Position numbers and translations under genes: made by a program
Shown: positions 1 through 64,000 of the stretch, piece after piece
Position numbering within the stretch: the first letter of the stretch is position 1
How the letters are laid out: every line of letters starts with the position of its first letter
Notes under the pieces: model-generated
What the model was told of the DNA's origin: nothing
Database searches by the model: none
The model's input: the letters and a program-made list of their open reading frames with translations, nothing else
IMG/VR virus record: IMGVR_UViG_3300049215_000771
Span: 310,001 to 374,000 of that record
Reading direction: 5' to 3' (one strand)
DNA: 64,000 nucleotides

Positions 1-1
1 C

Positions 2-244
2 ATGAGTAACATCAATGAAGTTTCGCCGCCTGGCTGGGCCGGCACCGTCAAGGCCATGAAGAAACACAAGGACATCGACAATCCTTTCGCCCTTGCGTGG
101 AGCATGAAGAACAAGGGTGACACTGCGCATTATAAGGACAAGAAGAAAGGAAAACCCGAAAAGAAAACCAAATACAAGCATGAAGAAATTGAGAGGAAAA
201 CCTTCAAACAATTCCTCGAAGAAAAGGGCTGGAAGCCTCAGTAA
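2..244 (+). CDS. Lys-rich hypothetical protein (possibly 5'-truncated by window edge) with KTFKQFLEE motif
   Basis: 80-aa ORF at window start; C-terminal KTFKQFLEE resembles the T4 capsid-targeting sequence. Confidence 0.6.
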   Translation: MSNINEVSPPGWAGTVKAMKKHKDIDNPFALAWSMKNKGDTAHYKDKKKGKPEKKTKYKHEEIERKTFKQFLEEKGWKPQ

Positions 245-1287
245 CCAAAAAAATTCGTCCAGTCCGCCCCTGCCTGGTACGGGAACTGGTAGGAAATTGG
301 TTTAGCAAACTTCTTGATGAACCCGTGGACGATAACCGGGCCTTCCTTGACGTACATCTCATTCCAGTCCTTGTAGGGTTTCGGGGGACGTACAACAAAC
401 AACTTGTCCTTGTGCTTGGAAGTCGTCTGCACCAGCGACAAAGCATCACTCATGACCGTAGTTCCTACCTTTCCCGCTTTGTCACGGTCGAGACACAACA
501 CCAACCTGTAGTCCGCCAGCATGATGGCCTGCTTATCATTCATGTTCTTACCACCACACGCAGCAGCGTTCAAGTCAGAAAACGCCAGACTCATGGCGTT
601 GAACTCACCTTCGCACAAATGCACGAGTTCGCCAGCCCTGGGCCACTTGCCTCCCGGCATGTAAATGACATCACCTTTGCCGACCCCTACCTCCTTGGGC
701 GGGCCGAGGTAGCGAATCTTTGCCTGGGGAAAGATATGTCGCCCGTTCCAGTAAATCAACTTCCCGGTCCTGTCGTAATACGGGATGATGATGCGTGACT
801 TGTAGGGGTGTTCCGTGCAGATGTACAAACCCGTTGTCGGAATCTTACGCCCTTCCAGGTACTCTTCCGCCTTCTGCTTCCACCACTTATTCTTCAGTTC
901 GTCGATCAAGTAGGTGCCATAAGGCAGCAACAGATCAGGCGGGGGCGGCTCGACTTCTTCGGGTTGTTGTTTGGCGAAGAACTCTTCCAGGGCCACTTCC
1001 AGGTCACGAACTGTTGGCTCGCCCTTCAAAATGGCGAGAGCGTCTTCACGGTCGCAGTGGTCGATGAGTTGGACGAAGTTGATGAGGCTGCCCTTGCGGT
1101 CAGTCTTGAAGCAGTGGAATACCCCATACTTGCGGCGTTTCTTTCCACCAACAGGTGACAACCATAGATGATGGCCGTCATCGTCCGGCTCGAAGATGCT
1201 GTTGATGCGGATTTCCGTACCTTTCACGATCACGTCGTCGAAGCGTCGTTCTACCCAGCGTCGGAATCGGTCGAAATCTACAGCCAT
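238..1287 (-). CDS. DNA primase (DnaG/TOPRIM)
   Basis: RIIIPYYDRTGKLIYWNGR, TOPRIM CEGEFNAMSL and LCLDRDKAG motifs; start moved to MAVDF (ATG 1287). Confidence 0.88.
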   Translation of the reverse strand: MAVDFDRFRRWVERRFDDVIVKGTEIRINSIFEPDDDGHHLWLSPVGGKKRRKYGVFHCFKTDRKGSLINFVQLIDHCDREDALAILKGEPTVRDLEVALEEFFAKQQPEEVEPPPPDLLLPYGTYLIDELKNKWWKQKAEEYLEGRKIPTTGLYICTEHPYKSRIIIPYYDRTGKLIYWNGRHIFPQAKIRYLGPPKEVGVGKGDVIYMPGGKWPRAGELVHLCEGEFNAMSLAFSDLNAAACGGKNMNDKQAIMLADYRLVLCLDRDKAGKVGTTVMSDALSLVQTTSKHKDKLFVVRPPKPYKDWNEMYVKEGPVIVHGFIKKFAKPISYQFPYQAGADWTNFFGY

Positions 1288-1362
1288 GCTCTGTTCTATA
1301 TATTGGACTGGCTTATCATTGAATATCGGGTTAAAATACCCAACGATATTGGAGACTACACA

Positions 1363-2124
1363 ATGGACATCGAACACATCAGCGTATCACGAAAACAAAC
1401 CTGGGACACCTGCCAGCAACAATATAAATACCGTTACCATTTGAAGATGTACCCGGAAGGCCCACAACCCATCTACCTTTCCTACGGAAAAACCGTCCAC
1501 AAGGTCGCCGAGGAATACGTCCGGGCACAGGGCAAACGCAAAATCGAGGATATTGCCAAGGACGTTCTCTCCGGGCATATTCTACTCGAACATGGCGTTG
1601 CTGCACCACCCCTGGATCGGGAATACAAGAAAAAATTCCCGCAGCACTGCCGGCATATCAAAGAACTGACCGACAAGATCGGCTACGACGGCGAACTGGA
1701 GTACCAGTTCCACTACGACCTGGACCCGCCGCACGGACGCTTCGTCACAGGCTTCATCGACCGTCTCATCGTCCGGGGCGACAAGTATTTCATCCTCGAC
1801 TACAAGACCACCAAGAAAGGCTTCTGGCGCAAGAACTCAAACACCATCAAGAAAGACCTCCAGTTGGCTGCTTACGGTCGGGTTGTACAACGCACATTCA
1901 ATGCGAAGGCTGAAAACATCCGGGCAGCCTTGTTCTATCTGGAAGGAAACGAACTCGTGTCGGTTCGTTTCAACGACGAGATGTTGTTGAAGGCCGAGCA
2001 GGAGTTGTTGCAGGCGCACATCGACATTTCTACAACCAGCCCTGACGACGCCTATGGGCGAGTTGGCGATCACTGCCGCCGTTGTGATTACCGGCAGGTT
2101 TGTCCTTTTTATTCACTGACATGA
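1363..2124 (+). CDS. PD-(D/E)XK RecB/Cas4-like exonuclease
   Basis: SVSR..TWDTC, YGKTVH, GFIDRL, ILDYKT, QLAAY, C-terminal CRRCDYRQVC; GGAGA RBS before ATG 1363. Confidence 0.88.
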   Translation: MDIEHISVSRKQTWDTCQQQYKYRYHLKMYPEGPQPIYLSYGKTVHKVAEEYVRAQGKRKIEDIAKDVLSGHILLEHGVAAPPLDREYKKKFPQHCRHIKELTDKIGYDGELEYQFHYDLDPPHGRFVTGFIDRLIVRGDKYFILDYKTTKKGFWRKNSNTIKKDLQLAAYGRVVQRTFNAKAENIRAALFYLEGNELVSVRFNDEMLLKAEQELLQAHIDISTTSPDDAYGRVGDHCRRCDYRQVCPFYSLT

Positions 2125-2696
2125 TTCGTTGCATAGAAGACTTGAAGCGTCCGCCTCGTGTTGGCACGAAGTACAAAGTGCCATGCGTGTTCGGTAAAAT
2201 CGCCAACATTGGCCCGCATTCCATTCCTCCTGATTGGTGGCCGGTACTTCGTCCGTCCCATCAGGACAGTAAATATGCCCCACGCCATCGCACTGTTTGG
2301 AAGAAAACGGATTGCGGCTACGACGGAGTTGACGAAGTTTACTACGAAGACGATCCAACGACACCCCACCACATGCACGTCGATCCGAGGTTCACCCCGG
2401 AATCAATGTACACACCCTGGGAAATCCACAACCGAAGCTGGCACTCGACCATTGTGGCCGAGTCAGACCTGGAGTGGCGGGTGTTGGTATGTGTCCGCAA
2501 AATGCCGATCCAAAGGCTATTCACTGGTTTTGGCCAACTTTTCATTGAAGATCACAAAGATAAATTCATCAAGTGTGGTCGCTGTCCGCACAAGGGGACT
2601 TTGCTGACATCGTGTCCAAGTGAGCGGGGTGTTGTAACCTGCCCCGCTCACGGACTACGATTCAACAAGAAAACTGGTGCCTGCCTAACAACTTAA
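2100..2696 (-). CDS. Protein with C-terminal Rieske [2Fe-2S]-like domain
   Basis: CPHKG-x13-CPAHGLRFNKKTGAC matches the Rieske CxH...CxxH boxes; N-terminal domain unknown (HHMHVD). Confidence 0.7.
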
Positions 2697-3649
2697 CGCC
2701 CTCCAGGTAGCGGAATGTAGTTTTGTGGAAACTGTTGTGGAGGCCCATTGCGGTTGATGATGGGAAGTTGCCGGGCAGCAGACCCCATGAAGGGCGGTTG
2801 GTTCAGAAGGAACTCATACCCCCGCTGCTGTCGCCAATACTCATGGATGACGTTGATTGGTGTGAAGTAACCAATTCCACTACCATCAATTCTGGATGTT
2901 CCCCAGCAGGTTCCGATGTAGTAGCCATCATCCGTCATCAATCCGCCCCCGGATCGTCCTGGGCGTGGGCTGTTGTACTTCGTAATCAAGTCCTTGCCTT
3001 CCGGCCCGACAATCTCCACGTCATAATGGGCCACTTCCCGCCCGCCATCACATCCACACGAATGCTGATGTGAACCAGGAGGAATCTGGTAACTCAAAGG
3101 GGCAATAGGGTAGTACGTCGGCACCCAATCTGGCTGGAAAGTAATCAAGCCCGTGTCACAGCCGCTCCTGTGACTGTAGAAAATGACCTTGGCCGGGTAC
3201 TCCTTCGTCGAGTCCAGCTTCTTCTCATTCTGATACCAGGTGATGACTTTGCACGTCATGTTTTTTCTTTCTCCTTCTTCGGCGGACATCGCCCCGTTAT
3301 TCCACAAGTGGCCGCAAGTGGCAACATAGGCAATGTTTCTGGAGGAGTCGTAGTAGCAAATCGTACCGGAACCAGAAGCTCCAGTCACGGAGATTTTCAC
3401 GGAGGCGCAAAGCCAGCGCCTGAACTCTTCCCCACGTTGTTCAACAGGTGGCGCTTGGTTGGAAACCAGTTCGCCGTAACCGCCGCCAATAATAGGCATA
3501 TTGTCCAGCGGATCAGTCCCGATGATGTGACGTTCGGAAAGTTGGATAAGTTGGTGGGTTTCTCGCTGTTGGGTGGGTGTTCCTACACTTAGAATCAAAC
3601 CTGTAGCAATAACAAACAGTGCGAGAAGGACTAAGGAAAATCTGCGCAT
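2693..3649 (-). CDS. Membrane-anchored/secreted trypsin-like serine protease (S1)
   Basis: Hydrophobic N-terminus; ATCGH (His), DTGLI (Asp), PGRSGGGL (Ser). Confidence 0.8.
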   Translation of the reverse strand: MRRFSLVLLALFVIATGLILSVGTPTQQRETHQLIQLSERHIIGTDPLDNMPIIGGGYGELVSNQAPPVEQRGEEFRRWLCASVKISVTGASGSGTICYYDSSRNIAYVATCGHLWNNGAMSAEEGERKNMTCKVITWYQNEKKLDSTKEYPAKVIFYSHRSGCDTGLITFQPDWVPTYYPIAPLSYQIPPGSHQHSCGCDGGREVAHYDVEIVGPEGKDLITKYNSPRPGRSGGGLMTDDGYYIGTCWGTSRIDGSGIGYFTPINVIHEYWRQQRGYEFLLNQPPFMGSAARQLPIINRNGPPQQFPQNYIPLPGGR

Positions 3650-3690
3650 TTCACTCCTTTGGGCATGGTCGTCCTGGGAGTATATATTGC

Positions 3691-3999
3691 TCAGAAGGGT
3701 ATCTTGCCCCTACAGATGTCGTAGAGCATCATCCAATCAGAAAGTTTCGCCATCCAGGGATTGCGAAACGCCGCTGGTTTGTTATGCTCAAATATGAAGT
3801 GTCCAGTCCAGGCGAATGGGTACACAATGAAGGGCATGAACACCAACAGTACCAGGAACCACCAGCTTGAAACAACACACAAAGTCAGAACGAGTCCGAG
3901 GTACAATAGAGTGGCAATTTGCCCCAGGACATGCAGACGACGACACCACTTGTTCTGGTGTAAACTCAAATAGTGTTGATAGTAGTCGTTGAATTTCAT
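3691..3999 (-). CDS. DUF962/Mpo1-like membrane protein
   Basis: YLSLHQNKWCRRLHVLG, hydrophobic helix, AWTGHFIFEHNKPA. Confidence 0.8.
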   Translation of the reverse strand: MKFNDYYQHYLSLHQNKWCRRLHVLGQIATLLYLGLVLTLCVVSSWWFLVLLVFMPFIVYPFAWTGHFIFEHNKPAAFRNPWMAKLSDWMMLYDICRGKIPF

Positions 4000-4019
4000 G
4001 ATGGTATATAGGAGGAAAT

Positions 4020-4502
4020 ATGCTCACTCTTGTCGTATCTCACGTCATCGGACTTACCAGGGAGCAACGGTATGATCTTCACGCCGGCAAACCCGTCGAT
4101 GTCGTTGGCGTCAGTGTGCCAGTTTGGTTCGAGAAAGGCAGCACTTCCGAGCCGGCCAACGAAGTGTTTGTCAACTACAAGCTAACGAACAAGAAAGAAT
4201 CATTCCCGATTAAGATGACCAAGTGTGGCTTCGAGATCAACATCCCCCAGGCCAACCCGGAAGCCGAGGCTGAGATCAAACAACTGCCCAAAGACGCCCT
4301 AGAAATTGTAGGGGTAAACACCAATTTTCCAAACTCTACAAACCTGCTCGATCTCAAGGACGGCGGGTCTGAGTTTCTGCAATTCCGTCAATATGCAAAA
4401 ACCAATTTGATTGCAGACGGGCAAGTAACTCGCAAACCTTTGAACATTGTTCATTGCGTCGAGATCAGGCCAATCGAAGATGTGATTCAGACGTTAAGTT
4501 AG
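4020..4502 (+). CDS. Hypothetical protein
   Basis: GGAGG RBS and TATATAG motif upstream. Confidence 0.65.
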   Translation: MLTLVVSHVIGLTREQRYDLHAGKPVDVVGVSVPVWFEKGSTSEPANEVFVNYKLTNKKESFPIKMTKCGFEINIPQANPEAEAEIKQLPKDALEIVGVNTNFPNSTNLLDLKDGGSEFLQFRQYAKTNLIADGQVTRKPLNIVHCVEIRPIEDVIQTLS

Positions 4503-5003
4503 TGGGGCATCTCGAAGCGACAAAGACATGCGCATGTTGATGCTGTCACCTGAGTTGAGTGTGACTTCTTGGGACAAAATAACGCTGGCAAGCAACACGC
4601 CTGAGTTATCGCTGGTTGTTGTCATGAACAAATTATTCACTGGCCCCCATGACCCACCATTCGCCTGGAAGGTAATAATGCTGCCAATGGCCTGGTAGAT
4701 GTTGGTTTCATTGATTGTAACTTGTTGAATGTTCCAGCCAGAACTACTGCTCACTTGTTGTCGCAAGTAACCATTGGCAGTGGGTTCATCAACCAGGCTT
4801 TCCATCGTGTCATCGACGGTGATGGTCCCTCGATTATCGAGGCCCATGAAATAGTTGGCGGGCGGCGTGACCCCACCGAAAAGAACACTCAGGAAATACT
4901 GCTCGGCGAGTGTGTGCAGGGTGTTGTAGAGATTTTTATCCTCCCAAATCACTTTCCCATCTCGAATATGCTGTATCTCAATGACTTTCAGGAGATGCTT
5001 CAT
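4494..5003 (-). CDS. Putative virion structural (tail fibre/baseplate-type beta) protein
   Basis: EPTANGYLRQ...ITFQANGGSWG...VTLNSGDS resembles phage tail-associated domains; T/S/N-rich. Confidence 0.5.
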   Translation of the reverse strand: MKHLLKVIEIQHIRDGKVIWEDKNLYNTLHTLAEQYFLSVLFGGVTPPANYFMGLDNRGTITVDDTMESLVDEPTANGYLRQQVSSSSGWNIQQVTINETNIYQAIGSIITFQANGGSWGPVNNLFMTTTSDNSGVLLASVILSQEVTLNSGDSINMRMSLSLRDAPLT

Positions 5004-5569
5004 TTTGCCCCTATCTTGATCTTGGTTCTGGTGCCTGTTTTCGAGGAAAAGATAAGTTCGGCGGGGCTGAAAGTCTCTCCTTTGAACACTTCTTCGCCGA
5101 CGAACTTATCTGCTTTGCCTTTCTTCACATAAGCGATGGTGACGTGTGGGATGTAGGACGGATAAGCATCGGTAGCCGGCAAGTTGTTGCTCAAAGTCTT
5201 GTGCAGTTTGTGCAACATCTCGCTTTCTACTTCAATCTTCAACACATCAAACTTGTCATTTGACGTGAACAAGGACATCCTCCCAAGCACCACTTCGCCA
5301 GTTCGCTCGTTGTGAAGCACCTTCTCGACCGGGCGATGATCGGAAGAATGCAGCCCATATAACACAGTAATGTGCGGTTCTTCTTCACGACCGAAGGTTG
5401 GGTCGTCCGGGTTTGTGTACAACATGGAATCAGGAACGTGATGGTCGCTCCATTCCAGGATGTTTTGGGCCAATTTATCTGGCAAGTTTACTTGTGTCGA
5501 TGAGTATTGGTATATTACATCATATCCATCAACCAAAAATTGCCTGAATGTTGTCGTCTTCCCCCTCAT
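5000..5569 (-). CDS. 2H phosphoesterase (2'-5' RNA ligase fold; Acb1/T4 gp57B-like)
   Basis: Two HxT motifs: EPHITVLY and YIPHVTIAY. Confidence 0.8.
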   Translation of the reverse strand: MRGKTTTFRQFLVDGYDVIYQYSSTQVNLPDKLAQNILEWSDHHVPDSMLYTNPDDPTFGREEEPHITVLYGLHSSDHRPVEKVLHNERTGEVVLGRMSLFTSNDKFDVLKIEVESEMLHKLHKTLSNNLPATDAYPSYIPHVTIAYVKKGKADKFVGEEVFKGETFSPAELIFSSKTGTRTKIKIGAK

Positions 5570-5885
5570 ATTCGGAGTTCTTTCTTCTTCGCTGGTGAAT
5601 TTCTTCGATTTTCTTTTTCTCCACAGCGATCATCTCGTCGATCAAGTCGATGGTTTGTTTGACAGCGAAGGGGTTGACAACCTGACCATTGATAACCGGC
5701 CAGTTGTTGGTTTGTGCCGGTTGTTTCTGCCATTGTTCACGCCGCTCACGCTTTGTTTCAATCCGCTCCAGTCGTTCGAGAGCCGCCCGGATTTGAGCCT
5801 TGACTTCCGCCAAGGCGAAATCTTCTGGTACGTTTCTATAAGCCTGCGACAACAGGCTTTTTACTTCTTGTGTGTTATGCTTCAT
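5529..5885 (-). CDS. Hypothetical coiled-coil protein
   Basis: Coupled ORF in the minus-strand operon downstream of terminase. Confidence 0.6.
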   Translation of the reverse strand: MKHNTQEVKSLLSQAYRNVPEDFALAEVKAQIRAALERLERIETKRERREQWQKQPAQTNNWPVINGQVVNPFAVKQTIDLIDEMIAVEKKKIEEIHQRRRKNSEYEGEDDNIQAIFG

Positions 5886-6829
5886 TATTCTGCCTTTCTA
5901 AACAGATCGAGCCAACGGATAGGTGCCTCGCTGATCTCGCTCATTAGTTTGTTGTTTTTCAACTTAACCCGCCACACATCCATTCCCGGCGAGTCGGGAG
6001 CCTCCTCCCGCAATACCGACCCAACAGGCAAAGAAGACTCAATGCCCAGGGCGATCTCACGCTTCACCTGCTCAAACCTGTGACGATCTTTGGGATGCGC
6101 CACAACGTACAAGACCTGAAACGCTGATCTTGGTTTCGTTCCCTGGAGAGAACGAACCAACTGCGTGTAATCTTCTTGAACACTCATCGGAAATCCATCT
6201 ACATCCTGAATATCGTACAATTCCAAACCTGTAGGTTTGGTATTGTTGCACATGAAAGTCATGGATGGTGGTTGCCCAACAAGCACCTGGCCCTCATTAG
6301 ATACCCAGGAAGCATCCGGCATGAGAGCCTGGAAAATTACACTACTGCCGTTCCATTTGTGGACCCGGCCAATAGCCCGTTCGATAAGTTCCACCATCTT
6401 CGCTGCATTCTTCTGAGTTTCAGCAAGAATTGACTCTACAACTCGGTTGGCGGTTTCTTTGGAGAATTGAATCTCCTTGCCGTAGAGGTAACTGCGGCAC
6501 TCGAACAAACCATTCTCGATCACCCCGACTATATCGGGGTCTTTTCCTCTCGCCCAGGCAGTGAACTGCTCGTGCGCCCGCCTAATTTTGGCCGGATCAC
6601 GGGCAGCCACAGCCATGAGCATTTCTTCCATTCTCGGATACGTCAGCTTGACCAAATTCGGGCGCAAGTCTAGTATCTCGGCCAAGTGCGTAAGGAAACA
6701 TTCACCCCGCTTGAGTGGATCAAGCAAAGTGTCATAAACATCACGCTCCAGCGACTCCTTGTAGTGATCCAAGGAGAGTTCGACGGCTGGACGCTTCTTA
6801 GATTCCAGATACTTGGCAAACGACGACAT
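5885..6829 (-). CDS. Hypothetical protein (MSSFAKYLES leader)
   Basis: ORF directly after the terminase stop; start at ATG 6829. Confidence 0.65.
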   Translation of the reverse strand: MSSFAKYLESKKRPAVELSLDHYKESLERDVYDTLLDPLKRGECFLTHLAEILDLRPNLVKLTYPRMEEMLMAVAARDPAKIRRAHEQFTAWARGKDPDIVGVIENGLFECRSYLYGKEIQFSKETANRVVESILAETQKNAAKMVELIERAIGRVHKWNGSSVIFQALMPDASWVSNEGQVLVGQPPSMTFMCNNTKPTGLELYDIQDVDGFPMSVQEDYTQLVRSLQGTKPRSAFQVLYVVAHPKDRHRFEQVKREIALGIESSLPVGSVLREEAPDSPGMDVWRVKLKNNKLMSEISEAPIRWLDLFRKAE

Positions 6830-6830
6830 A

Positions 6831-8711
6831 TCACCACCCAAATTCTTTGAGGAGTTTGTCGTATCTACGCTGGACTCCGAACATTACTGCTGGCATGATA
6901 CTATCCTTGCCGGGAGCCAAGATGTCTACGTTTTCCTCATCAGTAAGCAAATCTTCCGGCTTGCCTTCCATCAACTCCCGCTTGATTTCTTCGTACAAGT
7001 CCGTTTTGAATGTGTTTGTCAGTTCCTTGGGGACATCGGCACCCATTGGGATATTGCGAACGAGAGCATCACGCACATACAAAGCCATACACATCGCCAT
7101 GATAGCGTCATCGTGCTGGCCCTTCTGCGCCTCAGCTTTCTTCGTCACCGGGTTGTACTCGAACGTGTGCAACTCAGTTACAAACCGGAAGCTGTTGACA
7201 CGCATCGTGTTGTCAATCAAGCGATTCTGAAGTGCCTGAAGATACAAAGGTCGATTTGTGCTGTTCAGCTTGATGCCAGGTTTTGTAGCTGCTATACCTT
7301 TCGTTCCCTCATAGTGCAAGTTGTCGTAGAACAACGTGTGCTGGAGGTAATTCAACACGGACCCGCCTGGACCCATGTTTTCAACAACCACCAAGGCGTT
7401 GTTGTAGTAGATCGCCACTTCGTTCAGAACTTGAGCAAAAATGTGTGGCGGAATGGTGTTGGAGTAAAATTCGGCAACCTGTTCCAAAGTTGCTGTGTTG
7501 AGAACCTGGAACACGGAATTGTCGTTGTTCTCGCATTGACCTTCGGCCACGTCCACACCGATGATGTACTCCTGGCCGTCTTCTGGTTCCTTCCAAAGCC
7601 AAAGGGCACCCTTGTTGTGTTCATCCTCGATCTGCGACACACGCCCGGCCCGGTTACACCACTTGGAGAACATCTTGCGTGTCGGGTAGTTGTTCATCGT
7701 CTGCTCATGCAGGCGACGGATGACGTTTTCTTTGAAGTAGGTGTCACCAGAACCCAGGAACTCACGCAAAACTTCCTGGAGCAGACCCTTCTCGCCAAGT
7801 TGTTTCTTCTGATCGTCGAACCATTCCTCGTTGTTGTAATCCGGGTGTTCCCAATAGTCCAAGTCAATGACGTGGAACTTGTTACGTTTCTCCTTGCCGT
7901 CGATGTAGGTCTGATGATACCAGTTACCCAAACCGTTGACTGTAGAAACCAAGGTGCAACCACCACCCGTGGACAGTACCGGCCACATAGCCTTCCAGTG
8001 AGTGTCCATGTCAGGAATGAAAGCTGCTTCGTCAACGATCAGGAACGTAACAGACTTACCACGAGCAGCTTCCGGGGAGTAGAACTTCAGAGCGCCGCCT
8101 GTTTGTGTGAATACCTTCAAGTGGTCATTCCATTTGCTGTCCTTTGGTGGCTTCAGCCATTCCGGGAAGTTCTCGATGGCACGGTCGGCCATCATGCCGA
8201 TGTCTGTAGCTTCACGGTCAGTTTTGGACAGTAACATCACTTGCTGATCGGTATCGAACATGCAGCGCCATAGCCCCCACAGGAGGGTTACGGTTGTCAG
8301 ACCACCCTGACGGAACTTGGAAATGATGTTGAAACGAAAATTCTCGTAGTCATTGATGACACGCCGCTGGTATCCATACAATATGAATGGAATGAGGCCA
8401 CGCAGGGGGTGCAAAATCTTTACATACTTGTGGCAAAAATAGGCAAAGCTATTGGTGCATTTGATGATCTCCCGCTGCTGACGAACCTTGTCGTAGCTCT
8501 CGATGCTTGCCATTGGCTCGTCGGGGTCGATCTCAAGTTCGTATTTGTCAAACGTGTAGTACGGGACTAACTTGCCCGTCGCTTTGTCTGTGTAAGTCTC
8601 GTCGTACTCGCCAGCATAGTAGTCCTTGAGTGTTTTGTACTTGCTACGCCAGACTGAATCTGCTTTACTTTTGAAGAACACCTGTGGTGGTGCTTTGATT
8701 TCTTGGTCCAT
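6831..8711 (-). CDS. terL: Terminase large subunit (T4 gp17-like)
   Basis: SKFRQGGLTT (Walker A region), FLIVDEAAF (Walker B), YIIGVDVAEG and HDDAIMA nuclease motifs; AAAGGA RBS before ATG 8711. Confidence 0.95.
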   Translation of the reverse strand: MDQEIKAPPQVFFKSKADSVWRSKYKTLKDYYAGEYDETYTDKATGKLVPYYTFDKYELEIDPDEPMASIESYDKVRQQREIIKCTNSFAYFCHKYVKILHPLRGLIPFILYGYQRRVINDYENFRFNIISKFRQGGLTTVTLLWGLWRCMFDTDQQVMLLSKTDREATDIGMMADRAIENFPEWLKPPKDSKWNDHLKVFTQTGGALKFYSPEAARGKSVTFLIVDEAAFIPDMDTHWKAMWPVLSTGGGCTLVSTVNGLGNWYHQTYIDGKEKRNKFHVIDLDYWEHPDYNNEEWFDDQKKQLGEKGLLQEVLREFLGSGDTYFKENVIRRLHEQTMNNYPTRKMFSKWCNRAGRVSQIEDEHNKGALWLWKEPEDGQEYIIGVDVAEGQCENNDNSVFQVLNTATLEQVAEFYSNTIPPHIFAQVLNEVAIYYNNALVVVENMGPGGSVLNYLQHTLFYDNLHYEGTKGIAATKPGIKLNSTNRPLYLQALQNRLIDNTMRVNSFRFVTELHTFEYNPVTKKAEAQKGQHDDAIMAMCMALYVRDALVRNIPMGADVPKELTNTFKTDLYEEIKRELMEGKPEDLLTDEENVDILAPGKDSIMPAVMFGVQRRYDKLLKEFGW

Positions 8712-8775
8712 ATACCCATCCTTTCTAATTAAGGCCATAATTGGCATGGGTATATAGCCACTTTGGGAGGAAAAC

Positions 8776-9921
8776 ATGCGGAAACTCACACTCCTGGCGT
8801 TGACCCTCGCAATCCTGATCGGCGTGGTGTATGTGGCGAAAAAGCAGCCCGGCCCGCAAAAACACCAACCAATTGTTCAAAACCCCTGGCCTAAGCAGAA
8901 AGAAGAAAAGCCCCCGCAACCACCCCAGCCCAAACCAGAAATTACCTTCGAGCAAGCCATCGGCGAGATTACTGAAGCTGACTTGCTCAAACACATGAAC
9001 TACCTTTGCTCTCAGGAGAATGAAGGTAGGATGTCGGGCAAGGCCGGCAACAAAACCTGCGCTGTCTATGTTGAACAACAATTCACCGCAGCCGGCCTGA
9101 ACGTGATGCGACAGAAGTTTCCGATCTCACGAGCCAACCCCGGCCCCAAGAATGAAAATGGCGATGACTTCTCCGAAAACATCATCGCTTGGATTGACGG
9201 AAACGATCCGGCCCTGAAAAATGAAATAATGGTCGTTGGGGCGCATATGGATCACATTGGCTACGGCCCACAATGGAGTTCAGCACGGGGGCAGGGCTTG
9301 AAGATTCACCCTGGGGCAGACGACAATGCCAGCGGCACCACAGCCCTCATCGAGATTGCTCGTGCCCACGCCAAGTGCAAATCACAGGTGAAGCGAACAA
9401 CCATCTTCATGGCTTTTTCCGGCGAGGAGATGGGATTGGTTGGCAGTCGTTACTACTGTAACAATCCCGTATTTCCGAAGAACGGGCCATCCATGTCCAA
9501 GCATATTTTTATGCTCAATATGGATATGATTGGATATTTGAACAAGGGCAGGCTGATGGCCGATTGGGGCGATGCCGAGAAAGTGACGCCAGACCTGAAA
9601 GGGATCATGAACGACCTGAGCGGCAAGTACACGTTCGCAAGATCAATTACCAGCAGTGGTTCTGGCGGAAGCGACCACGCTAGTTTTGCGGCCAAGAATG
9701 TGCCCGTTTGTATTTTGCATACCGGCCAGCACCCTCAATATCATACGCCGCAAGATACGGTGGACCGTATCAATATGCCTGGCATGACGCAAGTGACCAA
9801 ATACGCAACCGAGTTGGCATGGCGTATTGGGCACGCTCCCCGTTTCGCAAGTTACTACGGTGGGGAGTTGAAGAAGTCCGAGTTCGATCACGACTCGATT
9901 CAATTTGGAGGAACGAAATGA
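8776..9921 (+). CDS. M28 family aminopeptidase, N-terminal membrane anchor + Pro-rich linker
   Basis: GAHMDH, GADDNASG, SGEEMG, NMDMIG, SDHASF, YHTPQD. Confidence 0.92.
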   Translation: MRKLTLLALTLAILIGVVYVAKKQPGPQKHQPIVQNPWPKQKEEKPPQPPQPKPEITFEQAIGEITEADLLKHMNYLCSQENEGRMSGKAGNKTCAVYVEQQFTAAGLNVMRQKFPISRANPGPKNENGDDFSENIIAWIDGNDPALKNEIMVVGAHMDHIGYGPQWSSARGQGLKIHPGADDNASGTTALIEIARAHAKCKSQVKRTTIFMAFSGEEMGLVGSRYYCNNPVFPKNGPSMSKHIFMLNMDMIGYLNKGRLMADWGDAEKVTPDLKGIMNDLSGKYTFARSITSSGSGGSDHASFAAKNVPVCILHTGQHPQYHTPQDTVDRINMPGMTQVTKYATELAWRIGHAPRFASYYGGELKKSEFDHDSIQFGGTK

Positions 9922-10358
9922 CGTTGAATGATATGATCGCCCTGCTCAATGGGGACTTGATGAACGAATGGAAGCATTTGCGCTTCTACCTGGCGAATGC
10001 CAGCCTGATGACTGGCCTGCACGCCCATGAGTACAAGGAGTTTCTGCTGAAGGCTGCTGAGGGGGAAATGGCCCATGTTGTTGCCTTCCAAGACCTGATT
10101 ATTGGACTTGGAGGGATGCCTACAACAGATAGCAACCCTTTCCTGACCACTTCTGACCCGACCGAGGTTGTAAAATTGGCCTTGGCGATGGAAGATGAGG
10201 TAGTGAAGAACTATGTACAACGGCAGGACGACGCCCGGAAGCTGGCGGCGACTGATCCGGTCAATGGGGGCTGGATTGATGTGTTCATGGACGGGCAAAT
10301 CCAAGACAGCAGGGAAGATGCTGACCATTTGCGGCAGATTTTGAAAGGCATCAAGTAA
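9918..10358 (+). CDS. Ferritin-like (bacterioferritin/Dps-type) protein
   Basis: NE..H..Y, EGEMAH, LGGMP, MEDEVV, EDADH diiron pattern; GGAGG RBS before ATG 9918. Confidence 0.8.
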   Translation: MTLNDMIALLNGDLMNEWKHLRFYLANASLMTGLHAHEYKEFLLKAAEGEMAHVVAFQDLIIGLGGMPTTDSNPFLTTSDPTEVVKLALAMEDEVVKNYVQRQDDARKLAATDPVNGGWIDVFMDGQIQDSREDADHLRQILKGIK

Positions 10359-10369
10359 AGGAGGGGTTC

Positions 10370-10912
10370 ATGCCGACCGAGAACGAACGCAAGTACGTTC
10401 TGAACGCCAAGTGCGAACGGGCCGTCGCTGACATGGCGATTCAGAAGTACGAAATCTCACAAGGTTATCTGATCGCCACACGAGGCATCACGGTGCGTGT
10501 GAGAAAGTCAGTTCCCGTATACGCCAACGGCAACAACAAAGGCGGATATTTCTTCACCATGAAAGTGAATACGGGCGGTCGGTGTGTGGAAGTAGAAAAC
10601 AAACTCGATAAGCGGGATTTTGATGACTTGTGGGCCATCTCCCTCAACAAGCTGGAGAAGATTCGCTATGATGTGCGGGCCGGCAAGTACCTGTGGGAGT
10701 GCGACTTCTTCAAGGACTACAAGGCTCAAACGTACATCGCTATTGCTGAGATCGAACTCCCCGAAGGCCAGATGGAACCCGATTCACTGCCTCCCTTCAT
10801 CAAGGACAACCTTCTATATCGAGTTGCATTGACAGACACAAGGTTCTCGAATAAGCTATTAGGTGATGCGAGGTATGCAGCCGATCTGCTTACCGAAATC
10901 ACCAAGAAATGA
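10370..10912 (+). CDS. CYTH domain protein (triphosphate tunnel metalloenzyme)
   Basis: ENERKY (ExExK), ISQGYL, VRVRK, EKIRY, WECDFF, AEIEL. Confidence 0.88.
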   Translation: MPTENERKYVLNAKCERAVADMAIQKYEISQGYLIATRGITVRVRKSVPVYANGNNKGGYFFTMKVNTGGRCVEVENKLDKRDFDDLWAISLNKLEKIRYDVRAGKYLWECDFFKDYKAQTYIAIAEIELPEGQMEPDSLPPFIKDNLLYRVALTDTRFSNKLLGDARYAADLLTEITKK

Positions 10913-10919
10913 GAACCCC

Positions 10920-11222
10920 ATGAAATACAACCTTGTACGAAACATGCCCGTGGCCCGTTTTTGGTACAAAGGGCATCACACCCATCCCGTGCGCCGGACC
11001 ATCCTGGTCATTGAATCGACCCCGCACCTGTTTGTCGGATATGAAGTCCGTGAAGGAAGGATTCTTCGTAAGTTGCAAGATGCTCCAATCAAAAGCTACA
11101 GGAAGGACAAGATCGCCAACACCTACTCGTTGCGCCCGGATGCGCCACTCCGTAGGGAGAACCCCAACGCCAGCACCCTCAAACGAGAGAAGTTGCTTAG
11201 TTTGATCGAAACCGGCTTCTAG
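10920..11222 (+). CDS. Hypothetical protein, WYL/SH3-like
   Basis: FWYKG...VRRTI..IE...VGY...IKSYRKDKI loosely resembles WYL domains. Confidence 0.4.
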   Translation: MKYNLVRNMPVARFWYKGHHTHPVRRTILVIESTPHLFVGYEVREGRILRKLQDAPIKSYRKDKIANTYSLRPDAPLRRENPNASTLKREKLLSLIETGF

Positions 11223-11235
11223 TCTTTCCGCAAGA

Positions 11236-11277
11236 AAACTGCTCGGCTCACTCCTACATAGGTGAGCCGAGCAGTTT
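11236..11277 (+). promoter_or_regulatory. Perfect 16-bp inverted repeat with TACATAG in the loop
   Basis: aaactgctcggctcac-tcctacatag-gtgagccgagcagttt, 6 nt before ATG 11284. Confidence 0.7.
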
Positions 11278-11283
11278 CGTTTA

Positions 11284-12399
11284 ATGAAGGAAAGAAAGAT
11301 GCCGTTTTACCAAAACCCGTTTGATGAAGATTTCCGTGGCAACTGGATTCTGGACGACCGCCAGTTGTCCTTGACGTTCAAATGCCCAGGGAACCGAAAC
11401 CAAACGAACCTAGCTGTTTGTTGGAATTTTGAACCTTACGATCTGTCCACGTTCAACACGCTTACTATCTACTACGCCTTCGACCGGGCAGACCTGGTTC
11501 CAACCCAGCCTGGAGGTTTGTCGGCGGGGAGTGGTATTGCGCAGCGGGCATTTGTAAATTGGGCCTCCTTGCCCATTAACATAGCAGGTGCCAATCCTTC
11601 GGCAACACTGGCCGCTGAAATAGTCGCCATCCTGAATGCCAACACGACATTTTCAGATCATCTGGTTGCCAGCCTGGACAATTTCCAGCGTGGCACCAAC
11701 CAGCCGACCATGCGTGTAGTCATCAAAGGGAAGAAACCAAAACACGCTTTCAAGTTCTATTTTGACAATGGTGGAGCCGAGCAAAAGTTGAAATTCAACA
11801 AATATGCCGGCGTCTCCGACCTTCCTTCATACTTCGACCGCCACACCATCGCCAATCGTTTCCAGTACAACGACAGCGTTGGTCTACTTGTCCGTTTGTC
11901 ACAATCAATTTCAGGTATCAGCGCCGCCAACCCCACGGTGGTCACAACTGTCAACCCCCACGGACTAACCACGGGCGATGTAATTTACGTTGACAATTCT
12001 GATTCTAATCCGGTCATTGACGGGCAACAAACCGTAACAGTTACGGGTGCCAACACTTTCACAGTACCAGTCAATGTATCCACGGCGGGCACACGGGGCG
12101 AGTTCTTGACCACACAAAACTACAACGTGGTCAAAGACTATGGCCTTGACCCATTGTCAATGAAACAAGATTGGGAACAGTTGTCGGGTGGTTCCCAATC
12201 CTTCATGTTCACAAGTCAAACTTTTGACAGTAATAGTCCGCCACGGATGACACAACAGATTCTATACCATGCTGGTTCGGTTGCTGGCGACTTGGCGGTA
12301 AAAACGATCTATGTATACAGCGGAACGAACACCCAGCCGATTCAAATCTTCCAGATTCCGTATCAGTTGCAGACTGCCGACCTGATTACTCCACCGTAA
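11284..12399 (+). CDS. Putative virion structural protein with E1-FCCH-like beta domain
   Basis: ISAANPTVVTTVNPHGLTTGDVIYV...GANTFTV typical of the FCCH-like domain in phage tail proteins. Confidence 0.6.
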   Translation: MKERKMPFYQNPFDEDFRGNWILDDRQLSLTFKCPGNRNQTNLAVCWNFEPYDLSTFNTLTIYYAFDRADLVPTQPGGLSAGSGIAQRAFVNWASLPINIAGANPSATLAAEIVAILNANTTFSDHLVASLDNFQRGTNQPTMRVVIKGKKPKHAFKFYFDNGGAEQKLKFNKYAGVSDLPSYFDRHTIANRFQYNDSVGLLVRLSQSISGISAANPTVVTTVNPHGLTTGDVIYVDNSDSNPVIDGQQTVTVTGANTFTVPVNVSTAGTRGEFLTTQNYNVVKDYGLDPLSMKQDWEQLSGGSQSFMFTSQTFDSNSPPRMTQQILYHAGSVAGDLAVKTIYVYSGTNTQPIQIFQIPYQLQTADLITPP

Positions 12400-12513
12400 A
12401 ATCGTGATGAGTCCAGAAAGCTGCTGATTTGGATAAGTCGTAGAACGAACGTACAACCCGTGTTTCCTTGGGAGGCACGGGTTGTTTTGTATCTTCAATC
12501 ACTTCCACGGAAT

Positions 12514-12546
12514 AAAAAGGGCGGTTGTGAAGTTCCACACCCGCCC
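12514..12546 (-). terminator. Rho-independent terminator (minus strand)
   Basis: Minus strand gggcgggtgtg-gaactt-cacaaccgccc followed by T5. Confidence 0.65.
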
Positions 12547-12587
12547 ATTCGTGCATTAGTTCTTGCCATGTTTCTGGCGGCATTGTT

Positions 12588-13193
12588 TTACATACCGAAG
12601 ATTACATACCCCAAACCAACAACAAGGGCTGCGATGACACCCCACAGGATCAAGTTCATAGTCGGGTTCGGCTGAGTGTTGCCACCAACACGACGACCGA
12701 TTTCATCTGCCAGGCTACCTGGAACCGGCGTTGGCTGAACCGGCTGAACTGGCTGAACCGGGGCCGGCGCAGGCTGGGGTGCTGGCCTTACGTCGTCCTT
12801 CACCGCTTTCATCGCAGCGACAATCGCCTCGATCATTTCTTCCCTGGTAACGTGGCAAGGGTTGTCGTCTGTCTGCTGGTCAGTGCTGAGAGATCGAACC
12901 GATGGTTCTGCAACCAAATGTTCAACCAACTGCATCTGTACTTTCGGCTCGATAGACTCGACTTTTTTCTCAACCACTGCACCAGTTTTGTCGATGGTGT
13001 GGATTTCCCTCTCGTAAACGAAGGGCTTCCTTTTTTCTACAACTCGCTGCGAAAGGCGAAGTGGTCGCTCATCTTCAACGTGAAGTTCTACAACCCGTTC
13101 CGCCTCTCCGTTAGGATTCACATTCTCCGTGACCCGACGCTCGGCCCTGCGGCCATCTTCAAGCGTCCACTTTTCAGATTTGAAGTCGTCCAT
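12588..13193 (-). CDS. Membrane protein with C-terminal TM helix
   Basis: AGGAG RBS; charged N-terminus, Pro/Gln linker, LILWGVIAALVVGLGYVIF. Confidence 0.7.
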   Translation of the reverse strand: MDDFKSEKWTLEDGRRAERRVTENVNPNGEAERVVELHVEDERPLRLSQRVVEKRKPFVYEREIHTIDKTGAVVEKKVESIEPKVQMQLVEHLVAEPSVRSLSTDQQTDDNPCHVTREEMIEAIVAAMKAVKDDVRPAPQPAPAPVQPVQPVQPTPVPGSLADEIGRRVGGNTQPNPTMNLILWGVIAALVVGLGYVIFGM

Positions 13194-13261
13194 AATAGTT
13201 CTCCTTATAGAGACGGTCTAGGAGTATGTATCCAGCAGCAATGGAAATCTGAAGGAGACTA

Positions 13262-13549
13262 TTAGCACTTTGGCCGTACCTTGACCTCTCGGATGTCCAC
13301 GCCGGGACCACCCAATATCTTCTCGGCGATTTCTGTCGCTTCTGCCCTCGCTTCTTCAATGGTTGTAGCTTGAATAACAGGAAGGTTCTTGTACTCGATT
13401 CCAAGTCCCCTGTCATAACGAACGATTGCAACGAACTCGCCAATAACCGGCTTCTTCGTCTTGGCATCCTGCAAAGCACGATAGACGATCTCGACAGCCT
13501 CCTCGAAGCTGTGCCCTTTGGCGATGAGTTCCTGAAGTAGATTTTCCAT
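13262..13549 (-). CDS. Hypothetical protein
   Basis: ORF starting MENLL (ATG 13549). Confidence 0.55.
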   Translation of the reverse strand: MENLLQELIAKGHSFEEAVEIVYRALQDAKTKKPVIGEFVAIVRYDRGLGIEYKNLPVIQATTIEEARAEATEIAEKILGGPGVDIREVKVRPKC

Positions 13550-13596
13550 AGGATGGACCCTTTGTATATAGGAGCAATATCTTGATTTTACCCTGG

Positions 13597-14148
13597 CTAG
13601 ATGCCCCACTTCAACCGCATCTCCTGTAGAAATTCGGCCTGCTCCCTTCGGGCCTCACGGTTGACAACTTTCGCTTGTGCCTTCCTGTTTGTTCTTTCCT
13701 TCTTCTTGCAAGACTCAAACAAGTTCTCAACAACCTTCTCCCACTCGTGACCAGGAACGTACCCATCGAGTTCGTTGGCAAGTTCCCTGTAGACCAGGTG
13801 TCCCTGCCAATAAGTCTTCAAGTCCCTCGTTTCTTCGTTCCAGCTAATCTCCAAATGAATCCCCCGGCGCAGCCCATCAAAATGCCAACCAATAAGATGG
13901 GTTACTTCTTCCTCATCGAAATAAGGAATAGCATCTTCATCAGGAATTTCATCGAAATCAGGAAGAAAATTCTGCTCGAAGTTAGCAGAACCTTGACGCA
14001 CCATTGGCTCTCCGAAGGTTTTAGCAATGCGTGCCAGTTTTCCTTCACCGCCCATATAGCCATTCTTCATGGCCTCAATCGTGCGATGTTCTCGAATTGT
14101 TTGTTCTTTCCGAAGGAACAAAGCGGGATGTTCTTTTCGTTGATTCAT
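13597..14148 (-). CDS. Hypothetical protein
   Basis: 183-aa ORF preceded by TATATAG. Confidence 0.65.
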   Translation of the reverse strand: MNQRKEHPALFLRKEQTIREHRTIEAMKNGYMGGEGKLARIAKTFGEPMVRQGSANFEQNFLPDFDEIPDEDAIPYFDEEEVTHLIGWHFDGLRRGIHLEISWNEETRDLKTYWQGHLVYRELANELDGYVPGHEWEKVVENLFESCKKKERTNRKAQAKVVNREARREQAEFLQEMRLKWGI

Positions 14149-14186
14149 ACACTATATACCCACGTCTTCCACAATAAAGGAGTGTT

Positions 14187-15881
14187 ATGCCTATCCCAGC
14201 CAACAGATCGAAGATTGTTATCGGCAAAAACCTGCCGGTCCCTCGCCCACCCCGTCCAATCAATCAAGGTCCAGTACATTACTTCTATGACGATCCATCC
14301 ACCCCCGATCTCGTAGACGACGTGCCAATTGGTCCAACCCCACTGCCCGTCGCTATTCAGGGCTATATGGGCGGTGGACAACCAGTGGGATCGCTGTCGT
14401 GGCAAGCATCTACCAGCGCTGTTACCATCGGCAATGCCATGAGGTACATTACATCTCGTTGTAGCAGAAGGGCGATTGTCCGTTGGGCTGCAACCAACAC
14501 CTTGATGATTTTGGTCCGTGCTGGTGAGGATTTGAATGCTTACTACGACCGCCAGGCACTCAGGTTCTTCTACATCAAAGACCCTGTAACCAACCAGATT
14601 GTTTTTGCCTGCGATGCCGCCAGCGTAGTCGCCCACGAGTTGGGTCACGCTGTATTGGATATTCTACGCCCTGACTTCTGGAATACGCAGTCCCTTGAGA
14701 TTTTTGCTTTCCACGAAGCGTTCGGTGATTGCCACGCCCTGTTGGAGATTATGCAGCATGACAAGGTTCTCCAGTACGCATTGAACGAGACAGGCAACAA
14801 CCTGCTCCAAAGCAACGTCATCAGCCGACTCGCCAAGCAGATGGGAGCATGTGCCTATCATATCGCTCCTCCGTCCGCAGGATATAACCCCAACTACCTG
14901 AGAAACGCCGTCAACGACTTCAAGTACGTTCTGCCGGAAACTCTCCAGGAAGATACGCCAGATACAGTGTTGAGCAAGGAACCCCACAACTTCAGCCGTA
15001 TTTGGACTGGAGCATGGTGGGAGATCGTGGCAAAAATTCACCAGAAACTCATGGGCAGCATGGACCCACTGTCGGCTTTGCGCCAGGCTCGTGACACAGC
15101 CTGTGACTTGCTGGTAAATGCCGTGATCGACGTGCCCAATACACCACGCTTATACGACGCCTTGGCACGCCAGATGCTTGTGGTCGATGGACAGAATGGA
15201 GGCGCTTACAAAGACATACTCACCGAGGTATTCAACAACAGGAATATCCTCCTGAACAGGGTCACAGCGATGAGCGCAGTCGAGCAAGACACCATTGCCG
15301 CCATGCCAAACGCAAACGTCGTTCTGCACCCGATGGGCAAAAGCGTGTACCTCAGAAACAACAAAAAACTAAAAATGATGGATCACACCGTTTCTGCTCT
15401 TGCCAATGGGCGGCAGAATCCGTTGTATGGAGTTCATGTGGAAGTTCCGATGGAGAGTGCCTACCATTTCAATCATCAAGGTGTTATGGTAGACAGCCAT
15501 GAGGCTGATGAGGGGGAAGCCATCGAGTCAGCCCGGCACTGCCTGGACTTCCTGCACAATCACCGGATGGTCAGTCCTGATCCCAAAACGGCGTTCGAGA
15601 TCAAGGACAACAACCTGGTGCGCACTCACGCTTGCGGTGCTTGGTGTCCGAAGTGTAACAGAAACAATGCTTGCATTCCGGGTTCACCGGAATATCAGAA
15701 AGGATACAAGGCCAACAACAACGCCGGTTGCGGGTGCAAAGGGTGCGGTAACATCCCGGTGTGCGATTGTGATGGACCACCACCAGGACCAAGGCAAAAA
15801 CTAGGTTGCTTCACTACGGTTAAAACGGGTGGTGCAGCCAGATATAGCCACGGGCAGAACGCTTCAAGGAAAGTTTGCTAA
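14187..15881 (+). CDS. Gluzincin metallopeptidase (M36/M4-like) with Cys-rich C-terminus
   Basis: NAYYD, VAHELGH (HExxH), HEAFGD, EPHNFS; AAGGAG RBS. Confidence 0.85.
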   Translation: MPIPANRSKIVIGKNLPVPRPPRPINQGPVHYFYDDPSTPDLVDDVPIGPTPLPVAIQGYMGGGQPVGSLSWQASTSAVTIGNAMRYITSRCSRRAIVRWAATNTLMILVRAGEDLNAYYDRQALRFFYIKDPVTNQIVFACDAASVVAHELGHAVLDILRPDFWNTQSLEIFAFHEAFGDCHALLEIMQHDKVLQYALNETGNNLLQSNVISRLAKQMGACAYHIAPPSAGYNPNYLRNAVNDFKYVLPETLQEDTPDTVLSKEPHNFSRIWTGAWWEIVAKIHQKLMGSMDPLSALRQARDTACDLLVNAVIDVPNTPRLYDALARQMLVVDGQNGGAYKDILTEVFNNRNILLNRVTAMSAVEQDTIAAMPNANVVLHPMGKSVYLRNNKKLKMMDHTVSALANGRQNPLYGVHVEVPMESAYHFNHQGVMVDSHEADEGEAIESARHCLDFLHNHRMVSPDPKTAFEIKDNNLVRTHACGAWCPKCNRNNACIPGSPEYQKGYKANNNAGCGCKGCGNIPVCDCDGPPPGPRQKLGCFTTVKTGGAARYSHGQNASRKVC

Positions 15882-16327
15882 CGATTAAGCAATTTGAGGC
15901 GTTGTCCCTTGATTGGTCGCCCCCTATCAAACTCAACCGTGTCAACGTAATTGTCCGTGGTCCGGTAGACGAGTTCTGCAAAGTCCTTGTCGCCCATGAA
16001 ATTAACACGGATGTTTACTTTGGTGATATGGGGGCGAATTGTCAAAACATGAATCTTGAAACGATCCTTGTCCCCGGCAATAATGTAGAACCCGTCTTTT
16101 ACCGGCTCGTCCTTGGTGATGGGAAGGTTGAGTTCTTTTAAGGCAGACTTGACGGAGCGGTGCATTGTAGGCATTTCTTCGTCATAGTATTTATGAGCCT
16201 CACCTTCCTTCCACATGATGACGCCGGTTACAATAGGACTGGCGAGGTTAAAAGGGCTGATCGGCGAGCAGCCCTGTGCGGCCAAAACCGCAAATAAAAG
16301 AGCAAAAAAGAGCGTGAATTTTTTCAT
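15878..16327 (-). CDS. DUF3568-like lipoprotein
   Basis: Signal peptide with lipobox AQG-C; ...KVNIRVNFMGD; GGAGG RBS; start ATG 16327. Confidence 0.7.
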   Translation of the reverse strand: MKKFTLFFALLFAVLAAQGCSPISPFNLASPIVTGVIMWKEGEAHKYYDEEMPTMHRSVKSALKELNLPITKDEPVKDGFYIIAGDKDRFKIHVLTIRPHITKVNIRVNFMGDKDFAELVYRTTDNYVDTVEFDRGRPIKGQRLKLLNR

Positions 16328-16378
16328 GACCTTCCTCCTCTCTATGTATCGCTGTGGACCCGAAAAAGGAGAACCATC

Positions 16379-16705
16379 ATGAGCCGTTACGACGAATGGG
16401 GCAGCACGGCCCGCAAACAGTACGACGACGATGAAGAAAACCAGGACATCATGGATGTCGATGACGAAGACATCGACGAAGATGACCTGGACGACGAAGA
16501 CGATCTCGACGATGACGACGATCTCGACGATGACGACTTCGACGACGATGACGACGAAGATTGGGACGACGATGACGACGACCTCGACGATGACGACTTC
16601 GACGACGATGACGATGACGAAGACGACTTCGACGATGACGATGACGACGATGACTTCGACGACGATGATGACGATGAGGATTTCGACGACGAGGACGAGG
16701 ACTAA
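16379..16705 (+). CDS. Extremely acidic poly-Asp protein
   Basis: AAGGAG RBS; C-terminal ~90 aa almost all D/E with periodic L/F/W. Confidence 0.7.
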   Translation: MSRYDEWGSTARKQYDDDEENQDIMDVDDEDIDEDDLDDEDDLDDDDDLDDDDFDDDDDEDWDDDDDDLDDDDFDDDDDDEDDFDDDDDDDDFDDDDDDEDFDDEDED

Positions 16706-17386
16706 GTGCATCTGGCTATCGAGTATCTTGCAAGGAAAAAGCTGTTCCGTGAGTGGTTCAACATCCCTTGCTCGCTGTTTGTGCAAGAAAGGGGAACGCA
16801 AAACAAGATCGCAGTAACAATCAACGAGGAGTTCAAACCTTCGGAGTTGTACTGCGTCAAGCACTGGCATATTTGCAAGTGTAAGCGCTCCCAGGCACTT
16901 CCGTCTTTCACCGAGTTTAGAGTCCCCAAATCTGAAGTGTTTACGCATCAGGCGGTGGTCCTATCAGGTCATCGCCTGATGCCTTACCACGCCTGCCCGA
17001 TCCCATTTCAAGAAAATGGCACACATCACCCGATGTCGGAAGAAATCTACACCTTCTTCTATGACAACTATTTAGACACTTTCAAGCACCGAGAGGCGAA
17101 GGTGAACTGGCTTTGGACCGAGTTCATCATGACCTATCTCCCTCAATTGTGCAGTCGTTCTCTCTATATACCGTTGTACAAATCTGATGCGGAAATCGCC
17201 TCAGACCAGCGTAGCATGGTGGCGACTGTGTACTCCGAAGTATGGCAGTGCTGGATCAAGTGGTGCAAATACATGCTCTACCTTGATGGCGTCCCCGGCG
17301 AACTGGTCTTCCTGGGCGAGTACCAACAAGGAGGTTTATGGACCGAAATAGCGCCTCAGTTGTCATTGTCTCGCTTCTTACACTGA
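16706..17386 (+). CDS. Hypothetical protein
   Basis: 226-aa ORF, GTG start abutting the previous stop. Confidence 0.6.
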   Translation: MHLAIEYLARKKLFREWFNIPCSLFVQERGTQNKIAVTINEEFKPSELYCVKHWHICKCKRSQALPSFTEFRVPKSEVFTHQAVVLSGHRLMPYHACPIPFQENGTHHPMSEEIYTFFYDNYLDTFKHREAKVNWLWTEFIMTYLPQLCSRSLYIPLYKSDAEIASDQRSMVATVYSEVWQCWIKWCKYMLYLDGVPGELVFLGEYQQGGLWTEIAPQLSLSRFLH

Positions 17387-18108
17387 TCCTTGCCTTTCTG
17401 CCCTCCAAGCAGGCCGCTCAGGTTCCAGTTGTTGAAAACAACCAGCCACCTGTTCGCATGGACCGGCTGTACCCCGACCCGGAACAACCTCATGTTCCTA
17501 ACCCCGTCGCTGCCTACGAAGGTACGCCGGACGACGAAGAAGAACTGAAAAATTGCCAAGTCCCCATCCCCATGAAGGATCGGGTATTCAACCGCACCGG
17601 CATTCAATGTGTTTGGTGTTCCATTGAATGCCTGGGGCGTTGGGCCGAAGAAAAAAAACTTGTCGGCCCGCCTTGCATGACTGACTGGCCGGATTGCAAA
17701 AGCTACTCCGGGCCGGGCAGCGCCGGCAGCAAATTACGAGAGATCAAAGTCCGCTTCGAGCAAGTTACCGACAAGACCAAAGGGCGAGAACTGATTCGCA
17801 GGTGTGTCGTCCAGGAACGCCGTGGCGTATTGTTCTCCGTTCCTGGACATGCTATGAACCTCGTACACTACGACGAACAAAACAAAATCGTCAAGTATAT
17901 CAATAACTCCGACAAAACGCTGAAGGTTCGGACCTGGACGATGGATGAGTTCGAGAAACGCTGGGAAGGTTGGGTGCTGGCGATCTACGCCGACAATGAC
18001 ATCATCCCCTTCAAGTTTACCCCGCCCGCTTGCTTGATCCCCATTGTGGACCGCATGGGCAACGGCGTTTTTGATCCCAAGCAGTACATCTTGATTCCTG
18101 GCAGGTAA
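17338..18108 (+). CDS. Secreted papain-like (C39-like) cysteine peptidase
   Basis: Signal peptide; GIQCVW (Q-C), PGHAMN (His), YINNSD; GGAGG RBS. Confidence 0.6.
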   Translation: MDRNSASVVIVSLLTLILAFLPSKQAAQVPVVENNQPPVRMDRLYPDPEQPHVPNPVAAYEGTPDDEEELKNCQVPIPMKDRVFNRTGIQCVWCSIECLGRWAEEKKLVGPPCMTDWPDCKSYSGPGSAGSKLREIKVRFEQVTDKTKGRELIRRCVVQERRGVLFSVPGHAMNLVHYDEQNKIVKYINNSDKTLKVRTWTMDEFEKRWEGWVLAIYADNDIIPFKFTPPACLIPIVDRMGNGVFDPKQYILIPGR

Positions 18109-18255
18109 CGGATATGATAAAACATCGTGAGCAACAGAGTTCCTGTGAATAATCACAGGCAAACGCTTTCTCACAACATCTAGCGAGCAAAAGAGTTCCT
18201 ACGAGCAATCGCAGGCAAATCCTTTCTCGCTAGATTTTTCATTGGGAGTACCTTC

Positions 18256-18999
18256 ATGGACACAATCGTAACATTTTCTGGCGCTGGATTGTCGAACGAA
18301 TCCGGCATCCCCACGTTCCGAGATTCCAATGGCTTGTGGCACAACCACAAAGTCGAGGACGTTGCCGACCACAAAGCCTGGGAACGACCCGATAATCGTC
18401 AACTCATGCTGGACTTCTACGCCGAGAGGTTCAACAACATTCACTCAGTCCAACCCAATGCCGCCCACTATGCCCTGGCGAAGTTGGAACAGAAATACAA
18501 AGTAATCAACATCACACAGAACATTGATGATCTGTTGGAGAGGGCTGGTTGTACGAATGTCTGGCACCTGCATGGCAGCATCAACTCTCGTAAATGTGAG
18601 TGGCACAAGTCGATCACCAATTTGGATGGCGACATCAACTTCAAATGCGACTATCAAACTGTTCACACGGAGCCGGTCAAGCTGGGTGATTTGTGCCCCA
18701 AATGTGGTGGGCAGTTGCGCCCGGATGTTGTTTGGTTCGGCGAAGCCGTTGACATGAAGTACAAAGAACTGGATGAACTGGCTGCAATCGCCAAGGTTTT
18801 CATCGGCATCGGCACTAGCGCTCAGGTACAACCGGCTGCGGGGTTGTTGTTCACTTTCAGGGTCGCCGAGAAGAAGTATTTCATCGACCTGAAGCCGCCG
18901 TTGAGATTACACAGCTTCACCAGGTTGGAAGGCAAAGCCGGCGACCACATGCCGCCGCTGGCGGAAGAGTTACTTCTTCTTGCTGAAAATAGGACGTGA
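18256..18999 (+). CDS. cobB: Sirtuin (NAD-dependent deacylase, CobB-like)
   Basis: GAGLSNESGIPTFRD, TQNIDDL, HLHGS, CPKCGGQLRPDVVWFGE, GTSAQV. Confidence 0.93.
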   Translation: MDTIVTFSGAGLSNESGIPTFRDSNGLWHNHKVEDVADHKAWERPDNRQLMLDFYAERFNNIHSVQPNAAHYALAKLEQKYKVINITQNIDDLLERAGCTNVWHLHGSINSRKCEWHKSITNLDGDINFKCDYQTVHTEPVKLGDLCPKCGGQLRPDVVWFGEAVDMKYKELDELAAIAKVFIGIGTSAQVQPAAGLLFTFRVAEKKYFIDLKPPLRLHSFTRLEGKAGDHMPPLAEELLLLAENRT

Positions 19000-19185
19000 C
19001 TTCTCCCTGCCCCCGTTCTTCCTAGTCGGGGGCAGTTCTTTTGGATTGATCCCATCCATTGCGGGATGCGGGTGATTCTTCAACACCTGCTCTATCCCGT
19101 CACCTTCGTCATCGACTTGAGACGGACTCACTGGCCCGACAAGTCCACCTGACTCCCTCAGTCTCCACTCACGGTATGAAATCAT
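18970..19185 (-). CDS. Small protein with MISYREWRLRES leader
   Basis: GGAGG RBS before ATG 19185. Confidence 0.55.
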   Translation of the reverse strand: MISYREWRLRESGGLVGPVSPSQVDDEGDGIEQVLKNHPHPAMDGINPKELPPTRKNGGREKSRPIFSKKK

Positions 19186-19235
19186 AAAGCCTCCAGGGTA
19201 TATAATCCTGCACGTTTCAATTGCAACGGAGGCGT

Positions 19236-20309
19236 ATGAACCAACGGACTGACCCAAGGGGATGGCTTATCGCTGGACTGGCAGCCATAATCCTCCTGGT
19301 CGGCGGCTACAAGCTGGAGAAGAAATATCACCCGGCTCGGCCCGAAATGCCGACTCCAAGGACGGAGATAATCCCTCCTCCCCCGCCTCAGCCGGAACCT
19401 CCAAAAACGCCGGCCACTCCCAACATTTCAACAGCGATCCCGGCGTTTGCCCAATACCCAGGCATCGTAACCCAGCTTCAGAAATGGAACCAGGAAGCGC
19501 CGGACCTGACCGAAGTAGGCACCTACGGCAAGTCCCGTCAGGGCAAAGACTTAACCTACATTCGTGTAACCAACAAATTCGACAGTAGCCCCAAACCTGT
19601 CGTGTTGATCCACGGCTGCATCCACGGCAATGAGCCGCACGCCACAACAACCGTCATGGCCCTCATCGGGACCATGCTGGCAAACTATGGCAAAGATCAG
19701 GAGGTCACGACCCTCATCAACACACGGGACATCTACTTCGTACCTGTCATGTGCGTTGATAGTTATCCAAACTCCCGACACATTGACGGCGTGGACCCGA
19801 ACCGTGATTACCCGTGTCCGAAATACCCGAACAAAACTTCAACACCATGCGTGAAGGCCATGCAGGACTTCTTCACGAAGATCAAACCCAAGGCGGTGAT
19901 GAGTTGCCATACGTTCGGACGAGTGTTCTTGTGCCCGTGGGGAGATCAGATGCAGACCTGTCCGAATTGGAGCGACTACCAGCGCATCATCGGCAAGATT
20001 TCTACAATGTGCCAGTACCGCATCGACCGGGCTTGCAATATGTACGGCCAGCCAATTCATGGCGGCGAACTTGACTGGTACTACCGTCGTGGAGCCTTCT
20101 CGGTCGTCATGGAAATCGGCACACACCAACACCCGCCGTCCATGCAAGAAATCCAGTCGGAGTTCCAAAGAACCTACAAGGGTTTGCTGTGCTTCATCCA
20201 GGAAGCCCCAACCGTCAACATCCAGCCCGTGTCATTTATAGAAGACCAATGGCTGCGAACGGAGAAAATGATAGTACCGATTAAATGCCACGTCAGCATG
20301 ACGAACTAA
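19236..20309 (+). CDS. M14 zinc carboxypeptidase, membrane anchor + Pro-rich linker
   Basis: IHGNE (HxxE), DPNRDY, SCHTFG, GGELDW, MEIG; GGAGG RBS; TATAAT at 19201. Confidence 0.9.
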   Translation: MNQRTDPRGWLIAGLAAIILLVGGYKLEKKYHPARPEMPTPRTEIIPPPPPQPEPPKTPATPNISTAIPAFAQYPGIVTQLQKWNQEAPDLTEVGTYGKSRQGKDLTYIRVTNKFDSSPKPVVLIHGCIHGNEPHATTTVMALIGTMLANYGKDQEVTTLINTRDIYFVPVMCVDSYPNSRHIDGVDPNRDYPCPKYPNKTSTPCVKAMQDFFTKIKPKAVMSCHTFGRVFLCPWGDQMQTCPNWSDYQRIIGKISTMCQYRIDRACNMYGQPIHGGELDWYYRRGAFSVVMEIGTHQHPPSMQEIQSEFQRTYKGLLCFIQEAPTVNIQPVSFIEDQWLRTEKMIVPIKCHVSMTN

Positions 20310-20861
20310 TTCGAGGGGGACCAGATTCGTGCTGGCCCCCTTCTTCATTGGCATCATTTCCAACGGCTGCTTCAAGCCCAAATACCTTTCCACCAGCGGC
20401 AGCCCTCGTCCTGTCTCAATGTCCTCCCACGTCAACAATACCGCCCCTGGAGTTCGCTTCGCCATTTCACACATCCGACGCAGCCTGTAGCAGTAGTAGT
20501 TACAAGCCGCCTGGGGCTTGTAGATGCGCACCAGTTCATTTAAGGTTTGCTCAGGCGGACGTATGACATAGATGAACTTGCAGTGCTTGTAGGCGTCCTT
20601 TGTCTGTAGCCAGAAATTGTACAACAACTCGTCCATGTAAATTGCCGCCTGGTTGTCCAGCTTGTGACGTTGCTGGGTCAAGGCCAAGATGGTGGGCATG
20701 TCGTAGTAGGGAAAACCCGACCGGAAACCCTGTACTCGTGGGTTCTGGTCCAGGATGTGATACAACACGTCCGAACCAGACTTCAAATGACTCGTAAGGA
20801 ATAGAACTTTTTTCATGTCGTCTGGAAGGAAAAAATCAACATCTCCCATATCTACCTGCAA
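20232..20861 (-). CDS. Sulfotransferase-family protein
   Basis: HLKSGSDVLYHILDQNP (5'-PSB-like loop) and YVIRPP; start could be ATG 20816. Confidence 0.6.
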   Translation of the reverse strand: MQVDMGDVDFFLPDDMKKVLFLTSHLKSGSDVLYHILDQNPRVQGFRSGFPYYDMPTILALTQQRHKLDNQAAIYMDELLYNFWLQTKDAYKHCKFIYVIRPPEQTLNELVRIYKPQAACNYYCYRLRRMCEMAKRTPGAVLLTWEDIETGRGLPLVERYLGLKQPLEMMPMKKGASTNLVPLELVRHADVAFNRYYHFLRSQPLVFYK

Positions 20862-20902
20862 GTGTCTTCGGACACCTGCTTAATTAGAAAGGGAGAATAA
20901 CA

Positions 20903-23470
20903 ATGCCTATTTGGAGTGACTTCTTCAAGTTGTTCACTTATGCCGGCGAGAAAGACCCGCTGGCTAAGAAGAAGGATACACGAAACCTACAAGGTGCCGG
21001 TATCGGTCAACCTGACGTGTATCCAACGCTTGGCGGTGAAGGCCAGGCGGGTGGTGCTGGTGGGGGCCAGGGTCAAGCCCAGCTTCGCCAGTCCTATGAC
21101 ATGATCGACACCACGACTTTGACAAACCGCTCCATGCGGTACAAAGAGTACGAGCGTCTTCGCAACGTCCCGGAAATCGAAATGACCATGACGGTACTGG
21201 CCGATGAAGCCTGTGTAGCAGGCAGTACCCCGATTGCCACACCATTCGGTTTCCAAACCATCGAATCATTGGCTGCCAAGTACAAACCGGAAGAACGCTT
21301 CCTTTGTTACTGCTGGGACAGCCACACTCAAGATTACACGTTAGGCTGGGCCTATCACCCACGCCTAGTCAAAAGAGCGCCAACCGTCACAGTTATACTG
21401 GACGACGGCCACACTTTCACTGTGACCCACGACCACCGCATCATGCGGAAGAATGGTGCCTGGGTTCAGGCTGGCGAGATAGTACGAGGCGATGAATTGA
21501 AGCCTTTCTACCGCCTGCCCGCCAGTTACCGACACACCAAGCAAAAAGCCAAACAATTCCCACGCATCTTCTCCACCAACAAAGGCTGGATCACTGAACG
21601 CCAGTTGTTGGAAGAATGGAAAACCGGCAAGGAAGACCCAAAGCTGGAGAAGGTCAATCGGGCGATGCGCATGATCTGCGGCGGCTTGAACGTCCGTCAG
21701 ATTGCCAGATTGATGGAATATGACTGGCAAACCATTGAGAATTGGCTTCGGGCCGAGGGCTTCTCCCATCGAGAAGTCAAGATTCTATCGAAGCATCGTG
21801 AGTCTCGCCGGGTAGTCGGCGTTCACGAAAGCCCTGAGATGGACGTTTACGATATGTCCGTCGAAGAACACAAGTGTTTTGCCACAGATTGTGTCATCAT
21901 GCACAACTGCCAGAAAGATGAAGAAGGCAACGTATTCAAGGTAATTTGCAGCAGTGCCGCCGCCAAGAAAGAAGTTGAGTTCCTGTTGCGTCATCGGAAC
22001 ATGCTCAACCTGAATCGTTTGTCATGGACCTGGTTCAAGAACTTGTGCATCATGGGCGATTTCTTTGTAGAAACCGTCATCAACCCGGACAGCCCCAAGG
22101 AAGGCATCTACAAGGCCGTGCCACTCCCACCGGAGAGCATGTACCGGATCGAAACAACCAAGGGCAAGCTGATTGAGTTCCAGCAGTCTAAGGAAGGCCC
22201 GGACTACCAGGCTATCGTGCGTGCGCCGATGGTTTCTCAGGCGGGCGAGGCCGAATTGAACCAAAGCATGGCAATTCGCTTTGCCAACAACCAGATCGTA
22301 CACTTCAGGATTGGTGACGACCGCAAAACTTTCTACCCATACGGACAATCCCTCATCGAGCCGGCTCGTAGCCCCGCCCATCAACTGAGGTTGATGGAAG
22401 ATGCTATGGTCGTGTATCGACTTACCCGTGCCCCTGAACGTAGGGTGTTCTATGTGGACGTTGGACAGTTACCTCCGTTCAAGGCTGAAGCCTTCATTGA
22501 AAGGTTGAAGGATCAGTTCAGGAAGCGTAAGATAGCACAGAATAGGGGAGTTCCTGGGGCCAACCAAGTTGAAGAAAGGTGGCAGCCACCCGCCCAGGAC
22601 GAAGATTACTGGTTGCCTATTAGACCGCAAAGCCAGACAAGGATTGAAACGCTTCCGGGTGCGCAGAACCTTGGAGAGATCGACGATGCGATTTACTTCA
22701 GGAACAAGTTGTTTACGGCATTGAACTTCCCAAAAAATTACTTCGCCAACGAAGACCCTGGTGCGACTAGAATTACATTGTCGGCTCAGGATGTGAAGTT
22801 TGCCCGTATGGTGGAGAGGCTTCAAAGCCACTTCGAGGACGGACTGTTGGAATTGGCCGAGAGGCATCTTCAGTTGCGTGGCTACCCGGAGGAAGCCTAC
22901 GAGGATTTGAAGATCAAGATGACCCCACCTTCCGACTGGAGGGAGTTGTCCAGGGCTGAAGTCGTCAACGGACGTTATGGCAATGCGACCACACTCAAGT
23001 CTGGTCAGTTGATGGCTGATTGGGACATCATGGTGAAGATTCTCAAGTTCACGGAAGACGAAGCTGAGGAGATGTTGAGCCGCTTGAAGATTCAGAAGTT
23101 GGAAGACCTGAAGCTACAGGTACTCGCTCAGAACCCACAGTTGTTGGGTATCGGTATTCCTGGACAAGACCCGCAACCCGGACAGGAACTTGGTTCCGAG
23201 CCGGGCGGTCCAAGTCCGAATCCGTCGCCCGATGGCGGCGGTCAGCAGCCGCCTCCCGATCAGGGGGCACCGCCTGCTGCTCCTGGCGGGGACCAACCGC
23301 CTCCAGGTGGCGATCAAGGACCGGCTCCCGCTGGCGCATCGCCTGCTGAGGGAAGTCCGCTACCGGAAGTCGAGCCTGAAGATGTCAAGAAGTTCGATCT
23401 TGAGATTCAGGACTACGAGACAGAGCAGGACGAGGAAGACATCGACCACAGCATAGGTGAAGACAAGTGA
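20903..23470 (+). CDS. gp20: Portal protein (T4 gp20-like), intein-containing, Pro/Gly-rich C-terminal extension
   Basis: RYKEYERL, YGQSLIEPAR, EDAMVVYRLTRAPERRVFYVDVG, EDYWLP, IETLPGAQNL. Confidence 0.93.
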   Translation: MPIWSDFFKLFTYAGEKDPLAKKKDTRNLQGAGIGQPDVYPTLGGEGQAGGAGGGQGQAQLRQSYDMIDTTTLTNRSMRYKEYERLRNVPEIEMTMTVLADEACVAGSTPIATPFGFQTIESLAAKYKPEERFLCYCWDSHTQDYTLGWAYHPRLVKRAPTVTVILDDGHTFTVTHDHRIMRKNGAWVQAGEIVRGDELKPFYRLPASYRHTKQKAKQFPRIFSTNKGWITERQLLEEWKTGKEDPKLEKVNRAMRMICGGLNVRQIARLMEYDWQTIENWLRAEGFSHREVKILSKHRESRRVVGVHESPEMDVYDMSVEEHKCFATDCVIMHNCQKDEEGNVFKVICSSAAAKKEVEFLLRHRNMLNLNRLSWTWFKNLCIMGDFFVETVINPDSPKEGIYKAVPLPPESMYRIETTKGKLIEFQQSKEGPDYQAIVRAPMVSQAGEAELNQSMAIRFANNQIVHFRIGDDRKTFYPYGQSLIEPARSPAHQLRLMEDAMVVYRLTRAPERRVFYVDVGQLPPFKAEAFIERLKDQFRKRKIAQNRGVPGANQVEERWQPPAQDEDYWLPIRPQSQTRIETLPGAQNLGEIDDAIYFRNKLFTALNFPKNYFANEDPGATRITLSAQDVKFARMVERLQSHFEDGLLELAERHLQLRGYPEEAYEDLKIKMTPPSDWRELSRAEVVNGRYGNATTLKSGQLMADWDIMVKILKFTEDEAEEMLSRLKIQKLEDLKLQVLAQNPQLLGIGIPGQDPQPGQELGSEPGGPSPNPSPDGGGQQPPPDQGAPPAAPGGDQPPPGGDQGPAPAGASPAEGSPLPEVEPEDVKKFDLEIQDYETEQDEEDIDHSIGEDK
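21212..21907 (+). mobile_element. Intein (232 aa) in portal, with internal HTH and no recognisable endonuclease
   Basis: A|CVAGST block A; VTHDHRIM block B; VYDMSV block F; IMHN|C terminus. Confidence 0.88.
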
Positions 23471-23487
23471 TTCTAGGCACTTACAAC

Positions 23488-23727
23488 ATGCCGAAATTTG
23501 CAATCAACAACCGGCGAGAAATTGAGAGTTCAACTCTCGCCGGTTGTTTCTACTGTTTGGCTACTTTCAAACCTGAAGAAGTCAAGGATTACACAGATGG
23601 GGACAAGACTTGTATTTGTCCCCGCTGTGGTATTGATGCCGTTGTTGGCAATCTTGGCCTTGAGGAAGAAGTAACCGAGGAGAAATTGCGCAAAGCGCAA
23701 TTCTACTGGTTCAAGAAGAAAGATTAA
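23488..23727 (+). CDS. Small zinc-binding protein
   Basis: GCFYC...CPRCGIDAV. Confidence 0.7.
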   Translation: MPKFAINNRREIESSTLAGCFYCLATFKPEEVKDYTDGDKTCICPRCGIDAVVGNLGLEEEVTEEKLRKAQFYWFKKKD

Positions 23728-24653
23728 ACATCATCTTCTTTCCGGCTGTGGAAGTAGCCTTTGATGGCATCGTGCATTCCTTTCTTGCGACTGGCCCATT
23801 CGTACACGTTGCCATACAAAACAATGTCGTTCATGGGGTCATAATCGTACTCCAGAACGATGTCATGTCGATCCATGTACGCCCGGTTCTTGAGGCTGCC
23901 GTGCCACAAATGCCAGATGTCAATGGGCAGGTAGTCCAATCGAGGCTCCAACTCCTTCAACTTTCTGGCGTAAGCCATCATGTGATCTTTCATAGCGGGC
24001 GTGAACTTCTTCGCAAATCCATGAATGTCCCAGGAGTTGAAGTAGCAGTCCACCAGGAAGGTGTCGCCGCTACCAATGATGTTTTTATCATAGATGCCGT
24101 TAAGGGGCGTGTCGAAGAAGAAGTCCCTACGGGCTGCCCAGGCAAAACCTGGGGCCGAGAAGGGTAGCTGATGAGCCATCCTCCTTTGTAGCCAATTGCG
24201 GTGAATCATCTTTTGCCAGACGACTCCCTGAATCATCATCAGCTTGTCTTTACCGTTGAAATGGGTATGCCCTTTCGGAAGGTAAATCACTTTCTTGAAA
24301 AGCTGGATGATGTCGTTTTTCTTTAGTTTTTCAACAGCTATTTTCGCCCAATCTTTGTTGGTGAAAATGATGTCGCAGTCAAGCCAGGCAAAGTATTTGC
24401 ATTCTGGCGGTAGTTTGGAAACAGCGTAATTGATGAGCCGTTCTTTTTGCCACATGATGCTGTTCGATCTCAAGTGGAAAACGGTCTTACTTTCTGGAAT
24501 TTGGAACTTGTCATTATTGAACGCACATTCAACAGTGATAAGTTTTACGCCTTGAAGACGTAGATTTTCAGCGAAAACGTGGTAGTTGTTCAGCAAAGAA
24601 TCAAACTTCGCCGGATTGAAGAACGTAGTGACGGCACAAAACTCATTAGTCAT
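23724..24653 (-). CDS. GT-A-fold glycosyltransferase-like protein
   Basis: WQKERLIN, AWLDCD (DxD), PGFAWAARR, HLWHG; paralog of 38252-39232. Confidence 0.6.
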   Translation of the reverse strand: MTNEFCAVTTFFNPAKFDSLLNNYHVFAENLRLQGVKLITVECAFNNDKFQIPESKTVFHLRSNSIMWQKERLINYAVSKLPPECKYFAWLDCDIIFTNKDWAKIAVEKLKKNDIIQLFKKVIYLPKGHTHFNGKDKLMMIQGVVWQKMIHRNWLQRRMAHQLPFSAPGFAWAARRDFFFDTPLNGIYDKNIIGSGDTFLVDCYFNSWDIHGFAKKFTPAMKDHMMAYARKLKELEPRLDYLPIDIWHLWHGSLKNRAYMDRHDIVLEYDYDPMNDIVLYGNVYEWASRKKGMHDAIKGYFHSRKEDDV

Positions 24654-24738
24654 AGCTCCCTCTCTGTGACAAAGCTGGTAGGCTTCGATATATAGCCACA
24701 GAGTCAAGCCATTTCAATTTAGAACTTCACCGGATTCA

Positions 24739-25083
24739 TCAAGTGTTAGGCATTTCTCCGTGCGCCGAGTCCGCACTGTTCGGAACTACCACGTCACCAT
24801 CACCATGATCGAACCCATGACCGAAGGACGCTCCCATGCGTGGCTTCTTCTTGCTGGGCTTCGGGTGGGCGTTCTTGTGATTCATCTTGTCCAGTTCGAT
24901 CTGAATGTCCGGGTCTTGTTTGGCAAGACGTTGTAGAAACGAGACTACTTCGGAGTGATATTTCTCGGCGGCGTGCTGAAGCGCCTTCATGATACCACTT
25001 TCTTCCCCATCCTTGTCGTCGGCCTGATCGACATCCAGAAAGCTATTTTCCTTCAAACCTACGAACTGACTGAATGTTTTCAT
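24739..25083 (-). CDS. Small protein with MKTFSQF leader
   Basis: GAGGG RBS, TACATAG upstream. Confidence 0.65.
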   Translation of the reverse strand: MKTFSQFVGLKENSFLDVDQADDKDGEESGIMKALQHAAEKYHSEVVSFLQRLAKQDPDIQIELDKMNHKNAHPKPSKKKPRMGASFGHGFDHGDGDVVVPNSADSAHGEMPNT

Positions 25084-25257
25084 AATCCCTCGCTGTTTTT
25101 GCATCTCACTGCATACCTATGTAGTGAGGGACACTGAATTTGAAGGCCCAACCCCGAAGAATTAAAGGGGTCGTTAATATATACCTCTATATGCGGGGGC
25201 ATCCGAGTTGTTGGAATGATTCGGAGAACAACACACAGCACTAGGGAGTCGCAAACT

Positions 25258-27207
25258 ATGAAAAGAAAACTCATCAGCTTCGATGTCTTCAAGAAGATCG
25301 AGGAAGGCTCAATTTCCACCGCCCAGCACGAGTTGGCCGGTGCGGAAGAAGTGTTGTCCAAGACCTTGGGCGTCGATGAACTGAGGCTGCACTGCTTTGG
25401 AGAATCGGATGTAACTTACCAGAGCTTGGACGGCAGCTTCGTTCATGCAAATTACAAGATCAACAAGAACCAGCTTGTACTTGAGAACATCGAGTCGTTG
25501 GTCATTGAGGAAGAAACCGAGAAGAAGAAAGCTCGTGACGTACTCACCAGCATGGTGGAATCCCTGCTGGACAACAACGAAGCTAAGGCATCCGAACAAT
25601 TCGAGAATTACCTTTCTTTGCCCGTCGTTCGCCGGGATTTGATCGTTTCTGAAGCCTTTGATGTTTCAGTATCCAAACCATCTGGCAAACATTCTTCCCT
25701 GTACGGCAAGAAACAAGATCGTGGCCTAGTTGCCAAGCGTATCCGTGAGATGAAGAAGACCAAGAAGAAGCTAACTGCTGCTCCAAGTCTTCGTGCATCC
25801 GTCGCCAAGAAACGTGCCAACGCCGCCAAGAAGCTCGGCGGGGCCAACAATCCACGGTGGCGCACTTACGCCCGCAAGGTGAAGCCGACAACCATGAAGG
25901 AATGGTCGGTGATGTGCGAACACATCATGGACTACCTGGATTACAAAGAATTCGGCCCAACCATCAAGGAATCCCTCGTTCAGAACGATGAGAAGGGTAA
26001 TGTCGTAGCGGTCGCCATGCCGACTATCCAGAAGCGTAACGAAGGCAAGATTTTGTCCTTCAACTGGAAGACTTTGGATCACGAAGTAAAAACCCAGCGA
26101 GCCAAGATCAAGCGGCTTGCCGAGGACACGAACTTCTGCAAGGCGATGGCCGATCTGAAGCGTTACAACAACATTTCCGACAATACAGCACTTGAAGAAA
26201 CGCTGGAGAAGATTGTCTCCATGTGGCCTGATGTTTTGTATCTGACTCAGACCGAGTTGGCAGAACAGATCGGCGCTGCTTTGGAAACTGCGGCTGTCAA
26301 GAATTACGACGACCAGACCTGTGAGTTCATGGCGGAAGGCATCTTGAGGATGGCTCACCACGCCTACACGGATCGGGTTCGCAAGATTTCCAGCATGGCT
26401 GGCGTTTCCCCGGAAGCAACTACCGAAAGCACTGAGGAGAAGGACGCTTACGCCAACTTCGCCAAGGTGTGTGCCGACTTCTACCCACAGTTGGACGAGT
26501 CGGATCAGGCCGAGTTGAGGGTTTTTGCTGATCTCTACAAGGCTTTGCACGAAGTCTTCCGCATTGCATCTGAAACTGGCGATGAAGCTACTCGTAGTGA
26601 GGTTGCCAGCTACTTGAACAATTGCGAAGCGATCTTGAACCGTGAAAGCCAGCCAGATTTGAGTCTGGCCGAAACAATTGCCAATTATTTGTACGACCTG
26701 GCGGAAGCCAATGTGGAAGGGGCCAAGGACACTTGGGACGTTTCCAACAGTGACGTTCACACCACGGTCAGCGGCGATCACCCACGCATGTCTTGGGCTG
26801 CGAAGGTAACAAATGCTGTTCCTTCCAACTTCCCAGGCGATTGGGGCGGCAAGGCTCCAGTTTCGGACGGCAAGAGCTACCGCAATGGCCTCGAAGACGA
26901 AATGAGGAGCCGTTCGTGGAGCCAGTACGCCAGCGGTGAAACTTACCCGGATTTGAAGAACCCATATGTTCCGAAGTCTCCGTGGGATGTTGGCAATTAC
27001 AAGATGAAGGGTGAGGAAAGCGCTGCAACCGCTGGAACAAGCGATTGGAGCCGTTGGCAGTCGAAAGATACCTGGCCAAACCTCCAGAATCCATACGTTC
27101 CTGACTCGCCTTGGGATAAGAGCAAGTACAAGGCCACCATCGACAAGGGCAACCTGGTTGTGGACAAGGGCGAGACGAAGCAGGGCAGCGTAAAAAACCA
27201 CTTCTAA
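25258..27207 (+). CDS. Putative prohead core/internal head protein with C-terminal PxLxNPYVP repeats
   Basis: Position between portal and protease (T4 gp67/68 locus); helical and charged; GGGAG RBS. Confidence 0.6.
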   Translation: MKRKLISFDVFKKIEEGSISTAQHELAGAEEVLSKTLGVDELRLHCFGESDVTYQSLDGSFVHANYKINKNQLVLENIESLVIEEETEKKKARDVLTSMVESLLDNNEAKASEQFENYLSLPVVRRDLIVSEAFDVSVSKPSGKHSSLYGKKQDRGLVAKRIREMKKTKKKLTAAPSLRASVAKKRANAAKKLGGANNPRWRTYARKVKPTTMKEWSVMCEHIMDYLDYKEFGPTIKESLVQNDEKGNVVAVAMPTIQKRNEGKILSFNWKTLDHEVKTQRAKIKRLAEDTNFCKAMADLKRYNNISDNTALEETLEKIVSMWPDVLYLTQTELAEQIGAALETAAVKNYDDQTCEFMAEGILRMAHHAYTDRVRKISSMAGVSPEATTESTEEKDAYANFAKVCADFYPQLDESDQAELRVFADLYKALHEVFRIASETGDEATRSEVASYLNNCEAILNRESQPDLSLAETIANYLYDLAEANVEGAKDTWDVSNSDVHTTVSGDHPRMSWAAKVTNAVPSNFPGDWGGKAPVSDGKSYRNGLEDEMRSRSWSQYASGETYPDLKNPYVPKSPWDVGNYKMKGEESAATAGTSDWSRWQSKDTWPNLQNPYVPDSPWDKSKYKATIDKGNLVVDKGETKQGSVKNHF

Positions 27208-27219
27208 TTAGGAGCCGAG

Positions 27220-27906
27220 ATGAACAAAGAAGAGTTGCAACTACTCATTGAATGTTGCTCAGTTCCCGGCTGCTACATGGAAATGAATCTGCACGAGTCA
27301 TCTGACAGGAAGTCGGGATTGACTAGGTTCAGGGGAAAATTTCAGGAAGCCGAGGCTGTCAACAAAAACAAACGGATGTACCCACACGCCGTCCTTGACG
27401 AAAACGTGAAGAAATTACAAGAAGTGGTTTCTGCGAAAGGTCTGGTAGGCGAGTTGGACCACCCAACGGACAGCATCATCCATTTTGAGAAGGCGTCCCA
27501 CGTCGTCACTAGATTGTGGTGGGAAGGCAACAACTTGATGGGTGAAGGCGAGATACTACCTACGCCATGTGGTGAGATTCTAAACGCTCTCATTAAAAGC
27601 GGCGTGCGAGTCGGTATCAGCAGTAGGGGAGTCGGCAGTGGAAAAGTTGATGAGAATGGAATTCTCGTCATCAGTGATAGCTACAAGCTAATCACTTTCG
27701 ACGCCGTGGCCGATCCTAGCACCTTCAACGCTTTTCAGGCGAAGATAGGTGGAAAGAGCGAAACTTACATTCCCACTCAAAATACCAGAAGTGCTGCGAA
27801 AAACGAAAGTAGCAGCATACATAAGGTAAATAAGGACGCACTAATTGCTTGTTTGGGTGGGATCATCACTAAGGAAACTAGCACAATCAAAGCGAGGTTA
27901 GGCTAA
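27220..27906 (+). CDS. gp21: Prohead protease (T4 gp21-like)
   Basis: NKNKRMYP, GELDHP, SHVV, TPCG, GISSRGVGS, FDAVADPS. Confidence 0.95.
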   Translation: MNKEELQLLIECCSVPGCYMEMNLHESSDRKSGLTRFRGKFQEAEAVNKNKRMYPHAVLDENVKKLQEVVSAKGLVGELDHPTDSIIHFEKASHVVTRLWWEGNNLMGEGEILPTPCGEILNALIKSGVRVGISSRGVGSGKVDENGILVISDSYKLITFDAVADPSTFNAFQAKIGGKSETYIPTQNTRSAAKNESSSIHKVNKDALIACLGGIITKETSTIKARLG

Positions 27907-28805
27907 TGGACAAGATTGTAGAAGCACTGAAGAAGCTACTGCCTGATTCCGAGGTTAGCGAAGTTGCCGGTGCGGTGAAGGATATGTTGGAGGCAGCGAA
28001 GGCTGAACTCGAAGCTGAGTACAACGCAAAGTTGGAAGAAGCCTACACCGAGCTATCCACCGAACTTGCAACAGCCGAGAAGACCGCCGAAGCAGGCTAT
28101 CAGGAAGCGTACTCCATTATTGGAGAGTTGCGCAATCGCCTGGAGCTTCAGGGTGAGGAATACAAGCACGCACTGGAAGAAGGCTACGAAGAAGCCTACC
28201 AGATGCTCAAGGGTGAACGTGACAAGAACAACACCCTCGAAGTCGAAATGTACGAGGAGTACGACCGCAAGCTGGCCGAGATGAAGGAATACATTGTCGA
28301 TAAGGTCGATCAGTTCCTTCGGTTCAAGGGCGGCGAGATTTATGAGCAGGCCAAGCGAGACATTTTGAATGACCCACGCATGGCTGAACACAAGGTCGCA
28401 CTCGACAGAATTGTGGACATCACTTCTCAGTATCTTTCTGATGAAGATTTCAACGGCGCTACTTCTTCTAAGCTAGACGAAGCAATGAAGGCTGTTGAAG
28501 AAATGAAGGGACAACTCCGAATTATGGAGGCCCGGAACATCAGACTTTCAACAGAGAATACTAAGTTGAATGAGACTGTCCGCCAGGCTCAGGAATTGAT
28601 TACTGAGTCCCGTAGGACTGCTTCTTCCGAGAAGAAGGAAGCCGTCATTACAGAACAGAAAGAAAGAGCGCAGAAAGCAAAGAACGTAACGGGGAGCGGA
28701 CATACCGTCGATAAGACGGATGGGGTGGTTATTGCGGAATATGCCAACCCCGATCACGAGATGAACGATTTGCTCGTTCTCTCTGGAGTTAAGAAGACCC
28801 AATAA
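27906..28805 (+). CDS. gp22: Prohead scaffold protein (T4 gp22-like)
   Basis: Acidic coiled coil between protease and capsid genes. Confidence 0.85.
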   Translation: MDKIVEALKKLLPDSEVSEVAGAVKDMLEAAKAELEAEYNAKLEEAYTELSTELATAEKTAEAGYQEAYSIIGELRNRLELQGEEYKHALEEGYEEAYQMLKGERDKNNTLEVEMYEEYDRKLAEMKEYIVDKVDQFLRFKGGEIYEQAKRDILNDPRMAEHKVALDRIVDITSQYLSDEDFNGATSSKLDEAMKAVEEMKGQLRIMEARNIRLSTENTKLNETVRQAQELITESRRTASSEKKEAVITEQKERAQKAKNVTGSGHTVDKTDGVVIAEYANPDHEMNDLLVLSGVKKTQ

Positions 28806-28842
28806 CGGGCCAACCTACAGATAGGAAACAAAAAGGAAATAG

Positions 28843-30279
28843 ATGAACGCAAATTCCAAATTCCTGAACGAAGCTAGAGAGTTGGAAGGTCGTTGGGGCA
28901 AGACTGGCCTCTTGGAAGGCATTGAAGATCGCTACATCCGATCCGCCACCGCCGTTCTGCTTGAAAACCAGCGCCTCATGAACGAAGTTTCGACCGACAC
29001 TGGCGACATCGCTCAGTTCAAGCGTATCAGCATCCCGTTGGTACGTCGTATTTACCCGCAGCTAATTGCTAACAAGATTGTATCTGTTCAGCCATTGCTC
29101 GGCCCAACAGGTTTGGTGTACTACCTGCGCTTCCGGTACTCGTCCAACAAGGGCGCTACTCGTGGAGCGGACAACAACGGCGGCTTCCCGGCTGACGATG
29201 TGAACACCCTCATGCAGTTGGCTGATGGTACTGCCAACTTGGACATTTTCTACACGCACCAGTTCGTGCAGAACGAGTCCACCAGCACCGACAACGGTGG
29301 CAACGTCACTTCGGCGTACAGCCCGTTGGAACACACCCCGATCCTGGCCGGCACCATCACGGGCACGATCTATGACGGCTCCCTCGCAGTGCAGACCTTC
29401 GTGGTTTCCTCGACCGGAACCTTCACCTTCTCCAACATCGGTAGCCCAGCTACCTACGTCACCGCTGGTTCTTTGAACCTGACGACTGGCGAGTTGGTGT
29501 TGACTTGGAACTCGGCCCCAGGCCCGAACCACGCTGTACTTTCCTACGAGTACAACATGGAATGTCAACAAGATTTGCCGGAAATCAACTTGGTCATTGA
29601 GTCGGAAGAAATTGCCGCCAAGACCCGCAAGTTGAAGGCTGTATGGTCCTACGAAGCGCAGCAGGACTTGCGCTCGCAGCACAACCTCGACGCCGAGGCT
29701 GAGTTGACGGCTGTATTGGCCCAGGAAATCAACCTCGAAATCGACCGTGAAGTGTTGACGGACCTCCGTAACAACAGCGGTACGGTAGCGGCATGGGATT
29801 TCAACACGGCATTGGGCGAAACCATCAAGGAGAAGTATGAGTCGCTGTATGTGAAGGTTGTTGAAATCAGCAACGTCATCCACAGGAAGACTCTTCGTGG
29901 TGGTGCAAACTGGATGGTAACTTCCCCTGAAGTTGCTTCCATCTTCGAGACGGCAACCGCTGGTTTCGCACCGGCTCCATCTGAGACGTTCACTTCGTCG
30001 CTGGGTATCCAGTACGTCGGAACCGTCAACAACAGGTGGCGGTTGTACAAAGACCCGTTGTTCCCATCGAACCAGATTCTCATGGGGTACAAGGGTGATT
30101 CTTACATGGATTCGGGTTACTTCTATTGCCCCTACGTCCCGCTCACGCAGACGCCTGTGGTTTTGGACCCTGAGTCCTTCTGTCCGAGGAAGGGTATCCT
30201 TACACGTTACGGGAAGAAACTGTTGCGTGAAGGGGCCAAGTTCTACGCCAGGATGTCCATCGCCAACTTCGTCATCTAA
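28843..30279 (+). CDS. gp23: Major capsid protein (T4 gp23-like)
   Basis: LLENQ, IPLVRR, VQPLLGPTGLVYYLR, RKLKAVWS.E..QDL, LDAEAEL, YCPYVPL, GILTRYG. Confidence 0.97.
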   Translation: MNANSKFLNEARELEGRWGKTGLLEGIEDRYIRSATAVLLENQRLMNEVSTDTGDIAQFKRISIPLVRRIYPQLIANKIVSVQPLLGPTGLVYYLRFRYSSNKGATRGADNNGGFPADDVNTLMQLADGTANLDIFYTHQFVQNESTSTDNGGNVTSAYSPLEHTPILAGTITGTIYDGSLAVQTFVVSSTGTFTFSNIGSPATYVTAGSLNLTTGELVLTWNSAPGPNHAVLSYEYNMECQQDLPEINLVIESEEIAAKTRKLKAVWSYEAQQDLRSQHNLDAEAELTAVLAQEINLEIDREVLTDLRNNSGTVAAWDFNTALGETIKEKYESLYVKVVEISNVIHRKTLRGGANWMVTSPEVASIFETATAGFAPAPSETFTSSLGIQYVGTVNNRWRLYKDPLFPSNQILMGYKGDSYMDSGYFYCPYVPLTQTPVVLDPESFCPRKGILTRYGKKLLREGAKFYARMSIANFVI

Positions 30280-30307
30280 ACATGACAAGTTGATGGCAGC
30301 TTGAAAC
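30249..30307 (+). repeat. Direct repeat copy 1 (last codons of MCP + 3' UTR)
   Basis: caggatgtccatcgccaacttcgtcatctaaacatgacaagttgatggcagcttgaaac. Confidence 0.95.
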
Positions 30308-30345
30308 AAAGCCCTGGAGATTTTTCTCCAGGGCTTTTTCTTTTC
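30308..30345 (+). terminator. Terminator after MCP
   Basis: aaagccctggaga-tttt-tctccagggcttt + T tract. Confidence 0.85.
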
Positions 30346-30433
30346 CTTCTCCTGCATCAACCTGCGTCCGCTCCCTGGACCGGAAAACCTCTCGAAAGCC
30401 TGGAAATACGATGCGGGAAAGTTCCAAGAGTGG

Positions 30434-31237
30434 TTAAAAGACCTCATCTAACGTAGAATACCAGATTTTTTCATCAACCTCACAGATTGGATTCTGATGC
30501 AGATAATCTGGATACTTGGCGCATGGGGGCAAATCTCTGCTGCGAGCGAAAGCAAAATCGGTAATGCAGCCGGTCCTCAAGTAAAGACTCACTGCGAAAA
30601 TGTCCTGAGAATCAAATCTACAACTACTTGTAGAATGATGTTTGGATTTGGTGTGGATTAGTCGGGCGTATTTGGTGTTTGTTCCCCATAATGACTTGAT
30701 CTCGACTTTCTTTTTTGTGTCATTTTTGGATACAGCGAAATCGAAATTGTAGTATCTTCCAATGTGTTTTGCACAATCTCCTGGCATCTTTTTAACCTTG
30801 AAATTGTTACAACGACAATACCGAACAAATTCGTGTTCGACAAGGCCGCTCAAAAAGGAACCGCTTGTTCCATAACGATCTATTTCCAGCAAATCGCCAA
30901 CCTGGAGATGAGTGAGAGCCTGCGACAAATCATCTTTCTTGTTACTGCCTACATATATTTCTCCTTCCGCTAGATTGTTGGAGACAGCAATTATTCGCCC
31001 TTTTGCCAATTCCTTCCACTGCATTGTTTCAACAAAATTGCTACGAACAAATTTGCCGGTCTGTCCTGGAACCAACAATTCGTCATCTGTAGCATCTAAA
31101 ACAAACGAAGCTGTCCATTGCGTTCCATTCTTGCGAAGCGTCTTATCAATTCGCAAGATCGGAATGTAAGCAGGAAGTAGTACAGATTTCAAAGAATCTT
31201 GCGTCAGTCCCTTGTATTTTGCTTGTAACAGACCCAT
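30434..31237 (-). CDS. Putative PD-(D/E)XK restriction-like endonuclease (AT-rich cargo)
   Basis: VEHEF...NFDF...VEIKS catalytic-like pattern; ORF from ATG 31237 lies wholly between the repeats. Confidence 0.55.
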   Translation of the reverse strand: MGLLQAKYKGLTQDSLKSVLLPAYIPILRIDKTLRKNGTQWTASFVLDATDDELLVPGQTGKFVRSNFVETMQWKELAKGRIIAVSNNLAEGEIYVGSNKKDDLSQALTHLQVGDLLEIDRYGTSGSFLSGLVEHEFVRYCRCNNFKVKKMPGDCAKHIGRYYNFDFAVSKNDTKKKVEIKSLWGTNTKYARLIHTKSKHHSTSSCRFDSQDIFAVSLYLRTGCITDFAFARSRDLPPCAKYPDYLHQNPICEVDEKIWYSTLDEVF

Positions 31238-31260
31238 GCTTAATGATATGTCAATAAGCA

Positions 31261-31320
31261 CAGGATGTCCATCGCCAACTTCGTCATCTAAAACATGACA
31301 AGTTGATGGCAGCTTGAAAC
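31261..31320 (+). repeat. Direct repeat copy 2
   Basis: Identical to 30249-30307 except one extra A. Confidence 0.95.
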
Positions 31321-31323
31321 GAC

Positions 31324-31358
31324 AAAGGCCAGGCATTTCTGCCTGGCCTTTTTCTTTT
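31324..31358 (+). terminator. Terminator after repeat copy 2
   Basis: aaaggccaggca-tttc-tgcctggccttt + T tract. Confidence 0.8.
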
Positions 31359-31381
31359 GTGTCAAGTGCATACAATTCGAT

Positions 31382-32044
31382 ATGACTACATCACTACAAA
31401 TCTGTGGCTCTTGCAACGAGGCCAAACCACCAGAAGAATTCTACCCACCTACTTCCCATGAAAAACGCTGTCGCTCTTGCGCCAAATTAGAACAACACGC
31501 CAGGGTGAAAGCGGCCCACGCAGCAGGAATGACTCGCCGCCAGTGGGTCAGAAATGTTTCTGCCGAGGCTCGGAGCGAGGCTCTAGCCTTCTGGCGATCT
31601 ACACTCCTTCAAATTCAAACAAACACTCCGAAGGAGCAACCAAAAAAGAAAGCGCCCAAAGCTACATTCGATCATCTTGCTCTGCAAACCAGAGAACACA
31701 GCCGGTCGATGAAGAAAAAGATCAAGGAAGAACGGGCGAAACTGAACAACAAGCAAATAGACATCAAGGAAGGATTCATCTACGCAATCGTCAACCCGAA
31801 CATGAGTGAAGTTAGCCTGGGCATGACGCTTTCCTATGAAGATAGACTGAAAACCTATCAGCGCTACGATCCACACAAACGATTCTCTGTGGCGTATGCA
31901 AGGTTTGTCAAAAACAGGAGCAAGGCCGAGGCCAGGCTACATGCCGCCTTCAAAAAAGCCAGACTCTACGATGACGCAGAATGGTTCGCCATCACTGTAG
32001 AAGAAGCCATCAAAGTGATGGATGAAATAGCTGAAACAAGTTGA
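31382..32044 (+). CDS. GIY-YIG/T5orf172-like putative homing endonuclease with N-terminal Zn finger
   Basis: CGSC...CRSC; GFIYAI...SLGMT...RL...AEARLH...EWF. Confidence 0.75.
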   Translation: MTTSLQICGSCNEAKPPEEFYPPTSHEKRCRSCAKLEQHARVKAAHAAGMTRRQWVRNVSAEARSEALAFWRSTLLQIQTNTPKEQPKKKAPKATFDHLALQTREHSRSMKKKIKEERAKLNNKQIDIKEGFIYAIVNPNMSEVSLGMTLSYEDRLKTYQRYDPHKRFSVAYARFVKNRSKAEARLHAAFKKARLYDDAEWFAITVEEAIKVMDEIAETS

Positions 32045-32055
32045 TACATATCTGC

Positions 32056-32229
32056 ATGAAGAAAAAGAAGAAAGGCGATCTAAAAACAGTGTTCGATGAC
32101 GAAGGCGAGCCTGTCGTCGTCGCAATGCCGAAAGGCAATTCACAGAAGAAAGAAAGCATCGAATCAAAAGTGAAAACATTCAAGGGGTGGCTGTTGGACA
32201 ACCACCCCTTGGATGAAGCTCTTACTTGA
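32056..32229 (+). CDS. Small Lys-rich protein with KTFKGWLLD motif
   Basis: Short ORF carrying the recurring motif. Confidence 0.45.
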   Translation: MKKKKKGDLKTVFDDEGEPVVVAMPKGNSQKKESIESKVKTFKGWLLDNHPLDEALT

Positions 32230-32674
32230 CGATGTATTTCGTGCCTTCAACGATCAGCCAGGAGATGGTCCTGTGATCGACCTGACGGACTCGGCCACGC
32301 AGATCGCCCGTTTCAGGAACGATGTCCAATTCCTCAACCATCGAGCGGCCCAGGAGTGGTTCCGCCTTGATGAGTCGCCCACGCAAAGTGCGCTGGCTTT
32401 TGTCGGACTTCTCGAACGAGACAGTGAATGGACGGTTGTGAGATGTGACAAGGATTTCAGCCGCCTTGGTTTTGGAAACTTTTTCTTCCTTGTCGTATTG
32501 GTCAGCCGAGAAAGCCCGTTCAACCAGTTCCTTGCCCGTGACCTTCATGCCCTTGCCGGGTTGGTCAACGTCATCTCCCCAAAACTCATGAGAGATTGGG
32601 TTGGAACCTTTCACCTTGATATAGTGCATAACGGCCATGATGTCGCCGTCTTTGATCTTGTTTGCGTCTGCCAT
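32222..32674 (-). CDS. Hypothetical SH3/WYL-like beta-barrel protein
   Basis: FTVSFEKSDKSQRTLRG...RQVDHRTI. Confidence 0.55.
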   Translation of the reverse strand: MADANKIKDGDIMAVMHYIKVKGSNPISHEFWGDDVDQPGKGMKVTGKELVERAFSADQYDKEEKVSKTKAAEILVTSHNRPFTVSFEKSDKSQRTLRGRLIKAEPLLGRSMVEELDIVPETGDLRGRVRQVDHRTISWLIVEGTKYIVK

Positions 32675-32736
32675 AAGTCACCTGAAGGTTAAATGTTGTA
32701 GTTCTACAATAATATCGACACATCGTCGCTATTCCT

Positions 32737-33066
32737 TTAGCTCACTTGCCGTCCCAGGTCATGAGGAGCGATGCTGGTCTTCGACCCGTTCGGCAACCTT
32801 ACCAACACCTTTCCATCCCTTTCTTCCAAGACCTGAACCAAGATGGTATGCGTTGGATGCCACGCCTCGCCTTGTTGTTCGTAGTGGGCAATACGCTGCT
32901 TGTCAGCCAAGATTTCTTTCTTGGTCTTGTTCGCTTCCCGCTTTGTGCAGCAGAAGATAACATCGAGCAAACGTGGTTTTTCACCTTGTAAATACTCTTC
33001 CGGTAAATCCCAAACCATTACGTCGAAACCTGCCGGTTGATGGATTCTCACTTGAAGGTCGATCAT
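32737..33066 (-). CDS. Hypothetical protein
   Basis: ATGA coupling with the upstream gene. Confidence 0.55.
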   Translation of the reverse strand: MIDLQVRIHQPAGFDVMVWDLPEEYLQGEKPRLLDVIFCCTKREANKTKKEILADKQRIAHYEQQGEAWHPTHTILVQVLEERDGKVLVRLPNGSKTSIAPHDLGRQVS

Positions 33067-33566
33067 TTGCCATATCCCTTGACGTAATCCTTCGGCTCGA
33101 CCCAATTGATGTCGCCAAACCCACCGATGTACTGGATTTGTGCGGCCTCCATCCTGTAGAAGTTGAAGTCCTCAAAGTCGATGTATTGTTCGGTGTTCGG
33201 ATTGGCCTTCAGATAAATGTCCCGCAGCTTCTTGCGGTCCTTGGCGTCCGTCACCTTCGCCAATTTGCCGGCAAACGTGATCCTGGCGCTGTTCGATACA
33301 TCTTCCTTGTCGATCTTCATCACCATCAGGCTGCATTTTGGATTCTTCTTGAGATTCTTGGTGTGCTGGGCCATGTCGCTGATGAACAAGAACGGCACCC
33401 CTTTGTCATCCAGAGCATAAACAACCAAGGTGCCAAATGGCGTACCTTTGAAGTCAGATGACAAAGTTGCGACTTTCTCGTTCTTCACCAGGTTGTACAT
33501 GGCGTCGTATTCCTTCTCGTCTGAGTGTGCAACGCACAAAGCAGTCAATAACATGAGTTGAAGCAT
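33063..33566 (-). CDS. Pyridoxamine 5'-phosphate oxidase-like FMN/heme-binding split barrel (HugZ/CREG-like), putative signal peptide
   Basis: ATLS...PFGTLV, ISDMAQHTKNL..NPKCSL, DFNFYR...IGGFG. Confidence 0.82.
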   Translation of the reverse strand: MLQLMLLTALCVAHSDEKEYDAMYNLVKNEKVATLSSDFKGTPFGTLVVYALDDKGVPFLFISDMAQHTKNLKKNPKCSLMVMKIDKEDVSNSARITFAGKLAKVTDAKDRKKLRDIYLKANPNTEQYIDFEDFNFYRMEAAQIQYIGGFGDINWVEPKDYVKGYGK

Positions 33567-33567
33567 T

Positions 33568-34098
33568 TTATTTCTTCTTTCTCCTGCGGCCTGGCGGCAA
33601 AAATGTTGTTTCGGACAAGTAGCGATCTTCCTCGATACAAGGGTCGCAAACGAACTTGTCCGTGCCGCTCCAATGACCTTCGCCCGCAGGTATTTCGTAC
33701 TTGCATAATATGCAGTACGTTGGGTCATGATGTGGAAAAATAACATGAAAGGGATGATGGATCAAGGCGAAAATATCGGGAACTGAGAAGTTGGAAGCCT
33801 GTGTTCGATCCGCCTCCACCCTGACGTGTAGGTTCTTGTCCCTGTCCGTCCACCAGGCCACGCCCAGCCTTGATGTTTGTCCCGTGGCGTAGCCGCCGTC
33901 CGCCTTGTCGGGAGCGCCGCCGTTCCATTGCAGCACGCCTTCTGGTTTCTGCCATATGGGTTCCAGCGTGTAGTTGTCCGGCATCTTGACCTTCCTTGAC
34001 CTCACTTGTTGTTGTACACCCTCAAGAAGTTCTTTGATGGCCAATCGAACCTTCTGAAGTGTGGGATTCGTGAGAACGAGCCAGTGCATGTTGCCCAT
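33568..34098 (-). CDS. Hypothetical protein with C-terminal CxxC...CxxC
   Basis: CILC...CDPC. Confidence 0.55.
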   Translation of the reverse strand: MGNMHWLVLTNPTLQKVRLAIKELLEGVQQQVRSRKVKMPDNYTLEPIWQKPEGVLQWNGGAPDKADGGYATGQTSRLGVAWWTDRDKNLHVRVEADRTQASNFSVPDIFALIHHPFHVIFPHHDPTYCILCKYEIPAGEGHWSGTDKFVCDPCIEEDRYLSETTFLPPGRRRKKK

Positions 34099-34226
34099 GC
34101 ACTATAGTAGTCCAGGTGTTTCAAACAACCAATTGTGAAGACTGGATGAGGCGCTTGACAAAAACTAATTCGTGGCGAAGAATTGGGTAGAAGAAGAAAA
34201 AAAATGTCCCTAGCAAAAGAGGAACT

Positions 34227-34844
34227 ATGGACGCAAAATGGTTGGAAATCCAGGCTGTGGACCTGGCGACGGTGAAGGAAAAATTCAAATGGCGGAAAGG
34301 TTGGTGGTGGTGCCTGTGGCACGACGCCGACAAGATCGAACAGGAGTATCGACAATTCCTGTATCTGATCGCAACAAACCCTGGGGAAATGGTGGTCCCC
34401 TGGACGCAAGACATGGACGACTTCTGGCACGAACACATCCTCGACACATCTAAGTATCAAGCAGACTGCAACACAATTCACGGCTCCTTCATTCATCACA
34501 ATCCGCACGTCCCGAAGGGGTCGGAAACGCACGACAAGGCATTCACCAAGACCAAAACTCTCTACAAAAACGCCTTCAAGGACAAAGCCGAGAAGAAACG
34601 TGACACCGGCAGCGCAGGCTGCGGTGGAGCGGGCTGTACGACCTTCATGCCCATCGTGTTCTGTGCAACCCACACTAGCTGTAGCTCTCACGGACATGAC
34701 GGCGGGCACCACGGAGGCGATACGGGTCATAGCTGCGGTCACGGAGGCGATGCGGGTCATGGCTGTGGTCACGGGTGCGGTGGCCACGGATGCGGTGGAG
34801 GAGGTTGTGGTGGAGGCGGCTGCGGGGGTGGATGTAGCAGCTAA
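34227..34844 (+). CDS. DUF1399-like glycine-rich-domain protein with His/Cys/Gly tail
   Basis: EYRQFL, VP...DDFWHEHIL, FIHHNP; HGGD.GH.CG repeats; GAGG RBS. Confidence 0.78.
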   Translation: MDAKWLEIQAVDLATVKEKFKWRKGWWWCLWHDADKIEQEYRQFLYLIATNPGEMVVPWTQDMDDFWHEHILDTSKYQADCNTIHGSFIHHNPHVPKGSETHDKAFTKTKTLYKNAFKDKAEKKRDTGSAGCGGAGCTTFMPIVFCATHTSCSSHGHDGGHHGGDTGHSCGHGGDAGHGCGHGCGGHGCGGGGCGGGGCGGGCSS

Positions 34845-34904
34845 GTAGGAATTTCATTACCCTCCTTACTCTGTTAGGTGACATCCCAACAAGTAAGGAG
34901 GGTA

Positions 34905-35423
34905 ATGAAATTCGATCTGTACAAGAAAAAGTACCGCTGGAAGTTCTCAGCGGACTTCCCTGGGGCAACTCTGGCCGAGCAATTCGTCAAAATCGACGAG
35001 CGCCCGACCCTTCACATCGTTGAAAAAGAAAACAGCGACGGCAGTTTCCGCATTGAGAAACAGTCCTGGGCACCACTCGTCACGACGTTCTACGATCCAG
35101 GCACAACTGGACCCCAGGAACTCAAATGCGATTTGACGGGGCTATACACACTTCTGGCCGGGTTCTACGACTTCGGCGCATGTCTTTTCAAAACGGACGA
35201 CCCTTCCGAAAAGCTGGAAGAAATCAAAGACAGGCTCGGAACTGGTAAAATCACCATGTACGACGGCGAGACGCCCATTGAAATTTGGGAACTCCGTGGC
35301 TTGTGGCCGCACTCCGTCAACTTCGGCGATTTGTGCTATTCCAGCAGCGACGAGACGGAAATCGAGATTACCTGGCGATTCAAGGAGTGCAGCTACCACA
35401 ATCTGCTAACCCCAGCTAAATAG
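34905..35423 (+). CDS. Tail tube protein paralog (T4 gp19-like)
   Basis: KKYRW, RP, W.PL..TFYD, E.WELRGLWP.SVNFGDLCYSS. Confidence 0.75.
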   Translation: MKFDLYKKKYRWKFSADFPGATLAEQFVKIDERPTLHIVEKENSDGSFRIEKQSWAPLVTTFYDPGTTGPQELKCDLTGLYTLLAGFYDFGACLFKTDDPSEKLEEIKDRLGTGKITMYDGETPIEIWELRGLWPHSVNFGDLCYSSSDETEIEITWRFKECSYHNLLTPAK

Positions 35424-35427
35424 GGGT

Positions 35428-36462
35428 ATGAGAATCGCATCATTCACCATGTTCGGCCAATACCCACATGGGATTGACCTTCATGTTCGCAACCTGAAGT
35501 GGGCGCTCACAAAAGACGACCATGTTTACATTGTCACGCTTCCGAAAATCATCGAGGATTTCAAACTGGAAAGTGGTGGCAACGTCACTTACATTCCGTT
35601 CCATCATATTGATGAAGGCGACTTCATCAATTTTTGGGCCGGGTTTCCGGGCATCATCAAGAACCTGAACATCAAACCGCAATGGTTTCAGTTCATGGAA
35701 GGCGACATCTGGTTCCACAAGAAGCCAGGGTTCGTGCCGAGAAACCCGAAGGAAATAGCCAACTACCTGCCGCTGCAAACCCACTACCATGCGGTCATGG
35801 CAGGCAACAAGCTGTTGCAGCCAAGGGTATGGGAAGGCGGCACGCTCGTTCATGGAGATGTCGTTCGTCGGGCCATCGACAACGACATCTCTTTTTCTTT
35901 CGTCAAGGAGTTCTTCTGCGAGTTCGATCCCGACTATTGGGAAGACCTGATGGGCGGTAGGATCAGCCTGCGCTATTTCAAGGCTCCAGACACATTCGAC
36001 GAGTTCAACCTCTACTGTGCCCTAATCGAAAAAAGCAAGATTTGCCACTTCGACCGGGCCGTTCATCTTCGAGGCCCGGAGAGTTTACACCGAAAATTTC
36101 CCCATCTCTACAACACTTGTACTGACGAACAATTGGTAGAACCATCGAAGGTTTTGCCCTACCTGTGTGTGTATGGCGCAATCGCACCGTACTACATTGA
36201 TGGTCACTGGAAAGGCATGATCCAGTGGCACAAAATGAAGCCTGAGTTTCAGAAGGAATTCGTGCGTTTACTGCCGACTGCGAGCGAATGGATGAAGCCA
36301 GAAGAATATGTGCGCCTGGTGGAGATCACAGAAGCGATCAGAAATAAGGATCACCCTTTGTCCAATCCAGCCCCAGCATCTCCTTCACTTTGGGTAAGAC
36401 CCTCCAAAGTTCGTAATCGTCGTATTCGTGGACGGTGGGCACCCAATCGCAAACATCTATGA
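35428..36462 (+). CDS. Hypothetical protein, possibly glycosyltransferase-like
   Basis: 344-aa ORF; aromatic-rich, EGDIWF in a DxD-like position. Confidence 0.45.
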   Translation: MRIASFTMFGQYPHGIDLHVRNLKWALTKDDHVYIVTLPKIIEDFKLESGGNVTYIPFHHIDEGDFINFWAGFPGIIKNLNIKPQWFQFMEGDIWFHKKPGFVPRNPKEIANYLPLQTHYHAVMAGNKLLQPRVWEGGTLVHGDVVRRAIDNDISFSFVKEFFCEFDPDYWEDLMGGRISLRYFKAPDTFDEFNLYCALIEKSKICHFDRAVHLRGPESLHRKFPHLYNTCTDEQLVEPSKVLPYLCVYGAIAPYYIDGHWKGMIQWHKMKPEFQKEFVRLLPTASEWMKPEEYVRLVEITEAIRNKDHPLSNPAPASPSLWVRPSKVRNRRIRGRWAPNRKHL

Positions 36463-37012
36463 AATGCTTTTCGGCTTTCTTGATGACTTCCTTGGCGACG
36501 GCTTTGGGGTCTTTCTCCTCAGCGCCGATGCCAAGGATTCGCATTTTGTTGGTGATTTCAACACTGTGAACATCTAGGTTGTCGATCAGCAACCACTTCC
36601 TGCCAGCCAGGTGATACTTCTCAGCAAGTTCGCCTGGCTTTGTTTCTTTGGCGCTGTGCATTCCCTTGACGTATTTCGACCAGCCCAACACTTCAACGAC
36701 TTTCTCAACGTAGTCGATGCGGCTGTGGCTCAAGATGATGAAATCGGCGAACTTGGAAATGGCTTTGACGAGGTTGGTCGCTCCGGGTCGTGGAAACAAG
36801 TACATATCCTGATCTTCGGCATGGATCAGGCGCACATCCGGGTAGGGCTTCTTGTTTGGAACGATCATTTTGGCAAATTCTTTGTTCTGTGGATGGTCCT
36901 TCAGCCAGCCAATTTCCATATTGTGAACGAGGGTTTCGTCCAGATCGGAGAACACGGCGGGGCGTCCACTTTCATTTTGTTCAAGCCAAAGGCCAAATTG
37001 CATGAGGTTCAT
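36338..37012 (-). CDS. HAD-superfamily NIF/FCP1-like phosphatase
   Basis: SDLDETL (DxDxT), RPGA..L, LLIDN. Confidence 0.8.
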   Translation of the reverse strand: MNLMQFGLWLEQNESGRPAVFSDLDETLVHNMEIGWLKDHPQNKEFAKMIVPNKKPYPDVRLIHAEDQDMYLFPRPGATNLVKAISKFADFIILSHSRIDYVEKVVEVLGWSKYVKGMHSAKETKPGELAEKYHLAGRKWLLIDNLDVHSVEITNKMRILGIGAEEKDPKAVAKEVIKKAEKHFIDVCDWVPTVHEYDDYELWRVLPKVKEMLGLDWTKGDPYF

Positions 37013-37047
37013 CGCAAGGTATTTATCGCTGCACCGTATATATTTGC

Positions 37048-37809
37048 ATGGTGAGTCTCGATGGTTTCACAGAGTATGTCTTCAACGAGAGCGTTGAAGT
37101 AATTGATGCAAAGAAGCAAGTCCGTGATATTCTCAAGCAAAAGCGGGCCACAAACAGGAAAGGTCTTCTTATTTGTTTCGAGGGTATCGACGGAGTAGGC
37201 AAAACTACGCAGGTTGACAAATTGATGGATTACCTGGACGGTAAGGGATACGAAGTCATCCACACCAAATGGAACTCTTCCCCCTTGCTCAAAAAACCCA
37301 TCAAGAAAGCCAAAGAAAAACATATGCTCACGCCGATCTTGTACTCGCTGCTGCACGCTGCCGACATGGTGGTGAGGTACGAGAACGAGATCGTGCCGGC
37401 CTTGAACGCCAACAAGATCGTAGTTTCCGATAGATATATCTATACATCTATGGCTCGTGACTCGGCGAGGGGCGTTGACACGGGCATCTTAGAGAAAATA
37501 TACGCCGATATTCGCCAGCCGGATATTTTGTTCCATTGCGTATTGCCCATCCATCGAGCCTTCCATCGCCTCGTCAAAGAAAAAGACCTGACCTACTACG
37601 GCGTCGGCATGGATTTGAACCTTGCGGACAACATGGAAGACAGCTACATTAAATACGAGAACCTGGTAGACAAGGCTTACCGGCGCATCCTGCCGAAAGT
37701 CACCAGCTACGTCAAACTCGACATGGGCAAAAGCATTGAAGAAATTGCCCTGGAAGTCGAGCGTGTTGTCAAAGAAAAAACAGGCATCGGCAAGTACAAG
37801 AAGGATTGA
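37048..37809 (+). CDS. tmk: Thymidylate kinase
   Basis: FEGIDGVGKTTQ, SDRYIYTS.A, PDILF. Confidence 0.9.
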   Translation: MVSLDGFTEYVFNESVEVIDAKKQVRDILKQKRATNRKGLLICFEGIDGVGKTTQVDKLMDYLDGKGYEVIHTKWNSSPLLKKPIKKAKEKHMLTPILYSLLHAADMVVRYENEIVPALNANKIVVSDRYIYTSMARDSARGVDTGILEKIYADIRQPDILFHCVLPIHRAFHRLVKEKDLTYYGVGMDLNLADNMEDSYIKYENLVDKAYRRILPKVTSYVKLDMGKSIEEIALEVERVVKEKTGIGKYKKD

Positions 37810-37812
37810 AAT

Positions 37813-38118
37813 ATGACTGTGTACGTCGATCCACTTAGAGAGGTTGATCCCAGGCCCGGCTGGAAGTGGAATACAGCCTGCCACCTGATTGCAGACTCAC
37901 TTGACGAGTTACATGCCTTTGCTGCCCGCCTGGGCTTGCGGAGGGCATGGTTCCAACCACATCGCATATTTGACCACTACGATCTTCACTTGCGGAAGCG
38001 AAAACTGGCTGTTAAGCTGGGAGCAGTGGAGGTTGATATGACTTGGCTCAAAAATCGCATCAGGGCCAAACAAAATGAGCGAGCCAAAGTTTCAGGTAGG
38101 TCAACAGTTGATTGTTAG
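37813..38118 (+). CDS. DUF4031 family protein
   Basis: MTVYVD, CHLIADS.DELHAFAARLGLRRAWFQ, HYDL. Confidence 0.85.
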   Translation: MTVYVDPLREVDPRPGWKWNTACHLIADSLDELHAFAARLGLRRAWFQPHRIFDHYDLHLRKRKLAVKLGAVEVDMTWLKNRIRAKQNERAKVSGRSTVDC

Positions 38119-38362
38119 ACACGGCAGCGGAAGTTTTCTGCACGTTGTCGTTAAGAAGGTCATCAAATCTGCGAAAAAATACTGGTACGAGTTTGTAGAA
38201 ACAGAAGAACAGTTTCCGATGTTTTTGTCGGAAACTGTTCTGTTGAAGATTTTACATCCTGTTCTCGGTCAGGTCGTGGTCGATACTATCCTCATTCCGG
38301 CTGCGGAAGTAGGCACGAAGATCATCTCTCAACTTGATATTATGATCGGTCAAAGCCCATAG
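38075..38362 (+). CDS. Hypothetical KOW/SH3-like protein
   Basis: PKFQVGQ.L.V; 3' end overlaps the convergent gene. Confidence 0.45.
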   Translation: MSEPKFQVGQQLIVRHGSGSFLHVVVKKVIKSAKKYWYEFVETEEQFPMFLSETVLLKILHPVLGQVVVDTILIPAAEVGTKIISQLDIMIGQSP

Positions 38363-39232
38363 ACCCTGCCAATCTTTCTTGAGATCGAGCAGTGGGTGGT
38401 ACTTGTTGTCAATAAGAATCTGCCATCGTTCCTTGTACTTTCTGTCACGTTTCTTTCCATGCCAGTGATGTAACACAGTCCCAGGCATATATCCCACATT
38501 CCTGTGGATATGGGTTTCGGCCCGCTCCTGCCATCGCATCAACTCTCCCATGTACGCCGGGTCCAGCTTGTCGCCGGGCAACGATTGTTCGATCTTGCCG
38601 ATCAATCCGAAAGCCATATGACGGTCGGCAGCGCCCAAGATGGCAATGTCGATCAAACCGCCCAGGTGGTCGATGGCTTCACGACGGGCTGCCCAGGCAA
38701 AACCAGGGTGCCAATTGGAGTAACACTTCGTCGGTGGAAAACCGTGCAAATAGCTGTAGACAAAACCACGGTGACGCTGGAAGGTTTCGTGATTGGGGCA
38801 CAAGTCTTGCGCCGTCGAGAACATCTGGATAACATGGTAATGCTGAAGCTGGTTCAGTGTTTCACGCACCCAATCATGGCGGGCGAAAGAAATATCGGCG
38901 TCAATCCAGGCGACGTACTCCCAATCGGAAGGCAAGCGAGAAATAGCGACGTTAATCATGTTTTCTTTGTGCCAGATTTCCGAACGGGTGCGCAGTTGGA
39001 TGTGCCGAGGGTTATTGGCTTCAGTTACAGCGAACGGGCGATGCCCGAAAGCCACTTCGACAGTGTAGAGTTCTGCGCCGGCATCACTACACATCTTGGC
39101 GAAGTCTTCGTACAACTTGTAGCGAGTACGATAACGACAAGGGTTTGTAATAGGCGCAATCACATACAACTTAGCATTGTCCGGGTGCAACCTATTGGAC
39201 AGCGGGTGAGTAACGTGCATCGAATGGCTCAT
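38252..39232 (-). CDS. GT-A-fold glycosyltransferase-like protein (paralog of 23724-24653)
   Basis: WHKENMIN, AWIDAD, PGFAWAARR, HHWHG; AAGGAG RBS before ATG 39232. Confidence 0.65.
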   Translation of the reverse strand: MSHSMHVTHPLSNRLHPDNAKLYVIAPITNPCRYRTRYKLYEDFAKMCSDAGAELYTVEVAFGHRPFAVTEANNPRHIQLRTRSEIWHKENMINVAISRLPSDWEYVAWIDADISFARHDWVRETLNQLQHYHVIQMFSTAQDLCPNHETFQRHRGFVYSYLHGFPPTKCYSNWHPGFAWAARREAIDHLGGLIDIAILGAADRHMAFGLIGKIEQSLPGDKLDPAYMGELMRWQERAETHIHRNVGYMPGTVLHHWHGKKRDRKYKERWQILIDNKYHPLLDLKKDWQGLWALTDHNIKLRDDLRAYFRSRNEDSIDHDLTENRM

Positions 39233-39333
39233 GGGAGACAACTCCTTTTGTTGTAGAATTCAACCTATCTAGTCTTTCCGTTCCCCTTTCTTTTTAGACC
39301 TTTGTACCTGCCGTCCATTGAAAGGAGAATGCG

Positions 39334-39915
39334 ATGGTAATAACCGACAAGTTTGAAATTGATGGGAAGGAAGTTACAGGTCATTTCAGCCTGGAATATC
39401 TGCAAGATGCAGAAATCCAAATGCGGCTTTTGGGAAAATTCCGCACCACCGAGATCACGGATGAGGAAATCGCCATCTGGAAGGCTATATCCTTCGGCAT
39501 TGACCGCACACCGAGCGGCGAATTGGATCAATCACCCGAAGCTGTAACCTGGCGTGAGCTATTGGGATGCGACGGGCCGGGGTTCCGTTGCCCCATTTTG
39601 ACCGGCGAGATCACCCAGCAAGAGATCAACGAGTGGGGCGTCGAGTACGAAAAACTGAAAAAGATAGATTTCGAGGCCGTGAAAAAGAAGTATAATGTAA
39701 AGTTCGAGTCCGACCACGAGCCGCCGTACCCGGAGTACGATACTTCCACGCCTGGAGATTGCTGGCCTCCGTTTCAGCCTACTGCGCCGATTCAATGGCC
39801 TGCCGAGTCAACGATTTTCCCGTGGGTGGAAGACACAAGGCCGAAGGCAAACAACATCCTGGACTCGTTCCTGAACTTTTTCTCGAATCCAGATACCTAT
39901 GGACCTCGTAGTTGA
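39334..39915 (+). CDS. Hypothetical protein
   Basis: AAGGAG RBS, 193 aa. Confidence 0.6.
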   Translation: MVITDKFEIDGKEVTGHFSLEYLQDAEIQMRLLGKFRTTEITDEEIAIWKAISFGIDRTPSGELDQSPEAVTWRELLGCDGPGFRCPILTGEITQQEINEWGVEYEKLKKIDFEAVKKKYNVKFESDHEPPYPEYDTSTPGDCWPPFQPTAPIQWPAESTIFPWVEDTRPKANNILDSFLNFFSNPDTYGPRS

Positions 39916-40774
39916 AACCGACGTAGGACATGACCCCGATGACCTGTTTGCTCTCTGTTACCTCGTTGCTGCTGGGGTCAATGTCCGAACCATCCTGATC
40001 TCTCCTGGTGATCCCGACCAAATCGCCATAGCCCGGTACTTCTGTGATCGGGTTGGGTTGAAAATACCAATCGGGGTCGCCCAGGAGGGCAGGATGAAAC
40101 TCTCTTCCGGCTCGATTCACCATGAACTGCTCAAGCGAGCCAACCTGCCACTGGAAGCCAAGGCTGATGGCCTGGGAGTAGACATTCTCCAAGATGTGTT
40201 CAAGAACTATCCAGACTCCGAACTTTTCATCATTGGTCCCGTGACCAGCATCGGCACTTACCTTGGCAAAACTGGTCGCAAGGTGAAGCGGGCAACGATG
40301 CAGGGCGGATTTCTCTCCTATCGCTACCACGCCCCGATGAAACGAGAGCCGAAGTTTGAGGACAAAACCTGGATGCCGACCTTCAACCTCAACGGGGATC
40401 GCAAGGCTGGCGTGAAATTTCTGGAGGCCGACATCGAAGAACGTCGGATGGTCGGCAAAAACGTCTGCCACACGGTTGTTTTTAACCAGGAACGATACGA
40501 ACAAATCGAGGTACAACGAACGAACGTCAACGGTGCCGCCGCCATGCTGTTCGACTACGCTGCTGGTTTGTATCTTGACAAACATGAAGGCAAGAAATTC
40601 CACGATCCGACTGCCGCCTGTCTCCACCTGCACCCGGAGATCGGGACATGGGTAAGGGGTAGAACAGTGAAGATGGAATCGGGCTGGGGAACTGAACTCG
40701 ATCCCGATGGAGATTACATCTGCGCCGACGTGGATCACGACAAATTGTGGCGATACATTCTGAACCAGAAATAG
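39899..40774 (+). CDS. Inosine/uridine-preferring nucleoside hydrolase family
   Basis: ETDVGHDPDD, GPVTSI, MQGG, FN...D, FHDP. Confidence 0.85.
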   Translation: MDLVVETDVGHDPDDLFALCYLVAAGVNVRTILISPGDPDQIAIARYFCDRVGLKIPIGVAQEGRMKLSSGSIHHELLKRANLPLEAKADGLGVDILQDVFKNYPDSELFIIGPVTSIGTYLGKTGRKVKRATMQGGFLSYRYHAPMKREPKFEDKTWMPTFNLNGDRKAGVKFLEADIEERRMVGKNVCHTVVFNQERYEQIEVQRTNVNGAAAMLFDYAAGLYLDKHEGKKFHDPTAACLHLHPEIGTWVRGRTVKMESGWGTELDPDGDYICADVDHDKLWRYILNQK

Positions 40775-40840
40775 TAGATACCACCATGACAAACTTCAGG
40801 AGTGGCTTCCGTTAGGTTCCCCAACCTAACAGGAGGCCAC

Positions 40841-41020
40841 ATGAGCCACAGACGAATCAGACTCCCACGAGTCGCCCAGGAGAAACGAAACAACCAAGAA
40901 GGCTGGAATCGAGCCAGCCGCAGCCCCATCCATCTTCCTGACCATTGGTCTGAGGAACAGTGGGTTCGGGATCAGCGAAGCTGGAAGAAGTTTCGCAAGA
41001 CACAATACAAGCCGAAATGA
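40841..41020 (+). CDS. Small basic protein
   Basis: AGGAGG RBS; ...RSWKKFRKTQYK; small hairpin 40811-40830 just upstream. Confidence 0.6.
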   Translation: MSHRRIRLPRVAQEKRNNQEGWNRASRSPIHLPDHWSEEQWVRDQRSWKKFRKTQYKPK

Positions 41021-41022
41021 TG

Positions 41023-41060
41023 AACCGAGCCGCACTAGATAGGTGCGGCTCGGTTTTTTT
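41023..41060 (+). terminator. Terminator hairpin whose loop is TAGATAG
   Basis: aaccgagccgcac-tagatag-gtgcggctcggtt + T run. Confidence 0.85.
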
Positions 41061-41096
41061 GTTGATCGAACTTACAATTCATCAGGAGGAAACATC

Positions 41097-41372
41097 ATGT
41101 CATACGAATCAATGGCTAATTTCTTGGTCCACAAGATAAAGCGTGTAAGTGTGTCGGAAAGCGCTGACCCGAACAAGTGGCCGACAAACAACTCGTGGGG
41201 CAACACACCGAGCGGCGGCTGGCCCCGGTTGGACAATCCCTACGTCCCCAAGCAGAACAACAACTCAAGCTGGAAGGCTTCGGACACGGGGATCGTGACC
41301 GAGGAAGAAATGCAGAAGAAGCAGGCCACAAAGAAGTACAGGAGCATTGACGACCCGTGGGAAGAATCATGA
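41097..41372 (+). CDS. Mini-protein: core-protein repeat fragment + YRSIDDPWE tail
   Basis: AGGAGG RBS; SW...SG.WPRLDNPYVPK matches the repeat in 25258-27207. Confidence 0.75.
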   Translation: MSYESMANFLVHKIKRVSVSESADPNKWPTNNSWGNTPSGGWPRLDNPYVPKQNNNSSWKASDTGIVTEEEMQKKQATKKYRSIDDPWEES

Positions 41373-41617
41373 AAAACCCGCTCGGTCGGCCCAATCAAAT
41401 CTTGATGGCCTACCGTGGCGATTCGATGATGGACGCAGGCTATTTTTACGCACCCTACATCCCCCTTCAGTCTACACCAGTGGTAGGAATTCCGCCGCCC
41501 GCTGTTCCATCGGTTCCATCGCCAGAAGAAGAAAACGACACGGTGATCCCGGAGTGGGCAAGGAAAACAGTCTACCGTTCCATCGACGATCCCTGGGAAA
41601 CTTCCACTCCTGACTGA
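41369..41617 (+). CDS. Mini-protein: MCP C-terminal fragment + YRSIDDPWE tail
   Basis: ATGA coupling; 26/38 aa identical to MCP residues 403-440. Confidence 0.8.
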   Translation: MKNPLGRPNQILMAYRGDSMMDAGYFYAPYIPLQSTPVVGIPPPAVPSVPSPEEENDTVIPEWARKTVYRSIDDPWETSTPD

Positions 41618-41700
41618 AAATTTCCCTTGACGCAACTCCTATGCCGACAAGCAGTTCTTCCACCGACATCTCGTCTGGTTGTACAATCCGAGAAAACTAC

Positions 41701-41730
41701 TTGACAACTGGCCTTGACCCGTAGTAGTAT
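41701..41730 (+). promoter_or_regulatory. Sigma70-like early promoter
   Basis: TTGACA-N18-TAGTAT upstream of 41805. Confidence 0.55.
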
Positions 41731-41804
41731 AGCTCTCAGACAAGACGCAGCCGACTGTCGGCGGCGGCAACAAACGAGTTGATCCTTATTGTGAAGGGGA
41801 AACG

Positions 41805-42500
41805 ATGAGCGACAAGAACAAGGGTGGGAAGCCGGCAGCGGACGTTCAGCCCGTGGCGGCGCAACAGGTGAATCAGACGGCTCAGGTCGAGGAGGAGGCG
41901 GTCCCGGACGAACGTGACCAGGCCGAACTCGCAGCGGCACGGGAGGCGGACGCTCAGGCGCAGGCACAACCGGCCCAGCCGGAACCGGAGCCGGAAGCCC
42001 CGGAAGCCCCGGAAGCCCCGGAAGTTCTGGCGATTCGTCAGGCGTTCGCCGCCTTCGAGGATCGCATCACGGCCTACGAACGGGAGAACGAACAGAAGCG
42101 TGCCGAGATCGAGGCGAACGAGGAAAAGATCAACGAGCTTCGCTCGACGCTCCGCACCAAGTTCGGTGGCTTGTTCGGTCAGTCGGCATCACCAGTCCGT
42201 TCGGCCCCGACCAAGAAGCAGGCCAGCAACGGCAGCGCCAAGAAGTCGGTCAGCAAGCCCGCCGCCAGCAACGGCAACGGCAGCCGCACCCGGACGAACT
42301 ACGGCGACGGCAACAGCACGGGCGACCTGATCGCCGCCTGTCTGAAGAAGGCGAAGAAGCCGGTCAACTCCGAGCAGTTGACGGCGTACCTGAAGCAGCA
42401 CGGCAACACCACCAACCCGTCCGTGGAACTGTCCCGGATGGTCGCCAAGGGACTCGTGGTCCGGCCCAGCCGGGGCTTCTACGAGTGGGCGGGCGAGTAA
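41805..42500 (+). CDS. Putative nucleoid-associated/DNA-binding protein (disordered - coiled coil - winged HTH)
   Basis: C-terminal DLI...LKKAKKP.N...L...L...NPSVELSRMV.KGLVVR..RGFY. Confidence 0.65.
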   Translation: MSDKNKGGKPAADVQPVAAQQVNQTAQVEEEAVPDERDQAELAAAREADAQAQAQPAQPEPEPEAPEAPEAPEVLAIRQAFAAFEDRITAYERENEQKRAEIEANEEKINELRSTLRTKFGGLFGQSASPVRSAPTKKQASNGSAKKSVSKPAASNGNGSRTRTNYGDGNSTGDLIAACLKKAKKPVNSEQLTAYLKQHGNTTNPSVELSRMVAKGLVVRPSRGFYEWAGE

Positions 42501-42531
42501 ATCCATCGCCGGGCAGACGTGGCTAGATGGT

Positions 42532-42565
42532 GAACACAGCCGGGAGTAAAATCCCGGCTGTGTTC
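42532..42565. terminator. 14-bp stem hairpin after 41805 gene
   Basis: gaacacagccggga-gtaaaa-tcccggctgtgttc; no U tract. Confidence 0.55.
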
Positions 42566-42579
42566 GTCTACATACCTAC

Positions 42580-42822
42580 ATGAAGACATTTCTCGAATGG
42601 CTGAAATTACGAGAAGAAGGCGGCTTGTTCGGCAACCCAGGCACACCCTATCCCGATGGCTTGACGCCCACCACTTCTAAGAAACTTGGCCCCAACAAAG
42701 GCAAACTCGACAATTCCGGCATGAGCGGCGGTCCTGGTCGCAAAAGTGCTGGTGGAATGCCTGCGGCTGGTGGTGCGCCCATTCCTCCCGCTGGTGGAAA
42801 TACCCCTGCACCACCTAAATAG
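42580..42822 (+). CDS. Small Gly/Pro-rich protein with MKTFLEWLKLREE leader
   Basis: Leader motif. Confidence 0.7.
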   Translation: MKTFLEWLKLREEGGLFGNPGTPYPDGLTPTTSKKLGPNKGKLDNSGMSGGPGRKSAGGMPAAGGAPIPPAGGNTPAPPK

Positions 42823-42826
42823 GGGT

Positions 42827-43429
42827 ATGATTAGTTTCAGGACATGGCTTGAAGAACATGATGATTTTGAGGCAGAAGCCGGACCCCACATCAAAGTGCT
42901 GCTGCCGAGCGTTAAACAAAGCAGCAACTACGACTGCGGTGCTGCTGCGCTTCGTGCCATAGCGGAATACTTCAAAGTCGGCCCTGAGAAGGAAGCCGAC
43001 TTCATCAAGGCTTGTAAAACCACCAAGAAGGACGGCACCGACCCGGATGGCATCATCAGGGCGGCTCATGCCTTCGGCCTCAACACCAGGGCCAAGGCGG
43101 GGATGTCCATTGAGGAATTGAAATCCTTCCTAGACATGGGCAGGCCCATCATGTGTCTGATTCAAGCCTACGGCGAGCCAGACGAGTACCACAAGCCACA
43201 AAGCGGGCACTACGTCAATGCCATCGGTTACGACGGCAATCACATCTATTTTGAAGACCCGTCAATGAAAGGCAACCGTGGGATGTTGCCTTTCAAGGAA
43301 TTCAAGAAACGCTGGCATGACAAAGGCGAGGGAGGCAAAAGCTACACCCGCTGGGGCGTCGTCATCTGGAAGCAGTCCGACGAAGGAACTGATCGAGAAT
43401 ACGTTCCCCAGGCGAAGAAGATTCCATGA
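42827..43429 (+). CDS. C39-like cysteine peptidase with MISFRTWLEE leader
   Basis: VKQ...DCGAAAL, GRPI, GHYV..IGYD...Y..DP. Confidence 0.85.
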   Translation: MISFRTWLEEHDDFEAEAGPHIKVLLPSVKQSSNYDCGAAALRAIAEYFKVGPEKEADFIKACKTTKKDGTDPDGIIRAAHAFGLNTRAKAGMSIEELKSFLDMGRPIMCLIQAYGEPDEYHKPQSGHYVNAIGYDGNHIYFEDPSMKGNRGMLPFKEFKKRWHDKGEGGKSYTRWGVVIWKQSDEGTDREYVPQAKKIP

Positions 43430-44063
43430 CCGGGCACTTGATGATCCACTCATCCGGCATCTTCCATTCTTCCTTCGTTGCCATGATGCCTTCCCATTGT
43501 GGCTCGTAGCCCGGAACGCCAGGGCAGTGGCTTTTGTACTCAACCTTTGAGTAGCGCATTGTCAACTCTATCGTTACTTCTTCCGAGGACGTGTAGTCTA
43601 GCTCGCCAAAGTTGATTGCCGTAATCGAGCAGTTGCTCATCTTCCACTCCTCCATGACATTGCCACACCCATCGTACAACTTCAGAATGGAATCACATGG
43701 ATTGGTTGCTTGCGAGAGAAGGTCTTTCGGAAATGGCGACTGAGGGTTGTTGTACTGCCAGGCCAAAAACTCCCACAAATCTTTCGTGTTCTGGTCATTG
43801 GTACTGATGCCATAATAAGTGATGGTCATTTCTTCCCAATTGGTTTTACCAGGAACCCACATTTTGTTGTTGAGAAAATCTATCTCAGTTTCTTCGACAC
43901 TAAGATTGGGCCGTGCGGCTACCTTCACGAATTGAGGTTGAACGATAGTTGCGCAGGTCGATGGGTCTAGTAGCTCCAGTGTCCAGCGAAACTTTCTCTT
44001 TATGAGGATGTTGGAATTTCCCAACACCCCTAGTTGTCCGATTCCCATTTGGCTTACACTCAT
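43362..44063 (-). CDS. Tail tube protein paralog (T4 gp19-like) with C-terminal extension
   Basis: KRKFRW, AARP, GKTNWEEMTITYY, LKLYDGCG.VMEEW, INFGELDYTS...IELTMRY. Confidence 0.8.
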   Translation of the reverse strand: MSVSQMGIGQLGVLGNSNILIKRKFRWTLELLDPSTCATIVQPQFVKVAARPNLSVEETEIDFLNNKMWVPGKTNWEEMTITYYGISTNDQNTKDLWEFLAWQYNNPQSPFPKDLLSQATNPCDSILKLYDGCGNVMEEWKMSNCSITAINFGELDYTSSEEVTIELTMRYSKVEYKSHCPGVPGYEPQWEGIMATKEEWKMPDEWIIKCPVMESSSPGERILDQFLRRTASR

Positions 44064-44145
44064 TGATCTCCTTGTTCCATTATATGCCTGAAATTACAGG
44101 CGTTCGGGATAAATAGTTATGTTCGTTATTGTTACGGAGGAAGGT

Positions 44146-44568
44146 ATGAACAACAGCAACAACACCATCGGCATCATCGTTGTCGGTCTTATCGCATTCC
44201 TCGCCATTGTCGTAACTGGCAAATGGCTGTTGGATAGGCATCACGACCATTACCATGAGCCACGAGCGGAGATGGCAGCACCACCTGCGACTCCTGCGAC
44301 ACCACAACAACCAGGCGTAATTGTTGTGCCTGGGGCACCTGGGCCATACCCCTACTACGTTCCAGCCTGGCACAACAACCAACATTTTTGGGCTGGCTAT
44401 AATGACGGCTGGAATGCAATCGGTCGTCGTCTAGCAACGCCGGAATATCTGAAAGGATATGAGATCGGCGAACACGACAGGAGATTGGGTCGTCACTACT
44501 ACTACGACCACTACTACCCGCCAGGGTTCAGCCTACGTTTGCCAGGTTTCCACCTGAACATTCGTTAA
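44146..44568 (+). CDS. Membrane-anchored Tyr/His/Pro-rich protein
   Basis: GGAGG RBS; N-terminal TM helix. Confidence 0.65.
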   Translation: MNNSNNTIGIIVVGLIAFLAIVVTGKWLLDRHHDHYHEPRAEMAAPPATPATPQQPGVIVVPGAPGPYPYYVPAWHNNQHFWAGYNDGWNAIGRRLATPEYLKGYEIGEHDRRLGRHYYYDHYYPPGFSLRLPGFHLNIR

Positions 44569-44575
44569 ATGAGTC

Positions 44576-44603
44576 AAAAGCCCACAGAAATGTGGGCTTT
44601 TTT
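44576..44603. terminator. Bidirectional terminator
   Basis: aaaagcccaca-gaaa-tgtgggctttt between convergent genes. Confidence 0.85.
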
Positions 44604-44605
44604 CA

Positions 44606-45307
44606 TTACGTCGTCAAATCAGTGTAGATTGACACATCGTCGAAGTGATGAAGGACAACTTCTCCATTTTTCACAACCAGATAAGTGCAAGGACGTTCCG
44701 TCCAGCACCCACTGTTGTAGTAACTGATTTTGCCTGGGTCTTCCAATTCCAGATGCGTATGCCCGCAACACACAATATCGCAATCTTTCTTGCAGGCATA
44801 TTCCTTTGCTTTCATCTGTACAATTTCTGAGCAGCGCAAGAAGGTTTTGCTGTATTTTTTGGCGTGCTTGGCCCAATAGATGTGGATTTTCTGCATCAAG
44901 TAGTAAATCCAATCACCGACCCATGTAATGATGGGATGGTCGGTGAGGAACTTGTCAAAACGATCACCGTGCAGAACAAGCACACGTTTTGTAGCTGTTT
45001 GGAATATGTATTCCTCAGCCACGTCAACGCCGATGAGATGAGAAATGATCTCGGCAGGCCCGTCGTGGTTGCCGTTGAGCCAAATGGTGTGGACGTGATC
45101 CGAGATGGAACGGAGTTTCGACAACACCTTCCAGTGTAGTTTGTGCAGGCGTCGGAAGTCCCACGAATCGAAGACATCCCCATTCAAAATCAAGTGACGA
45201 GTTTGAATCTCACCACTATTGATCTGATCGAGAAAGTCTACAATTAACTTGGCCTGGCAAACGTAACTTCCCAGGTGCAAGTCTGAGAGGATTACGGCAT
45301 CATTCAT
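44606..45307 (-). CDS. Calcineurin-like metallophosphoesterase (LpxH/UDP-2,3-diacylglucosamine hydrolase-like)
   Basis: SDLHLG, GDVFD, GNHD, HGD, GHTH, NSGCW. Confidence 0.88.
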   Translation of the reverse strand: MNDAVILSDLHLGSYVCQAKLIVDFLDQINSGEIQTRHLILNGDVFDSWDFRRLHKLHWKVLSKLRSISDHVHTIWLNGNHDGPAEIISHLIGVDVAEEYIFQTATKRVLVLHGDRFDKFLTDHPIITWVGDWIYYLMQKIHIYWAKHAKKYSKTFLRCSEIVQMKAKEYACKKDCDIVCCGHTHLELEDPGKISYYNSGCWTERPCTYLVVKNGEVVLHHFDDVSIYTDLTT

Positions 45308-45342
45308 TACCGTATGGTACTGGATAGCGGGAGAAAAATGCA

Positions 45343-45753
45343 GTGGTAAAATCAAAACTTCACAAAACAATCATGCTTGATCCACATATCACAGAATTGA
45401 ACAAGAAAACCGAGGAAGAAGGCGGCATCAACGTATCGAAGCTGAAGCCCGGAACGAGAGTCATCGTCAAGACCAAGAACAGCATCTATGAAATGACGGT
45501 CATCAACGGAAACAGGATATGGCTGAAAGGGGGCAAGTATTTCCCCGAATTCGTCGAACGCTATTTCTTGGGGTCCACCTGGGGCGGCTCGTGTCTCAAA
45601 TTGCATTGGGTCGGCTACGACATGCGAATGGAATTCACAAACTCACACAACGGAGTTGTCGAAACCATTCGCACCAGTCGTGTCGAAGCCGCCACAATTT
45701 GCGGTGAAGGTTGGTCCTATGACCTCGATTGGCCTAGTCGTACCGATCCATGA
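45343..45753 (+). CDS. Hypothetical protein
   Basis: 136-aa ORF. Confidence 0.55.
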   Translation: MVKSKLHKTIMLDPHITELNKKTEEEGGINVSKLKPGTRVIVKTKNSIYEMTVINGNRIWLKGGKYFPEFVERYFLGSTWGGSCLKLHWVGYDMRMEFTNSHNGVVETIRTSRVEAATICGEGWSYDLDWPSRTDP

Positions 45754-46306
45754 TGAACTTCGGCATACGATGAACAATCGTGTGCAAGAACTCATACGCT
45801 CCACGGTTGCTGAACACGATTTCATGCCGACCCCGACAAAGATGCGCAGCACAATCGCAATCCAACGAGTTGAAGTATTCGCAGATAATCTTTGTTCCTT
45901 CCTCGCCGAACTTGTGCGTCCGTAGATAAGCCTTTCGCTTGCTTTTGCGTCCGGCATCCACGAACCAAATCATCCAGGCCACGTCATTGAGAATTTCCAA
46001 CGTCTCAGGCGTGATGATCTTCTTACCATCTTTGTAGAAACTTTCATACAATTCGTTGAATACAGGGTAAGCTATCGAGTAGCACCTGAAGGTGTTCTTG
46101 TCCCGTTTGATGACGTTTTCATCCATCTTGAAGAATTCATGCAGCCCAGCCGTTTTGTACAACAGCCAGTCGTAATCCCGATCACGCATCGCAAGATAGC
46201 AATTTTTTCCTCGTTCTGGTTTGATGATCGACGAACCGCCCAAAATCGTTCCGTACAACACCTGCTTCTGGTTGTTTTTCAACTCTGGTCCCAATTGATA
46301 TGTCAT
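45734..46306 (-). CDS. Free-standing LAGLIDADG homing endonuclease
   Basis: QVLYGTILGGSSI and IWFVDAG motifs; GGAGG RBS. Confidence 0.8.
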   Translation of the reverse strand: MTYQLGPELKNNQKQVLYGTILGGSSIIKPERGKNCYLAMRDRDYDWLLYKTAGLHEFFKMDENVIKRDKNTFRCYSIAYPVFNELYESFYKDGKKIITPETLEILNDVAWMIWFVDAGRKSKRKAYLRTHKFGEEGTKIICEYFNSLDCDCAAHLCRGRHEIVFSNRGAYEFLHTIVHRMPKFIMDRYD

Positions 46307-46430
46307 ATTCTCCTCCTGCTTGTATATAAGCGTTTCGCAACATTTTTTCCGATTACTATGTGAGAAAAAACGGGTGGTGCATACCTACATGAGAACATCG
46401 TAGTTCATTTGAACAAGGAGATAAAACAAC

Positions 46431-46805
46431 ATGGGTGCAACAAGCGTCACTGGTGTTTCTGGTCCAGGTACAGTTGCAGGAAAGCAACGTGGCTCAGAAC
46501 ACATGAGTCTGTCGGTCAAGAAACTTATCGGCCCGCACATCGTTGCGGCTGGTACTGTTACTTTGAGCGGCACGACTGGTGTAGTTGAAATCCCGGCCCC
46601 TGGTATGCCAGGCGAAGCCTACGACGGCAACTACAACCCGGACTCTGTGTCCAACTACTCCGTCATTCTGACTTCCTCGACCGCCACTGCGCCGTATGTC
46701 TCGGTTGCCTTGGCTGCGGTTGCTTTGACCAACACATGGAATTTCACCATCACTGCTGGAAACAACGCAACGGTATCTTGGCTCGTCGTGAAGAACGGCC
46801 TGTAA
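46431..46805 (+). CDS. Putative virion structural protein (T/S/G/A-rich)
   Basis: AAGGAG RBS; beta-rich, low-charge composition. Confidence 0.55.
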   Translation: MGATSVTGVSGPGTVAGKQRGSEHMSLSVKKLIGPHIVAAGTVTLSGTTGVVEIPAPGMPGEAYDGNYNPDSVSNYSVILTSSTATAPYVSVALAAVALTNTWNFTITAGNNATVSWLVVKNGL

Positions 46806-46817
46806 TCGAATTACATG

Positions 46818-46848
46818 AAAAAACCCGTCACTAGGAAGTGACGGGTTT
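46818..46848. terminator. Terminator between convergent genes
   Basis: aaacccgtcact-agga-agtgacgggttt. Confidence 0.75.
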
Positions 46849-46909
46849 AGCGAGCCAGACGCTCTAAAATCTGGAAACAGAAAGGGTTTGACTCATCCTT
46901 TTAGCCTTT

Positions 46910-47350
46910 CTAATTAAGCAGAGGTAGCTCGACAGTTGTGTGGCTGTCGAGCTTCCTTTGTTTACGGAGACTGTAGATTTCTCTAATCGTCTTCGCAAGC
47001 ATCAGTTTTTCGCCAAATGTATATATGCTGTTGAACGTAATGTTACAAGGCCAACAGCAAGGTACGCAATTTTCTTTGCTGTAGAACGGCTCGTTGTCCT
47101 TCCTGTCCAAACCGCTACCAGTCTCGTTGAGCGGCCCCAAACAGTAGAAACAAACATTCTCCTGGATGATTTGGGCGTACTCCTCCAGCGTTAAGTCGAA
47201 CGTAAACTTCCGGCTCGCCGCAGATGCTTTTGCGGACCTGTATCGACCCGACACAGACCTGGCTTTTTTTCTGAGTCGCTTCTTGTTCTCTTCTTTATGG
47301 GCCTGGAAGTAATCCTTCAGGTACTTGGTTCTGGCTGTTTTATTCCTCAT
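46910..47350 (-). CDS. HNH endonuclease
   Basis: CFYC...GLDRKDN...Y...NCVPCC..CN. Confidence 0.85.
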   Translation of the reverse strand: MRNKTARTKYLKDYFQAHKEENKKRLRKKARSVSGRYRSAKASAASRKFTFDLTLEEYAQIIQENVCFYCLGPLNETGSGLDRKDNEPFYSKENCVPCCWPCNITFNSIYTFGEKLMLAKTIREIYSLRKQRKLDSHTTVELPLLN

Positions 47351-47865
47351 TAGTGAATAGCCAGTTTGCGAAGTGACGAAGCACTGCCGGACTTGTTATC
47401 CATGCTGATGCCGCCATTCTTGACACGTTCCTTGTCACGTTTCTTCTGGTTTTCAATCTCGGCAGTGGTGCGTTTACGACGCACCAACGGCTGGAAAACG
47501 TAAACACCTGGCGGAACTTTTGCCTGGCGGACTGCGTTGTTCGCCCTTGCCCATTTTCCGCCAGCATCGTCGAACTCCTTGGCAATGCTTTTCATTTCGC
47601 CATTTTCATCCATGTACTTCGGCGTGCTGTACGCATAGACGTGCCGGCCCTTGACGATGAAAGTCATCCTCCAGCCAACTCGAATTTCATCGTAGTTGTA
47701 GTCGGCATCCTGAAACGCTTGCGACAAAGCACATTTTTTGGCATCATCGCAAACGGCATGTCGCAGATGAGTGTCGCCAAGGTATACAGACTTCGGCAAC
47801 ATTTTGGGATCATTATCCCCAAAATGGATTTGTTTTCCAGGGAACATCAGATCGTATTTGCTCAT
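47350..47865 (-). CDS. Hypothetical protein
   Basis: AGGAG RBS; coupled to the HNH gene. Confidence 0.65.
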   Translation of the reverse strand: MSKYDLMFPGKQIHFGDNDPKMLPKSVYLGDTHLRHAVCDDAKKCALSQAFQDADYNYDEIRVGWRMTFIVKGRHVYAYSTPKYMDENGEMKSIAKEFDDAGGKWARANNAVRQAKVPPGVYVFQPLVRRKRTTAEIENQKKRDKERVKNGGISMDNKSGSASSLRKLAIH

Positions 47866-47952
47866 TTTGTTCTCCTTTCAAGAGTATTGAGCAGTAAGGT
47901 TTCCCTTACCTTGATAATATATGAGGTAAGGGAAGCCTTATCAAGATCAGAT

Positions 47953-48513
47953 TTACTCACTTCCGGGGCTGTGGAACTTGATGTTTTTGTCAGCCCATTC
48001 GATTGCCATGTGAAGACCACGAGCGAGCAAGCCAACAAGTTGGGTGGGGTTGCCACTTCCCTCGATGGCGATGTTATCTCGTTCATTGTCTTCGATCCAA
48101 ACCAAAGCGAAGCACAAGTTATCTCGTTTCTTGAGTTCGCCGGCCATCTGGCGGATTGTAGTGAGTGACAGATCGGGCAAACCAAGTTCTTTCTGCTTGG
48201 CTTTCGCCAAAGTTCCTGTTTCCTGGATGGTAACGAACATCTTGGTCAGCACTTGGCAGCAACGAATACGAGACTCCTCATCCCCCTCTATAACAAGGTG
48301 GTAAGTCACGATTTCGGGGTTATTTTGGTCAGGGAAAGTCAGCAACTTGCAGCCATGTGTTTCAGTTATTTCAGTCACGAAGGAAGAAATAGCGGAAACA
48401 ATAGCTTGTCCATTGCATCGAAATGTAACATAGGTATCATTGTCGGAATCGGTTACGGTCAATCCTTGGAACCGTCCGATGGTTTCCAACAGAATGTCAA
48501 AATCCTTCATCAT
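47953..48513 (-). CDS. Hypothetical protein
   Basis: GGAGG RBS before MMKDF; ATGA coupling. Confidence 0.6.
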   Translation of the reverse strand: MMKDFDILLETIGRFQGLTVTDSDNDTYVTFRCNGQAIVSAISSFVTEITETHGCKLLTFPDQNNPEIVTYHLVIEGDEESRIRCCQVLTKMFVTIQETGTLAKAKQKELGLPDLSLTTIRQMAGELKKRDNLCFALVWIEDNERDNIAIEGSGNPTQLVGLLARGLHMAIEWADKNIKFHSPGSE

Positions 48514-49046
48514 CCCTCCAATAGACCGGCGTGGTCGAGCGATTGTACCAATTTGATTAGGTGCTTGCACATTCCCGGCATTTCCAGCGGGTTTGCCGGT
48601 GGTCCTCCCGCAGCTTCGTACCTTCTTCGCTTGCTTCCGTACAGCGACCGATCCAGGTGGTCATAGTAATTGAATCTCCACCTGAAATCAGCGCAGTCAC
48701 ATCTCAACAGTACGTCGTTTTCTGCATAGCTCAATCGTTCAAGCACATAATGCAATCCATCACTGGCTACAATCTCGACCCAATCCTGATGCTCCTTCTC
48801 AGGATGGTAGCGGACTTGTTTGAACAATACCATCGGCTGGTACACTTTCCCTGACTCACCACTCTCAGCAGTGCCCTTGATGAACAAAGTTTTCACGCCA
48901 ACGAACGGAGTCCAAGATAGCTCCACAATCTTCACAGGGTCTATGGCATGTTGCCTTTTTGTTGTGCGAGGAAACGCTGCCACCGTACTCTGGTAAAGAT
49001 CATTGAGAGAGGATTCGTCCAAGTGCATCCAGTCGATGAACCGCAT
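48510..49046 (-). CDS. SWIM zinc-finger protein with MRFIDW leader
   Basis: RCDCADF...CKHL. Confidence 0.7.
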   Translation of the reverse strand: MRFIDWMHLDESSLNDLYQSTVAAFPRTTKRQHAIDPVKIVELSWTPFVGVKTLFIKGTAESGESGKVYQPMVLFKQVRYHPEKEHQDWVEIVASDGLHYVLERLSYAENDVLLRCDCADFRWRFNYYDHLDRSLYGSKRRRYEAAGGPPANPLEMPGMCKHLIKLVQSLDHAGLLEG

Positions 49047-49089
49047 GAAGATATGTATCCCAGGTAACTACAATACTGGTAGGAGGAGT

Positions 49090-49401
49090 ATGAGCGAAAT
49101 TATCCAGTTTCCCGGACAACCGCAAGAATCCAAGCGCCCGGAAGGGAAGAAGAAGTTTGAAGTGAAGATGCGCAAGGCCAAGGGCGGCGGCATTGAGAAA
49201 GCCATCTTCATTGACGACGAACAACTTGATTGGGAGATCGACATGAACTCCTACATCGAGGCCATGAAGATGGGACCAATGTACCGTCGTGCCGTTCAGA
49301 AAGACATCGAGAAACATTTCATCGAAAGCCTCTCGGATTTCCTGGGCCGCAAGGTTACAATGGAAGAAATCAAAACAGCGATCAAAACAGGTTGGATTTG
49401 A
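49090..49401 (+). CDS. Hypothetical protein
   Basis: AGGAGG RBS. Confidence 0.65.
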   Translation: MSEIIQFPGQPQESKRPEGKKKFEVKMRKAKGGGIEKAIFIDDEQLDWEIDMNSYIEAMKMGPMYRRAVQKDIEKHFIESLSDFLGRKVTMEEIKTAIKTGWI

Positions 49402-49404
49402 TAT

Positions 49405-50670
49405 ATGATGAACCCAAACGAAGTCCACGAGGTAATGCGTGAGTATACCATCGGGGATGGAGAGCATATTGTAATCGACAGGGACCGTAGCTTGGGTTCA
49501 TACATGGCTGATGCTCGCACGGGTCGTCGCTACTTAGACTGCGCTTCGCAATTCGCCAGTCAGCCCCTTGGTTGGAACCATCACAAACTCAACGATAAAT
49601 GGAACTACCTGGGCCGGGCCGCAGTTCACAAATACGCCAACTCGGACTTCTACAGCACCGACCTCGCCGAGTTCGTTTTGGAATTCGCCAACATTACTCC
49701 CGACTTCAAATACCACTTCTTCATCGAAGGCGGCACCCTTGGCGTAGAGAATGCCCTCAAAGCAGCCTTCGACTGGAAAGCGCAAAAGCTGGGATTGTCG
49801 GAAGAACAAGCCAACGACCTGGATGTGATTCACTTCAAGCAAGCCTTCCACGGACGCAGTGGCTACACGCTCTCCCTTACCAACACCACGCCCAACAAAA
49901 CAGCGCTATTTCCGAAGTTCAAATGGACCAGGGTACTCAACCCAAAGATTCACTTCCCGATGGTAATTGAAGATGTGTTGGCTGCCGAGAAGGAAAGCAT
50001 CTATCAGATACTCACAGGCATAACTCGCAACTGCAAGAAAACAGCAGCTATTGTTGTCGAAAGCATCCAGGCCGAGGGCGGCGACAACCACTTCCGCCCG
50101 GAGTTCTTCAGGGAACTGCGCAAGATCGCCGATGCCCATGATGTCATGCTCATCATGGACGAAGTACAAACAGGGCTGGGACTCACGGGACAATTCTGGT
50201 GCTACCAGCATTACGGCATGGTGCCCGATATGATTTGCTTCGGGAAGAAAACGCAGGTGTGCGGTTTTTGTTCTACGGAGCGAATCGACGAAGTTGAAAA
50301 CAACGTGTTCCACGTTTCCAGTCGAATCAACTCGACATGGGGCGGCAACATCGTTGACATGGTTCGGGCTAAATACATCATCGACATCATCCTTGAAGAT
50401 GGTCTGACTGCTAATGCAGCAAACGTAGGAAGATTGTTCCTCAATAAACTTCAGAATATCCCAAGGATTACCAATGTGCGAGGGCGGGGCTTGTTCCTCG
50501 CCTTCGACTTGGAATCAGATGCAAGTCGCAACGACGTGCTGCATCTGATGAGCGATAAAATGATAGCGATGAAATGTGGGGAGCGCTCCATACGACTACG
50601 GCCCCACCTGACGTTCTCGGATGAGGACGCTGATGAGGCCGTGAAAATCATTACCGAAGCTGTAGTTTAG
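49405..50670 (+). CDS. lat: L-lysine 6-transaminase (class III PLP aminotransferase)
   Basis: FHGRSGYTLSLTNT, QAEGGDNHFR, DEVQTG, FGKKTQVCG, SRINSTWGGN. Confidence 0.92.
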   Translation: MMNPNEVHEVMREYTIGDGEHIVIDRDRSLGSYMADARTGRRYLDCASQFASQPLGWNHHKLNDKWNYLGRAAVHKYANSDFYSTDLAEFVLEFANITPDFKYHFFIEGGTLGVENALKAAFDWKAQKLGLSEEQANDLDVIHFKQAFHGRSGYTLSLTNTTPNKTALFPKFKWTRVLNPKIHFPMVIEDVLAAEKESIYQILTGITRNCKKTAAIVVESIQAEGGDNHFRPEFFRELRKIADAHDVMLIMDEVQTGLGLTGQFWCYQHYGMVPDMICFGKKTQVCGFCSTERIDEVENNVFHVSSRINSTWGGNIVDMVRAKYIIDIILEDGLTANAANVGRLFLNKLQNIPRITNVRGRGLFLAFDLESDASRNDVLHLMSDKMIAMKCGERSIRLRPHLTFSDEDADEAVKIITEAVV

Positions 50671-52493
50671 GCCCAAGTCCTGGGTCGCTTGTCTTTCCTG
50701 TAGGGCTTCAAAATCGACTCAAAGAAATCTTTGTCGCCACGATAAATTGTGTGATCCCTGCTGGTGTTCATATCGTTGCGATGTTGCTGCGCAAGGATGG
50801 CGGCAATCTTTTCGTGCTTTTGTTGATCGTTCAGGTTTTGATCCCTGTGAATCTTGGTGATCTCTGCCTTGGCGTCATCACTGATGCTCTTGTCCTGGAT
50901 GCCGCCGTTATCTATCGCCCAACGTAGTTTTCCGACATCTTCGGGACTCCAATCATTTGTAGTATCTGGTGCCGGTTGCGTACCGCCATTGGTTGTCGCA
51001 CCCGTCGAACCTGGGGCGGCGGGCGGCAATTTCCAAATACCACGCTGCCGCCAATCATCGAGTTTCTTTTCCATGTCATCAACCGAATTGATGCTGGAAG
51101 CCCATTGAGCAAGTTTATTTTTGGGAGCGTTATCCCAAATAATTCGAGCCAATTCTTTGCTATATTGCTGCGGATTGCCCCCATGTTTTTGCGCTAACTG
51201 AACTACAAAATCATTCAGTTTTTTCCCTTCTGGAGTTTCAAGATTCTTCATCTTGGCTTCGTCCTCCTCCGTACTGAGTTGCTGCGCAATAGCATGTCCA
51301 GGAGTGGATTGTGATTGCGCCCCAGGAGTGGATTGTGATTGCGCTGATGTATCTGGCCCGCCGATTGCTTTCATGATGGACTGAACATGCTTCATGAAGT
51401 CGGGGCCAAAATGTTGCAATTGCTGCTGATTATGCAGCAAAGCGGTCAACGCTTGGATGGCCTGGTTCTTGGCGTCTGTTTGAATTCCTTGTGCGGCCCT
51501 ATTCCAACCAGCACCGAATCCGCCCTGGCCGAATATGTTGCTGACACCACCCCACAATTTCTTACCCCAATCCCATTCGCTGATAACATCCTGGAACTCA
51601 TCAGGAGTAAGATACCGACCCTGCTTGATGTACCAATTGGCAAATGCCGCTGGATCGTGGCCGGTTTCGGCGAGCCTGTTACAAAGACGACGAATCTTCT
51701 GCTCAATCAACACATGCTGCAAGAACGGATTTTCTTGTGGGTTGTAATGCGATTTCTGAACCTGTGGTGCTGCTTGTGGTGCTTGTGGTGGTGCTTGTGG
51801 TGCTTGTGGTACTTGTTGTGGTGCTTGTGGTGGTGCTTGTGGTGGTGCTTGTGGTGCCGCTTGTGGCGGATTCTGCAACATGCCAATTACTGCATGAAGT
51901 GATCCGACAAAGGCTTGATTGTTTTTCAAATCATCGGGCAATTTCCCCGAAAGATTCTGCAACGCTTGCATGGCGTTACTGATTACACCTTGAATGGCCT
52001 GGTTCTGTTGTGGAGCCTGTCCAGCGGCACCTTGTTGCCCACCAGCTTGCCCGCCTCCCGCTTGCCCAGCGGGTTGACCAGAAGCATCTTGTCCTCCACC
52101 AAGGCCGAGGCCCGCTTTAGCGCCGCCCAACAAATGCCCACCTGCTGTGCCCAATGCACCACGAATAGCCCCACCACCAAGAGCCATAGCAGCACCGGGA
52201 ACAGCAGCAAGATGGCCGGCACCCGTCCCAACAGCCTGTCCTAACTGAGCAAAATTATCGTAGTTGACGTTTTTCTTCCACCAGTCGAGGACACGATTTT
52301 CGACCAGTAGCAATTCTTGCTGAAGCCATTGTTTGGATTGTTCGGGTGCATCTTCCTTGTAGAGAATGCCTTCCGTGGCAAACCACTCGACGAATTTGCG
52401 AGGGTTTACGCCACGGGAGGCCATCAAGGTGAAGGCTGTTTCAGCTAGATTATTCAGCCGTCGAGAGCCGATGTGTTGGGCAAAAGACCGCAT
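50667..52493 (-). CDS. Large Gln/Gly/Ala/Pro-rich protein, putative internal virion protein
   Basis: MRSFAQH leader; duplicated domain; low-complexity repeats. Confidence 0.65.
   Translation of the reverse strand: MRSFAQHIGSRRLNNLAETAFTLMASRGVNPRKFVEWFATEGILYKEDAPEQSKQWLQQELLLVENRVLDWWKKNVNYDNFAQLGQAVGTGAGHLAAVPGAAMALGGGAIRGALGTAGGHLLGGAKAGLGLGGGQDASGQPAGQAGGGQAGGQQGAAGQAPQQNQAIQGVISNAMQALQNLSGKLPDDLKNNQAFVGSLHAVIGMLQNPPQAAPQAPPQAPPQAPQQVPQAPQAPPQAPQAAPQVQKSHYNPQENPFLQHVLIEQKIRRLCNRLAETGHDPAAFANWYIKQGRYLTPDEFQDVISEWDWGKKLWGGVSNIFGQGGFGAGWNRAAQGIQTDAKNQAIQALTALLHNQQQLQHFGPDFMKHVQSIMKAIGGPDTSAQSQSTPGAQSQSTPGHAIAQQLSTEEDEAKMKNLETPEGKKLNDFVVQLAQKHGGNPQQYSKELARIIWDNAPKNKLAQWASSINSVDDMEKKLDDWRQRGIWKLPPAAPGSTGATTNGGTQPAPDTTNDWSPEDVGKLRWAIDNGGIQDKSISDDAKAEITKIHRDQNLNDQQKHEKIAAILAQQHRNDMNTSRDHTIYRGDKDFFESILKPYRKDKRPRTWA
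51298..51344. repeat. 24-bp tandem repeat (AQSQSTPG x2)
   Basis: ccaggagtggattgtgattgcgc twice. Confidence 0.85.
51763..51866. repeat. Coding low-complexity repeat (PQA/PPQA)n
   Basis: (g)gtgcttgtg array. Confidence 0.85.
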
Positions 52494-53283
52494 TCTGTTC
52501 TCCTACTGGTTCGTAATACTTCAGGCGTAGCGTAGCGAACGCCATAACCGGCATTTTTTCCTTTCGGTTATATACGAACCCCAATGCGTTATTTAGCCCG
52601 TCGTCCCAGGTTTTGAACCAAGACATCGGAACGTAGTAAGAACGACTAAAAATCGGTGGAGCAAATGGCGCAGGCGGGACACGGTATCTAACAGCAACGC
52701 CGATGACCTCGTTGTGTTTGTTGAAAAGCGGCCCTCCTGAATCTCCAGGAAGAATACAACAAGAAGTACGAATGAGTCCCTTGTTCATTGCCGGCGTTCT
52801 GGTGTATACTCCTGTGATCTTTCCATCATCAAAACAAGGGTCATCGGCCATAGCAAAACCAACTCTTTTCACAGGTTCGCCAAACTTCAATTGGTAACTG
52901 AACAAAGCAAGTTTCGCTACCTCCAGCCTATCTTTGCTTTCAAACAAAACAACAGCTAAATCTTTTTCTTGGCTGTGGGCGTAAACCGTGGCCGGGTAGC
53001 GAGTGAAACCCATCAATTTGCCATTTTTGTCATAGCTCATGACGTACACAGAAAATTCACTACTTTCAGCGGTGATGTGTTGACAAGTGATAGCGACGTT
53101 ACGATATTTTTCTCCGACAAGTTCAGACCTAACAACGAAGGCAGTGCCGTGTCCTCCTTCATTATCTACCAGCTTAACAACTGGCTTGAGGGTTTGCCTC
53201 AGTAGTTTTTCGGGAGCATCGCCACTAAATACTGGTGAAGTTGAGAGCAATAGCAAGAAGCTGCAAGCAAGATATTTCAACAT
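52450..53283 (-). CDS. Secreted trypsin-like serine protease (S1)
   Basis: Signal peptide; GTAFVV, TCQH, DLAVV, PGDSGGPL. Confidence 0.85.
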   Translation of the reverse strand: MLKYLACSFLLLLSTSPVFSGDAPEKLLRQTLKPVVKLVDNEGGHGTAFVVRSELVGEKYRNVAITCQHITAESSEFSVYVMSYDKNGKLMGFTRYPATVYAHSQEKDLAVVLFESKDRLEVAKLALFSYQLKFGEPVKRVGFAMADDPCFDDGKITGVYTRTPAMNKGLIRTSCCILPGDSGGPLFNKHNEVIGVAVRYRVPPAPFAPPIFSRSYYVPMSWFKTWDDGLNNALGFVYNRKEKMPVMAFATLRLKYYEPVGEQNAVFCPTHRLSTAE

Positions 53284-53306
53284 TGGTTTTCCAAGTTAAG
53301 GAGGAC

Positions 53307-53582
53307 ATGATGGAAAGGAACCATCTTTACGTCCTGATTTTGATTTTGGGCACGGCCCTGGGCGTAACCTACGTCAGCAAGACGAAGGGCGGAATCGACA
53401 AGATTTTCACCCCGTCAGCGCCGGCAAGGGATAGTTGGATGCGTGACGATCCAGGTTGGGATAGGATGCCACAACCGGCTCCTACTCCACCGGCTCCAGT
53501 TCCGCCAACGAATCCCACACCGCCGCCGACACCACCGACGCCGCCCCCGCAACAGCCACAACCAAGGCAATCACCTGGCTGA
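53307..53582 (+). CDS. Small membrane-anchored Pro-rich protein
   Basis: AAGGAGG RBS; TM helix + Pro tract. Confidence 0.6.
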   Translation: MMERNHLYVLILILGTALGVTYVSKTKGGIDKIFTPSAPARDSWMRDDPGWDRMPQPAPTPPAPVPPTNPTPPPTPPTPPPQQPQPRQSPG

Positions 53583-53668
53583 AGGGTTTGATCCATATTC
53601 GCAGTTGCGAATTCGACACCAAATCCTATATGATACTATAGTGAAGATCAACCACGAGGGTCAATATC

Positions 53669-54934
53669 ATGGGGATGTTAGAAGAAGCAAAAAAGCAGCT
53701 TGATGCTGCGGCCCAATATGCAGAAATCGACCCTGAAAGTTGGGAAAGACTTCAATATCCGCAAAAAACCCTAAATGTCGTAATCCCAATGCGACATGAT
53801 GACGGAACGCTGAAGATGTATAAAGCGTACCGTTGCCAATACGACACAACGCTCGGCCCGGCGAAGGGAGGTATTCGTTACCATCCCAACGTCTGTCGGG
53901 ATCACTGCGAGGCGTTGGCGTTCTGGATGACATTCAAATGCGCTGCCTTGAAGCTCCCCTTCGGGGGAGCCAAAGGCGGCATTTGTGTTGACGCCACGAA
54001 ACTTTCACATCGAGAGTTGGAGCGTCTGAGCAAATCATACATCATTGCCTTCGCCGACTTCATCGGTCCCGACGAAGACATCCCTGCTCCTGATCTATAC
54101 ACAGATGAAAGGATCATGGGCTGGATGTACCAACAATATCGCCAGATCAAAGGCGGGCACCCGAAAGACATCGTAACCGGCAAACCAACGGCTTTGGGTG
54201 GAATCGAGGGGCGAAATTCGGCGACAGGTTACGGCGGGTACTACTGCCTGGAAACGATATTGAACTCAAATATGGGTCCGCCCAATATCCCTCCCAATCT
54301 CGACGATATTCGAGTTGCCATCCAGGGCTTCGGCAAAGTGGGATATTGGTTTGCCGAGAAATGTTTCCGACAAGGGTTGAAAGTCGTCGCCCTCAGCAAT
54401 GAGTTCGGCGGCTGCTACTGCGAACACGGCATCAATGTCGCCGCCGCTCGCAAATGCCTGGATGAGAGTGGAGGCAAGGAGTGGGGGCAGGGAGACAAGC
54501 TAACCAACGATGAACTCCTTCAAATGAACGTGGATTTGTTGGTTCCTGCCGCCATTGAGAATGTGTTGACCAAAGATAATGCTGGCAAGGTGCAAGCAAA
54601 GATGATTTTGGAATTGGCGAACGGCCCTACTACAAATGAGGCCGACGCCATTTTGAATGACAAAGGGGTATTTGTCATTCCCGACATCCTGGCGAACGCC
54701 GGGGGAGTCGTTGTTTCTTACTTCGAGTGGCTTCAGAACAGGACGGCTCGCAACTGGACTTTGGAGCAGGTAGATGATGACTTGAAGAAGATGATGGACT
54801 ATGCCACAGAAAAAACTCTGGCCTACAAAGTGAAGCACAAAATCTCGGCCAGAACAGCGGCATATGTACTGGCCTTGAGGCGAATCAATGCGGCCAACGC
54901 CTGTCTTGGGAACAAAGGTTATTTTCAGCGTTGA
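53669..54934 (+). CDS. gdhA: Glu/Leu/Phe/Val dehydrogenase (glutamate dehydrogenase)
   Basis: GPAKGGIRYHP, GGAKGG, DIPAPD, QGFGKVG, ANGPTT, PDILANAGGVVVSYFEW. Confidence 0.95.
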   Translation: MGMLEEAKKQLDAAAQYAEIDPESWERLQYPQKTLNVVIPMRHDDGTLKMYKAYRCQYDTTLGPAKGGIRYHPNVCRDHCEALAFWMTFKCAALKLPFGGAKGGICVDATKLSHRELERLSKSYIIAFADFIGPDEDIPAPDLYTDERIMGWMYQQYRQIKGGHPKDIVTGKPTALGGIEGRNSATGYGGYYCLETILNSNMGPPNIPPNLDDIRVAIQGFGKVGYWFAEKCFRQGLKVVALSNEFGGCYCEHGINVAAARKCLDESGGKEWGQGDKLTNDELLQMNVDLLVPAAIENVLTKDNAGKVQAKMILELANGPTTNEADAILNDKGVFVIPDILANAGGVVVSYFEWLQNRTARNWTLEQVDDDLKKMMDYATEKTLAYKVKHKISARTAAYVLALRRINAANACLGNKGYFQR

Positions 54935-55545
54935 ACAGCATATGGGCTAAACTGGTTCTCATCGCCTTGTTGTGTGGGTGTGGATACCTCATTCTCACCA
55001 ACCTGCCAAAAACCGTCGTGGAATCTTCCAAAACGGCAGAGTTTGTCATGAATTGTCCTTTCAAGACCATTCAGAAAGGTCTGAAGCAAGGGAAGTTTGA
55101 AAAAGAAACCCTGCGCATCAATGGAGCGGTCATCTTGGAGAAGAAATGGATTGACCAACAATTTCACATCGAGAGGATTCTACACAAGGACAGGTATTGG
55201 GAGTTCCGGGGCCAACTCCTTGCCAAAGTTCAAGTAGACAATCCGAAAGCAGGCAAGCTGACTGTTGATTTGGTAGAAGAAATCGAGTTCGCCATCGACC
55301 ATATCACCATCAAAACCACGCTGGCGAAACCCCTGGAAATTGGCTTGACGGACATGAAAGAAACAATATCCATTGTGCCGCAAGGCGACAATCAAACCAG
55401 GGTGAAGCTAACAACTTACCTGAAACTACACAGGTGGATTCCCAAGTCCTGGAAGTCATTCGCCCAGGAACAAATGGACGGGGCGGCGAATGAGGCCATT
55501 GAAAACATGACGACGGCGATCAATTCCCTTGGCGGTAGACAGTGA
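54931..55545 (+). CDS. Membrane-anchored protein, possible START/SRPBCC fold
   Basis: N-terminal TM; beta-sheet + long C-terminal helix pattern. Confidence 0.45.
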   Translation: MNSIWAKLVLIALLCGCGYLILTNLPKTVVESSKTAEFVMNCPFKTIQKGLKQGKFEKETLRINGAVILEKKWIDQQFHIERILHKDRYWEFRGQLLAKVQVDNPKAGKLTVDLVEEIEFAIDHITIKTTLAKPLEIGLTDMKETISIVPQGDNQTRVKLTTYLKLHRWIPKSWKSFAQEQMDGAANEAIENMTTAINSLGGRQ

Positions 55546-55873
55546 CGGTAATGCTGAAGTGCGAAATCTCCCCCGTTGGGGTCTGGTAGTCGATACAAAC
55601 AACGCCGGACATCGGGTCGAAGCTGGTAATTGTCCACTGATTTCTTGAATTCACCAGCCAACTGCGTGGATTTGCTCGTTCTATACGCTGCCACACTCCA
55701 TTATTCACATTCGCCGTGATTACGTTCTGCGCAACGCCAGTGATGTTGACTAACTGTTGTGTTCCCACCAGAACTACGAATTGCGGGTCGATATTCGACG
55801 GCAATAAGGCAAGAAGCGTTGCCTGGGACATCGGCGACTGGACGCTACAGGCTTGTCGTTGGAAAGTTGACAT
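55520..55873 (-). CDS. Hypothetical protein
   Basis: ATG 55873 preceded by TATATAC. Confidence 0.5.
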   Translation of the reverse strand: MSTFQRQACSVQSPMSQATLLALLPSNIDPQFVVLVGTQQLVNITGVAQNVITANVNNGVWQRIERANPRSWLVNSRNQWTITSFDPMSGVVCIDYQTPTGEISHFSITVTVYRQGN

Positions 55874-55894
55874 ACAAGTATATAGGTGAACCAT

Positions 55895-56101
55895 ATGGAC
55901 AACGCTCCTGAGAACTGTTATTTTTGGATAGACAACACCGTGCCGGAAGAGCAACGGATGATGAACGTCATGTGCGTAGAGTGCCACGACAAAAATCACC
56001 CCGACCTCGAAGCCTGGTTTTGGGAAGGGATAAAAGGCTACGGCCCCTACGACTTCATTTGCGACAAGTGCGGCAAAGTAATACACAAGGCTAATAGGTG
56101 A
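55895..56101 (+). CDS. Small zinc-binding protein
   Basis: CVEC...CDKC; TATATAG upstream. Confidence 0.6.
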   Translation: MDNAPENCYFWIDNTVPEEQRMMNVMCVECHDKNHPDLEAWFWEGIKGYGPYDFICDKCGKVIHKANR

Positions 56102-56195
56102 TTATTTCTCGCCTCTGGTGAGCGTGTCGCATAAATACCAAATGGGAGCCGTTCCCTGAAAGAAAACCGAGCGAAACGAGAACAGAGGCGGAAAA

Positions 56196-56999
56196 ATGAG
56201 CAGAATTAGACCAGCTTTCAAGTGTCATGGTGGGAAATACTACCTGTCCGAGTGGATTATCTCACATTTCCCTGAGAACTACAAAGACTACACCTACATC
56301 GAGCCTTACTGCGGTGGGGCCAATATCCTCATCAACAAGGAAAAATCGCCCCTTGAGGCCATTTCCGACACCGATCTCACTGTCATTCAAATCTTTCGGG
56401 CTTTGCGAGACGAGCCGAAGGAATTTGCACGCCGTTTGAACCTGATGAAATACTGTCAGGAAACCTTCGACCGGGCGGTAAAACGTCAAAATGGACCGTT
56501 TGACGATTATCTCGATCAAGCGATCAACGAATATGTCTTGCGGCGCATGTCCCGTGGTGGCTTGCGAAAGGCTTTTGCCTGGAGCAACCGGCTACGAGGA
56601 GGGCAGCCCGGAGATGTAAATGCGTGGAAAACGGCTTTGGCCCAGCTTCCGATCCTGGCCGAGCGTATGAAGGAAGTTTACATTTTCAACAAGCCTGCAC
56701 TGGAGGTTATCAAAACCTTCAACACGAAAAACGTGCTGGTCTATGCTGATCCACCGTACCTACATGACACCCGGCACAGCAAGAATGTTTACGCCAACGA
56801 GATGACCATCGACGATCATATCGAACTGTCCAGGGTTCTCAACACCTTCGCCGGGAAAGTTGTTCTCAGCGGCTACCCATCTCCGTTGTACACCAGGCTT
56901 TATCAGAACTGGAATTGCGAGAAGAAGAAGGTCGCCAACCACTCGTCTCAAGCCAGGGCGAAGGAAGTCAAGACTGAGATGATCTGGAAGAACTTCTGA
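56196..56999 (+). CDS. dam: D12-class N6-adenine DNA methyltransferase (Dam-like)
   Basis: GGK..L, YIEPYCGG, SD, YADPPY, SGY. Confidence 0.92.
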   Translation: MSRIRPAFKCHGGKYYLSEWIISHFPENYKDYTYIEPYCGGANILINKEKSPLEAISDTDLTVIQIFRALRDEPKEFARRLNLMKYCQETFDRAVKRQNGPFDDYLDQAINEYVLRRMSRGGLRKAFAWSNRLRGGQPGDVNAWKTALAQLPILAERMKEVYIFNKPALEVIKTFNTKNVLVYADPPYLHDTRHSKNVYANEMTIDDHIELSRVLNTFAGKVVLSGYPSPLYTRLYQNWNCEKKKVANHSSQARAKEVKTEMIWKNF

Positions 57000-57030
57000 C
57001 AGAAATCCATTCCTAAAGACTACATAGTTC

Positions 57031-57258
57031 ATGCGACTATCCTTCAAGGATTGGCTTCATGAGGCAGATTCTTTCTCGAATACACCAGATGGTGCGGGAG
57101 AGATATGGGATAACAATTCCAACGCCGACCGTGGCTTCGGGCGCTCAGGTGCGAAAAGCAAAAACGTGAGCAAAGGAGTCACACCGGAACGAGCGGATTT
57201 CGACCCGGACGAGCTATACCTTGGCAAACAGCAGAAGAAGGGCTGCAAAAAGAAGTAA
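57031..57258 (+). CDS. Small protein with MRLSFKDWLHE leader
   Basis: TACATAG 3 nt upstream. Confidence 0.7.
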   Translation: MRLSFKDWLHEADSFSNTPDGAGEIWDNNSNADRGFGRSGAKSKNVSKGVTPERADFDPDELYLGKQQKKGCKKK

Positions 57259-57275
57259 GCAGCATAAGGAGATAA

Positions 57276-58160
57276 ATGTCTATTCAACCCAATTACCCAC
57301 TGTTCGACCCGGCATTCAACGCCAGTGTTACGGGTGAAAGCTACGAGAACCCGACGAACACGGTCTACACTCCTCCGGTGCTAGGTACTGGCAACCCCGA
57401 TCCTGTGTATGACCCTGCGTTCGCCGAATATGTAGAAGGAACTCCGTATGAGGACGCTCCCAATGGTCCCGCCATTGTTCCTTACTACAGCCCGGACTAC
57501 AACCAGAAGAAAACAGGTAACGCCTACCAGACGCAGGGTACGGTTTACAATCAGCCGCCAGCCCAGCCTTCGGCACAGCCAACTGGCGTGTACGGACCAG
57601 CGTTTTTCAGTGCCAACTTGCATCAGTCCTACCAGGCAGCAGGCCAGCAGTATAACACTGTAACTGGTCAGTCTACGGGCGACCCGGACCCGGTGTATGG
57701 CCCGGCATTCGCTGCGGCTGCTACGCAGCAGTCGTACCAGCCGGATGGTCAGGTAAACGACAGCCAGGTTGTCAGCCCGGTCATTACCTTCCAGGTCAAT
57801 CTGCTCAATCCGTTGCTTCCAGGTGGAGATTTGCCGCCTAACAGGACCAGCTTGGATGGAAACGAAATTGTTTCGGAAGCGAACAACCAATTGGCTACAA
57901 GGACCGTTTGGTTCCCGGATATGGTCGTCAACAGCGACGGCAGCACTGGTGGTTCACCGGCTGTTGAAGGTATTGGTGGAATTTTCGCCGGACAAAATGG
58001 CAACGGGCAAAACGGCGCAAGCTACAACCACCCGCAGGGCTACCTGCATCACGGTTCGCTATTCACTGTCAAGGGGCAAAGGGCTATGTACTTGAAGAAC
58101 CTCTTCGTGTCGAATCCGCCAGCACCGGCTGATTTACTCATCGTTGTTTCTCAGTCGTAA
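57276..58160 (+). CDS. Putative structural protein with PVY[DG]PAF repeats
   Basis: AAGGAG RBS; PLFDPAF, DPVYDPAF, GVYGPAF, DPVYGPAF. Confidence 0.65.
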   Translation: MSIQPNYPLFDPAFNASVTGESYENPTNTVYTPPVLGTGNPDPVYDPAFAEYVEGTPYEDAPNGPAIVPYYSPDYNQKKTGNAYQTQGTVYNQPPAQPSAQPTGVYGPAFFSANLHQSYQAAGQQYNTVTGQSTGDPDPVYGPAFAAAATQQSYQPDGQVNDSQVVSPVITFQVNLLNPLLPGGDLPPNRTSLDGNEIVSEANNQLATRTVWFPDMVVNSDGSTGGSPAVEGIGGIFAGQNGNGQNGASYNHPQGYLHHGSLFTVKGQRAMYLKNLFVSNPPAPADLLIVVSQS

Positions 58161-58181
58161 CCTCTAGCCAAAGGTGGTGGA

Positions 58182-58544
58182 ATGGCCGTGTCGTTTCAAA
58201 AACTATGGGAAAGCATGGAGTCCGCCCGCAAGGGCGGACACCACCTTGATGACAAGGCGATGGAAGCCATTCGCAACGGTATCAACGTCCGGGAGGATTT
58301 TTGGGAAGACTTTATGTTAGTCATCAACAACTCCGGGGCGATGTCGGTATTGCTCGATGTGCCGGTCACTAAAATCGGCGCTTGGCATCAAAGGGTGAAA
58401 GAAGCACTGGACAAGGTGAAAGCCGCTGACACGGTGCCGGACCCGAAAGACAAAAGCAACCTGATGAAAACAGGAATGCCGAAAGAAGATGACGAAACCG
58501 ATCCGAAGGTTACTGTCCTCAATCAAATGGGTGGAGAAGAATGA
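58182..58544 (+). CDS. Hypothetical protein (MAVSFQKLWE leader)
   Basis: Operon position. Confidence 0.65.
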   Translation: MAVSFQKLWESMESARKGGHHLDDKAMEAIRNGINVREDFWEDFMLVINNSGAMSVLLDVPVTKIGAWHQRVKEALDKVKAADTVPDPKDKSNLMKTGMPKEDDETDPKVTVLNQMGGEE

Positions 58545-58915
58545 AATCGCTATGTGAATGGCGTCTCGCCAACTCCGACCCGGATTGGGAGAAAGTAAAA
58601 AGTACATGGGGTGGTGGAAAGAAGACTCTCGATCCGAATCTCGTCAACAAGATGAGAGTCAAGATCGAAGGAATCAAGGAATGGTTTGTGCGTGAACTTG
58701 GAGAGCCAAAAATCACCAGCTTCCGTGACGTTCCGCCCAACATGCGTGATTCCTTGGCTCAAGCTATCGTGGCGGCAACGATGAAAGTCTTCTACACAGA
58801 AGGTGGGGATGTGCCGGGCATGGCAACCATCGACCAGACAAAAAGTCAACAACCAAATGTTCCAGCCCCGCAACCACAAAATCAAACAAGCGCACCAGCG
58901 GGATGGAAGGGATAA
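58541..58915 (+). CDS. Hypothetical protein (MKSLCEWRL leader)
   Basis: ATGA coupling. Confidence 0.65.
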   Translation: MKSLCEWRLANSDPDWEKVKSTWGGGKKTLDPNLVNKMRVKIEGIKEWFVRELGEPKITSFRDVPPNMRDSLAQAIVAATMKVFYTEGGDVPGMATIDQTKSQQPNVPAPQPQNQTSAPAGWKG

Positions 58916-59295
58916 TGATGAGAAAGTTTCACGAATGGGTTAATCTGCGTCTTCGAGAAGATGGTACTGTTCCAGGCACTCCACAGATGAGTCCTGGCGG
59001 AAATACACCAATGCCTTTGGGACACGCTCACGGCGATCCAAATCCTGGTTCTGGAGGCGCTGGGGCTGCGGGTGGGCCTCCACAAAACAACCAGGGCCAA
59101 AGTGGTAGCGAAGACGAATCCGTACTTACTGGCAATTTGGAACGCCACTTCAATATGCTCATGACCGATCTTAGCAAACTCAACAGAATGAACAAGGCGA
59201 AAGCCGGCGAGATTTTGAATCACATCATGCAGGCCATGTCGCAACTCGGCGTACAAAAAAACGTCGCAACTAACGCCGTTAAACAAAACTTCTAA
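58915..59295 (+). CDS. Hypothetical Gly/Pro-rich protein (MMRKFHEWV leader)
   Basis: TAATG coupling. Confidence 0.65.
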   Translation: MMRKFHEWVNLRLREDGTVPGTPQMSPGGNTPMPLGHAHGDPNPGSGGAGAAGGPPQNNQGQSGSEDESVLTGNLERHFNMLMTDLSKLNRMNKAKAGEILNHIMQAMSQLGVQKNVATNAVKQNF

Positions 59296-59310
59296 CCGTT
59301 CATACAACAA

Positions 59311-59360
59311 ATACCGCCCGTGCATTCTCTACCTATTATGATGCACGGGCGTATTTTTTT
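59311..59360 (+). terminator. Terminator
   Basis: gcccgtgcat-15 nt-atgcacgggc followed by T run. Confidence 0.7.
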
Positions 59361-59369
59361 GGAGCAAGC

Positions 59370-61391
59370 ATGGCAGAAGAAGAAAGAATTGTAAACCGCA
59401 ATACCAGGCAATCCTACCATGACAAAATCAAGGCAGCGTTGGCAAAAAAACCAACTTCCGCTATGATAAACAATCGTGCGATGCCAGTGCAAGAACTGAA
59501 CAAGATAATTACCAACCAAACACCGACCGTCGAGCCGGTGCAACCAGTTCAGCGTCGAGTCATAAGAAATGTAAGAAAGAAAAGGGCTATGGAACGCCGT
59601 CCGGCAACAGCCATAATGCCCTACACAGAAGCGAAAAGTGATCCGGCCCCTATGCCAGAAGCCTATCTCTACAGTGTGCCAGAATGGTTCACACCAAAAA
59701 CGAAACCGAAAATTTCGGTAATCATTCCGTTGTTCAAAAGCAACGCTGTAGTGACCGATCAAATCAAAACGTGGATTCATGAGAAAGACATTGACGTAGA
59801 AATCATCTATGTCGATGACAACTGCCCCACCAACTCCAAAGCCACTGTACTGAAGGCGTGGGAAGATCGTGGCGAGAAGAAACCAGTAGGTAAAATCGTA
59901 GCAAACCGTGAGAATGTGGGCTACGGACGAGCGTGCAACGTCGGGGCACTTCATGCTAGTGGCGATTATCTTATCTTCCTCAACTCAGATACCAAAGTTA
60001 CTGAGGGGTGGATCAAACCTATGCTCGATTTGTTCGACAACCCCAAAGTAGGGATCGTCGGCAACTTGCATCTGAAGGAAGGTGGGCCGCACCACAACAC
60101 TGTGGACAGTGCTGGTTCTGCCTGGAACTGGTCAAGCATGTATTTTGAACACATCGGGCGGCATCATTACAAAGGCGCTCACCTATCCCAACCCTTCGCT
60201 TATCCAAACCTACCAGAAGACCTGCGTGGCGTCAGCGAACGTGAGATGGTAACTGGTTGTTGCTTCATGACTCCCGCCAAAGTGTTCAATGAAGTAGATG
60301 GTTTCGATCCGAGGTATCGAATCGGGTATTGGGAAGATTCGGACTTGTGCATGAAAGTCCGAGAATTAGGTTACAAGATTTTGTTTCAACCAAGGAGCAT
60401 CATATGGCACAAGTTGTCACACTCTGGAGCGGCGGGCCACGCTCACTACCGAGAAAACACAGACTTCTTCCGCAATCGTTGGTACAACAGCGGGAGAGTG
60501 GACAAACTCCTGTTCACGCCAAGGCCAGGCGGTCCTCCCGTGGTCAAAAACATCCTGGTCAAACGAATTGCGGCCAACGGAGATGTGCTGATGGCAACAT
60601 CAATCCTTCCGGCCCTCAAGAAGAAATGGCCTAAAGCAACGATTACTTTCTGGACGGGATGTGAACAAATTTTGTTTGGGCACCCAATGATCGACAAGAT
60701 CGTATCGTTCAATCCCAAGCAACAGTTCGATTACGTCGTCAACCTCGATCTTGCTTACGAGTATCACCCAACCTGGTCCATTCTCAAAAGCTATGCTTTC
60801 GAGGCCGGTGTTCCAGTTGAAGATTGCAAAGCGTACATGGCTACTAAACCATTGCGTTGGCAACTTCCCAAACCCTACATCGTAATGCACGCCAAGCGAG
60901 AAGAAGGATTTGGTTGGGCTGGGCGCAACTGGAAGGGAGATCGCTTCACTGACATCGCCGACCGGCTGCGGAAAGAAGGACACAACATTGTCCTAGTCGG
61001 CGGGCCTGGAGATTGGCAGTTGCCCCACGACCTAGACCTGCGTGGCCGGACAAATCCACAAGAACTTGCAGCAATCATGAAGGATGCCAGCTTCTTTGTC
61101 GGGATGGATTCCATGCCAATGCACATGGCACAAATTTTTGGCGTCCCTGGCGTCGTATTCTTTGGGAGCATATTGCCAAAATACAGGCTAACAGGAAGTA
61201 GGCTTCACCCGATCAATGCAACGCACCTGGACTGTCTTGGGTGTCACCACAAATCCAAACCACCCTCGATAGGAACGAGTTCATGCGCCAGGGGCGATTT
61301 CGCTTGTGAATATGACATCACTGTTGATATGTTCTGGAACAAAATCAAGGAAGTAATGAACGGTAAGAAAACATGGCTACCAGTGGTATGA
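59370..61391 (+). CDS. Fused GT2 + GT9 (heptosyltransferase-like) glycosyltransferase
   Basis: ISVIIP, VDD, N.GY..ACN, FLNSD, EDSDLC (GT2); GDVLMAT..L.ALK, GMDS.PMH.A...GVP.V..FG (GT9). Confidence 0.9.
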   Translation: MAEEERIVNRNTRQSYHDKIKAALAKKPTSAMINNRAMPVQELNKIITNQTPTVEPVQPVQRRVIRNVRKKRAMERRPATAIMPYTEAKSDPAPMPEAYLYSVPEWFTPKTKPKISVIIPLFKSNAVVTDQIKTWIHEKDIDVEIIYVDDNCPTNSKATVLKAWEDRGEKKPVGKIVANRENVGYGRACNVGALHASGDYLIFLNSDTKVTEGWIKPMLDLFDNPKVGIVGNLHLKEGGPHHNTVDSAGSAWNWSSMYFEHIGRHHYKGAHLSQPFAYPNLPEDLRGVSEREMVTGCCFMTPAKVFNEVDGFDPRYRIGYWEDSDLCMKVRELGYKILFQPRSIIWHKLSHSGAAGHAHYRENTDFFRNRWYNSGRVDKLLFTPRPGGPPVVKNILVKRIAANGDVLMATSILPALKKKWPKATITFWTGCEQILFGHPMIDKIVSFNPKQQFDYVVNLDLAYEYHPTWSILKSYAFEAGVPVEDCKAYMATKPLRWQLPKPYIVMHAKREEGFGWAGRNWKGDRFTDIADRLRKEGHNIVLVGGPGDWQLPHDLDLRGRTNPQELAAIMKDASFFVGMDSMPMHMAQIFGVPGVVFFGSILPKYRLTGSRLHPINATHLDCLGCHHKSKPPSIGTSSCARGDFACEYDITVDMFWNKIKEVMNGKKTWLPVV

Positions 61392-61635
61392 TTGTTGCCG
61401 CCGTGACTCCACCACGATGCGGTCAAGTCGGACAATCTCCGTTCCGCTGATGGAGCAGGCATTCACCCCTTCTGGCTCTCAGCACCTACAAACGAAGAAG
61501 CGTTCTTGAAGCACGGCGACAACAATCAAAGCGTTTCAAGAACGCATGGCAAGTTGTTGGGTTTTCATGTGAACTCCTGATTTCAGCCCACCCACCCTAT
61601 ATACGAGTGTCCGATTCAACACAAGGAGGAGAATC

Positions 61636-61887
61636 ATGACGAACTTTTGGAACTGGTTGATGGGCGTTCTTGGACTGGCACCAACAGTGCTGGCCGATGT
61701 CAAGCCAATCGTTGACGACGGCGAGGCTATTGTTGTCGCTCTGGAGAAAGTCATCAGCGACATTAAGACAAGGAACTTCACGTCTGTCGTCGCCGACACG
61801 CAGGCTCTCGCAACCGATGTTCAGACTTTCGCAACCGAAGTTCAGGCTGTAATCACTCAGATTCAGTCTAGCAACACCACCAAGTAA
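61636..61887 (+). CDS. Small amphipathic-helical protein
   Basis: AGGAGG RBS. Confidence 0.6.
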   Translation: MTNFWNWLMGVLGLAPTVLADVKPIVDDGEAIVVALEKVISDIKTRNFTSVVADTQALATDVQTFATEVQAVITQIQSSNTTK

Positions 61888-61898
61888 ATAGCTGCCTT

Positions 61899-62351
61899 AT
61901 GGCTGCAACGAAACGTAAATTAACAGCGTTAGACATTAACGCCATACTGAAGAAACTGGACGATTACCTTGTTTCGCTACAGAAACAGTGGGACGCCCAA
62001 CCACATTCTCCATCTAGTTGGTGGAGACTGAACAGGGTGCGCTTCTCGCAAGGCGTCCAGTTCCTCATCGAATGCTTGGACAAGTTGGTTTTGTTCGTAG
62101 AGGACTTGATCCCGGCTGGTACGGATAAAAAAGCCGCCGTTATCTCGCTCCTGGACAAGTTGTTCGATTACGTTGTTACACCATGTTTACCGATCTGGCT
62201 GAAACCATTCGCCCCGATCATCAAAGACATCGTGATTAACTTCGTGATCTCCAGCATTATCGACTTGATTGTGTCCAAGTACAACAAAGGCATTTGGAAA
62301 AAGGATGTGACATATGCCAAGACGAAGACCTACTACCTCCCACGCAGATAA
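61899..62351 (+). CDS. Hypothetical helical protein (weak holin-like features)
   Basis: GTDKKAAVISLL, hydrophobic C-terminal helix; TAAATAG upstream. Confidence 0.55.
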   Translation: MAATKRKLTALDINAILKKLDDYLVSLQKQWDAQPHSPSSWWRLNRVRFSQGVQFLIECLDKLVLFVEDLIPAGTDKKAAVISLLDKLFDYVVTPCLPIWLKPFAPIIKDIVINFVISSIIDLIVSKYNKGIWKKDVTYAKTKTYYLPRR

Positions 62352-63285
62352 GTTTCATTGCAAACTCCTGCCGTATGTACGGGAAGACCTACTTACGATG
62401 CAGGATGTGCAAAAACAAGTTGGCTGGGAAATTACAGCTTTCAACTTGCCATTGGCCTGGAACTACTCGCAAGGCGAGGGCGTCAAAGTCGCCGTCATCG
62501 ACAGTGGTGCCGACCTAGACCACCATGACCTTGTAGAAAACCTGCTGCCCGGCAAAAACTTTGTCGATCCAACCAAGACCCCGGAGGACGACTGCGGCCA
62601 CGGTACGCACGTCACAGGCATCATCTGCGCTAAAAACACCGAGATGGGTATGGTGGGTGTTGCCCCGAAATGCAAAGTCATTCCGGTGAAGGCTTTGAAC
62701 AACAAGGGAGTCGGGGATTTGCGAAACGTCGCTGAGGCTATTCGCTGGTCAGCAGATCAGGGTGTAGACTTCATCACGATGTCGCTTGGCTCCCCCGCAC
62801 CACTTCAACAAGTACGCAAGGCTTTGCAGTATGCGGTATCGAAAGGTGTTGTGATTTTCTGTGCAGCCGGCAACGCTGGCACGACACGGGAGATTTTCTA
62901 CCCTGCGGCTTACCCGGAAGCAATTGGCGTAGGAGCAATTGACGAAAAATTCGAGCGTGCAAACTTCAGTTGCACAGGCAATGACCTGGACTTCCTGGCC
63001 CCTGGCGTCCGCATCCTGAGTACGGTCCCCGACAACTGGTACGCCGTGATGTCTGGTACAAGCCAGGCGAACCCGTTCCTGGTGGGCGTGGCAGCCCTGC
63101 TACTGTCCTACAAGCGGGCACGCAACCTGGACTTGAAGCTGGACACGAATGATGATTACTGCAATGCTTTGAAACAGTACACGATCCCGTTGGCCGATCC
63201 GCAATTTGCCGGCAACAGATTCTTCCAGGGCTTTGGAATCATTGATCCACGGAAGATGGAGGAGTGGGCGGCGGCGCACCAGTAA
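62314..63285 (+). CDS. S8 subtilase, intracellular serine protease (ISP) type
   Basis: VAVIDSG, GHGTHVTG, AAGN, SGTSQA.P; N-terminal LLPY; no signal peptide or prodomain. Confidence 0.92.
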   Translation: MPRRRPTTSHADKFHCKLLPYVREDLLTMQDVQKQVGWEITAFNLPLAWNYSQGEGVKVAVIDSGADLDHHDLVENLLPGKNFVDPTKTPEDDCGHGTHVTGIICAKNTEMGMVGVAPKCKVIPVKALNNKGVGDLRNVAEAIRWSADQGVDFITMSLGSPAPLQQVRKALQYAVSKGVVIFCAAGNAGTTREIFYPAAYPEAIGVGAIDEKFERANFSCTGNDLDFLAPGVRILSTVPDNWYAVMSGTSQANPFLVGVAALLLSYKRARNLDLKLDTNDDYCNALKQYTIPLADPQFAGNRFFQGFGIIDPRKMEEWAAAHQ

Positions 63286-63907
63286 GCTGGGCTTGAAGCG
63301 ATTCAATCTGCTTCTTCAGTGCCCCTGCTGCCTCGTAGTTTTCAATCTCAATGGCTTTCGCCATTTTCAGCCTGTAAGATTTGATGCGTTCCTCAATGGA
63401 AGCGTTCTGATCCACAGGCTGTTCTGTTTTTGGAACAGGCTTGTTGACTTTGGGCGACTTGCCGACATGCTGCGTGGCCCCTGCGTGGGAATGCTTGGCA
63501 ACTATCTTCAACTCCTCGCTGAAGTGTTCCCAGCACGTTGCGCAGCCAACCTTGCCATTCTCGGCAAGTTTTCTGACAGTCATGCCACATGATGGGCATG
63601 GCGGTTTGCCAGCGTTTCTAAGTTGAGATTTTGGTTGTTGGGGTTGTTGCATCGTTTTAGCCAACATAGCGCCAAGTAATGCGGTCAAGAAACTAGACAA
63701 TAAAGTGGGAGCAGGCGGCGCAGGAGGCGGCTGTGGGACCGCCTCCTGTTTTACCTGTTTCGTTGTTTCTGGAGCCATATCCATATATTTGGCAGAACAA
63801 TCCTTGCACAAATGCAACTCCACGAACGACCCATCTGGCTTCAGTTCTGTGATATGAGTCGTCCTGCGTTTTGGACAGGGCTGACCAGAAAACGGGCAGA
63901 GGTCCAT
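63239..63907 (-). CDS. mcsA: McsA-like protein (CxxC zinc motifs + UVR domain)
   Basis: HLCKDC, CPSCG...GKVGCATCWEHF, H.G...H.GK.P, AIEIENYEAAG.LK. Confidence 0.85.
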   Translation of the reverse strand: MDLCPFSGQPCPKRRTTHITELKPDGSFVELHLCKDCSAKYMDMAPETTKQVKQEAVPQPPPAPPAPTLLSSFLTALLGAMLAKTMQQPQQPKSQLRNAGKPPCPSCGMTVRKLAENGKVGCATCWEHFSEELKIVAKHSHAGATQHVGKSPKVNKPVPKTEQPVDQNASIEERIKSYRLKMAKAIEIENYEAAGALKKQIESLQAQLTGAPPPTPPSSVDQ

Positions 63908-64000
63908 TATTTTTTCCTTTCGATGAGATTGTTCTCATCGTTGAAATCACGGACTTCTTTCAAGTATAGCTCACGTTCCTTCTCAGGAATCTCATCCTTG
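63907..64000 (-). CDS. Partial CDS (3' end) coupled to mcsA-like gene
   Basis: Open frame ...KEVRDFNDENNLIERKK* with TAATG overlap. Confidence 0.5.
   Translation of the reverse strand, partial: KDEIPEKERELYLKEVRDFNDENNLIERKK

What the first reader, a model, noticed from the sequence alone, without database searches (positions are those of the whole stretch)
11236..41060. Late-promoter-like motif placed exactly in the loop of perfect hairpins
Seen: 11236-11277 (16-bp stem, loop contains TACATAG) precedes the structural gene at 11284. 41023-41055 (13-bp stem plus U tract, loop = TAGATAG) precedes the head-fragment mini-genes. Both stems contain gagccg/cggctc. Established: T4 uses hairpins disrupted by internal late promoters to time expression. 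Inference: a terminator/promoter switch in which early read-through stops while late transcripts start in the 3' arm. A cruciform-dependent promoter is an alternative.
Basis: partly seen in the sequence, partly recalled or inferred. Interest (0 to 1): 0.6.

Follow-up and report, generated by a model that had tools for sequence, protein, structure and literature searches.

The report
Late promoter nested in terminator hairpins
Two very stable hairpins in a 533-kb T4-like huge phage from moss look like transcription stop signals whose loops carry the phage's own promoter motif, and the same design precedes the same virion gene in related huge phages, so at least that one is probably a compact stop-and-restart signal and not chance.

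Summary
Both hairpins exist as described: 16-bp and 13-bp perfect stems with TACATAG and TAGATAG in the loops. The loop motif is a real signal in this genome. TAnATA sits exactly 4-5 nt before the ATG of about 40 long ORFs that lack a Shine-Dalgarno sequence, has no -35 hexamer, and dominates the structural-gene window. The genome also encodes a gp55-like small sigma factor.

In this genome alone, two motif-in-hairpin cases are not significant (0.64 expected, p about 0.13). For site 1, comparison settles it. Upstream of the orthologous virion gene, several huge-phage lineages keep a T-run-tailed hairpin with TAnATA in the apical loop, although the stems are unrelated in sequence. Other relatives have a terminator followed by the promoter.

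Site 2 is a canonical terminator, but its only orthologue has the same stem without the loop motif.

Best reading: an intrinsic terminator with a nested late-type promoter, so that transcripts start in the 3' arm and escape the hairpin. This is a new variant of known T4-type designs (late promoter inside a hairpin; PeSL cassettes). No transcript ends were mapped.

The parts
11236..11251 (+). Site 1, 5' arm of the hairpin (16 nt). The A-run at its 5' edge falls where TAnATA promoters show a weak A/T-rich upstream element.
   Evidence: upstream element
11252..11261 (+). Site 1 loop. TACATA at 11255-11260 is a -10-like element with no -35 hexamer.
   Evidence: The orthologue in G001 has TAAATA at the same place.
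11262..11277 (+). Site 1, 3' arm. The predicted transcript start is A11265 or G11266 (hexamer end plus 5-6 nt).
   Evidence: The spacing rule comes from the leaderless genes. The start itself is inferred, not mapped.
11275..11285 (+). Site 1 interrupted T-run (TTTCGTTTAAT); a weak U-tract.
   Evidence: Relatives have stronger T-runs.
11299..12399 (+). Conserved 366-aa virion-type protein, served by site 1. The Shine-Dalgarno sequence AAGGAAAG is at 11288-11295. The true start is MPFYQNPF.
8751..8757 (+). TATATAG motif heading the upstream + strand unit (8776-11222) that runs into site 1.
41023..41035 (+). Site 2, 5' arm. It starts 2 nt after the stop codon of 40841-41020.
41036..41042 (+). Site 2 loop TAGATAG. 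TAGATA at 41036-41041 matches the promoter hexamer but is absent from the G001 orthologue.
41043..41055 (+). Site 2, 3' arm. The predicted start, if the motif fires, is C41046 or G41047.
   Evidence: Geometry; inferred.
41054..41065 (+). Site 2 T-run (T7 then GTTG); a canonical U-tract.
40775..40780 (+). TAGATA motif of the small unit that ends at site 2. It is followed 5 nt later by a conserved 9-codon leaderless upstream ORF (40786-40815).
41097..41617 (+). Two overlapping mini-genes after site 2 (41097-41372 and 41357-41617). Both end in YRSIDDPWE and the second carries a capsid-protein fragment.

Best explanation
Each element is an intrinsic (Rho-independent) terminator that closes the upstream + strand unit. 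Its apical loop houses the phage's -10-type promoter hexamer TAnATA, which needs no -35 hexamer. This promoter class is probably read by host RNA polymerase carrying the phage's gp55-like small sigma factor. Polymerases arriving from upstream transcribe both arms, form the RNA hairpin and stop at the T-run. Polymerases that initiate at the loop motif start 4-5 nt inside the 3' arm, so their RNA lacks the 5' arm and cannot form the terminator. They run on into the next gene, the conserved 366-aa virion protein at site 1 and the capsid-fragment mini-genes at site 2. The effect is to uncouple the downstream gene's expression from the upstream unit in the smallest possible space. The long perfect stems probably compensate for the oversized loop.

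Shown: the hairpins, the genome-wide promoter-like behaviour of the motif, the sigma gene, and conservation of the nested design at site 1. Inferred: termination, the start points, the timing, and the functionality of the site 2 motif.
For: 1. TAnATA behaves as a promoter. It is enriched in intergenic DNA. It lies 4-5 nt before the ATG in 29 called genes, against 3.1 expected (binomial p 4e-20), nearly all without a Shine-Dalgarno sequence. Without any gene caller, TAnATA+N5+ATG followed by an ORF of 80 aa or more occurs 31 times and N4 9 times, while other spacings occur 0-6 times. The relative G002 shows the same rule (N4 14 times, N5 8 times).
2. No -35 hexamer is conserved, only a weak A/T-rich patch 15-22 nt upstream of the hexamer.
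3. 30 of 82 genes in the structural window carry the motif upstream, and none carries a sigma-70-type promoter. Those promoters cluster elsewhere in the genome.
4. A 179-aa ORF at G000:413426-413965 (- strand) has as its best PHROG match the T4 gp55 family 'late sigma transcription factor', and passes the Pfam Sigma70_r2 cut-off. The portal, capsid protein, prohead protease and terminase are T4-type.
5. At site 1, G001 keeps the 16-bp stem with one compensatory pair and TAAATA in the loop. Four further groups of related loci, with completely different stems, all have TAnATA in the apical loop followed by T-runs. On the protein tree the state fills a well-supported clade of 9 rows and two other clades.
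6. Several T-runs are not matched by an upstream A-run, so they are true U-tracts on the gene strand.
7. G002 has at least 4 such hairpins. In two of them the ATG of a leaderless ORF of 256 aa or more lies in the 3' arm exactly 5 nt after TAAATA.
8. Site 2 starts 2 nt after a stop codon and is called a terminator.
Against: No transcript 5' or 3' end was mapped. The only RNA data are assembled metatranscriptome contigs, which cannot show ends. In this genome alone the coincidence is not significant (p about 0.13). The loop motif of site 2 is missing from its only orthologue, which has the same outer stem and T-run, and a conserved CTTACAATTC 10-mer downstream could instead be what drives the mini-genes. 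Site 1 has a 10-nt loop and an interrupted T-run and fails the simple terminator scan. 'Late' timing is inferred from gene content and the gp55 homologue only. No T4 gp45-type clamp was found, and gp33 was not searched for. A polymerase that terminates at the T-run must first cross the nested promoter, so insulation is less clean than with a terminator followed by a promoter.
Confidence: 0.6

Rival explanations
1. Chance. These are ordinary terminators whose A/T-rich loops happen to match a loose 6-mer, and the loop motifs do not fire. This may hold for site 2 alone.
For: Two of 127 motifs lie in strong stems against 0.64 expected, p about 0.13. The site 2 orthologue in G001 has the same stem with loop TTTAG and no motif. 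The shared GAGCCG hexamer lies on opposite arms.
Against: At site 1 the nested motif recurs in at least 5 groups of related loci with unrelated stems, and always points at the gene. Typical terminator loops here are 3-6 nt, so loops of 7-23 nt that hold exactly the hexamer are not the default. In G002, leaderless ATGs sit at the canonical 5 nt inside the 3' arms.
Confidence: 0.15
2. DNA-level hairpin or cruciform promoter. The inverted repeat extrudes in supercoiled DNA and presents the -10 element single-stranded in the loop. This would ease open-complex formation and might make late initiation independent of a clamp activator, in the manner of phage N4 early promoters.
For: The stems are perfect and long, without wobble pairs at both window sites and in L129/L146. 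Single-stranded DNA folds are -19.7 and -18.2 kcal/mol, z -7.7 and -9.1. The hexamer is centred in the loop in every lineage. No gp45-type clamp was found.
Against: T-runs follow the stems in every lineage, and several are unmatched by A-runs, which a cruciform promoter does not need. Most TAnATA promoters in the genome (125 of 127) have no strong flanking repeat, and the distribution of enclosing stems equals the controls. Relatives do well with a terminator followed by the promoter. Loops of 7-23 nt are unfavourable for extrusion (general knowledge). The test of wobble-pair orientation was uninformative (6 against 8).
Confidence: 0.08
3. A T4-style translational switch. In long transcripts the hairpin hides the ribosome-binding site or start codon, and only the transcript started inside the hairpin is translated.
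For: The design is documented for T4 e, soc, I-TevI/II/III and segB (PMC2988022), and is visible at T4 I-TevII. In the window, UUUCC at 11225-11229 can pair with the Shine-Dalgarno sequence of the virion gene: the unpaired probability of the stretch from Shine-Dalgarno to AUG is 0.31 in the long RNA and 0.56 in the short one. In G002 two nested-promoter hairpins do bury a leaderless ATG in the 3' arm.
Against: At both window sites the Shine-Dalgarno sequence and the ATG lie outside the stems. Across 11 orthologous hairpins, accessibility does not differ consistently between long and short RNAs. The T-runs point to termination, not occlusion.
Confidence: 0.07
4. A mobile or recombinogenic regulatory cassette, a late-promoter counterpart of PeSLs. 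Its main evolutionary role would be module shuffling, with the apical module CAC-TAsATAG-GTG inserted into pre-existing terminators.
For: Both loops share CAC..TA[C/G]ATAGGTG. Relative to G001, site 2 differs only by replacement of the apical A-TTTAG-T with GCAC-TAGATAG-GTGC. A weak third copy, CTCAC-TACATAGGT..GTGAG, lies near 25123 on the - strand. PeSLs are known in T4-type phages (PMC2839356, PMC4122927).
Against: There are only 2-3 copies in 533 kb. The stems differ between sites. No target duplications or repeated flanks were seen. This reading does not exclude the functional one.
Confidence: 0.1

Closest known systems
T4 late promoters placed inside RNA hairpins (genes e, soc, 49, I-TevI/II/III, segB; Aeh1 mobE)
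   Same: A late promoter without a -35 hexamer lies within an inverted repeat, so that late transcripts lack the 5' arm and escape the hairpin's effect. The phage is T4-type and has a gp55-type sigma factor (PMC2988022).
   Different: In T4 the hairpin hides the ribosome-binding site and acts on translation of long early or middle transcripts. Here the hairpin has a T-run and sits after a stop codon, so it acts as a terminator. The Shine-Dalgarno sequence is outside the stem, the promoter hexamer is exactly the apical loop, and the upstream units use the same promoter class. Relatives (G002) do have a version that buries a leaderless ATG.
PeSLs (promoter-early stem-loops) of T4-type phages
   Same: They are composite terminator and promoter cassettes between genes of T4-type phages (PMC2839356, PMC4122927). 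This genome also has PeSL-like terminator plus TTTACA promoter tandems.
   Different: PeSLs carry sigma-70-type early promoters next to the stem-loop, are many conserved copies, and lie in hyperplastic regions. Here the promoter is of the late type, is nested in the loop, occurs in few copies with unrelated stems, and lies in the structural module.
Canonical intrinsic (Rho-independent) terminators
   Same: They share a GC-rich stem, a T-run and a position just after a stop codon.
   Different: The loops are enlarged to 7-10 nt (up to 23 nt with an inner helix in relatives) to hold a promoter hexamer, and the stems are unusually long and perfect. Site 1 is among the six longest perfect stems in 533 kb.
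Phage N4 virion-RNA-polymerase hairpin promoters
   Same: The promoter is associated with an inverted repeat that could extrude as a DNA hairpin.
   Different: By general knowledge, N4 promoters have 5-7 bp stems and 3-nt loops, and are read by a giant single-subunit polymerase. Here the stems are 13-16 bp and the loops 7-10 nt, T-runs follow, and the same hexamer works without any repeat at about 125 other sites.

Membership tests
Intrinsic terminator | Stable GC-rich RNA hairpin | tested here: met
   The folds are -33.8 and -31.1 kcal/mol, z about -7, and 0 of 200 shuffles fold as well.
Intrinsic terminator | U-tract immediately 3' of the stem | tested here: inconclusive
   Site 2 has a T7 run and passes the scan. 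Site 1 has TTTCGTTT, partly inside the stem, and fails the scan. The orthologous hairpins in relatives have clear T-runs.
Intrinsic terminator | RNA 3' ends at the U-tract | not testable with these tools
   Only assembled RNA contigs were available.
T4-type late promoter (gp55-dependent) | A short A/T-rich -10-type element alone, with no -35 hexamer | tested here: met
   The information profile of 40 aligned TAnATA+N4-5+ATG sites shows no -35 hexamer, only a weak A/T patch. The hexamer is TAnATA, not T4's TATAAATA.
T4-type late promoter (gp55-dependent) | gp55-family sigma factor encoded by the phage | tested here: met
   A 179-aa ORF matches phrog_234 at E 5.7e-8 and Sigma70_r2 at 31.9 bits, above the cut-off. 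A direct search with T4 gp55 found nothing.
T4-type late promoter (gp55-dependent) | gp45 sliding-clamp activator and gp33 co-activator | tested here: not met
   phrog_223 (gp45) has no match in the genome. gp33 was not searched for. Another clamp type is not excluded.
T4-type late promoter (gp55-dependent) | Precedes virion genes and is active late | tested here: inconclusive
   30 of 82 genes in the structural window carry the motif and none a sigma-70-type promoter. The capsid-protein and portal genes lack an exact match. Timing cannot be tested.
T4 hairpin translational switch | The hairpin sequesters the Shine-Dalgarno sequence or AUG in long transcripts | tested here: not met
   The Shine-Dalgarno sequence and ATG lie outside both stems. 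Across 11 orthologous hairpins there is no consistent change in accessibility.
T4 hairpin translational switch | The promoter lies inside the hairpin, so the late RNA lacks the 5' arm | tested here: met
   By geometry, the hexamer end plus 5-6 nt gives 11265/11266 and 41046/41047, both inside the 3' arms.
PeSL cassette | A sigma-70-type early promoter beside the stem-loop, as many conserved copies | tested here: not met
   The promoter has no -35 hexamer and is nested, and the two stems are unrelated. True PeSL-like tandems exist elsewhere in the genome.
N4-type hairpin promoter | A 5-7 bp stem with a 3-nt loop, dependent on the hairpin | tested here: not met
   The stems are 13-16 bp and the loops 7-10 nt. 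125 of 127 intergenic motifs lack a strong repeat. The polymerase type was not tested.

The most novel reading that the evidence does not exclude
The nesting is itself functional and not just compact. One version is that the polymerase released at the U-tract, 15-20 bp past the loop, is recaptured by the nested promoter, so termination feeds re-initiation. The other is that the inverted repeat presents the -10 hexamer single-stranded, so that this huge phage, which lacks a T4 gp45-type clamp, can fire late promoters without a clamp activator. In both versions the A-run that pairs with the U-tract doubles as the promoter's weak upstream A/T element, which would make the element an integrated terminator-promoter unit conserved across huge T4-like phages.
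Probability: 0.12. Interest if true: 0.8.

Novelty: new variant of a known kind. Interest (0 to 1): 0.55.

Why it matters
Nothing is known experimentally about transcription in uncultured phages of more than 500 kb. This analysis yields a testable promoter code for one such clade: TAnATA with no -35 hexamer, very often producing leaderless mRNAs, plus a separate sigma-70-type class. It also yields a conserved composite signal that stops one transcription unit and starts the next within about 45 bp. If the nested design is confirmed, it extends the T4 principle of a late promoter inside a hairpin from control of translation to control of termination. It also offers a very compact insulating part for synthetic biology, and it would help operon and gene-start annotation in huge-phage metagenomes, where leaderless starts are easily mis-called, as at 11284 versus 11299 and 35428.

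Tried and rejected
- Megablast of the site 1 region against GenBank phages found no match.
- A single-protein search for relatives of the virion gene found nothing. The portal and an alignment-based search did work.
- A direct search of the genome with T4 gp55 found nothing; the PHROG profile was needed.
- The gp45 clamp profile had no hit.
- Rfam at gathering thresholds found no family anywhere in the window.
- The wobble-orientation test, meant to separate RNA-level from DNA-level selection, gave G:U on the gene strand 6 against A.C 8, which is uninformative. I dropped an earlier impression that wobbles favoured the RNA reading.
- Sequestration of the ribosome-binding site is not conserved across the family, so this was rejected as the common mechanism.
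- General enrichment of inverted repeats around TAnATA in this genome was rejected: the distribution equals the controls.
- The strand-orientation control on T-run hairpins was confounded, because many stems carry A-runs and T-runs and score on both strands.
- The 366-aa protein gave a confident model (pLDDT 90) but no whole-fold match in the PDB or BFVD. Only a small beta-barrel domain matched, with low-TM hits to fibre and baseplate proteins, so 'tail protein' rests on a weak PHROG hit.
- For site 2, only one orthologous context exists among IMG/VR contigs.
- Metatranscriptome contigs are 100% identical to the phage, and one begins at 11279, 2 nt after the stem. Contigs cannot show starts and coverage is thin.
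- Literature searches found no description of a promoter nested in a terminator loop, but the library is incomplete.
- T4 was scanned only over its first 50 kb.


Full report
**Context.** The window is bases 310001-374000 of a 532,729-bp virus record. DNA runs that hold the region almost completely come from moss metagenomes. The portal, major capsid protein (Pfam Gp23, E 7e-86), prohead protease and large terminase are T4-type. The nearest GenBank record is a 595-kb uncultured phage with 59% portal identity, and IMG/VR holds many relatives. This is therefore an uncultured huge phage distantly related to T4.

**The observation.**
- Site 1 has 16 perfect pairs (11236-11251 with 11262-11277) and a 10-nt loop containing TACATAG.
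- Site 2 has 13 perfect pairs (41023-41035 with 41043-41055), the loop TAGATAG and a T7 run.
- As RNA they fold at -33.8 and -31.1 kcal/mol, with z about -7.

Three details need correcting. The gene after site 1 starts at 11299, where MPFYQNPF is conserved in all homologues, not at 11284. The shared hexamer GAGCCG lies on opposite arms, so the two hairpins are not copies of one element. Site 1 has an interrupted T-run and is not called a terminator by the simple scan, whereas site 2 is.

**Is the loop motif a promoter?** TAnATA is among the most over-represented intergenic words, and its position is extremely non-random.
- In 29 called genes the hexamer ends 4 or 5 nt before the ATG, against 3.1 expected (p 4e-20). 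Nearly all of these genes lack a Shine-Dalgarno sequence.
- Without any gene caller, TAnATA+N5+ATG opening an ORF of 80 aa or more occurs 31 times and N4 9 times. Other spacings occur 0-6 times.
- The 223-kb relative G002 shows the same rule.

The simplest reading is a -10-type element whose transcripts begin at the A of the ATG, giving leaderless mRNAs. Forty aligned sites show no -35 hexamer, only a weak A/T-rich patch 15-22 nt upstream of the hexamer.

A second, classical promoter class exists elsewhere in the genome: TTTACA, about 17 nt, then an extended -10 of the form TAnnAT. It often sits directly after terminator hairpins. No called gene of the structural window has one, whereas 30 of 82 window genes have TAnATA upstream.

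The genome encodes a 179-aa protein whose best PHROG match is the T4 gp55 'late sigma transcription factor' family. It also passes the Pfam Sigma70_r2 threshold. No gp45-type clamp was found.

'Late-promoter-like' is thus a fair description. The timing itself is inferred.

**Chance or design?** Within this genome alone the case is weak. Of 127 intergenic motifs, two lie inside stems of 13 bp or more, and random intergenic positions predict 0.64 (p about 0.13). TAnATA motifs in general are not flanked by inverted repeats more than controls are.

**Comparison settles site 1.** Sixty-one IMG/VR loci encode homologues of the 366-aa protein.
- The closest, G001 (74% amino-acid identity), keeps the 16-bp stem with one compensatory G:C to A:T change and has TAAATA in the loop.
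- Four further groups of related loci have quite different stems: AAAATACCCGTC, AGACACTAC, GGTTACTC and ATACCCACT plus an inner TCACTC helix.
- In each of them the apical loop is TAnATA plus one or a few bases, it points at the gene, and a T-run follows.
- On the protein tree this state fills a well-supported clade of nine rows that includes the window, plus two other clades. Well-supported branches force at least two changes (quick tree).
- Other relatives have a terminator followed by the promoter, which looks like the uncompacted form.

G002 has at least four such hairpins. In two of them the ATG of a leaderless ORF of 256 aa or more lies in the 3' arm exactly 5 nt after TAAATA. That is independent evidence that loop motifs fire.

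**Site 2 is weaker.** Only one orthologous context exists, in G001. There the outer stem and T-run are the same but the loop is TTTAG, with no motif. A 10-mer, CTTACAATTC, downstream of the hairpin is conserved between the two genomes and may matter more for the mini-genes.

**Mechanism.** The spacing rule places the start at 11265/11266 and 41046/41047, 4-5 nt inside the 3' arms. RNA started there cannot form the hairpin, while RNA from upstream can form it and meets the T-run. I therefore read the elements as terminators with a nested restart promoter.

The unit entering site 1 is headed by TATATAG at 8751. The unit entering site 2 is headed by TAGATA at 40775-40780, which is conserved in G001.

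The T4 precedent is real but acts on translation by hiding the ribosome-binding site (PMC2988022; T4 I-TevII). Here the Shine-Dalgarno sequence is outside the stems, and its accessibility does not change consistently across 11 orthologous hairpins.

A DNA cruciform promoter cannot be excluded. However, the T-runs, several of them unmatched by A-runs, and the 125 hairpin-free TAnATA sites argue against it. The wobble-orientation test was uninformative.

**RNA data.** Moss metatranscriptome contigs match the phage at 100% identity. One begins at 11279, 2 nt after the stem, and none spans the hairpin. Contigs cannot show ends and coverage is thin.

**Comparison with known systems.** The closest are:
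- T4 late promoters inside translational hairpins;
- PeSL terminator plus early-promoter cassettes (PMC2839356, PMC4122927);
- ordinary intrinsic terminators.

The element shares the logic of the first, the composite nature of the second and the anatomy of the third. No paper retrieved describes a late-type promoter occupying the apical loop of a terminator. I rate it a new variant of a known kind.

**Verdict.**

| Item | Verdict | Confidence |
|---|---|---|
| Observation | confirmed | - |
| Nested terminator-promoter model | best explanation | about 0.6 overall |
| Site 1 | stronger case | about 0.7 |
| Loop motif of site 2 | weaker case | about 0.4 |

Noticed in passing
Whole genome; in the window for example 4005, 14158 (-), 35417, 42816 and 57021: Leaderless gene starts are common. 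TAnATA followed by 4-5 nt and an ATG opens about 40 long ORFs without a Shine-Dalgarno sequence, and some sigma-70-type promoters also sit 35 nt before an ATG. The same rule holds in the relative G002. Gene callers will mis-start these genes.
   Followed up: yes
window 41097-41372 and 41357-41617; also G000 18171, 58399, 122564, 238198 (-), 246723 (-), 453783, 518027, 518244, 518477: Eleven small ORFs end in a near-identical C-terminal motif, (K)KKYRSIDDPWE. Five carry fragments 57-77% identical to pieces of the major capsid protein (28843-30279). A Peptidase_C39 gene (42827-43429) lies next to the window pair. The function is unknown.
   Followed up: partly
window 40775-40815; L092 about 1550-1600 (- strand): A TAGATA motif is followed 5 nt later by a 9-codon leaderless upstream ORF (MTNFRSGFR*) ahead of the 59-aa gene 40841-41020. 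The peptide and the motif are conserved in G001 (MNTNFRSGFR*).
   Followed up: partly
G000 outside the window, for example 49015-49070, 79855-79910, 165233-165290, 209059, 389677, 425473: Terminator hairpins are followed immediately by (c)TTTGC-TTTACA sigma-70-type promoters. These are PeSL-like terminator/early-promoter cassettes, and there are about 55 intergenic promoters of this class.
   Followed up: partly
G002 37433-37467 and 136280-136316 (loci L168 and L173): In these promoter-in-loop hairpins the 3' arm contains the leaderless ATG of an ORF of 256 aa or more. This would be a leaderless version of the T4 'late promoter frees the start site' switch.
   Followed up: partly
G000 507904-507938: A 13-bp perfect palindrome has TATATAG / CTATATA inside the arms. 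It appears to be a back-to-back pair of divergent TAnATA promoters serving genes on both strands.
   Followed up: no
window 25103-25123 (- strand): CTCAC-TACATAGGTATGCA-GTGAG is a weak 5-bp version of the site 1 apical module, 34 nt before the gene 24739-25083 (-).
   Followed up: no
window 30280-31710: After the capsid-protein gene there is about 1.4 kb with no confident + strand gene. It is bracketed by two strong terminator-like hairpins, at 30308-30337 and 31324-31351, which have similar AAAGCC..GGCTTT stems.
   Followed up: no
window 18256-18999, 19236-20309, 39899-40774, 42827-43429: Auxiliary genes lie inside the structural module: SIR2-family, M14 zinc carboxypeptidase, inosine-uridine nucleoside hydrolase and C39 peptidase genes.
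   Followed up: no
window 9500-13000: Contigs 100% identical to the phage occur in several moss and plant metatranscriptome runs, which suggests active infection in the moss microbiome.
   Followed up: partly

What the first reader, a model, noticed from the sequence alone, without database searches (positions are those of the whole stretch)
30249..31358. Nuclease cassette bracketed by a duplicated 3' end of the major capsid gene
Seen: a 59/60-bp direct repeat (last ~9 MCP codons, stop and ~28 nt of UTR) at 30249 and 31261, each copy followed by a different terminator. Between them lies a visibly AT-richer, inverted ORF with a PD-(D/E)XK-like core and no integrase. A GIY-YIG-type gene follows. 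Inference: an att-like or homing-type insertion at the MCP end that forms a recombination-excisable moron. If the cargo is a restriction enzyme, the Dam-like methylase at 56196 could protect phage DNA while host or rival DNA is cut.
Basis: partly seen in the sequence, partly recalled or inferred. Interest (0 to 1): 0.7.

Follow-up and report, generated by a model that had tools for sequence, protein, structure and literature searches.

The report
Orphan restriction enzyme behind capsid gene
A 533-kb phage from moss carries, just after its major capsid gene, a restriction-enzyme gene without its protective methylase, flanked by a duplicated capsid-gene end; the phage genome lacks most palindromic cutting sites, which may be why it tolerates the enzyme.

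Summary
A 59/60-nt direct repeat (30249-30307 and 31261-31320) is the identical core of a ~110-nt duplicated module: capsid-gene 3' end, UTR, terminator and promoter remnant. It appears in two independent assemblies at twice the flanking depth.

The AT-rich minus-strand ORF (30434-31261) has no Pfam, PHROG or PDB sequence hit. It belongs to a family of ~290-aa proteins. In 64 of 66 bacterial loci that family sits convergent to a ~700-790-aa N6-adenine methylase, once with a controller protein. The model (pLDDT 90.7) has a PD-(D/E)XK C-domain and a predicted symmetric dimer.

The phage copy is an orphan. No cognate methylase and no integrase or resolvase were detected in the 533-kb genome. No empty site or excision joint was found.

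The Dam-like methylase also occurs in a relative that lacks the enzyme, so a dedicated pairing is unsupported.

Unexpectedly, 46 of 64 palindromic hexamers and CGCG are absent from the genome, including the cargo. A related phage carries the same fast-evolving orphan at another locus.

Best reading: a scar of unequal recombination between related phages, with a methylase-free restriction enzyme tolerated because its site is absent. The second part is inferred.

The parts
28843..30279 (+). Major capsid protein gene (T4 gp23 type), 478 aa
   Evidence: Pfam PF07068 Gp23 6.6e-86; PHROG 138 major head protein. 80 relatives share 84-96% aa identity. Transcript contigs appear in moss metatranscriptomes.
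30249..30307 (+). Repeat copy 1 (59 nt): 1 nt + last 9 MCP codons + TAA + 28-nt UTR containing a small hairpin
30308..30349 (+). Terminator 1: 13-bp hairpin (30308-30337) plus T-run. Read on the minus strand it could also end the nuclease transcript.
   Evidence: -31.1 kcal/mol, z -5.1; minus strand -24 kcal/mol, z -5.0
30249..30362 (+). Full duplicated module, copy 1 (MCP end, UTR, terminator, degenerate promoter remnant TGCAT-CAA)
   Evidence: BLAST 87% over ~100 nt; 73% to 30357; alignment A3
30363..31260 (.). Foreign, AT-richer segment (~0.9 kb) carrying only the nuclease gene. The left limit is approximate.
   Evidence: The 953 nt between the repeat copies (30308-31260) have GC 42.5%, the lowest 0.04% of genome windows. 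REase GC3 is 0.41 against 0.70 for the MCP. That 953-nt stretch contains none of the 46 purged palindromes (shuffles expect 9.9; P about 0.0005).
30434..31261 (-). Orphan type II restriction-endonuclease homolog. The GTG at 31261 gives 275 aa and matches the bacterial N-termini. The ATG at 31237 gives 267 aa and matches the related phage copy. Domains: N-terminal beta-barrel (about residues 20-130) and C-terminal PD-(D/E)XK (131-275).
   Evidence: 564 homologs; alignments A1 and A2; methylase neighbour in 64 of 66 bacterial loci; C-R-M operon at P0002; model pLDDT 90.7; fold matches; predicted dimer
31243..31271 (-). Promoter-like site for the nuclease gene: -35 TGGACA inside repeat copy 2, 17 nt, -10 TATCAT, then 5 nt to the ATG at 31237. 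Consensus match only.
   Evidence: 10 of 12 matches; the number of such sites in the region is not above chance. The same -10-to-ATG spacing occurs at the T5orf172 gene.
31261..31320 (+). Repeat copy 2 (60 nt), a non-coding remnant of the MCP 3' end plus UTR. Its first base completes the GTG codon of the nuclease ORF on the other strand.
31324..31363 (+). Terminator 2: 12-bp hairpin (31324-31351) plus T-run. An allelic variant of terminator 1.
31382..32044 (+). T5orf172/MUG113 (GIY-YIG superfamily) protein, 220 aa, with an N-terminal CxxC...CxxC region. Preceded by CATACAAT plus 5 nt, as in relative L010. Single copy in the genome.
   Evidence: Pfam PF10544 3.4e-11 and PF13455 7.6e-11; PADLOC PDC-S57 1.8e-12
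56196..56999 (+). D12-class (Dam family) N6-adenine DNA methylase, the only DNA methylase detected in the genome. Context, not part of the cassette.
   Evidence: Orthologs in G001 (56% identity) and LR756511.1 (55%).

Best explanation
The window is part of a 533-kb T4-like huge phage from moss metagenomes.

The module and the slot. In this phage clade the capsid gene ends in a conserved module: last codons, short UTR, strong terminator, then a -10-like box a few bases before the next ATG. Behind that module lies a slot whose genes differ from phage to phage.

How the duplication arose (inferred). Two allelic copies of the module stand in tandem here, with one foreign gene between them. I read this as the scar of an unequal, partly illegitimate recombination between two co-infecting relatives that carried different cargo behind the module. 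One brought the nuclease gene with terminator 1. The other brought terminator 2 with the T5orf172 gene. The event cut the nuclease gene exactly at its start codon. No recombinase is involved. The 59-nt identity could in principle allow loss by homologous recombination.

What the cargo is. It is an intact, fast-evolving orphan of a family of dimeric PD-(D/E)XK type II restriction endonucleases. In bacteria this family always travels with a large N6-adenine methylase, and sometimes with a controller protein.

Why the phage tolerates it (inferred). The phage has no such methylase. I propose that its own DNA lacks the enzyme's palindromic target: 46 of 64 palindromic hexamers and CGCG are absent from the genome. 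The enzyme could then cut host or rival-phage DNA only.

Shown versus inferred. Shown: the repeat, the fold, the family context, the orphan status and the palindrome purge. Inferred: the recombination history, enzymatic activity, site absence as the protection, and the offensive role.
For: Repeat and allelic terminators.

Reality of the structure: two assemblies, a strain variant, and twofold depth at the shared 32-mer.

Conserved module and variable slot:
- All 80 relatives have MCP, UTR and terminator.
- None has the nuclease or T5orf172.
- None of 72 tested relatives duplicates its MCP end.
- 88 ORF families occur among 173 downstream ORFs.
- The sequence after terminator 2 (CATACAATTCGATATG) matches L010 (CATACAATTCCATATG).

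No recombinase: PF00589 and PF00239 are absent from the genome.

Restriction-enzyme family:
- 64 of 66 bacterial loci have a convergent N6_Mtase.
- The nearest homolog sits in an HTH controller + R + M operon.
- PD-(D/E)XK fold: Z 12.3 to I-Ssp6803I, 10.5 to Hjc, 5.5-7.6 to NhoI, PvuII, DpnI, HhaI and MspI.
- Catalytic E142, D174, E187 and K189 lie in invariant columns.
- Symmetric dimer: ipSAE 0.76 against 0.00 for the best control, contact agreement at least 81%, partner pLDDT at least 85. The pass mark was reached by 20 of 30 true homodimers and 1 of 23 monomers.

Orphan status: no PF02384, PF01555, PF00145 or PF05869 hit, and no tblastn hit for the partner methylase.

Palindrome purge:
- 46 of 64 hexamers and CGCG have zero copies, while 592 kb of bacterial control DNA lacks none.
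- The cargo has 0 against 9.9 expected. Bacterial homolog genes average 9.1 per kb.

Second orphan: relative G001 (MCP 83% identical) has the homolog 70 kb from its MCP, without the methylase. It shares derived changes with the window copy (R15K, L32Y, loss of E176), and both sit on long branches.

Precedent: PacI is a solitary enzyme in a genome without its sites (PMC3488263).
Against: - The recognition site is unknown, so its absence from the phage genome is not shown.
- No transcript contig covers the nuclease gene in four RNA runs in which MCP reaches depth 10-33. Contig-level data are insensitive.
- The phage copy has lost 23 of 108 positions that are at least 90% conserved in bacterial members. 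Several of these lie in the predicted dimer interface, so it may be weakened or inactive.
- The sister grouping of the two phage copies involves two long branches and may be artefactual.
- The first 59 nt are identical while the next ~50 nt are only about 70% alike. That needs an extra assumption: either gene conversion, or donors identical in that stretch.
- No donor genome with MCP-terminator 1-nuclease and no cargo-free relative was found.
- The promoter assignment is a consensus match only.
Confidence: 0.5

Rival explanations
1. Homing-type element. The nuclease homolog, or the adjacent T5orf172 GIY-YIG-type protein, acts as a free-standing homing endonuclease. It cuts the capsid-gene end of relatives that lack it. 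Repair from the donor genome copies the cassette in, and an imperfect repair leaves the duplicated module.
For: - The best structural match of the catalytic domain is the PD-(D/E)XK homing endonuclease I-Ssp6803I (Z 12.3).
- The cassette is intergenic, beside an essential conserved gene, and absent from all 80 relatives.
- In G001 the homolog sits at a different locus beside an HNH gene and an intein-bearing RNR, which suggests mobility within the clade.
- T5orf172 matches a PHROG annotated as homing endonuclease, weakly (5.8e-4).
Against: - The family is a restriction-enzyme family by context in 64 of 66 bacterial loci, once with a controller protein.
- No pair of close relatives differing only by the cassette was found.
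- The G001 copy has no flanking repeat.
- The two phage copies are only about 47-50% identical, which does not fit recent homing.
- Homing by double homologous repair does not normally duplicate the target.
Confidence: 0.2
2. Silent passenger. The nuclease gene is an inactive or decaying remnant of a captured R-M system, kept only because it is harmless. The duplication is a neutral recombination scar.
For: - The end branch is about four times the family median (1.73 vs 0.41).
- 23 of 108 highly conserved positions are changed, including E176.
- Its native upstream region is lost at the junction.
- No transcript contig was seen.
Against: - The ORF is full length with all four catalytic residues and 85 of 108 conserved positions.
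- The model is confident and a dimer is predicted.
- The gene has been purged of all 46 taboo palindromes, which implies long residence without decay.
- A second clade member keeps an intact copy with shared derived changes.
Confidence: 0.15
3. One reading: an att-like, recombinase-mediated insertion at the MCP 3' end that forms an excisable moron, with the Dam-like methylase at 56196 protecting phage DNA from the enzyme.
For: - 59/60-nt direct repeats that restore the target gene's 3' end resemble attL/attR of elements that integrate into gene ends.
- The cargo has foreign composition and a terminator of its own.
- A D12 methylase exists in the genome.
Against: - No tyrosine or serine recombinase was detected in 533 kb.
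- Homology continues beyond the 59 nt as diverged allelic terminators.
- Cargo depth (41) equals right-flank depth (41.3), and no joint was seen.
- No empty site was found.
- The Dam-like gene has an ortholog in LR756511.1, where tblastn finds no REase homolog. It belongs to a different family from the cognate gamma-class partner.
Confidence: 0.08
4. Assembly artefact: the repeat results from mis-joining of strain variants.
For: Assembly graphs break at the repeat. Strain variation exists in the MCP gene.
Against: - Identical structure in two independent assemblies from different samples.
- A unitig spans the whole cargo into both copies. The two copies are distinguished by the 1-nt indel, and depth at the shared 32-mer is twofold.
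Confidence: 0.01

Closest known systems
PacI of Pseudomonas alcaligenes (a solitary type II restriction endonuclease in a genome without its sites)
   Same: A restriction enzyme kept without any cognate methylase. Self-protection is explained by the absence of recognition sites in the carrier's genome (as cited in PMC3488263).
   Different: PacI is an HNH-type (beta-beta-alpha-metal) enzyme of a bacterium with an 8-bp site; this rests on my own knowledge. Here the carrier is a huge phage, the fold is PD-(D/E)XK, the site is unknown, and the genome lacks not one site but 46 palindromic hexamers.
Orthodox type IIP R-M systems with controller protein (C-R-M operons)
   Same: Family membership by sequence (47-54% identity). 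PD-(D/E)XK core, predicted symmetric homodimer, and bacterial members flanked by an N6-adenine methylase and, at P0002, an HTH controller.
   Different: The phage copy has neither methylase nor controller, lies on a branch four times longer, and has changed 23 of 108 conserved positions.
Free-standing homing endonuclease genes of T4-like phages (seg/mob genes) and I-Ssp6803I
   Same: A nuclease gene inserted between conserved genes, with patchy distribution among relatives and a neighbouring GIY-YIG-superfamily gene. The catalytic domain's best structural match is I-Ssp6803I.
   Different: The sequence family is R-M linked. No target site or biased inheritance is shown. The target-end duplication is not a feature of homing.
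Phage morons (lambdoid/HK97 type)
   Same: An extra gene of deviant composition between genes of the structural module, with its own terminator and a possible promoter.
   Different: It lies in a virulent-type T4-like huge phage. It is flanked by a duplicated module. The cargo is a nuclease rather than a lysogenic-conversion gene.
Virus-encoded R-M systems (chloroviruses, P1) and T4 EndoII/EndoIV host-DNA degradation
   Same: A virus-encoded nuclease proposed to attack non-self DNA while the viral genome is spared (my own knowledge of these systems).
   Different: Those viruses protect themselves by methylation or hypermodified bases. Here protection would come from the absence of sites.

Membership tests
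Type II restriction endonuclease (PD-(D/E)XK, orthodox homodimer) | PD-(D/E)XK fold with acidic/lysine catalytic motif | tested here: met
   Model pLDDT 90.7. Residues 131-275 match I-Ssp6803I (Z 12.3), Hjc (10.5), and NhoI, PvuII, DpnI, HhaI and MspI (5.5-7.6). E142, D174, E187 and K189 lie in invariant columns. Prediction, not structure.
Type II restriction endonuclease (PD-(D/E)XK, orthodox homodimer) | Gene linked to a cognate DNA methyltransferase | tested here: not met
   The family meets this: 64 of 66 bacterial loci, plus C-R-M at P0002. This gene does not: no PF02384, PF01555, PF00145 or PF05869 hit and no tblastn hit in 533 kb. It is therefore an orphan member.
Type II restriction endonuclease (PD-(D/E)XK, orthodox homodimer) | Symmetric homodimer | tested here: met
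   ipSAE 0.76 against a best control of 0.00; contact agreement at least 81%; partner pLDDT at least 85. The mark was reached by 20 of 30 true homodimers and 1 of 23 monomers. Prediction only.
Type II restriction endonuclease (PD-(D/E)XK, orthodox homodimer) | Sequence-specific cleavage blocked by cognate methylation | not testable with these tools
   Needs the enzyme assay. The recognition site of the whole family is unknown, and every source that gives a name calls the proteins hypothetical.
Integrase-mediated integrative element (att sites) | Element- or genome-encoded tyrosine or serine recombinase | tested here: not met
   PF00589 and PF00239 are absent from the whole genome. Controls hit in 14 and 12 of 14 genomes.
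Integrative element (att sites) | Identical direct repeats at both ends that restore the target gene's 3' end | tested here: met
   59/60 nt. However, homology continues as diverged alleles.
Integrative element (att sites) | Empty site in relatives, or an excised junction or circle | tested here: inconclusive
   No joint was seen, and cargo depth equals flank depth. No empty site was found in metagenome, viral or exact-protein look-ups. Only contigs, not raw reads, were available.
Free-standing homing endonuclease gene | Nuclease of a fold used by homing endonucleases, located between genes | tested here: met
   PD-(D/E)XK fold as in I-Ssp6803I; intergenic position.
Free-standing homing endonuclease gene | Presence/absence polymorphism at the same locus among close relatives, with a cleavage site in the empty allele | tested here: inconclusive
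   The gene is absent from 80 relatives, but their downstream regions differ altogether. No near-isogenic empty allele was found. Cleavage is not testable.
Moron | Extra gene of deviant composition with its own terminator and promoter, between genes that are neighbours in relatives | tested here: inconclusive
   Composition: met. Terminator hairpin: met. Promoter: a consensus match only. Neighbours are not constant in relatives.
Solitary restriction enzyme protected by a site-free genome (PacI-like situation) | No recognition site of the enzyme in the carrier genome | not testable with these tools
   The site is unknown. The data are consistent: 46 of 64 palindromic hexamers and CGCG have zero copies in G000, and 30 of these are also absent from G001, which carries the other orphan.
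GIY-YIG superfamily, T5orf172 (the neighbouring gene) | T5orf172/MUG113 domain above the Pfam cut-off | tested here: met
   PF10544 44 bits (cut-off 20); PF13455 42.9 bits (cut-off 22.3).

The most novel reading that the evidence does not exclude
Huge T4-like phages of this clade have removed nearly every palindromic hexamer from half-megabase genomes. This serves to escape host restriction. It also lets them carry 'naked' type II restriction enzymes, stripped of methylase and controller, as offensive weapons against host chromosomes or co-infecting phages. These enzyme genes move between loci of clade members through conserved terminator-promoter modules.
Probability: 0.3. Interest if true: 0.8.

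Novelty: new variant of a known kind. Interest (0 to 1): 0.62.

Why it matters
- If the orphan enzyme is active, this would be a virus that uses a restriction enzyme without any methylase because its own genome is free of the site. That inverts the usual roles in the phage-host restriction conflict.
- It gives a testable reason why the largest phages, which offer the largest targets, purge palindromes so thoroughly.
- The complete loss of 46 of 64 palindromic hexamers from 533 kb is far beyond the usual site avoidance described for phages (PMC6286503, listed). I did not find it described for huge phages in the literature I could search.
- The enzyme family itself (more than 500 members, always next to a large N6-adenine methylase) is unannotated. 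It could yield a new specificity.
- The duplicated module shows how cargo is shuffled behind an essential gene without any recombinase.

Tried and rejected
Searches that gave nothing for the cargo protein:
- Pfam, PHROG, NCBIfam, PADLOC, and PDB by sequence, both single sequence and profile. There were no hits or only noise.
- The protein atlas returned only unnamed clusters.

Searches for other copies, an empty site or a donor:
- tblastn against 50,697 GenBank phage records: no homolog.
- Two exact patterns (the UTR and the MCP end) in metagenome contigs: none.
- The same patterns in viral contigs: only L007's contig.
- Exact-protein look-ups of the nuclease, T5orf172, MCP and orf150: only the same arrangement came back.

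Reads:
- Only Logan contigs are held for these runs. No joints appeared, so rare excision cannot be judged.

Other checks:
- Rfam: only sub-threshold hits on the terminator hairpins.
- The G001 nuclease gene has no flanking repeat like the one here.
- No relative duplicates its own MCP end. My first probe spanned the 1-nt indel and missed even the window's second copy, so I repeated it with a 31-nt probe.
- Remnant of the partner methylase downstream of the nuclease gene: no tblastn signal in the genome.

Ideas rejected:
- The long ORF starts at 31375 (TTG) and 31336 (ATG, used by gene callers for a 300-aa product). They run through the MCP-derived repeat and the terminator hairpin, and they extend beyond every homolog's N-terminus.
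- The Dam-like methylase as a dedicated partner.
Full report
**1. The observation**

30249-30280 is identical to 31261-31292, and 30278-30307 is identical to 31291-31320. Together that is 59 against 60 nt, with one extra A just after the TAA stop. Both exact words occur only at these two places in the whole 532,729-bp genome.

Copy 1 holds one base plus the last nine codons and stop of a gene at 28843-30279, followed by 28 nt of UTR. That gene is a T4 gp23-type major capsid protein (Pfam Gp23, 6.6e-86; PHROG 138).

Each copy is followed by a different perfect hairpin and T-run:
- 30308-30337: 13 bp, -31.1 kcal/mol, z -5.1.
- 31324-31351: 12 bp, -31.1 kcal/mol, z -4.8.

BLAST joins 30249-30344 to 31261-31358 at 87% with gaps. 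Weaker similarity runs to about 30362/31375. The two hairpins differ at several stem positions, and most of those differences keep pairing. So a module of about 110 nt is duplicated. Its first 59 nt are identical and the rest are about 70% alike.

**2. Not an artefact**

The window lies in a 532,729-bp IMG/VR virus record. The same sequence is in a 673-kb scaffold. The whole structure is also present in an independent 3,965-nt contig from another sample, which carries an in-frame 57-nt difference in the capsid gene and is therefore another strain.

In the Logan unitigs of two DNA runs:
- the 32-mer shared by both copies has depth 78-80;
- the left flank has depth 33.5, the cargo 41, and the right flank 41.3;
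- one unitig runs from copy 1 through the cargo into copy 2.

That is two copies per genome, with no visible cargo-free subpopulation. No joint was reported. Only contigs are held for these runs, so rare excision cannot be judged.

**3. The cargo**

The 953 nt between the copies have 42.5% GC against a genome mean of 52.8% (sd 3.4). Only 0.04% of genome windows are this low.

*The ORF and its start.* The single ORF runs on the minus strand from 31261 to 30434.
- A GTG at 31261 aligns with Met1 of bacterial homologs. Its first base belongs to the repeat.
- An ATG at 31237 lies two residues from the start of the copy in a related phage.
- The longer ORFs chosen by gene callers (300 or 313 aa) run through the MCP-derived repeat and the terminator hairpin. 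I reject them.

*Family and context.* The protein has no hit in Pfam, PHROG, NCBIfam, PADLOC or PDB sequences. It has 564 homologs of about 290 aa at 45-54% identity, all unnamed.
- In 64 of 66 bacterial genome loci, from many phyla, the gene is convergent with a ~700-790-aa N6-adenine methylase and often overlaps it. The two exceptions are truncated fragments.
- At the nearest homolog an HTH controller gene abuts the start of the nuclease gene, with a convergent methylase downstream. That is a textbook C-R-M type II system.

*Structure.* The AlphaFold model is confident (pLDDT 90.7, pTM 0.85).
- Residues 131-275 form a PD-(D/E)XK domain. Matches: Z 12.3 to the homing endonuclease I-Ssp6803I, 10.5 to archaeal Hjc, and 5.5-7.6 to NhoI, PvuII, DpnI, HhaI and MspI.
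- Residues 20-130 form a beta-barrel.
- E142, D174, E187 and K189 lie in invariant columns.
- A symmetric homodimer is predicted: ipSAE 0.76 against a best control of 0.00, contact agreement at least 81%, partner pLDDT at least 85. The pass mark was reached by 20 of 30 true homodimers and 1 of 23 monomers.

The cargo is therefore a member of an unannotated family of orthodox type II restriction endonucleases. Its activity has not been tested.

**4. An orphan**

The phage genome has no hit to N6_Mtase, N6_N4_Mtase, C5 DNA_methylase or the Dam family PF05869, and no tblastn hit to the partner methylase.

That gene has orthologs in G001 (56% identity) and LR756511.1 (55%). tblastn finds no homolog of the nuclease in LR756511.1 or in any of 50,697 GenBank phage records. 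So the Dam-like methylase occurs in this clade with and without the nuclease. It is not a dedicated partner, although incidental protection cannot be excluded.

**5. The unexpected context: a genome almost free of palindromes**

I was looking for avoided sites that might reveal the enzyme's target. What I found:
- 46 of the 64 palindromic hexamers have zero copies in 533 kb, where 92-179 of each are expected.
- CGCG has zero copies, where about 2,576 are expected.
- Several degenerate or asymmetric sites are also absent, for example GGTCTC and CYCGRG-type words.
- As a control, 592 kb of bacterial loci lack none.

Relatives share the trait with their own variations.
- The closest relative, L007, has none of the 46 in 11.4 kb.
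- G001 (210 kb, MCP 83% identical) lacks 31 hexamers and all CCGG. Thirty of those 31 are also absent here.
- A 50-kb sample of LR756511.1 lacks 26 hexamers and all CCGG.

The cargo follows the rule despite its foreign composition. It has 0 of the 46 against 9.9 expected (P about 0.0005), while bacterial homolog genes carry 9.1 per kb on average, with a minimum of 2.3. The gene has therefore lived in palindrome-purging genomes for a long time. Alternatively, it came from one; many relatives have 35-45% GC.

A solitary restriction enzyme tolerated because its site is absent from the carrier genome has a precedent in PacI (PMC3488263). I found no description of such an extreme purge in huge phages in the literature available to me. 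General site avoidance is well known (PMC6286503).

**6. A second orphan in the clade**

G001 carries a homolog (P0062) about 70 kb from its MCP gene. It lies between an intein-bearing ribonucleotide reductase and an HNH gene, without the methylase and without flanking repeats.
- In a maximum-likelihood tree the two phage copies are sisters (95/83). Both end branches are about four times the family median, so long-branch attraction is possible.
- Independent of the tree, they share departures from positions that are at least 90% conserved in bacterial members: R15K, L32Y and loss of E176.
- They keep 85 and 91 of 108 such positions. Bacterial members keep 103-108.

This fits a single capture followed by fast evolution once the methylase was lost. 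It also leaves room for decay.

**7. How the duplication arose**

No tyrosine or serine recombinase was detected anywhere in the genome. That argues against an integrase-type att insertion.

All 80 relatives end the capsid gene with the same kind of module: UTR, then a lineage-specific terminator hairpin, and in the close subclade a -10-like box 3-6 nt before the next ATG. The sequence after terminator 2 here (CATACAATTCGATATG) matches L010 (CATACAATTCCATATG).

What follows the module differs widely:
- 88 ORF families occur among 173 ORFs in 51 loci.
- None of the relatives has the nuclease or T5orf172.
- None of 72 tested relatives duplicates its MCP end.

I therefore read the structure as two alleles of the conserved module brought into tandem by an unequal recombination between two related phages with different cargo. 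One junction was homologous. The other was illegitimate and lies exactly at the nuclease start codon (31260/31261). This is inference. It requires either later gene conversion or donors that were identical over the first 59 nt, and no donor was found.

Loss of the cassette by recombination between the 59-nt copies is mechanistically possible but was not observed.

**8. Expression**

MCP transcript contigs (depth 10-33) are present in four metatranscriptome runs from moss, two of which may be the same data set. The phage is therefore active there. No contig covers the nuclease or T5orf172, but this is weak negative evidence.

A promoter-like site places a -35 (TGGACA) inside repeat copy 2 and a -10 (TATCAT) 5 nt before the ATG at 31237. 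The T5orf172 gene has the same spacing (TACAAT, 5 nt, ATG). TAYAAT-N3-6-ATG opens 10 long ORFs in the genome, against 0-3 in simulations. Leaderless-type starts thus seem to be used by this phage. For the nuclease gene itself this remains a consensus match only.

**9. Verdict**

- Right: a restriction-type PD-(D/E)XK nuclease cassette of foreign composition, in a variable slot, followed by a GIY-YIG-type gene, with no integrase.
- Not supported: the att-like origin, visible excision, and the Dam partnership.

Most likely this is an orphan type II restriction enzyme in a site-purged huge phage, sitting in a recombination scar. Whether it is an active weapon, a selfish homing-type gene or a silent passenger needs the enzyme assay and raw-read mapping described under next steps.

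Noticed in passing
Whole genome G000 (window = G000:310001-374000); also G001 (L167-L177), L178 and L007: Extreme purge of palindromes. 46 of 64 palindromic hexamers and CGCG have zero copies in 533 kb. Relatives lack overlapping but not identical sets: G001 and LR756511.1 lack all CCGG instead of CGCG. 592 kb of bacterial control DNA lacks none.
   Followed up: partly
L158:5971-6840 (G001, about 90.6-91.4 kb): A second orphan copy of the same restriction-enzyme family in a related huge phage. It lies between a ribonucleotide reductase that contains an intein-like insert and an HNH endonuclease gene. It has no methylase and no flanking repeat.
   Followed up: partly
window 29495-29551: An independent contig from another sample (L089) lacks 57 nt, in frame, within the capsid gene and has two further mismatches. 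This is a strain variant in a variable part of the MCP. Logan contigs of run X3 also break there.
   Followed up: partly
window 31370-31384 and the relatives' loci listed: After the MCP terminator, many relatives have a -10-like hexamer (TATAAT or TACAAT) only 3-6 nt before the ATG of the next, otherwise unrelated, gene. This suggests leaderless transcripts. TAYAAT-N3-6-ATG opens 10 long ORFs in the genome against 0-3 in Markov simulations.
   Followed up: partly
G000:214700-225200 (outside the window): A cluster of at least a dozen copies of a 40-90-nt direct repeat (80-100% identity), spaced 0.3-5 kb apart. It looks like a repeated intergenic regulatory module.
   Followed up: no
G000:294565-299105, 270014-271282 and 273020-275616 (outside the window, upstream): Long internally repetitive stretches (tandem units at 66-86% identity over up to 4.3 kb), probably repeat-rich large proteins.
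   Followed up: no
window 34227-34913: An ORF of 205 aa (PF27765 UCP032817-like in the public gene calls) ends in a Gly/Cys/His-rich tail (GHGCGGHGCGGGGCGGGGCGGGC). It is followed at once by a 65-nt self-complementary (palindromic) stretch at 34849-34913 (89.6%).
   Followed up: no
window 33063-33746 (-): A CREG/PNPOx-like FMN-binding beta-barrel protein (PF13883, 2.6e-24) in the variable region. It is absent at this position in the closest relative L007. A homolog (51% identity) lies elsewhere in G001.
   Followed up: no
window 16458-16702: An adjacent tandem duplication of about 120 nt (79% identity), seen in the genome self-comparison.
   Followed up: no
window 29000-30151: MCP mRNA contigs at depth 10-33 in moss and plant metatranscriptomes, so this huge phage was actively infecting in the sampled moss.
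   Followed up: partly
G000 record versus the 673,178-bp scaffold: IMG/VR labels the 533-kb record 'provirus', cut from a 673-kb scaffold, yet no integrase or resolvase was detected in it. The nature of the extra ~140 kb (host flank, concatemer or more phage) was not examined.
   Followed up: no

What the first reader, a model, noticed from the sequence alone, without database searches (positions are those of the whole stretch)
41097..41617. Two mini-genes fuse head-protein fragments to one shared C-terminal tag (YRSIDDPWE)
Seen: ORF 41369-41617 starts KNPLGRPNQILMAYRGDSMMDAGYFYAPYIPLQSTPVV, 26/38 identical to the phage's own MCP residues 403-440 (nt 30049-30162). ORF 41097-41372 contains SWGNTPSGGWPRLDNPYVPK, matching the repeat SWSQYASGETYPDLKNPYVPK of the 25258-27207 head-module protein. 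Both end in the same 9-mer, YRSIDDPWE, yet 5 of 9 codons differ synonymously (AGG/CGT, AGC/TCC, ATT/ATC, GAC/GAT, CCG/CCC). The MCP fragment is also diverged at many synonymous positions. The pair has a strong RBS, ATGA coupling and a late-promoter-like motif upstream. Inference: selection acts on the peptides, giving a modular 'virion epitope + docking tag' design rather than decayed duplication. Candidate roles: decoys for host sensors of capsid proteins (capsid sensing is established for CapRel and Lit), adaptors/degrons that route head proteins or their binders to a protease, or assembly modulators directed at competing phages.
Basis: partly seen in the sequence, partly recalled or inferred. 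Interest (0 to 1): 0.92.

Follow-up and report, generated by a model that had tools for sequence, protein, structure and literature searches.

The report
Tagged mimic mini-proteins of huge phages
Two tiny overlapping genes in a 673-kb phage each join a short copy of a head-assembly protein segment to the same nine-residue tail; they belong to an undescribed family in which pieces of capsid, portal, DNA-binding and other phage proteins all carry that one invariant tag, which suggests a modular "mimic plus docking peptide" system whose partner is still unknown.

Summary
ORF A (41097-41372) carries the NPYVP repeat motif of the head-core protein. ORF B (41369-41617) carries residues 403-448 of the phage's own T4-type capsid protein. 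Both end in YRSIDDPWE, with 5 of 9 codons synonymously different.

The finding is larger than reported. The same phage holds at least 10 canonical and about 14 total tagged mini-ORFs outside the window. Five of them tile the conserved core of the capsid protein. Related phages tag fragments of portal, an SSB-like protein and a phrog_5931 protein, plus zinc-ribbon and membrane modules.

A tag profile found only 33 protein clusters among 1.84 billion, all 57-147 aa with the tag at the C-end. Arg uses 5 codons and Ser 4, spanning both codon families. dN/dS is 0.1-0.3. AlphaFold2 predicts A and B to be disordered. No paper, Pfam or PHROG entry describes the tag.

Best reading: expressed, selected, bifunctional peptides in which a copied segment mimics its parent and a universal docking tag binds one shared partner. 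They most likely act as trans-dominant mimics in viral or host conflict. The partner and the purpose remain unproven.

The parts
40841..41020 (+). small basic ORF (59 aa from ATG) directly upstream, conserved in synteny
   Evidence: Homologous ORF precedes the pair in L003, L013 and L002. No Pfam or PHROG hit. Any role in the system is unknown.
41022..41062 (+). intrinsic-terminator-like hairpin plus T tract that separates the pair from the upstream gene
   Evidence: 15-bp stem with 9 GC pairs. The hairpin is conserved, with compensating differences, in window, L002, L003, L004, L013 and L034.
41071..41079 (+). conserved CTTACAATT box (a -10-like TACAAT without a clear -35), putative promoter of the pair
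   Evidence: Identical core in five loci although the flanks vary. The same box lies 5 nt before the ATG of the B-type gene in L034. TACAAT or TATAAT lies 6-7 nt before the ATG of the tagged ORFs in L010 and L018. Function is inferred.
41084..41089 (+). Shine-Dalgarno AGGAGG of ORF A
   Evidence: Read directly from the sequence.
41097..41372 (+). ORF A, 91 aa: head-core NPYVP-motif mimic plus tag
   Evidence: Orthologues occur in L002, L003, L004, L013 and as P0014, P0018, P0034. dN/dS is 0.18-0.31. AF2 mean pLDDT is 57, with one short helix at residues 69-77.
41193..41252 (+). A residues 33-52, a copy of the W...WP.L.NPYVPK repeat unit of the head-core protein
   Evidence: 12/21 identity to residues 567-587 of the 25216-27207 protein. 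NPYVP occurs only three times in the window. The motif is kept in the A family.
41337..41363 (+). tag YRSIDDPWE in A, preceded by KK
41369..41617 (+). ORF B, 82 aa: MCP beta-hairpin segment plus Pro-rich linker plus tag; start overlaps A's stop (ATGA)
   Evidence: Orthologues are P0002, P0003, P0015 and the B genes of L013, L019 and L034. dN/dS is 0.11-0.27. AF2 mean pLDDT is 61 with no regular secondary structure. PHROG 138 (major head protein) matches residues 9-40 only.
41372..41509 (+). B residues 2-47, a copy of MCP residues 403-448
   Evidence: 28/46 identity, E 1e-16.
41573..41599 (+). tag YRSIDDPWE in B
28843..30279 (+). parent 1: T4 gp23-type major capsid protein; segment 30049-30186 is the source of B's module
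   Evidence: Pfam PF07068, E 6.6e-86. Aligns to T4 gp23* 5VF3. Other tagged fragments of the same phage map to residues 55-102, 257-310, 316-368 and 436-463.
25216..27207 (+). parent 2: head-module protein between portal and prohead protease (likely true start 25258), with two C-terminal NPYVP repeats at 26914-26976 and 27052-27102
   Evidence: No family hit. Its position matches that of the T4 prohead-core genes (inference).
20903..23470 (+). portal protein (gp20 type, with an intein-like insert); 23084-23179 is the segment copied in tagged mini-proteins of related phages
   Evidence: Pfam PF07230, E 6.7e-75. P0026 matches 23084-23179 with E 4e-7. A similar segment is present in L036 6266-6577.

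Best explanation
A and B are two members of a large family of expressed, intrinsically disordered mini-proteins, all built on one plan. Each has a short N-terminal module, very often a 30-55-residue segment copied from a conserved, self-assembling phage protein. Identified parents are the gp23 capsid protein, the gp20 portal, the head-core repeat, an OB-fold SSB-like protein and a phrog_5931 protein. The module is followed by a Lys/Arg-rich or Pro-rich spacer and then the almost invariant peptide YRSID[D/E]PWE plus a few variable residues.

Proposed mechanism, in steps. (1) The copied segment acts as a trans-acting mimic: it competes with the same segment of the full-length protein for whatever normally packs against or binds it. 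For B this is the partner strands of the capsid A-domain sheet in unassembled or unfolded capsid protein. For A it is the site that binds the NPYVP repeats of the head-core protein. (2) The tag is a short linear docking motif for one shared partner, so everything the modules catch is handed to the same machine or place. (3) The genes are accessory, patchy between close relatives and turning over, so the likeliest use is conflict: interference with parent-type proteins of co-infecting relatives or satellites, or timed restraint of the phage's own proteins.

The architecture, the selection, the disorder and the distribution are shown. Steps 1-3 are inferred, and the docking partner is unknown.
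For: Architecture and family:
- The tag pattern gave 9 IMG/VR loci and 8 metagenome loci.
- Relaxing four positions added only one hit.
- A tag profile found 33 clusters among 1.84e9 representatives, all 57-147 aa with the tag at the C-end.
- No full-size protein carries the tag.

Same genome:
- L005 and L009 are 100% identical to window 34950-42396.
- That IMG/VR contig holds at least 8 further canonical tagged ORFs.

Tiling:
- Capsid-protein segments 55-102, 257-310, 316-368, 403-448 and 436-463 are each tagged.
- Two consecutive segments of phrog_5931 (profile positions 11-51 and 61-89) are tagged side by side in L015.
- A portal C-terminal segment is tagged.
- An SSB-like segment matches its parent at E 7e-11.

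Peptide-level selection:
- Arg uses 5 codons and Ser 4, from both codon families, in 27 copies.
- dN/dS is 0.11-0.31, with synonymous sites often saturated.
- R, S, I and D are invariant in the tag alignment.
- B keeps the residues that are conserved across gp23 proteins generally, and it is as close to other T4-type capsid proteins as to its own.

Disorder: AF2 mean pLDDT is 57-61, pTM is 0.15, and almost no secondary structure is predicted.

Expression signals: SD box, ATGA coupling, terminator, and a conserved -10-like box in six loci.

Accessory nature:
- The closest GenBank phage (capsid protein 81% identical) lacks the 316-368 fragment and lacks synteny.
- L034 has B but no A.
- L036 (capsid protein 92% identical) has 8 tagged ORFs right after its head module, with mostly different modules.

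Every parent that could be identified forms homo-oligomers or lattices. This rests on established knowledge for capsid, portal and SSB; T4 head assembly is summarised in PMC9546572.
Against: - No binding partner of the tag was found. Neighbours differ from locus to locus.
- No interaction was modelled or measured.
- About a third of the N-terminal modules have no identifiable parent, and several are zinc-ribbon-like or membrane segments. Mimicry of a parent therefore cannot be the whole story.
- A dominant-negative fragment would also poison the phage's own proteins unless timing or turnover prevents it. No self-protection mechanism is visible.
- Buried core strands such as B's can bind only unfolded or partly folded capsid protein.
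- One B orthologue is broken.
- Expression is inferred from sequence signals only.
Confidence: 0.4

Rival explanations
1. Immune decoys. The copied segments are the parts of capsid, portal and SSB that host defence sensors recognise. The mini-proteins occupy those sensors, and the tag disables or removes the sensor.
For: Capsid protein, portal and SSB are the classic trigger classes of bacterial defence systems (general knowledge; capsid sensing in PMC9712102). One tile of the set (capsid residues 55-102: L025, P0017, P0027, P0029) aligns to T4 gp23 residues 85-137. That is the conserved N-terminal stretch in which, from my recollection of the residue numbers, the 29-residue Gol peptide lies. 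PMC3014915 says only that Gol is the most conserved gp23 region, lies in the first quarter of the protein, and binds EF-Tu to license the Lit protease. So a short linear capsid segment can be an immune ligand. The genes are accessory and turn over fast.
Against: The head-core repeat, the phrog_5931 protein, zinc ribbons and a membrane module are not known triggers. Most characterised sensors recognise folded proteins, whereas B copies buried core strands. Free Gol-like peptides activate Lit rather than block it, so a decoy needs an extra neutralising step for which there is no evidence. No defence-related partner was identified. The host is unknown, with only a co-binning hint to Acidobacteriota.
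Confidence: 0.2
2. Address tag. YRSIDDPWE is a targeting peptide that delivers many small proteins to one place, most plausibly the prohead interior for injection into the next host. It would work like the capsid-targeting sequence of T4 internal proteins or the cargo-loading peptides of encapsulins. The N-terminal modules are the payloads.
For: The format matches those systems: diverse small proteins, clustered in hyperplastic regions, that share one short peptide. A flexible spacer plus a C-terminal peptide is exactly the encapsulin cargo layout, and the shell here has the HK97 fold. In L036 eight tagged ORFs lie directly downstream of protease-scaffold-capsid on the same strand. The -10-only boxes resemble late-type promoters.
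Against: The phage already shows T4-like N-terminal targeting-type leaders (M..F.EWL..E, with L-x-E protease-type sites) on other proteins: the 80-aa ORF at 42580, the C39 peptidase, a Nudix enzyme and a DUF3293 protein. The tag contains no consistent L/I-x-E prohead-protease site. No enzyme-sized cargo carries the tag. This model does not explain why payloads should be tiled fragments of the capsid protein itself.
Confidence: 0.2
3. Pro-peptides. The tag and its Lys/Arg run are a recognition and cleavage handle for a phage protease, releasing the N-terminal peptides as the active species, as in RiPP or bacteriocin precursors or dibasic prohormone processing.
For: Many precursors with one conserved recognition peptide and variable 'cores' is the RiPP pattern. 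A C39 peptidase gene lies 1.2 kb downstream in the window, L002 and L034. The window encodes seven peptidases, including S8 subtilase, M14 carboxypeptidase and two trypsin-like enzymes. The spacer is rich in Lys and Arg.
Against: There is no Gly-Gly site at the tag. The other tagged clusters have no C39 neighbour. Four of the peptidases carry signal peptides and are probably exported, while the mini-proteins have none. No modifying enzyme co-occurs.
Confidence: 0.07
4. Non-functional debris. Gene fragments left by duplications or mobile-element traffic happen to end in a common element-derived sequence.
For: Partial duplication of capsid-gene DNA does occur here. A ~100-nt repeat of the gene's 3' end flanks a 1-kb insert next to a T5orf172 gene. 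Some copies are frameshifted.
Against: dN/dS is 0.1-0.3. The tag is conserved as a peptide across 5 Arg and 4 Ser codons and from AT-rich to GC-rich contigs. The ORFs have starts, SD boxes, translational coupling, terminators and conserved promoter-like boxes. The fragments are internal pieces with their own start codons. Thirty-three independent clusters always have the tag at the C-end.
Confidence: 0.03

Closest known systems
T4 internal proteins (IPI, IPII, IPIII, Alt) with the capsid-targeting sequence
   Same: Both are sets of otherwise unrelated small phage proteins, encoded in variable regions of a T4-type phage, that share one short peptide conserved at the protein level. That peptide acts as a common handle. 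T4 core composition is given in PMC9546572; the targeting sequence itself is from my own knowledge.
   Different: The T4 peptide is N-terminal, binds the scaffold core and is removed at an L/I-x-E site. Here the peptide is C-terminal, acidic and aromatic, and has no such site. This phage has separate T4-like N-terminal leaders on other proteins. T4 internal proteins are not fragments of capsid, portal or SSB.
Encapsulin cargo-loading peptides
   Same: Both have a short conserved C-terminal peptide behind a flexible linker, in a system with an HK97-fold shell.
   Different: Encapsulin cargo are folded enzymes, and their peptides are hydrophobic and Gly-rich. Here the 'cargo' are disordered 30-55-residue copies of viral proteins, and no enzyme carries the tag. 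Binding to the shell was not tested.
microProteins / dominant-negative truncated paralogues (e.g. Id and LITTLE ZIPPER proteins, the Tn5 inhibitor protein)
   Same: Both are small proteins evolved from a piece of a larger oligomerising parent, and both are expected to form non-productive complexes with it.
   Different: Known microProteins keep a whole interaction domain and have no universal tag. Here several parents are tiled into sub-domain pieces, and all share one docking peptide.
Gol peptide of T4 gp23 (Lit/EF-Tu exclusion system)
   Same: In both cases a short linear segment of a gp23-type capsid protein has a biological activity of its own (PMC3014915). One class of tagged fragments covers the equivalent conserved N-terminal region.
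   Different: Gol is part of the full-length capsid protein and not a separate gene. It triggers host defence. B itself copies a different region (residues 403-448).
ssrA/tmRNA tags and other C-terminal degrons
   Same: Both give protein fragments that all end in one common C-terminal peptide.
   Different: ssrA tags are added during translation and end in hydrophobic residues at the extreme C-terminus. Here the tag is encoded in the genome and followed by 1-16 variable residues. No tmRNA is present in the window.

Membership tests
Gp23 major capsid protein family (PF07068 / PHROG 138) | Full HK97-type fold of about 400-520 residues matching the family profile end to end | tested here: not met
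   B matches PHROG 138 only at profile positions 357-387 of 444 and capsid residues 403-448. It is a fragment and not a capsid protein. AF2 predicts no fold.
T4-type capsid-targeting-sequence (internal protein) system | One short peptide shared by otherwise unrelated small phage proteins | tested here: met
T4-type capsid-targeting-sequence (internal protein) system | Peptide is N-terminal and ends in an L/I-x-E prohead-protease site | tested here: not met
   The tag is C-terminal in all but one copy. No conserved L/I-x-E is present. N-terminal M..F.EWL..E leaders occur on other proteins of the same phage.
T4-type capsid-targeting-sequence (internal protein) system | Proteins are incorporated into the prohead core or virion | not testable with these tools
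   Needs virion proteomics.
Encapsulin cargo-loading peptide | Conserved C-terminal peptide after a flexible linker | tested here: met
   Pro-rich or Lys-rich spacers precede the tag. AF2 predicts disorder.
Encapsulin cargo-loading peptide | Peptide binds the inner face of the HK97-fold shell; cargo are enzymes | tested here: inconclusive
   No enzyme-sized protein carries the tag among 1.84e9 representatives. Binding is not testable here.
microProtein / dominant-negative fragment | Small protein derived from part of a larger parent gene | tested here: met
   Capsid protein, portal, head-core repeat, phrog_5931 protein and SSB-like parents were identified.
microProtein / dominant-negative fragment | Forms non-productive complexes with the parent or its partners | not testable with these tools
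   No multimer modelling or binding assay is available.
tmRNA/ssrA-type tagging | Tag added from a tmRNA, ending in a hydrophobic degron at the extreme C-terminus | tested here: not met
   The tag is genome-encoded, acidic, and followed by variable tails. No tmRNA is in the window.
RiPP / double-glycine bacteriocin precursors | Gly-Gly (or similar) cleavage site next to the conserved recognition peptide, with a dedicated peptidase or modifying enzyme in the cluster | tested here: not met
   No GG lies at the tag. A C39 peptidase lies near the A/B locus only and not near the other clusters.

The most novel reading that the evidence does not exclude
Huge phages carry an evolvable library of bait peptides. 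New baits arise by copying 30-55-residue pieces of hallmark viral proteins (capsid, portal, SSB and others) and fusing them to one universal tag. The tag plugs every bait into a single effector or compartment. This would amount to a protein-level, modular targeting system, comparable to a natural PROTAC or an integrated decoy. It would be used in virus-virus or virus-host conflict and could be retargeted simply by swapping the copied fragment.
Probability: 0.25. Interest if true: 0.95.

Novelty: categorically new. Interest (0 to 1): 0.86.

Why it matters
If the model holds, it shows a principle not described for any virus. Short copies of the virus's own most conserved proteins would be systematically reused as trans-acting peptides, all coupled to one docking motif.

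- It would give a direct handle on an unknown hub protein of huge phages: pull down with a 12-16-residue peptide.
- It would explain a class of 'hypothetical' mini-ORFs in megaphage genomes.
- It would supply a natural catalogue of minimal peptides that engage T4-type capsid, portal and SSB assembly. Those peptides could serve as probes of head assembly and of the capsid-sensing defence systems of bacteria.
- The tag is a simple search key. A single degenerate DNA pattern finds such genes in metagenomes with almost no false positives.

Tried and rejected
- DNA-level repeat or mobile 'tag cassette'. Rejected because tag copies within one genome are only 67-93% identical in DNA and use Arg and Ser codons from both families.
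- tmRNA origin. No tRNA or tmRNA is in the window.
- T4 late promoter. TATAAATA occurs once in the window, and not at this locus. CTTACAATT with one mismatch is not enriched window-wide; its significance rests on conservation across loci.
- Homologues in GenBank phages. There are none for A, and only capsid proteins for B. The closest relative, LR756511, has no A or B within 20 kb of its capsid gene, no second copy of the 316-368 segment, and no synteny downstream of that gene.
- Literature. No paper contains the motif, and none describes tagged fragments.
- Cellular carriers of the tag. Only 3 loci were found in 185,579 species genomes, and all are phage-like contigs binned into Acidobacteriota MAGs.
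- Search for a recurrent neighbour as the partner. The following candidates occur near some loci only. None recurs at every locus.
  - C39 peptidase.
  - A 548-aa HELGH protein.
  - A DUF2201 metallopeptidase with an AAA protein.
  - A clan-CD-like lipoprotein present next to tagged genes in two phages, but apparently exported.
  - ClpS.
  - Sources.
- Parents of about ten N-terminal modules could not be found with Pfam, PHROGs or tblastn.
- Resemblances recalled from memory are leads only and are not used as evidence:
  - SSB C-terminal tip.
  - Clamp-binding tails.
  - Integrin I-D-S-P type MIDAS ligands.
  - The EF-Tu K-A-R-G-I-T cleavage site of Lit.
  - SBP peptide of GroEL.
Full report
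**1. What is at the coordinates.**

The window is part of a 673,178-bp contig. It carries a T4-type head module:
- a portal with an intein-like insert (20903-23470);
- a 663-aa protein without family hits (25216/25258-27207);
- an S77 prohead protease (27220-27906);
- a 299-aa scaffold-like protein (27906-28805);
- a gp23-type major capsid protein (28843-30279).

The capsid protein (MCP) is 81% identical to that of the 595-kb uncultured phage LR756511.

Eleven kilobases downstream lie ORF A (41097-41372, 91 aa) and ORF B (41369-41617, 82 aa), which overlap in ATGA.
- B residues 2-39 match MCP 403-440 at 26/38. BLASTP gives 28/46 with E 1e-16.
- The DNA of that stretch is only 60% identical, and 17 of the 26 identical residues use different codons.
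- A residues 33-52 match the NPYVP repeat of the 663-aa protein at 12/21.
- Both ORFs contain YRSIDDPWE, with five synonymously different codons.

The 9-mer occurs nowhere else in the window. A is preceded by a strong terminator hairpin, a CTTACAATT box and AGGAGG.

**2. The pair is conserved and under purifying selection.**

Protein searches found A and B homologues. Their contigs showed the same overlapping A-B pair in L003, L004 and L013, and in the 933-kb contig L002. A B-only version occurs at the syntenic site in L034.

The terminator, the CTTACAATT box and the SD box are conserved upstream in five loci (six including L034) although the flanking bases differ. In every homologue the copied segment and the tag are conserved, while the linker varies in sequence and length. 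Nei-Gojobori dN/dS is 0.18-0.31 for A and 0.11-0.27 for B, and synonymous sites are saturated in about half of the pairs.

One relative is damaged. In L002, B's ATG is ATA and a 1-nt deletion in the linker puts the still-intact tag out of frame. This is either a real decay event or a long-read assembly error.

**3. The tag defines a much larger family.**

A degenerate DNA pattern for YRSID[D/E]PWE hit nine IMG/VR loci. Two of them (L005, L009) are 100% identical to window 34950-42396. IMGVR_UViG_3300049215_000771 (532,729 bp) is therefore the same phage.

Elsewhere in that genome the pattern and two variants found further tagged mini-ORFs:
- a tandem, overlapping cluster of five in L007;
- single genes in L010, L012 and L025;
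- tagged genes plus truncated copies in L011 and L027.

In total the genome holds at least 10 canonical and about 14 tagged ORFs.

Relaxing four tag positions added a single hit in all of IMG/VR, so the motif is nearly invariant and chance matches are negligible. The metagenome scan added eight loci. The scan of 185,579 species genomes found only three loci, all phage-like contigs binned into Acidobacteriota MAGs.

A profile of 27 tags was searched against 1.84 billion representatives. It found 33 proteins at E<1e-3. All are 57-147 aa, and all have the tag within a few residues of the C-terminus.

A relative whose MCP is 92% identical (L036) has eight tagged ORFs in about 3 kb directly behind its protease-scaffold-MCP genes.

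Across 27 DNA copies, Arg is encoded by five codons (CGN and AGR) and Ser by four (TCN and AGC). This shows long-term selection on the peptide and not on the DNA.

**4. What is fused to the tag.**

Within the window's own phage, the tagged modules map to these MCP residues:

| MCP residues | Locus | Identity to own MCP |
|---|---|---|
| 55-102 | L025 | 87% |
| 257-310 | L010 | 59% |
| 316-368 | L007 | 77% |
| 403-448 | B | 61% |
| 436-463 | L007 | 64% |

Alignment to T4 gp23* and the T4 head structures (PMC9546572) allow these to be assigned, partly from general knowledge of the HK97 fold. They correspond to:
- the N-arm and first P-domain strand;
- the E-loop strand plus spine helix;
- the A-domain helices;
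- the A-domain beta-hairpin;
- the C-terminal strand.

So the conserved HK97 core is tiled and the variable insertion domain is skipped.

Other phages tag the same MCP pieces (P0015, P0017, P0027-29, P0032, P0035, P0009). They also tag:
- a portal C-terminal segment (P0026 against window 23084-23179, E 4e-7);
- the head-core motif (A family);
- a segment of a 351-aa OB-fold, zinc-finger protein that looks like a gp32-type SSB (E 7e-11 to the LR756511 protein, but Pfam gp32 only E 0.013);
- a phrog_5931 protein that by motif looks ParB-like.

For phrog_5931, one contig has most of the domain tagged (P0006). Another contig has two consecutive pieces, profile positions 11-51 and 61-89, each with its own tag, side by side.

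About a third of the modules have no identifiable parent. Several of those are zinc-ribbon-like, and one has a membrane helix.

AlphaFold2 with family alignments predicts both A and B to be essentially unstructured. Mean pLDDT is 57 and 61, pTM is 0.15-0.16, and the only regular element is a nine-residue helix before A's tag.

**5. How it most likely works.**

Shown:
- The genes are real, selected and modular.
- The tag is a peptide-level unit confined to mini-proteins.
- The N-terminal modules are often sub-domain copies of conserved phage proteins, and they keep the family-wide conserved residues.
- The products are disordered.
- The gene sets differ between close relatives.

Inferred: a disordered copy of a buried or interface segment can act only by binding what that segment normally binds. 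The invariant tag, separated by a flexible or Lys-rich spacer, has the properties of a short linear docking motif for one common partner.

I therefore favour bifunctional mimic-plus-dock peptides that act in trans on parent-type proteins (confidence about 0.4). Every identified parent is a self-assembling protein, which is the situation in which fragments are dominant-negative. The patchy, fast-changing distribution fits conflict genes better than core assembly factors.

The rivals are:
- Immune decoys (0.2). One tile covers the conserved N-terminal region aligned to T4 gp23 85-137. The Gol peptide that licenses the Lit protease is described as the most conserved region of gp23, within its first quarter (PMC3014915). 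Assigning Gol to this exact stretch rests on my memory of its residue numbers.
- An address tag for packaging (0.2). The format is that of T4 internal proteins and encapsulin cargo. However, this phage already has T4-like N-terminal leaders on other proteins, and no enzyme carries the tag.
- Protease-processed pro-peptides (0.07).
- Debris (0.03).

These estimates leave about 0.1 for explanations not considered here.

The partner of the tag was not found. No neighbour recurs at all loci.

**6. Comparison with known systems and novelty.**

The nearest analogues are the capsid-targeting sequence of T4 internal proteins, encapsulin cargo-loading peptides, microProteins, the Gol peptide and ssrA tags. 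Each shares one aspect and fails on others (see the membership table).

No paper in the library contains the motif, and none describes tagged tiling of viral proteins. Pfam and PHROGs have no model for A or for the tag. I rate it categorically new in architecture, with function open.

**7. Limits.**

- Expression, binding, localisation and the host are all unverified.
- The SSB and ParB labels rest on weak or motif-level evidence.
- Only fragments of the rest of the genome could be read.
- The promoter class is unknown.

Noticed in passing
window 42580-42822 and 42827-43429; L002 11523 and 11773; L010 9144; L012 2177 (-): Several proteins of this phage start with a shared N-terminal motif M..F.EWL..E: an 80-aa Gly/Pro-rich protein, the C39 peptidase, a DUF3293 protein and a Nudix hydrolase. 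The motif resembles the T4 capsid-targeting leader and contains L-x-E protease-type sites. These proteins may be packaged into the head.
   Followed up: partly
window 30249-30344 and 31261-31358: A direct repeat of about 100 nt (87% identical) duplicates the last codons of the capsid gene and its downstream sequence. It flanks a 313-aa minus-strand ORF (30434-31375) and lies next to a T5orf172-domain gene (31382-32044). It looks like a mobile-element insertion that copied part of the capsid gene.
   Followed up: partly
window 20903-23470: The portal gene is 855 aa. It has an intein-splicing-domain hit (E 3.9e-8, just below the Pfam cut-off) and HTH hits at residues ~157-335, ahead of the gp20 domain.
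   Followed up: no
window 2693-3649(-), 8776-9921, 19221-20309, 27220-27906, 42827-43429, 52450-53283(-), 62314-63285: There are seven peptidase genes in 64 kb: two trypsin-like, M28, M14 carboxypeptidase, S77, C39 and S8 subtilase. Four of them have signal-peptide-like N-termini.
   Followed up: partly
L007 1873-2958 (-), L024 4584-5498 (-), window 2693-3649 (-): A lipoprotein-like protein with a clan-CD (caspase-type) H-G ... S-C motif lies next to tagged mini-genes in two different huge phages (38% identical, E 1e-62). It has no Pfam or PDB sequence hit. It shares a C-terminal motif, PI[IV][DN]R..P...YP..Y[IV].[LI]P, with the window's trypsin-like protein, which may be a second shared C-terminal signal, this one on exported proteases.
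   Followed up: partly
L024 5975-6313: The 340-kb phage encodes a ClpS adaptor homologue (PF02617, E 3.4e-15) about 3 kb from a tagged gene.
   Followed up: partly
L002 (= CAVSYW010000005.1, 933,350 bp); L032 and L034 (JAYVUD01): Contigs of related huge phages are deposited inside MAGs labelled Acidobacteriaceae and Chloracidobacterium. This is either a host clue or mis-binning. The 933-kb length is remarkable for a phage-like contig.
   Followed up: no
L002 10269-10538: In the 933-kb relative, B has ATA in place of ATG and a 1-nt deletion in the linker, yet the out-of-frame tag is still intact with only synonymous changes.
   Followed up: partly
L010 3150-3175, L018 170-190, L034 ~3440-3460 (-), window 31371-31384: TATAAT or TACAAT boxes lie 5-7 nt before the ATG and no SD is present, which suggests leaderless transcripts for several genes of these phages.
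   Followed up: no
window 23724-24707 (-) and 38252-39241 (-): Two paralogous ~328-aa proteins of unknown function share an exact 9-mer. One sits inside the head module.
   Followed up: no
window 18256-18999, 1168-2124, 49405-50670, 53669-54934, 59370-61391: The window also encodes SIR2, a PD-(D/E)XK/Cas4-like nuclease, a class-III aminotransferase, glutamate dehydrogenase and a GT2/GT9 glycosyltransferase. These are auxiliary metabolic and possible conflict genes typical of huge phages.
   Followed up: no
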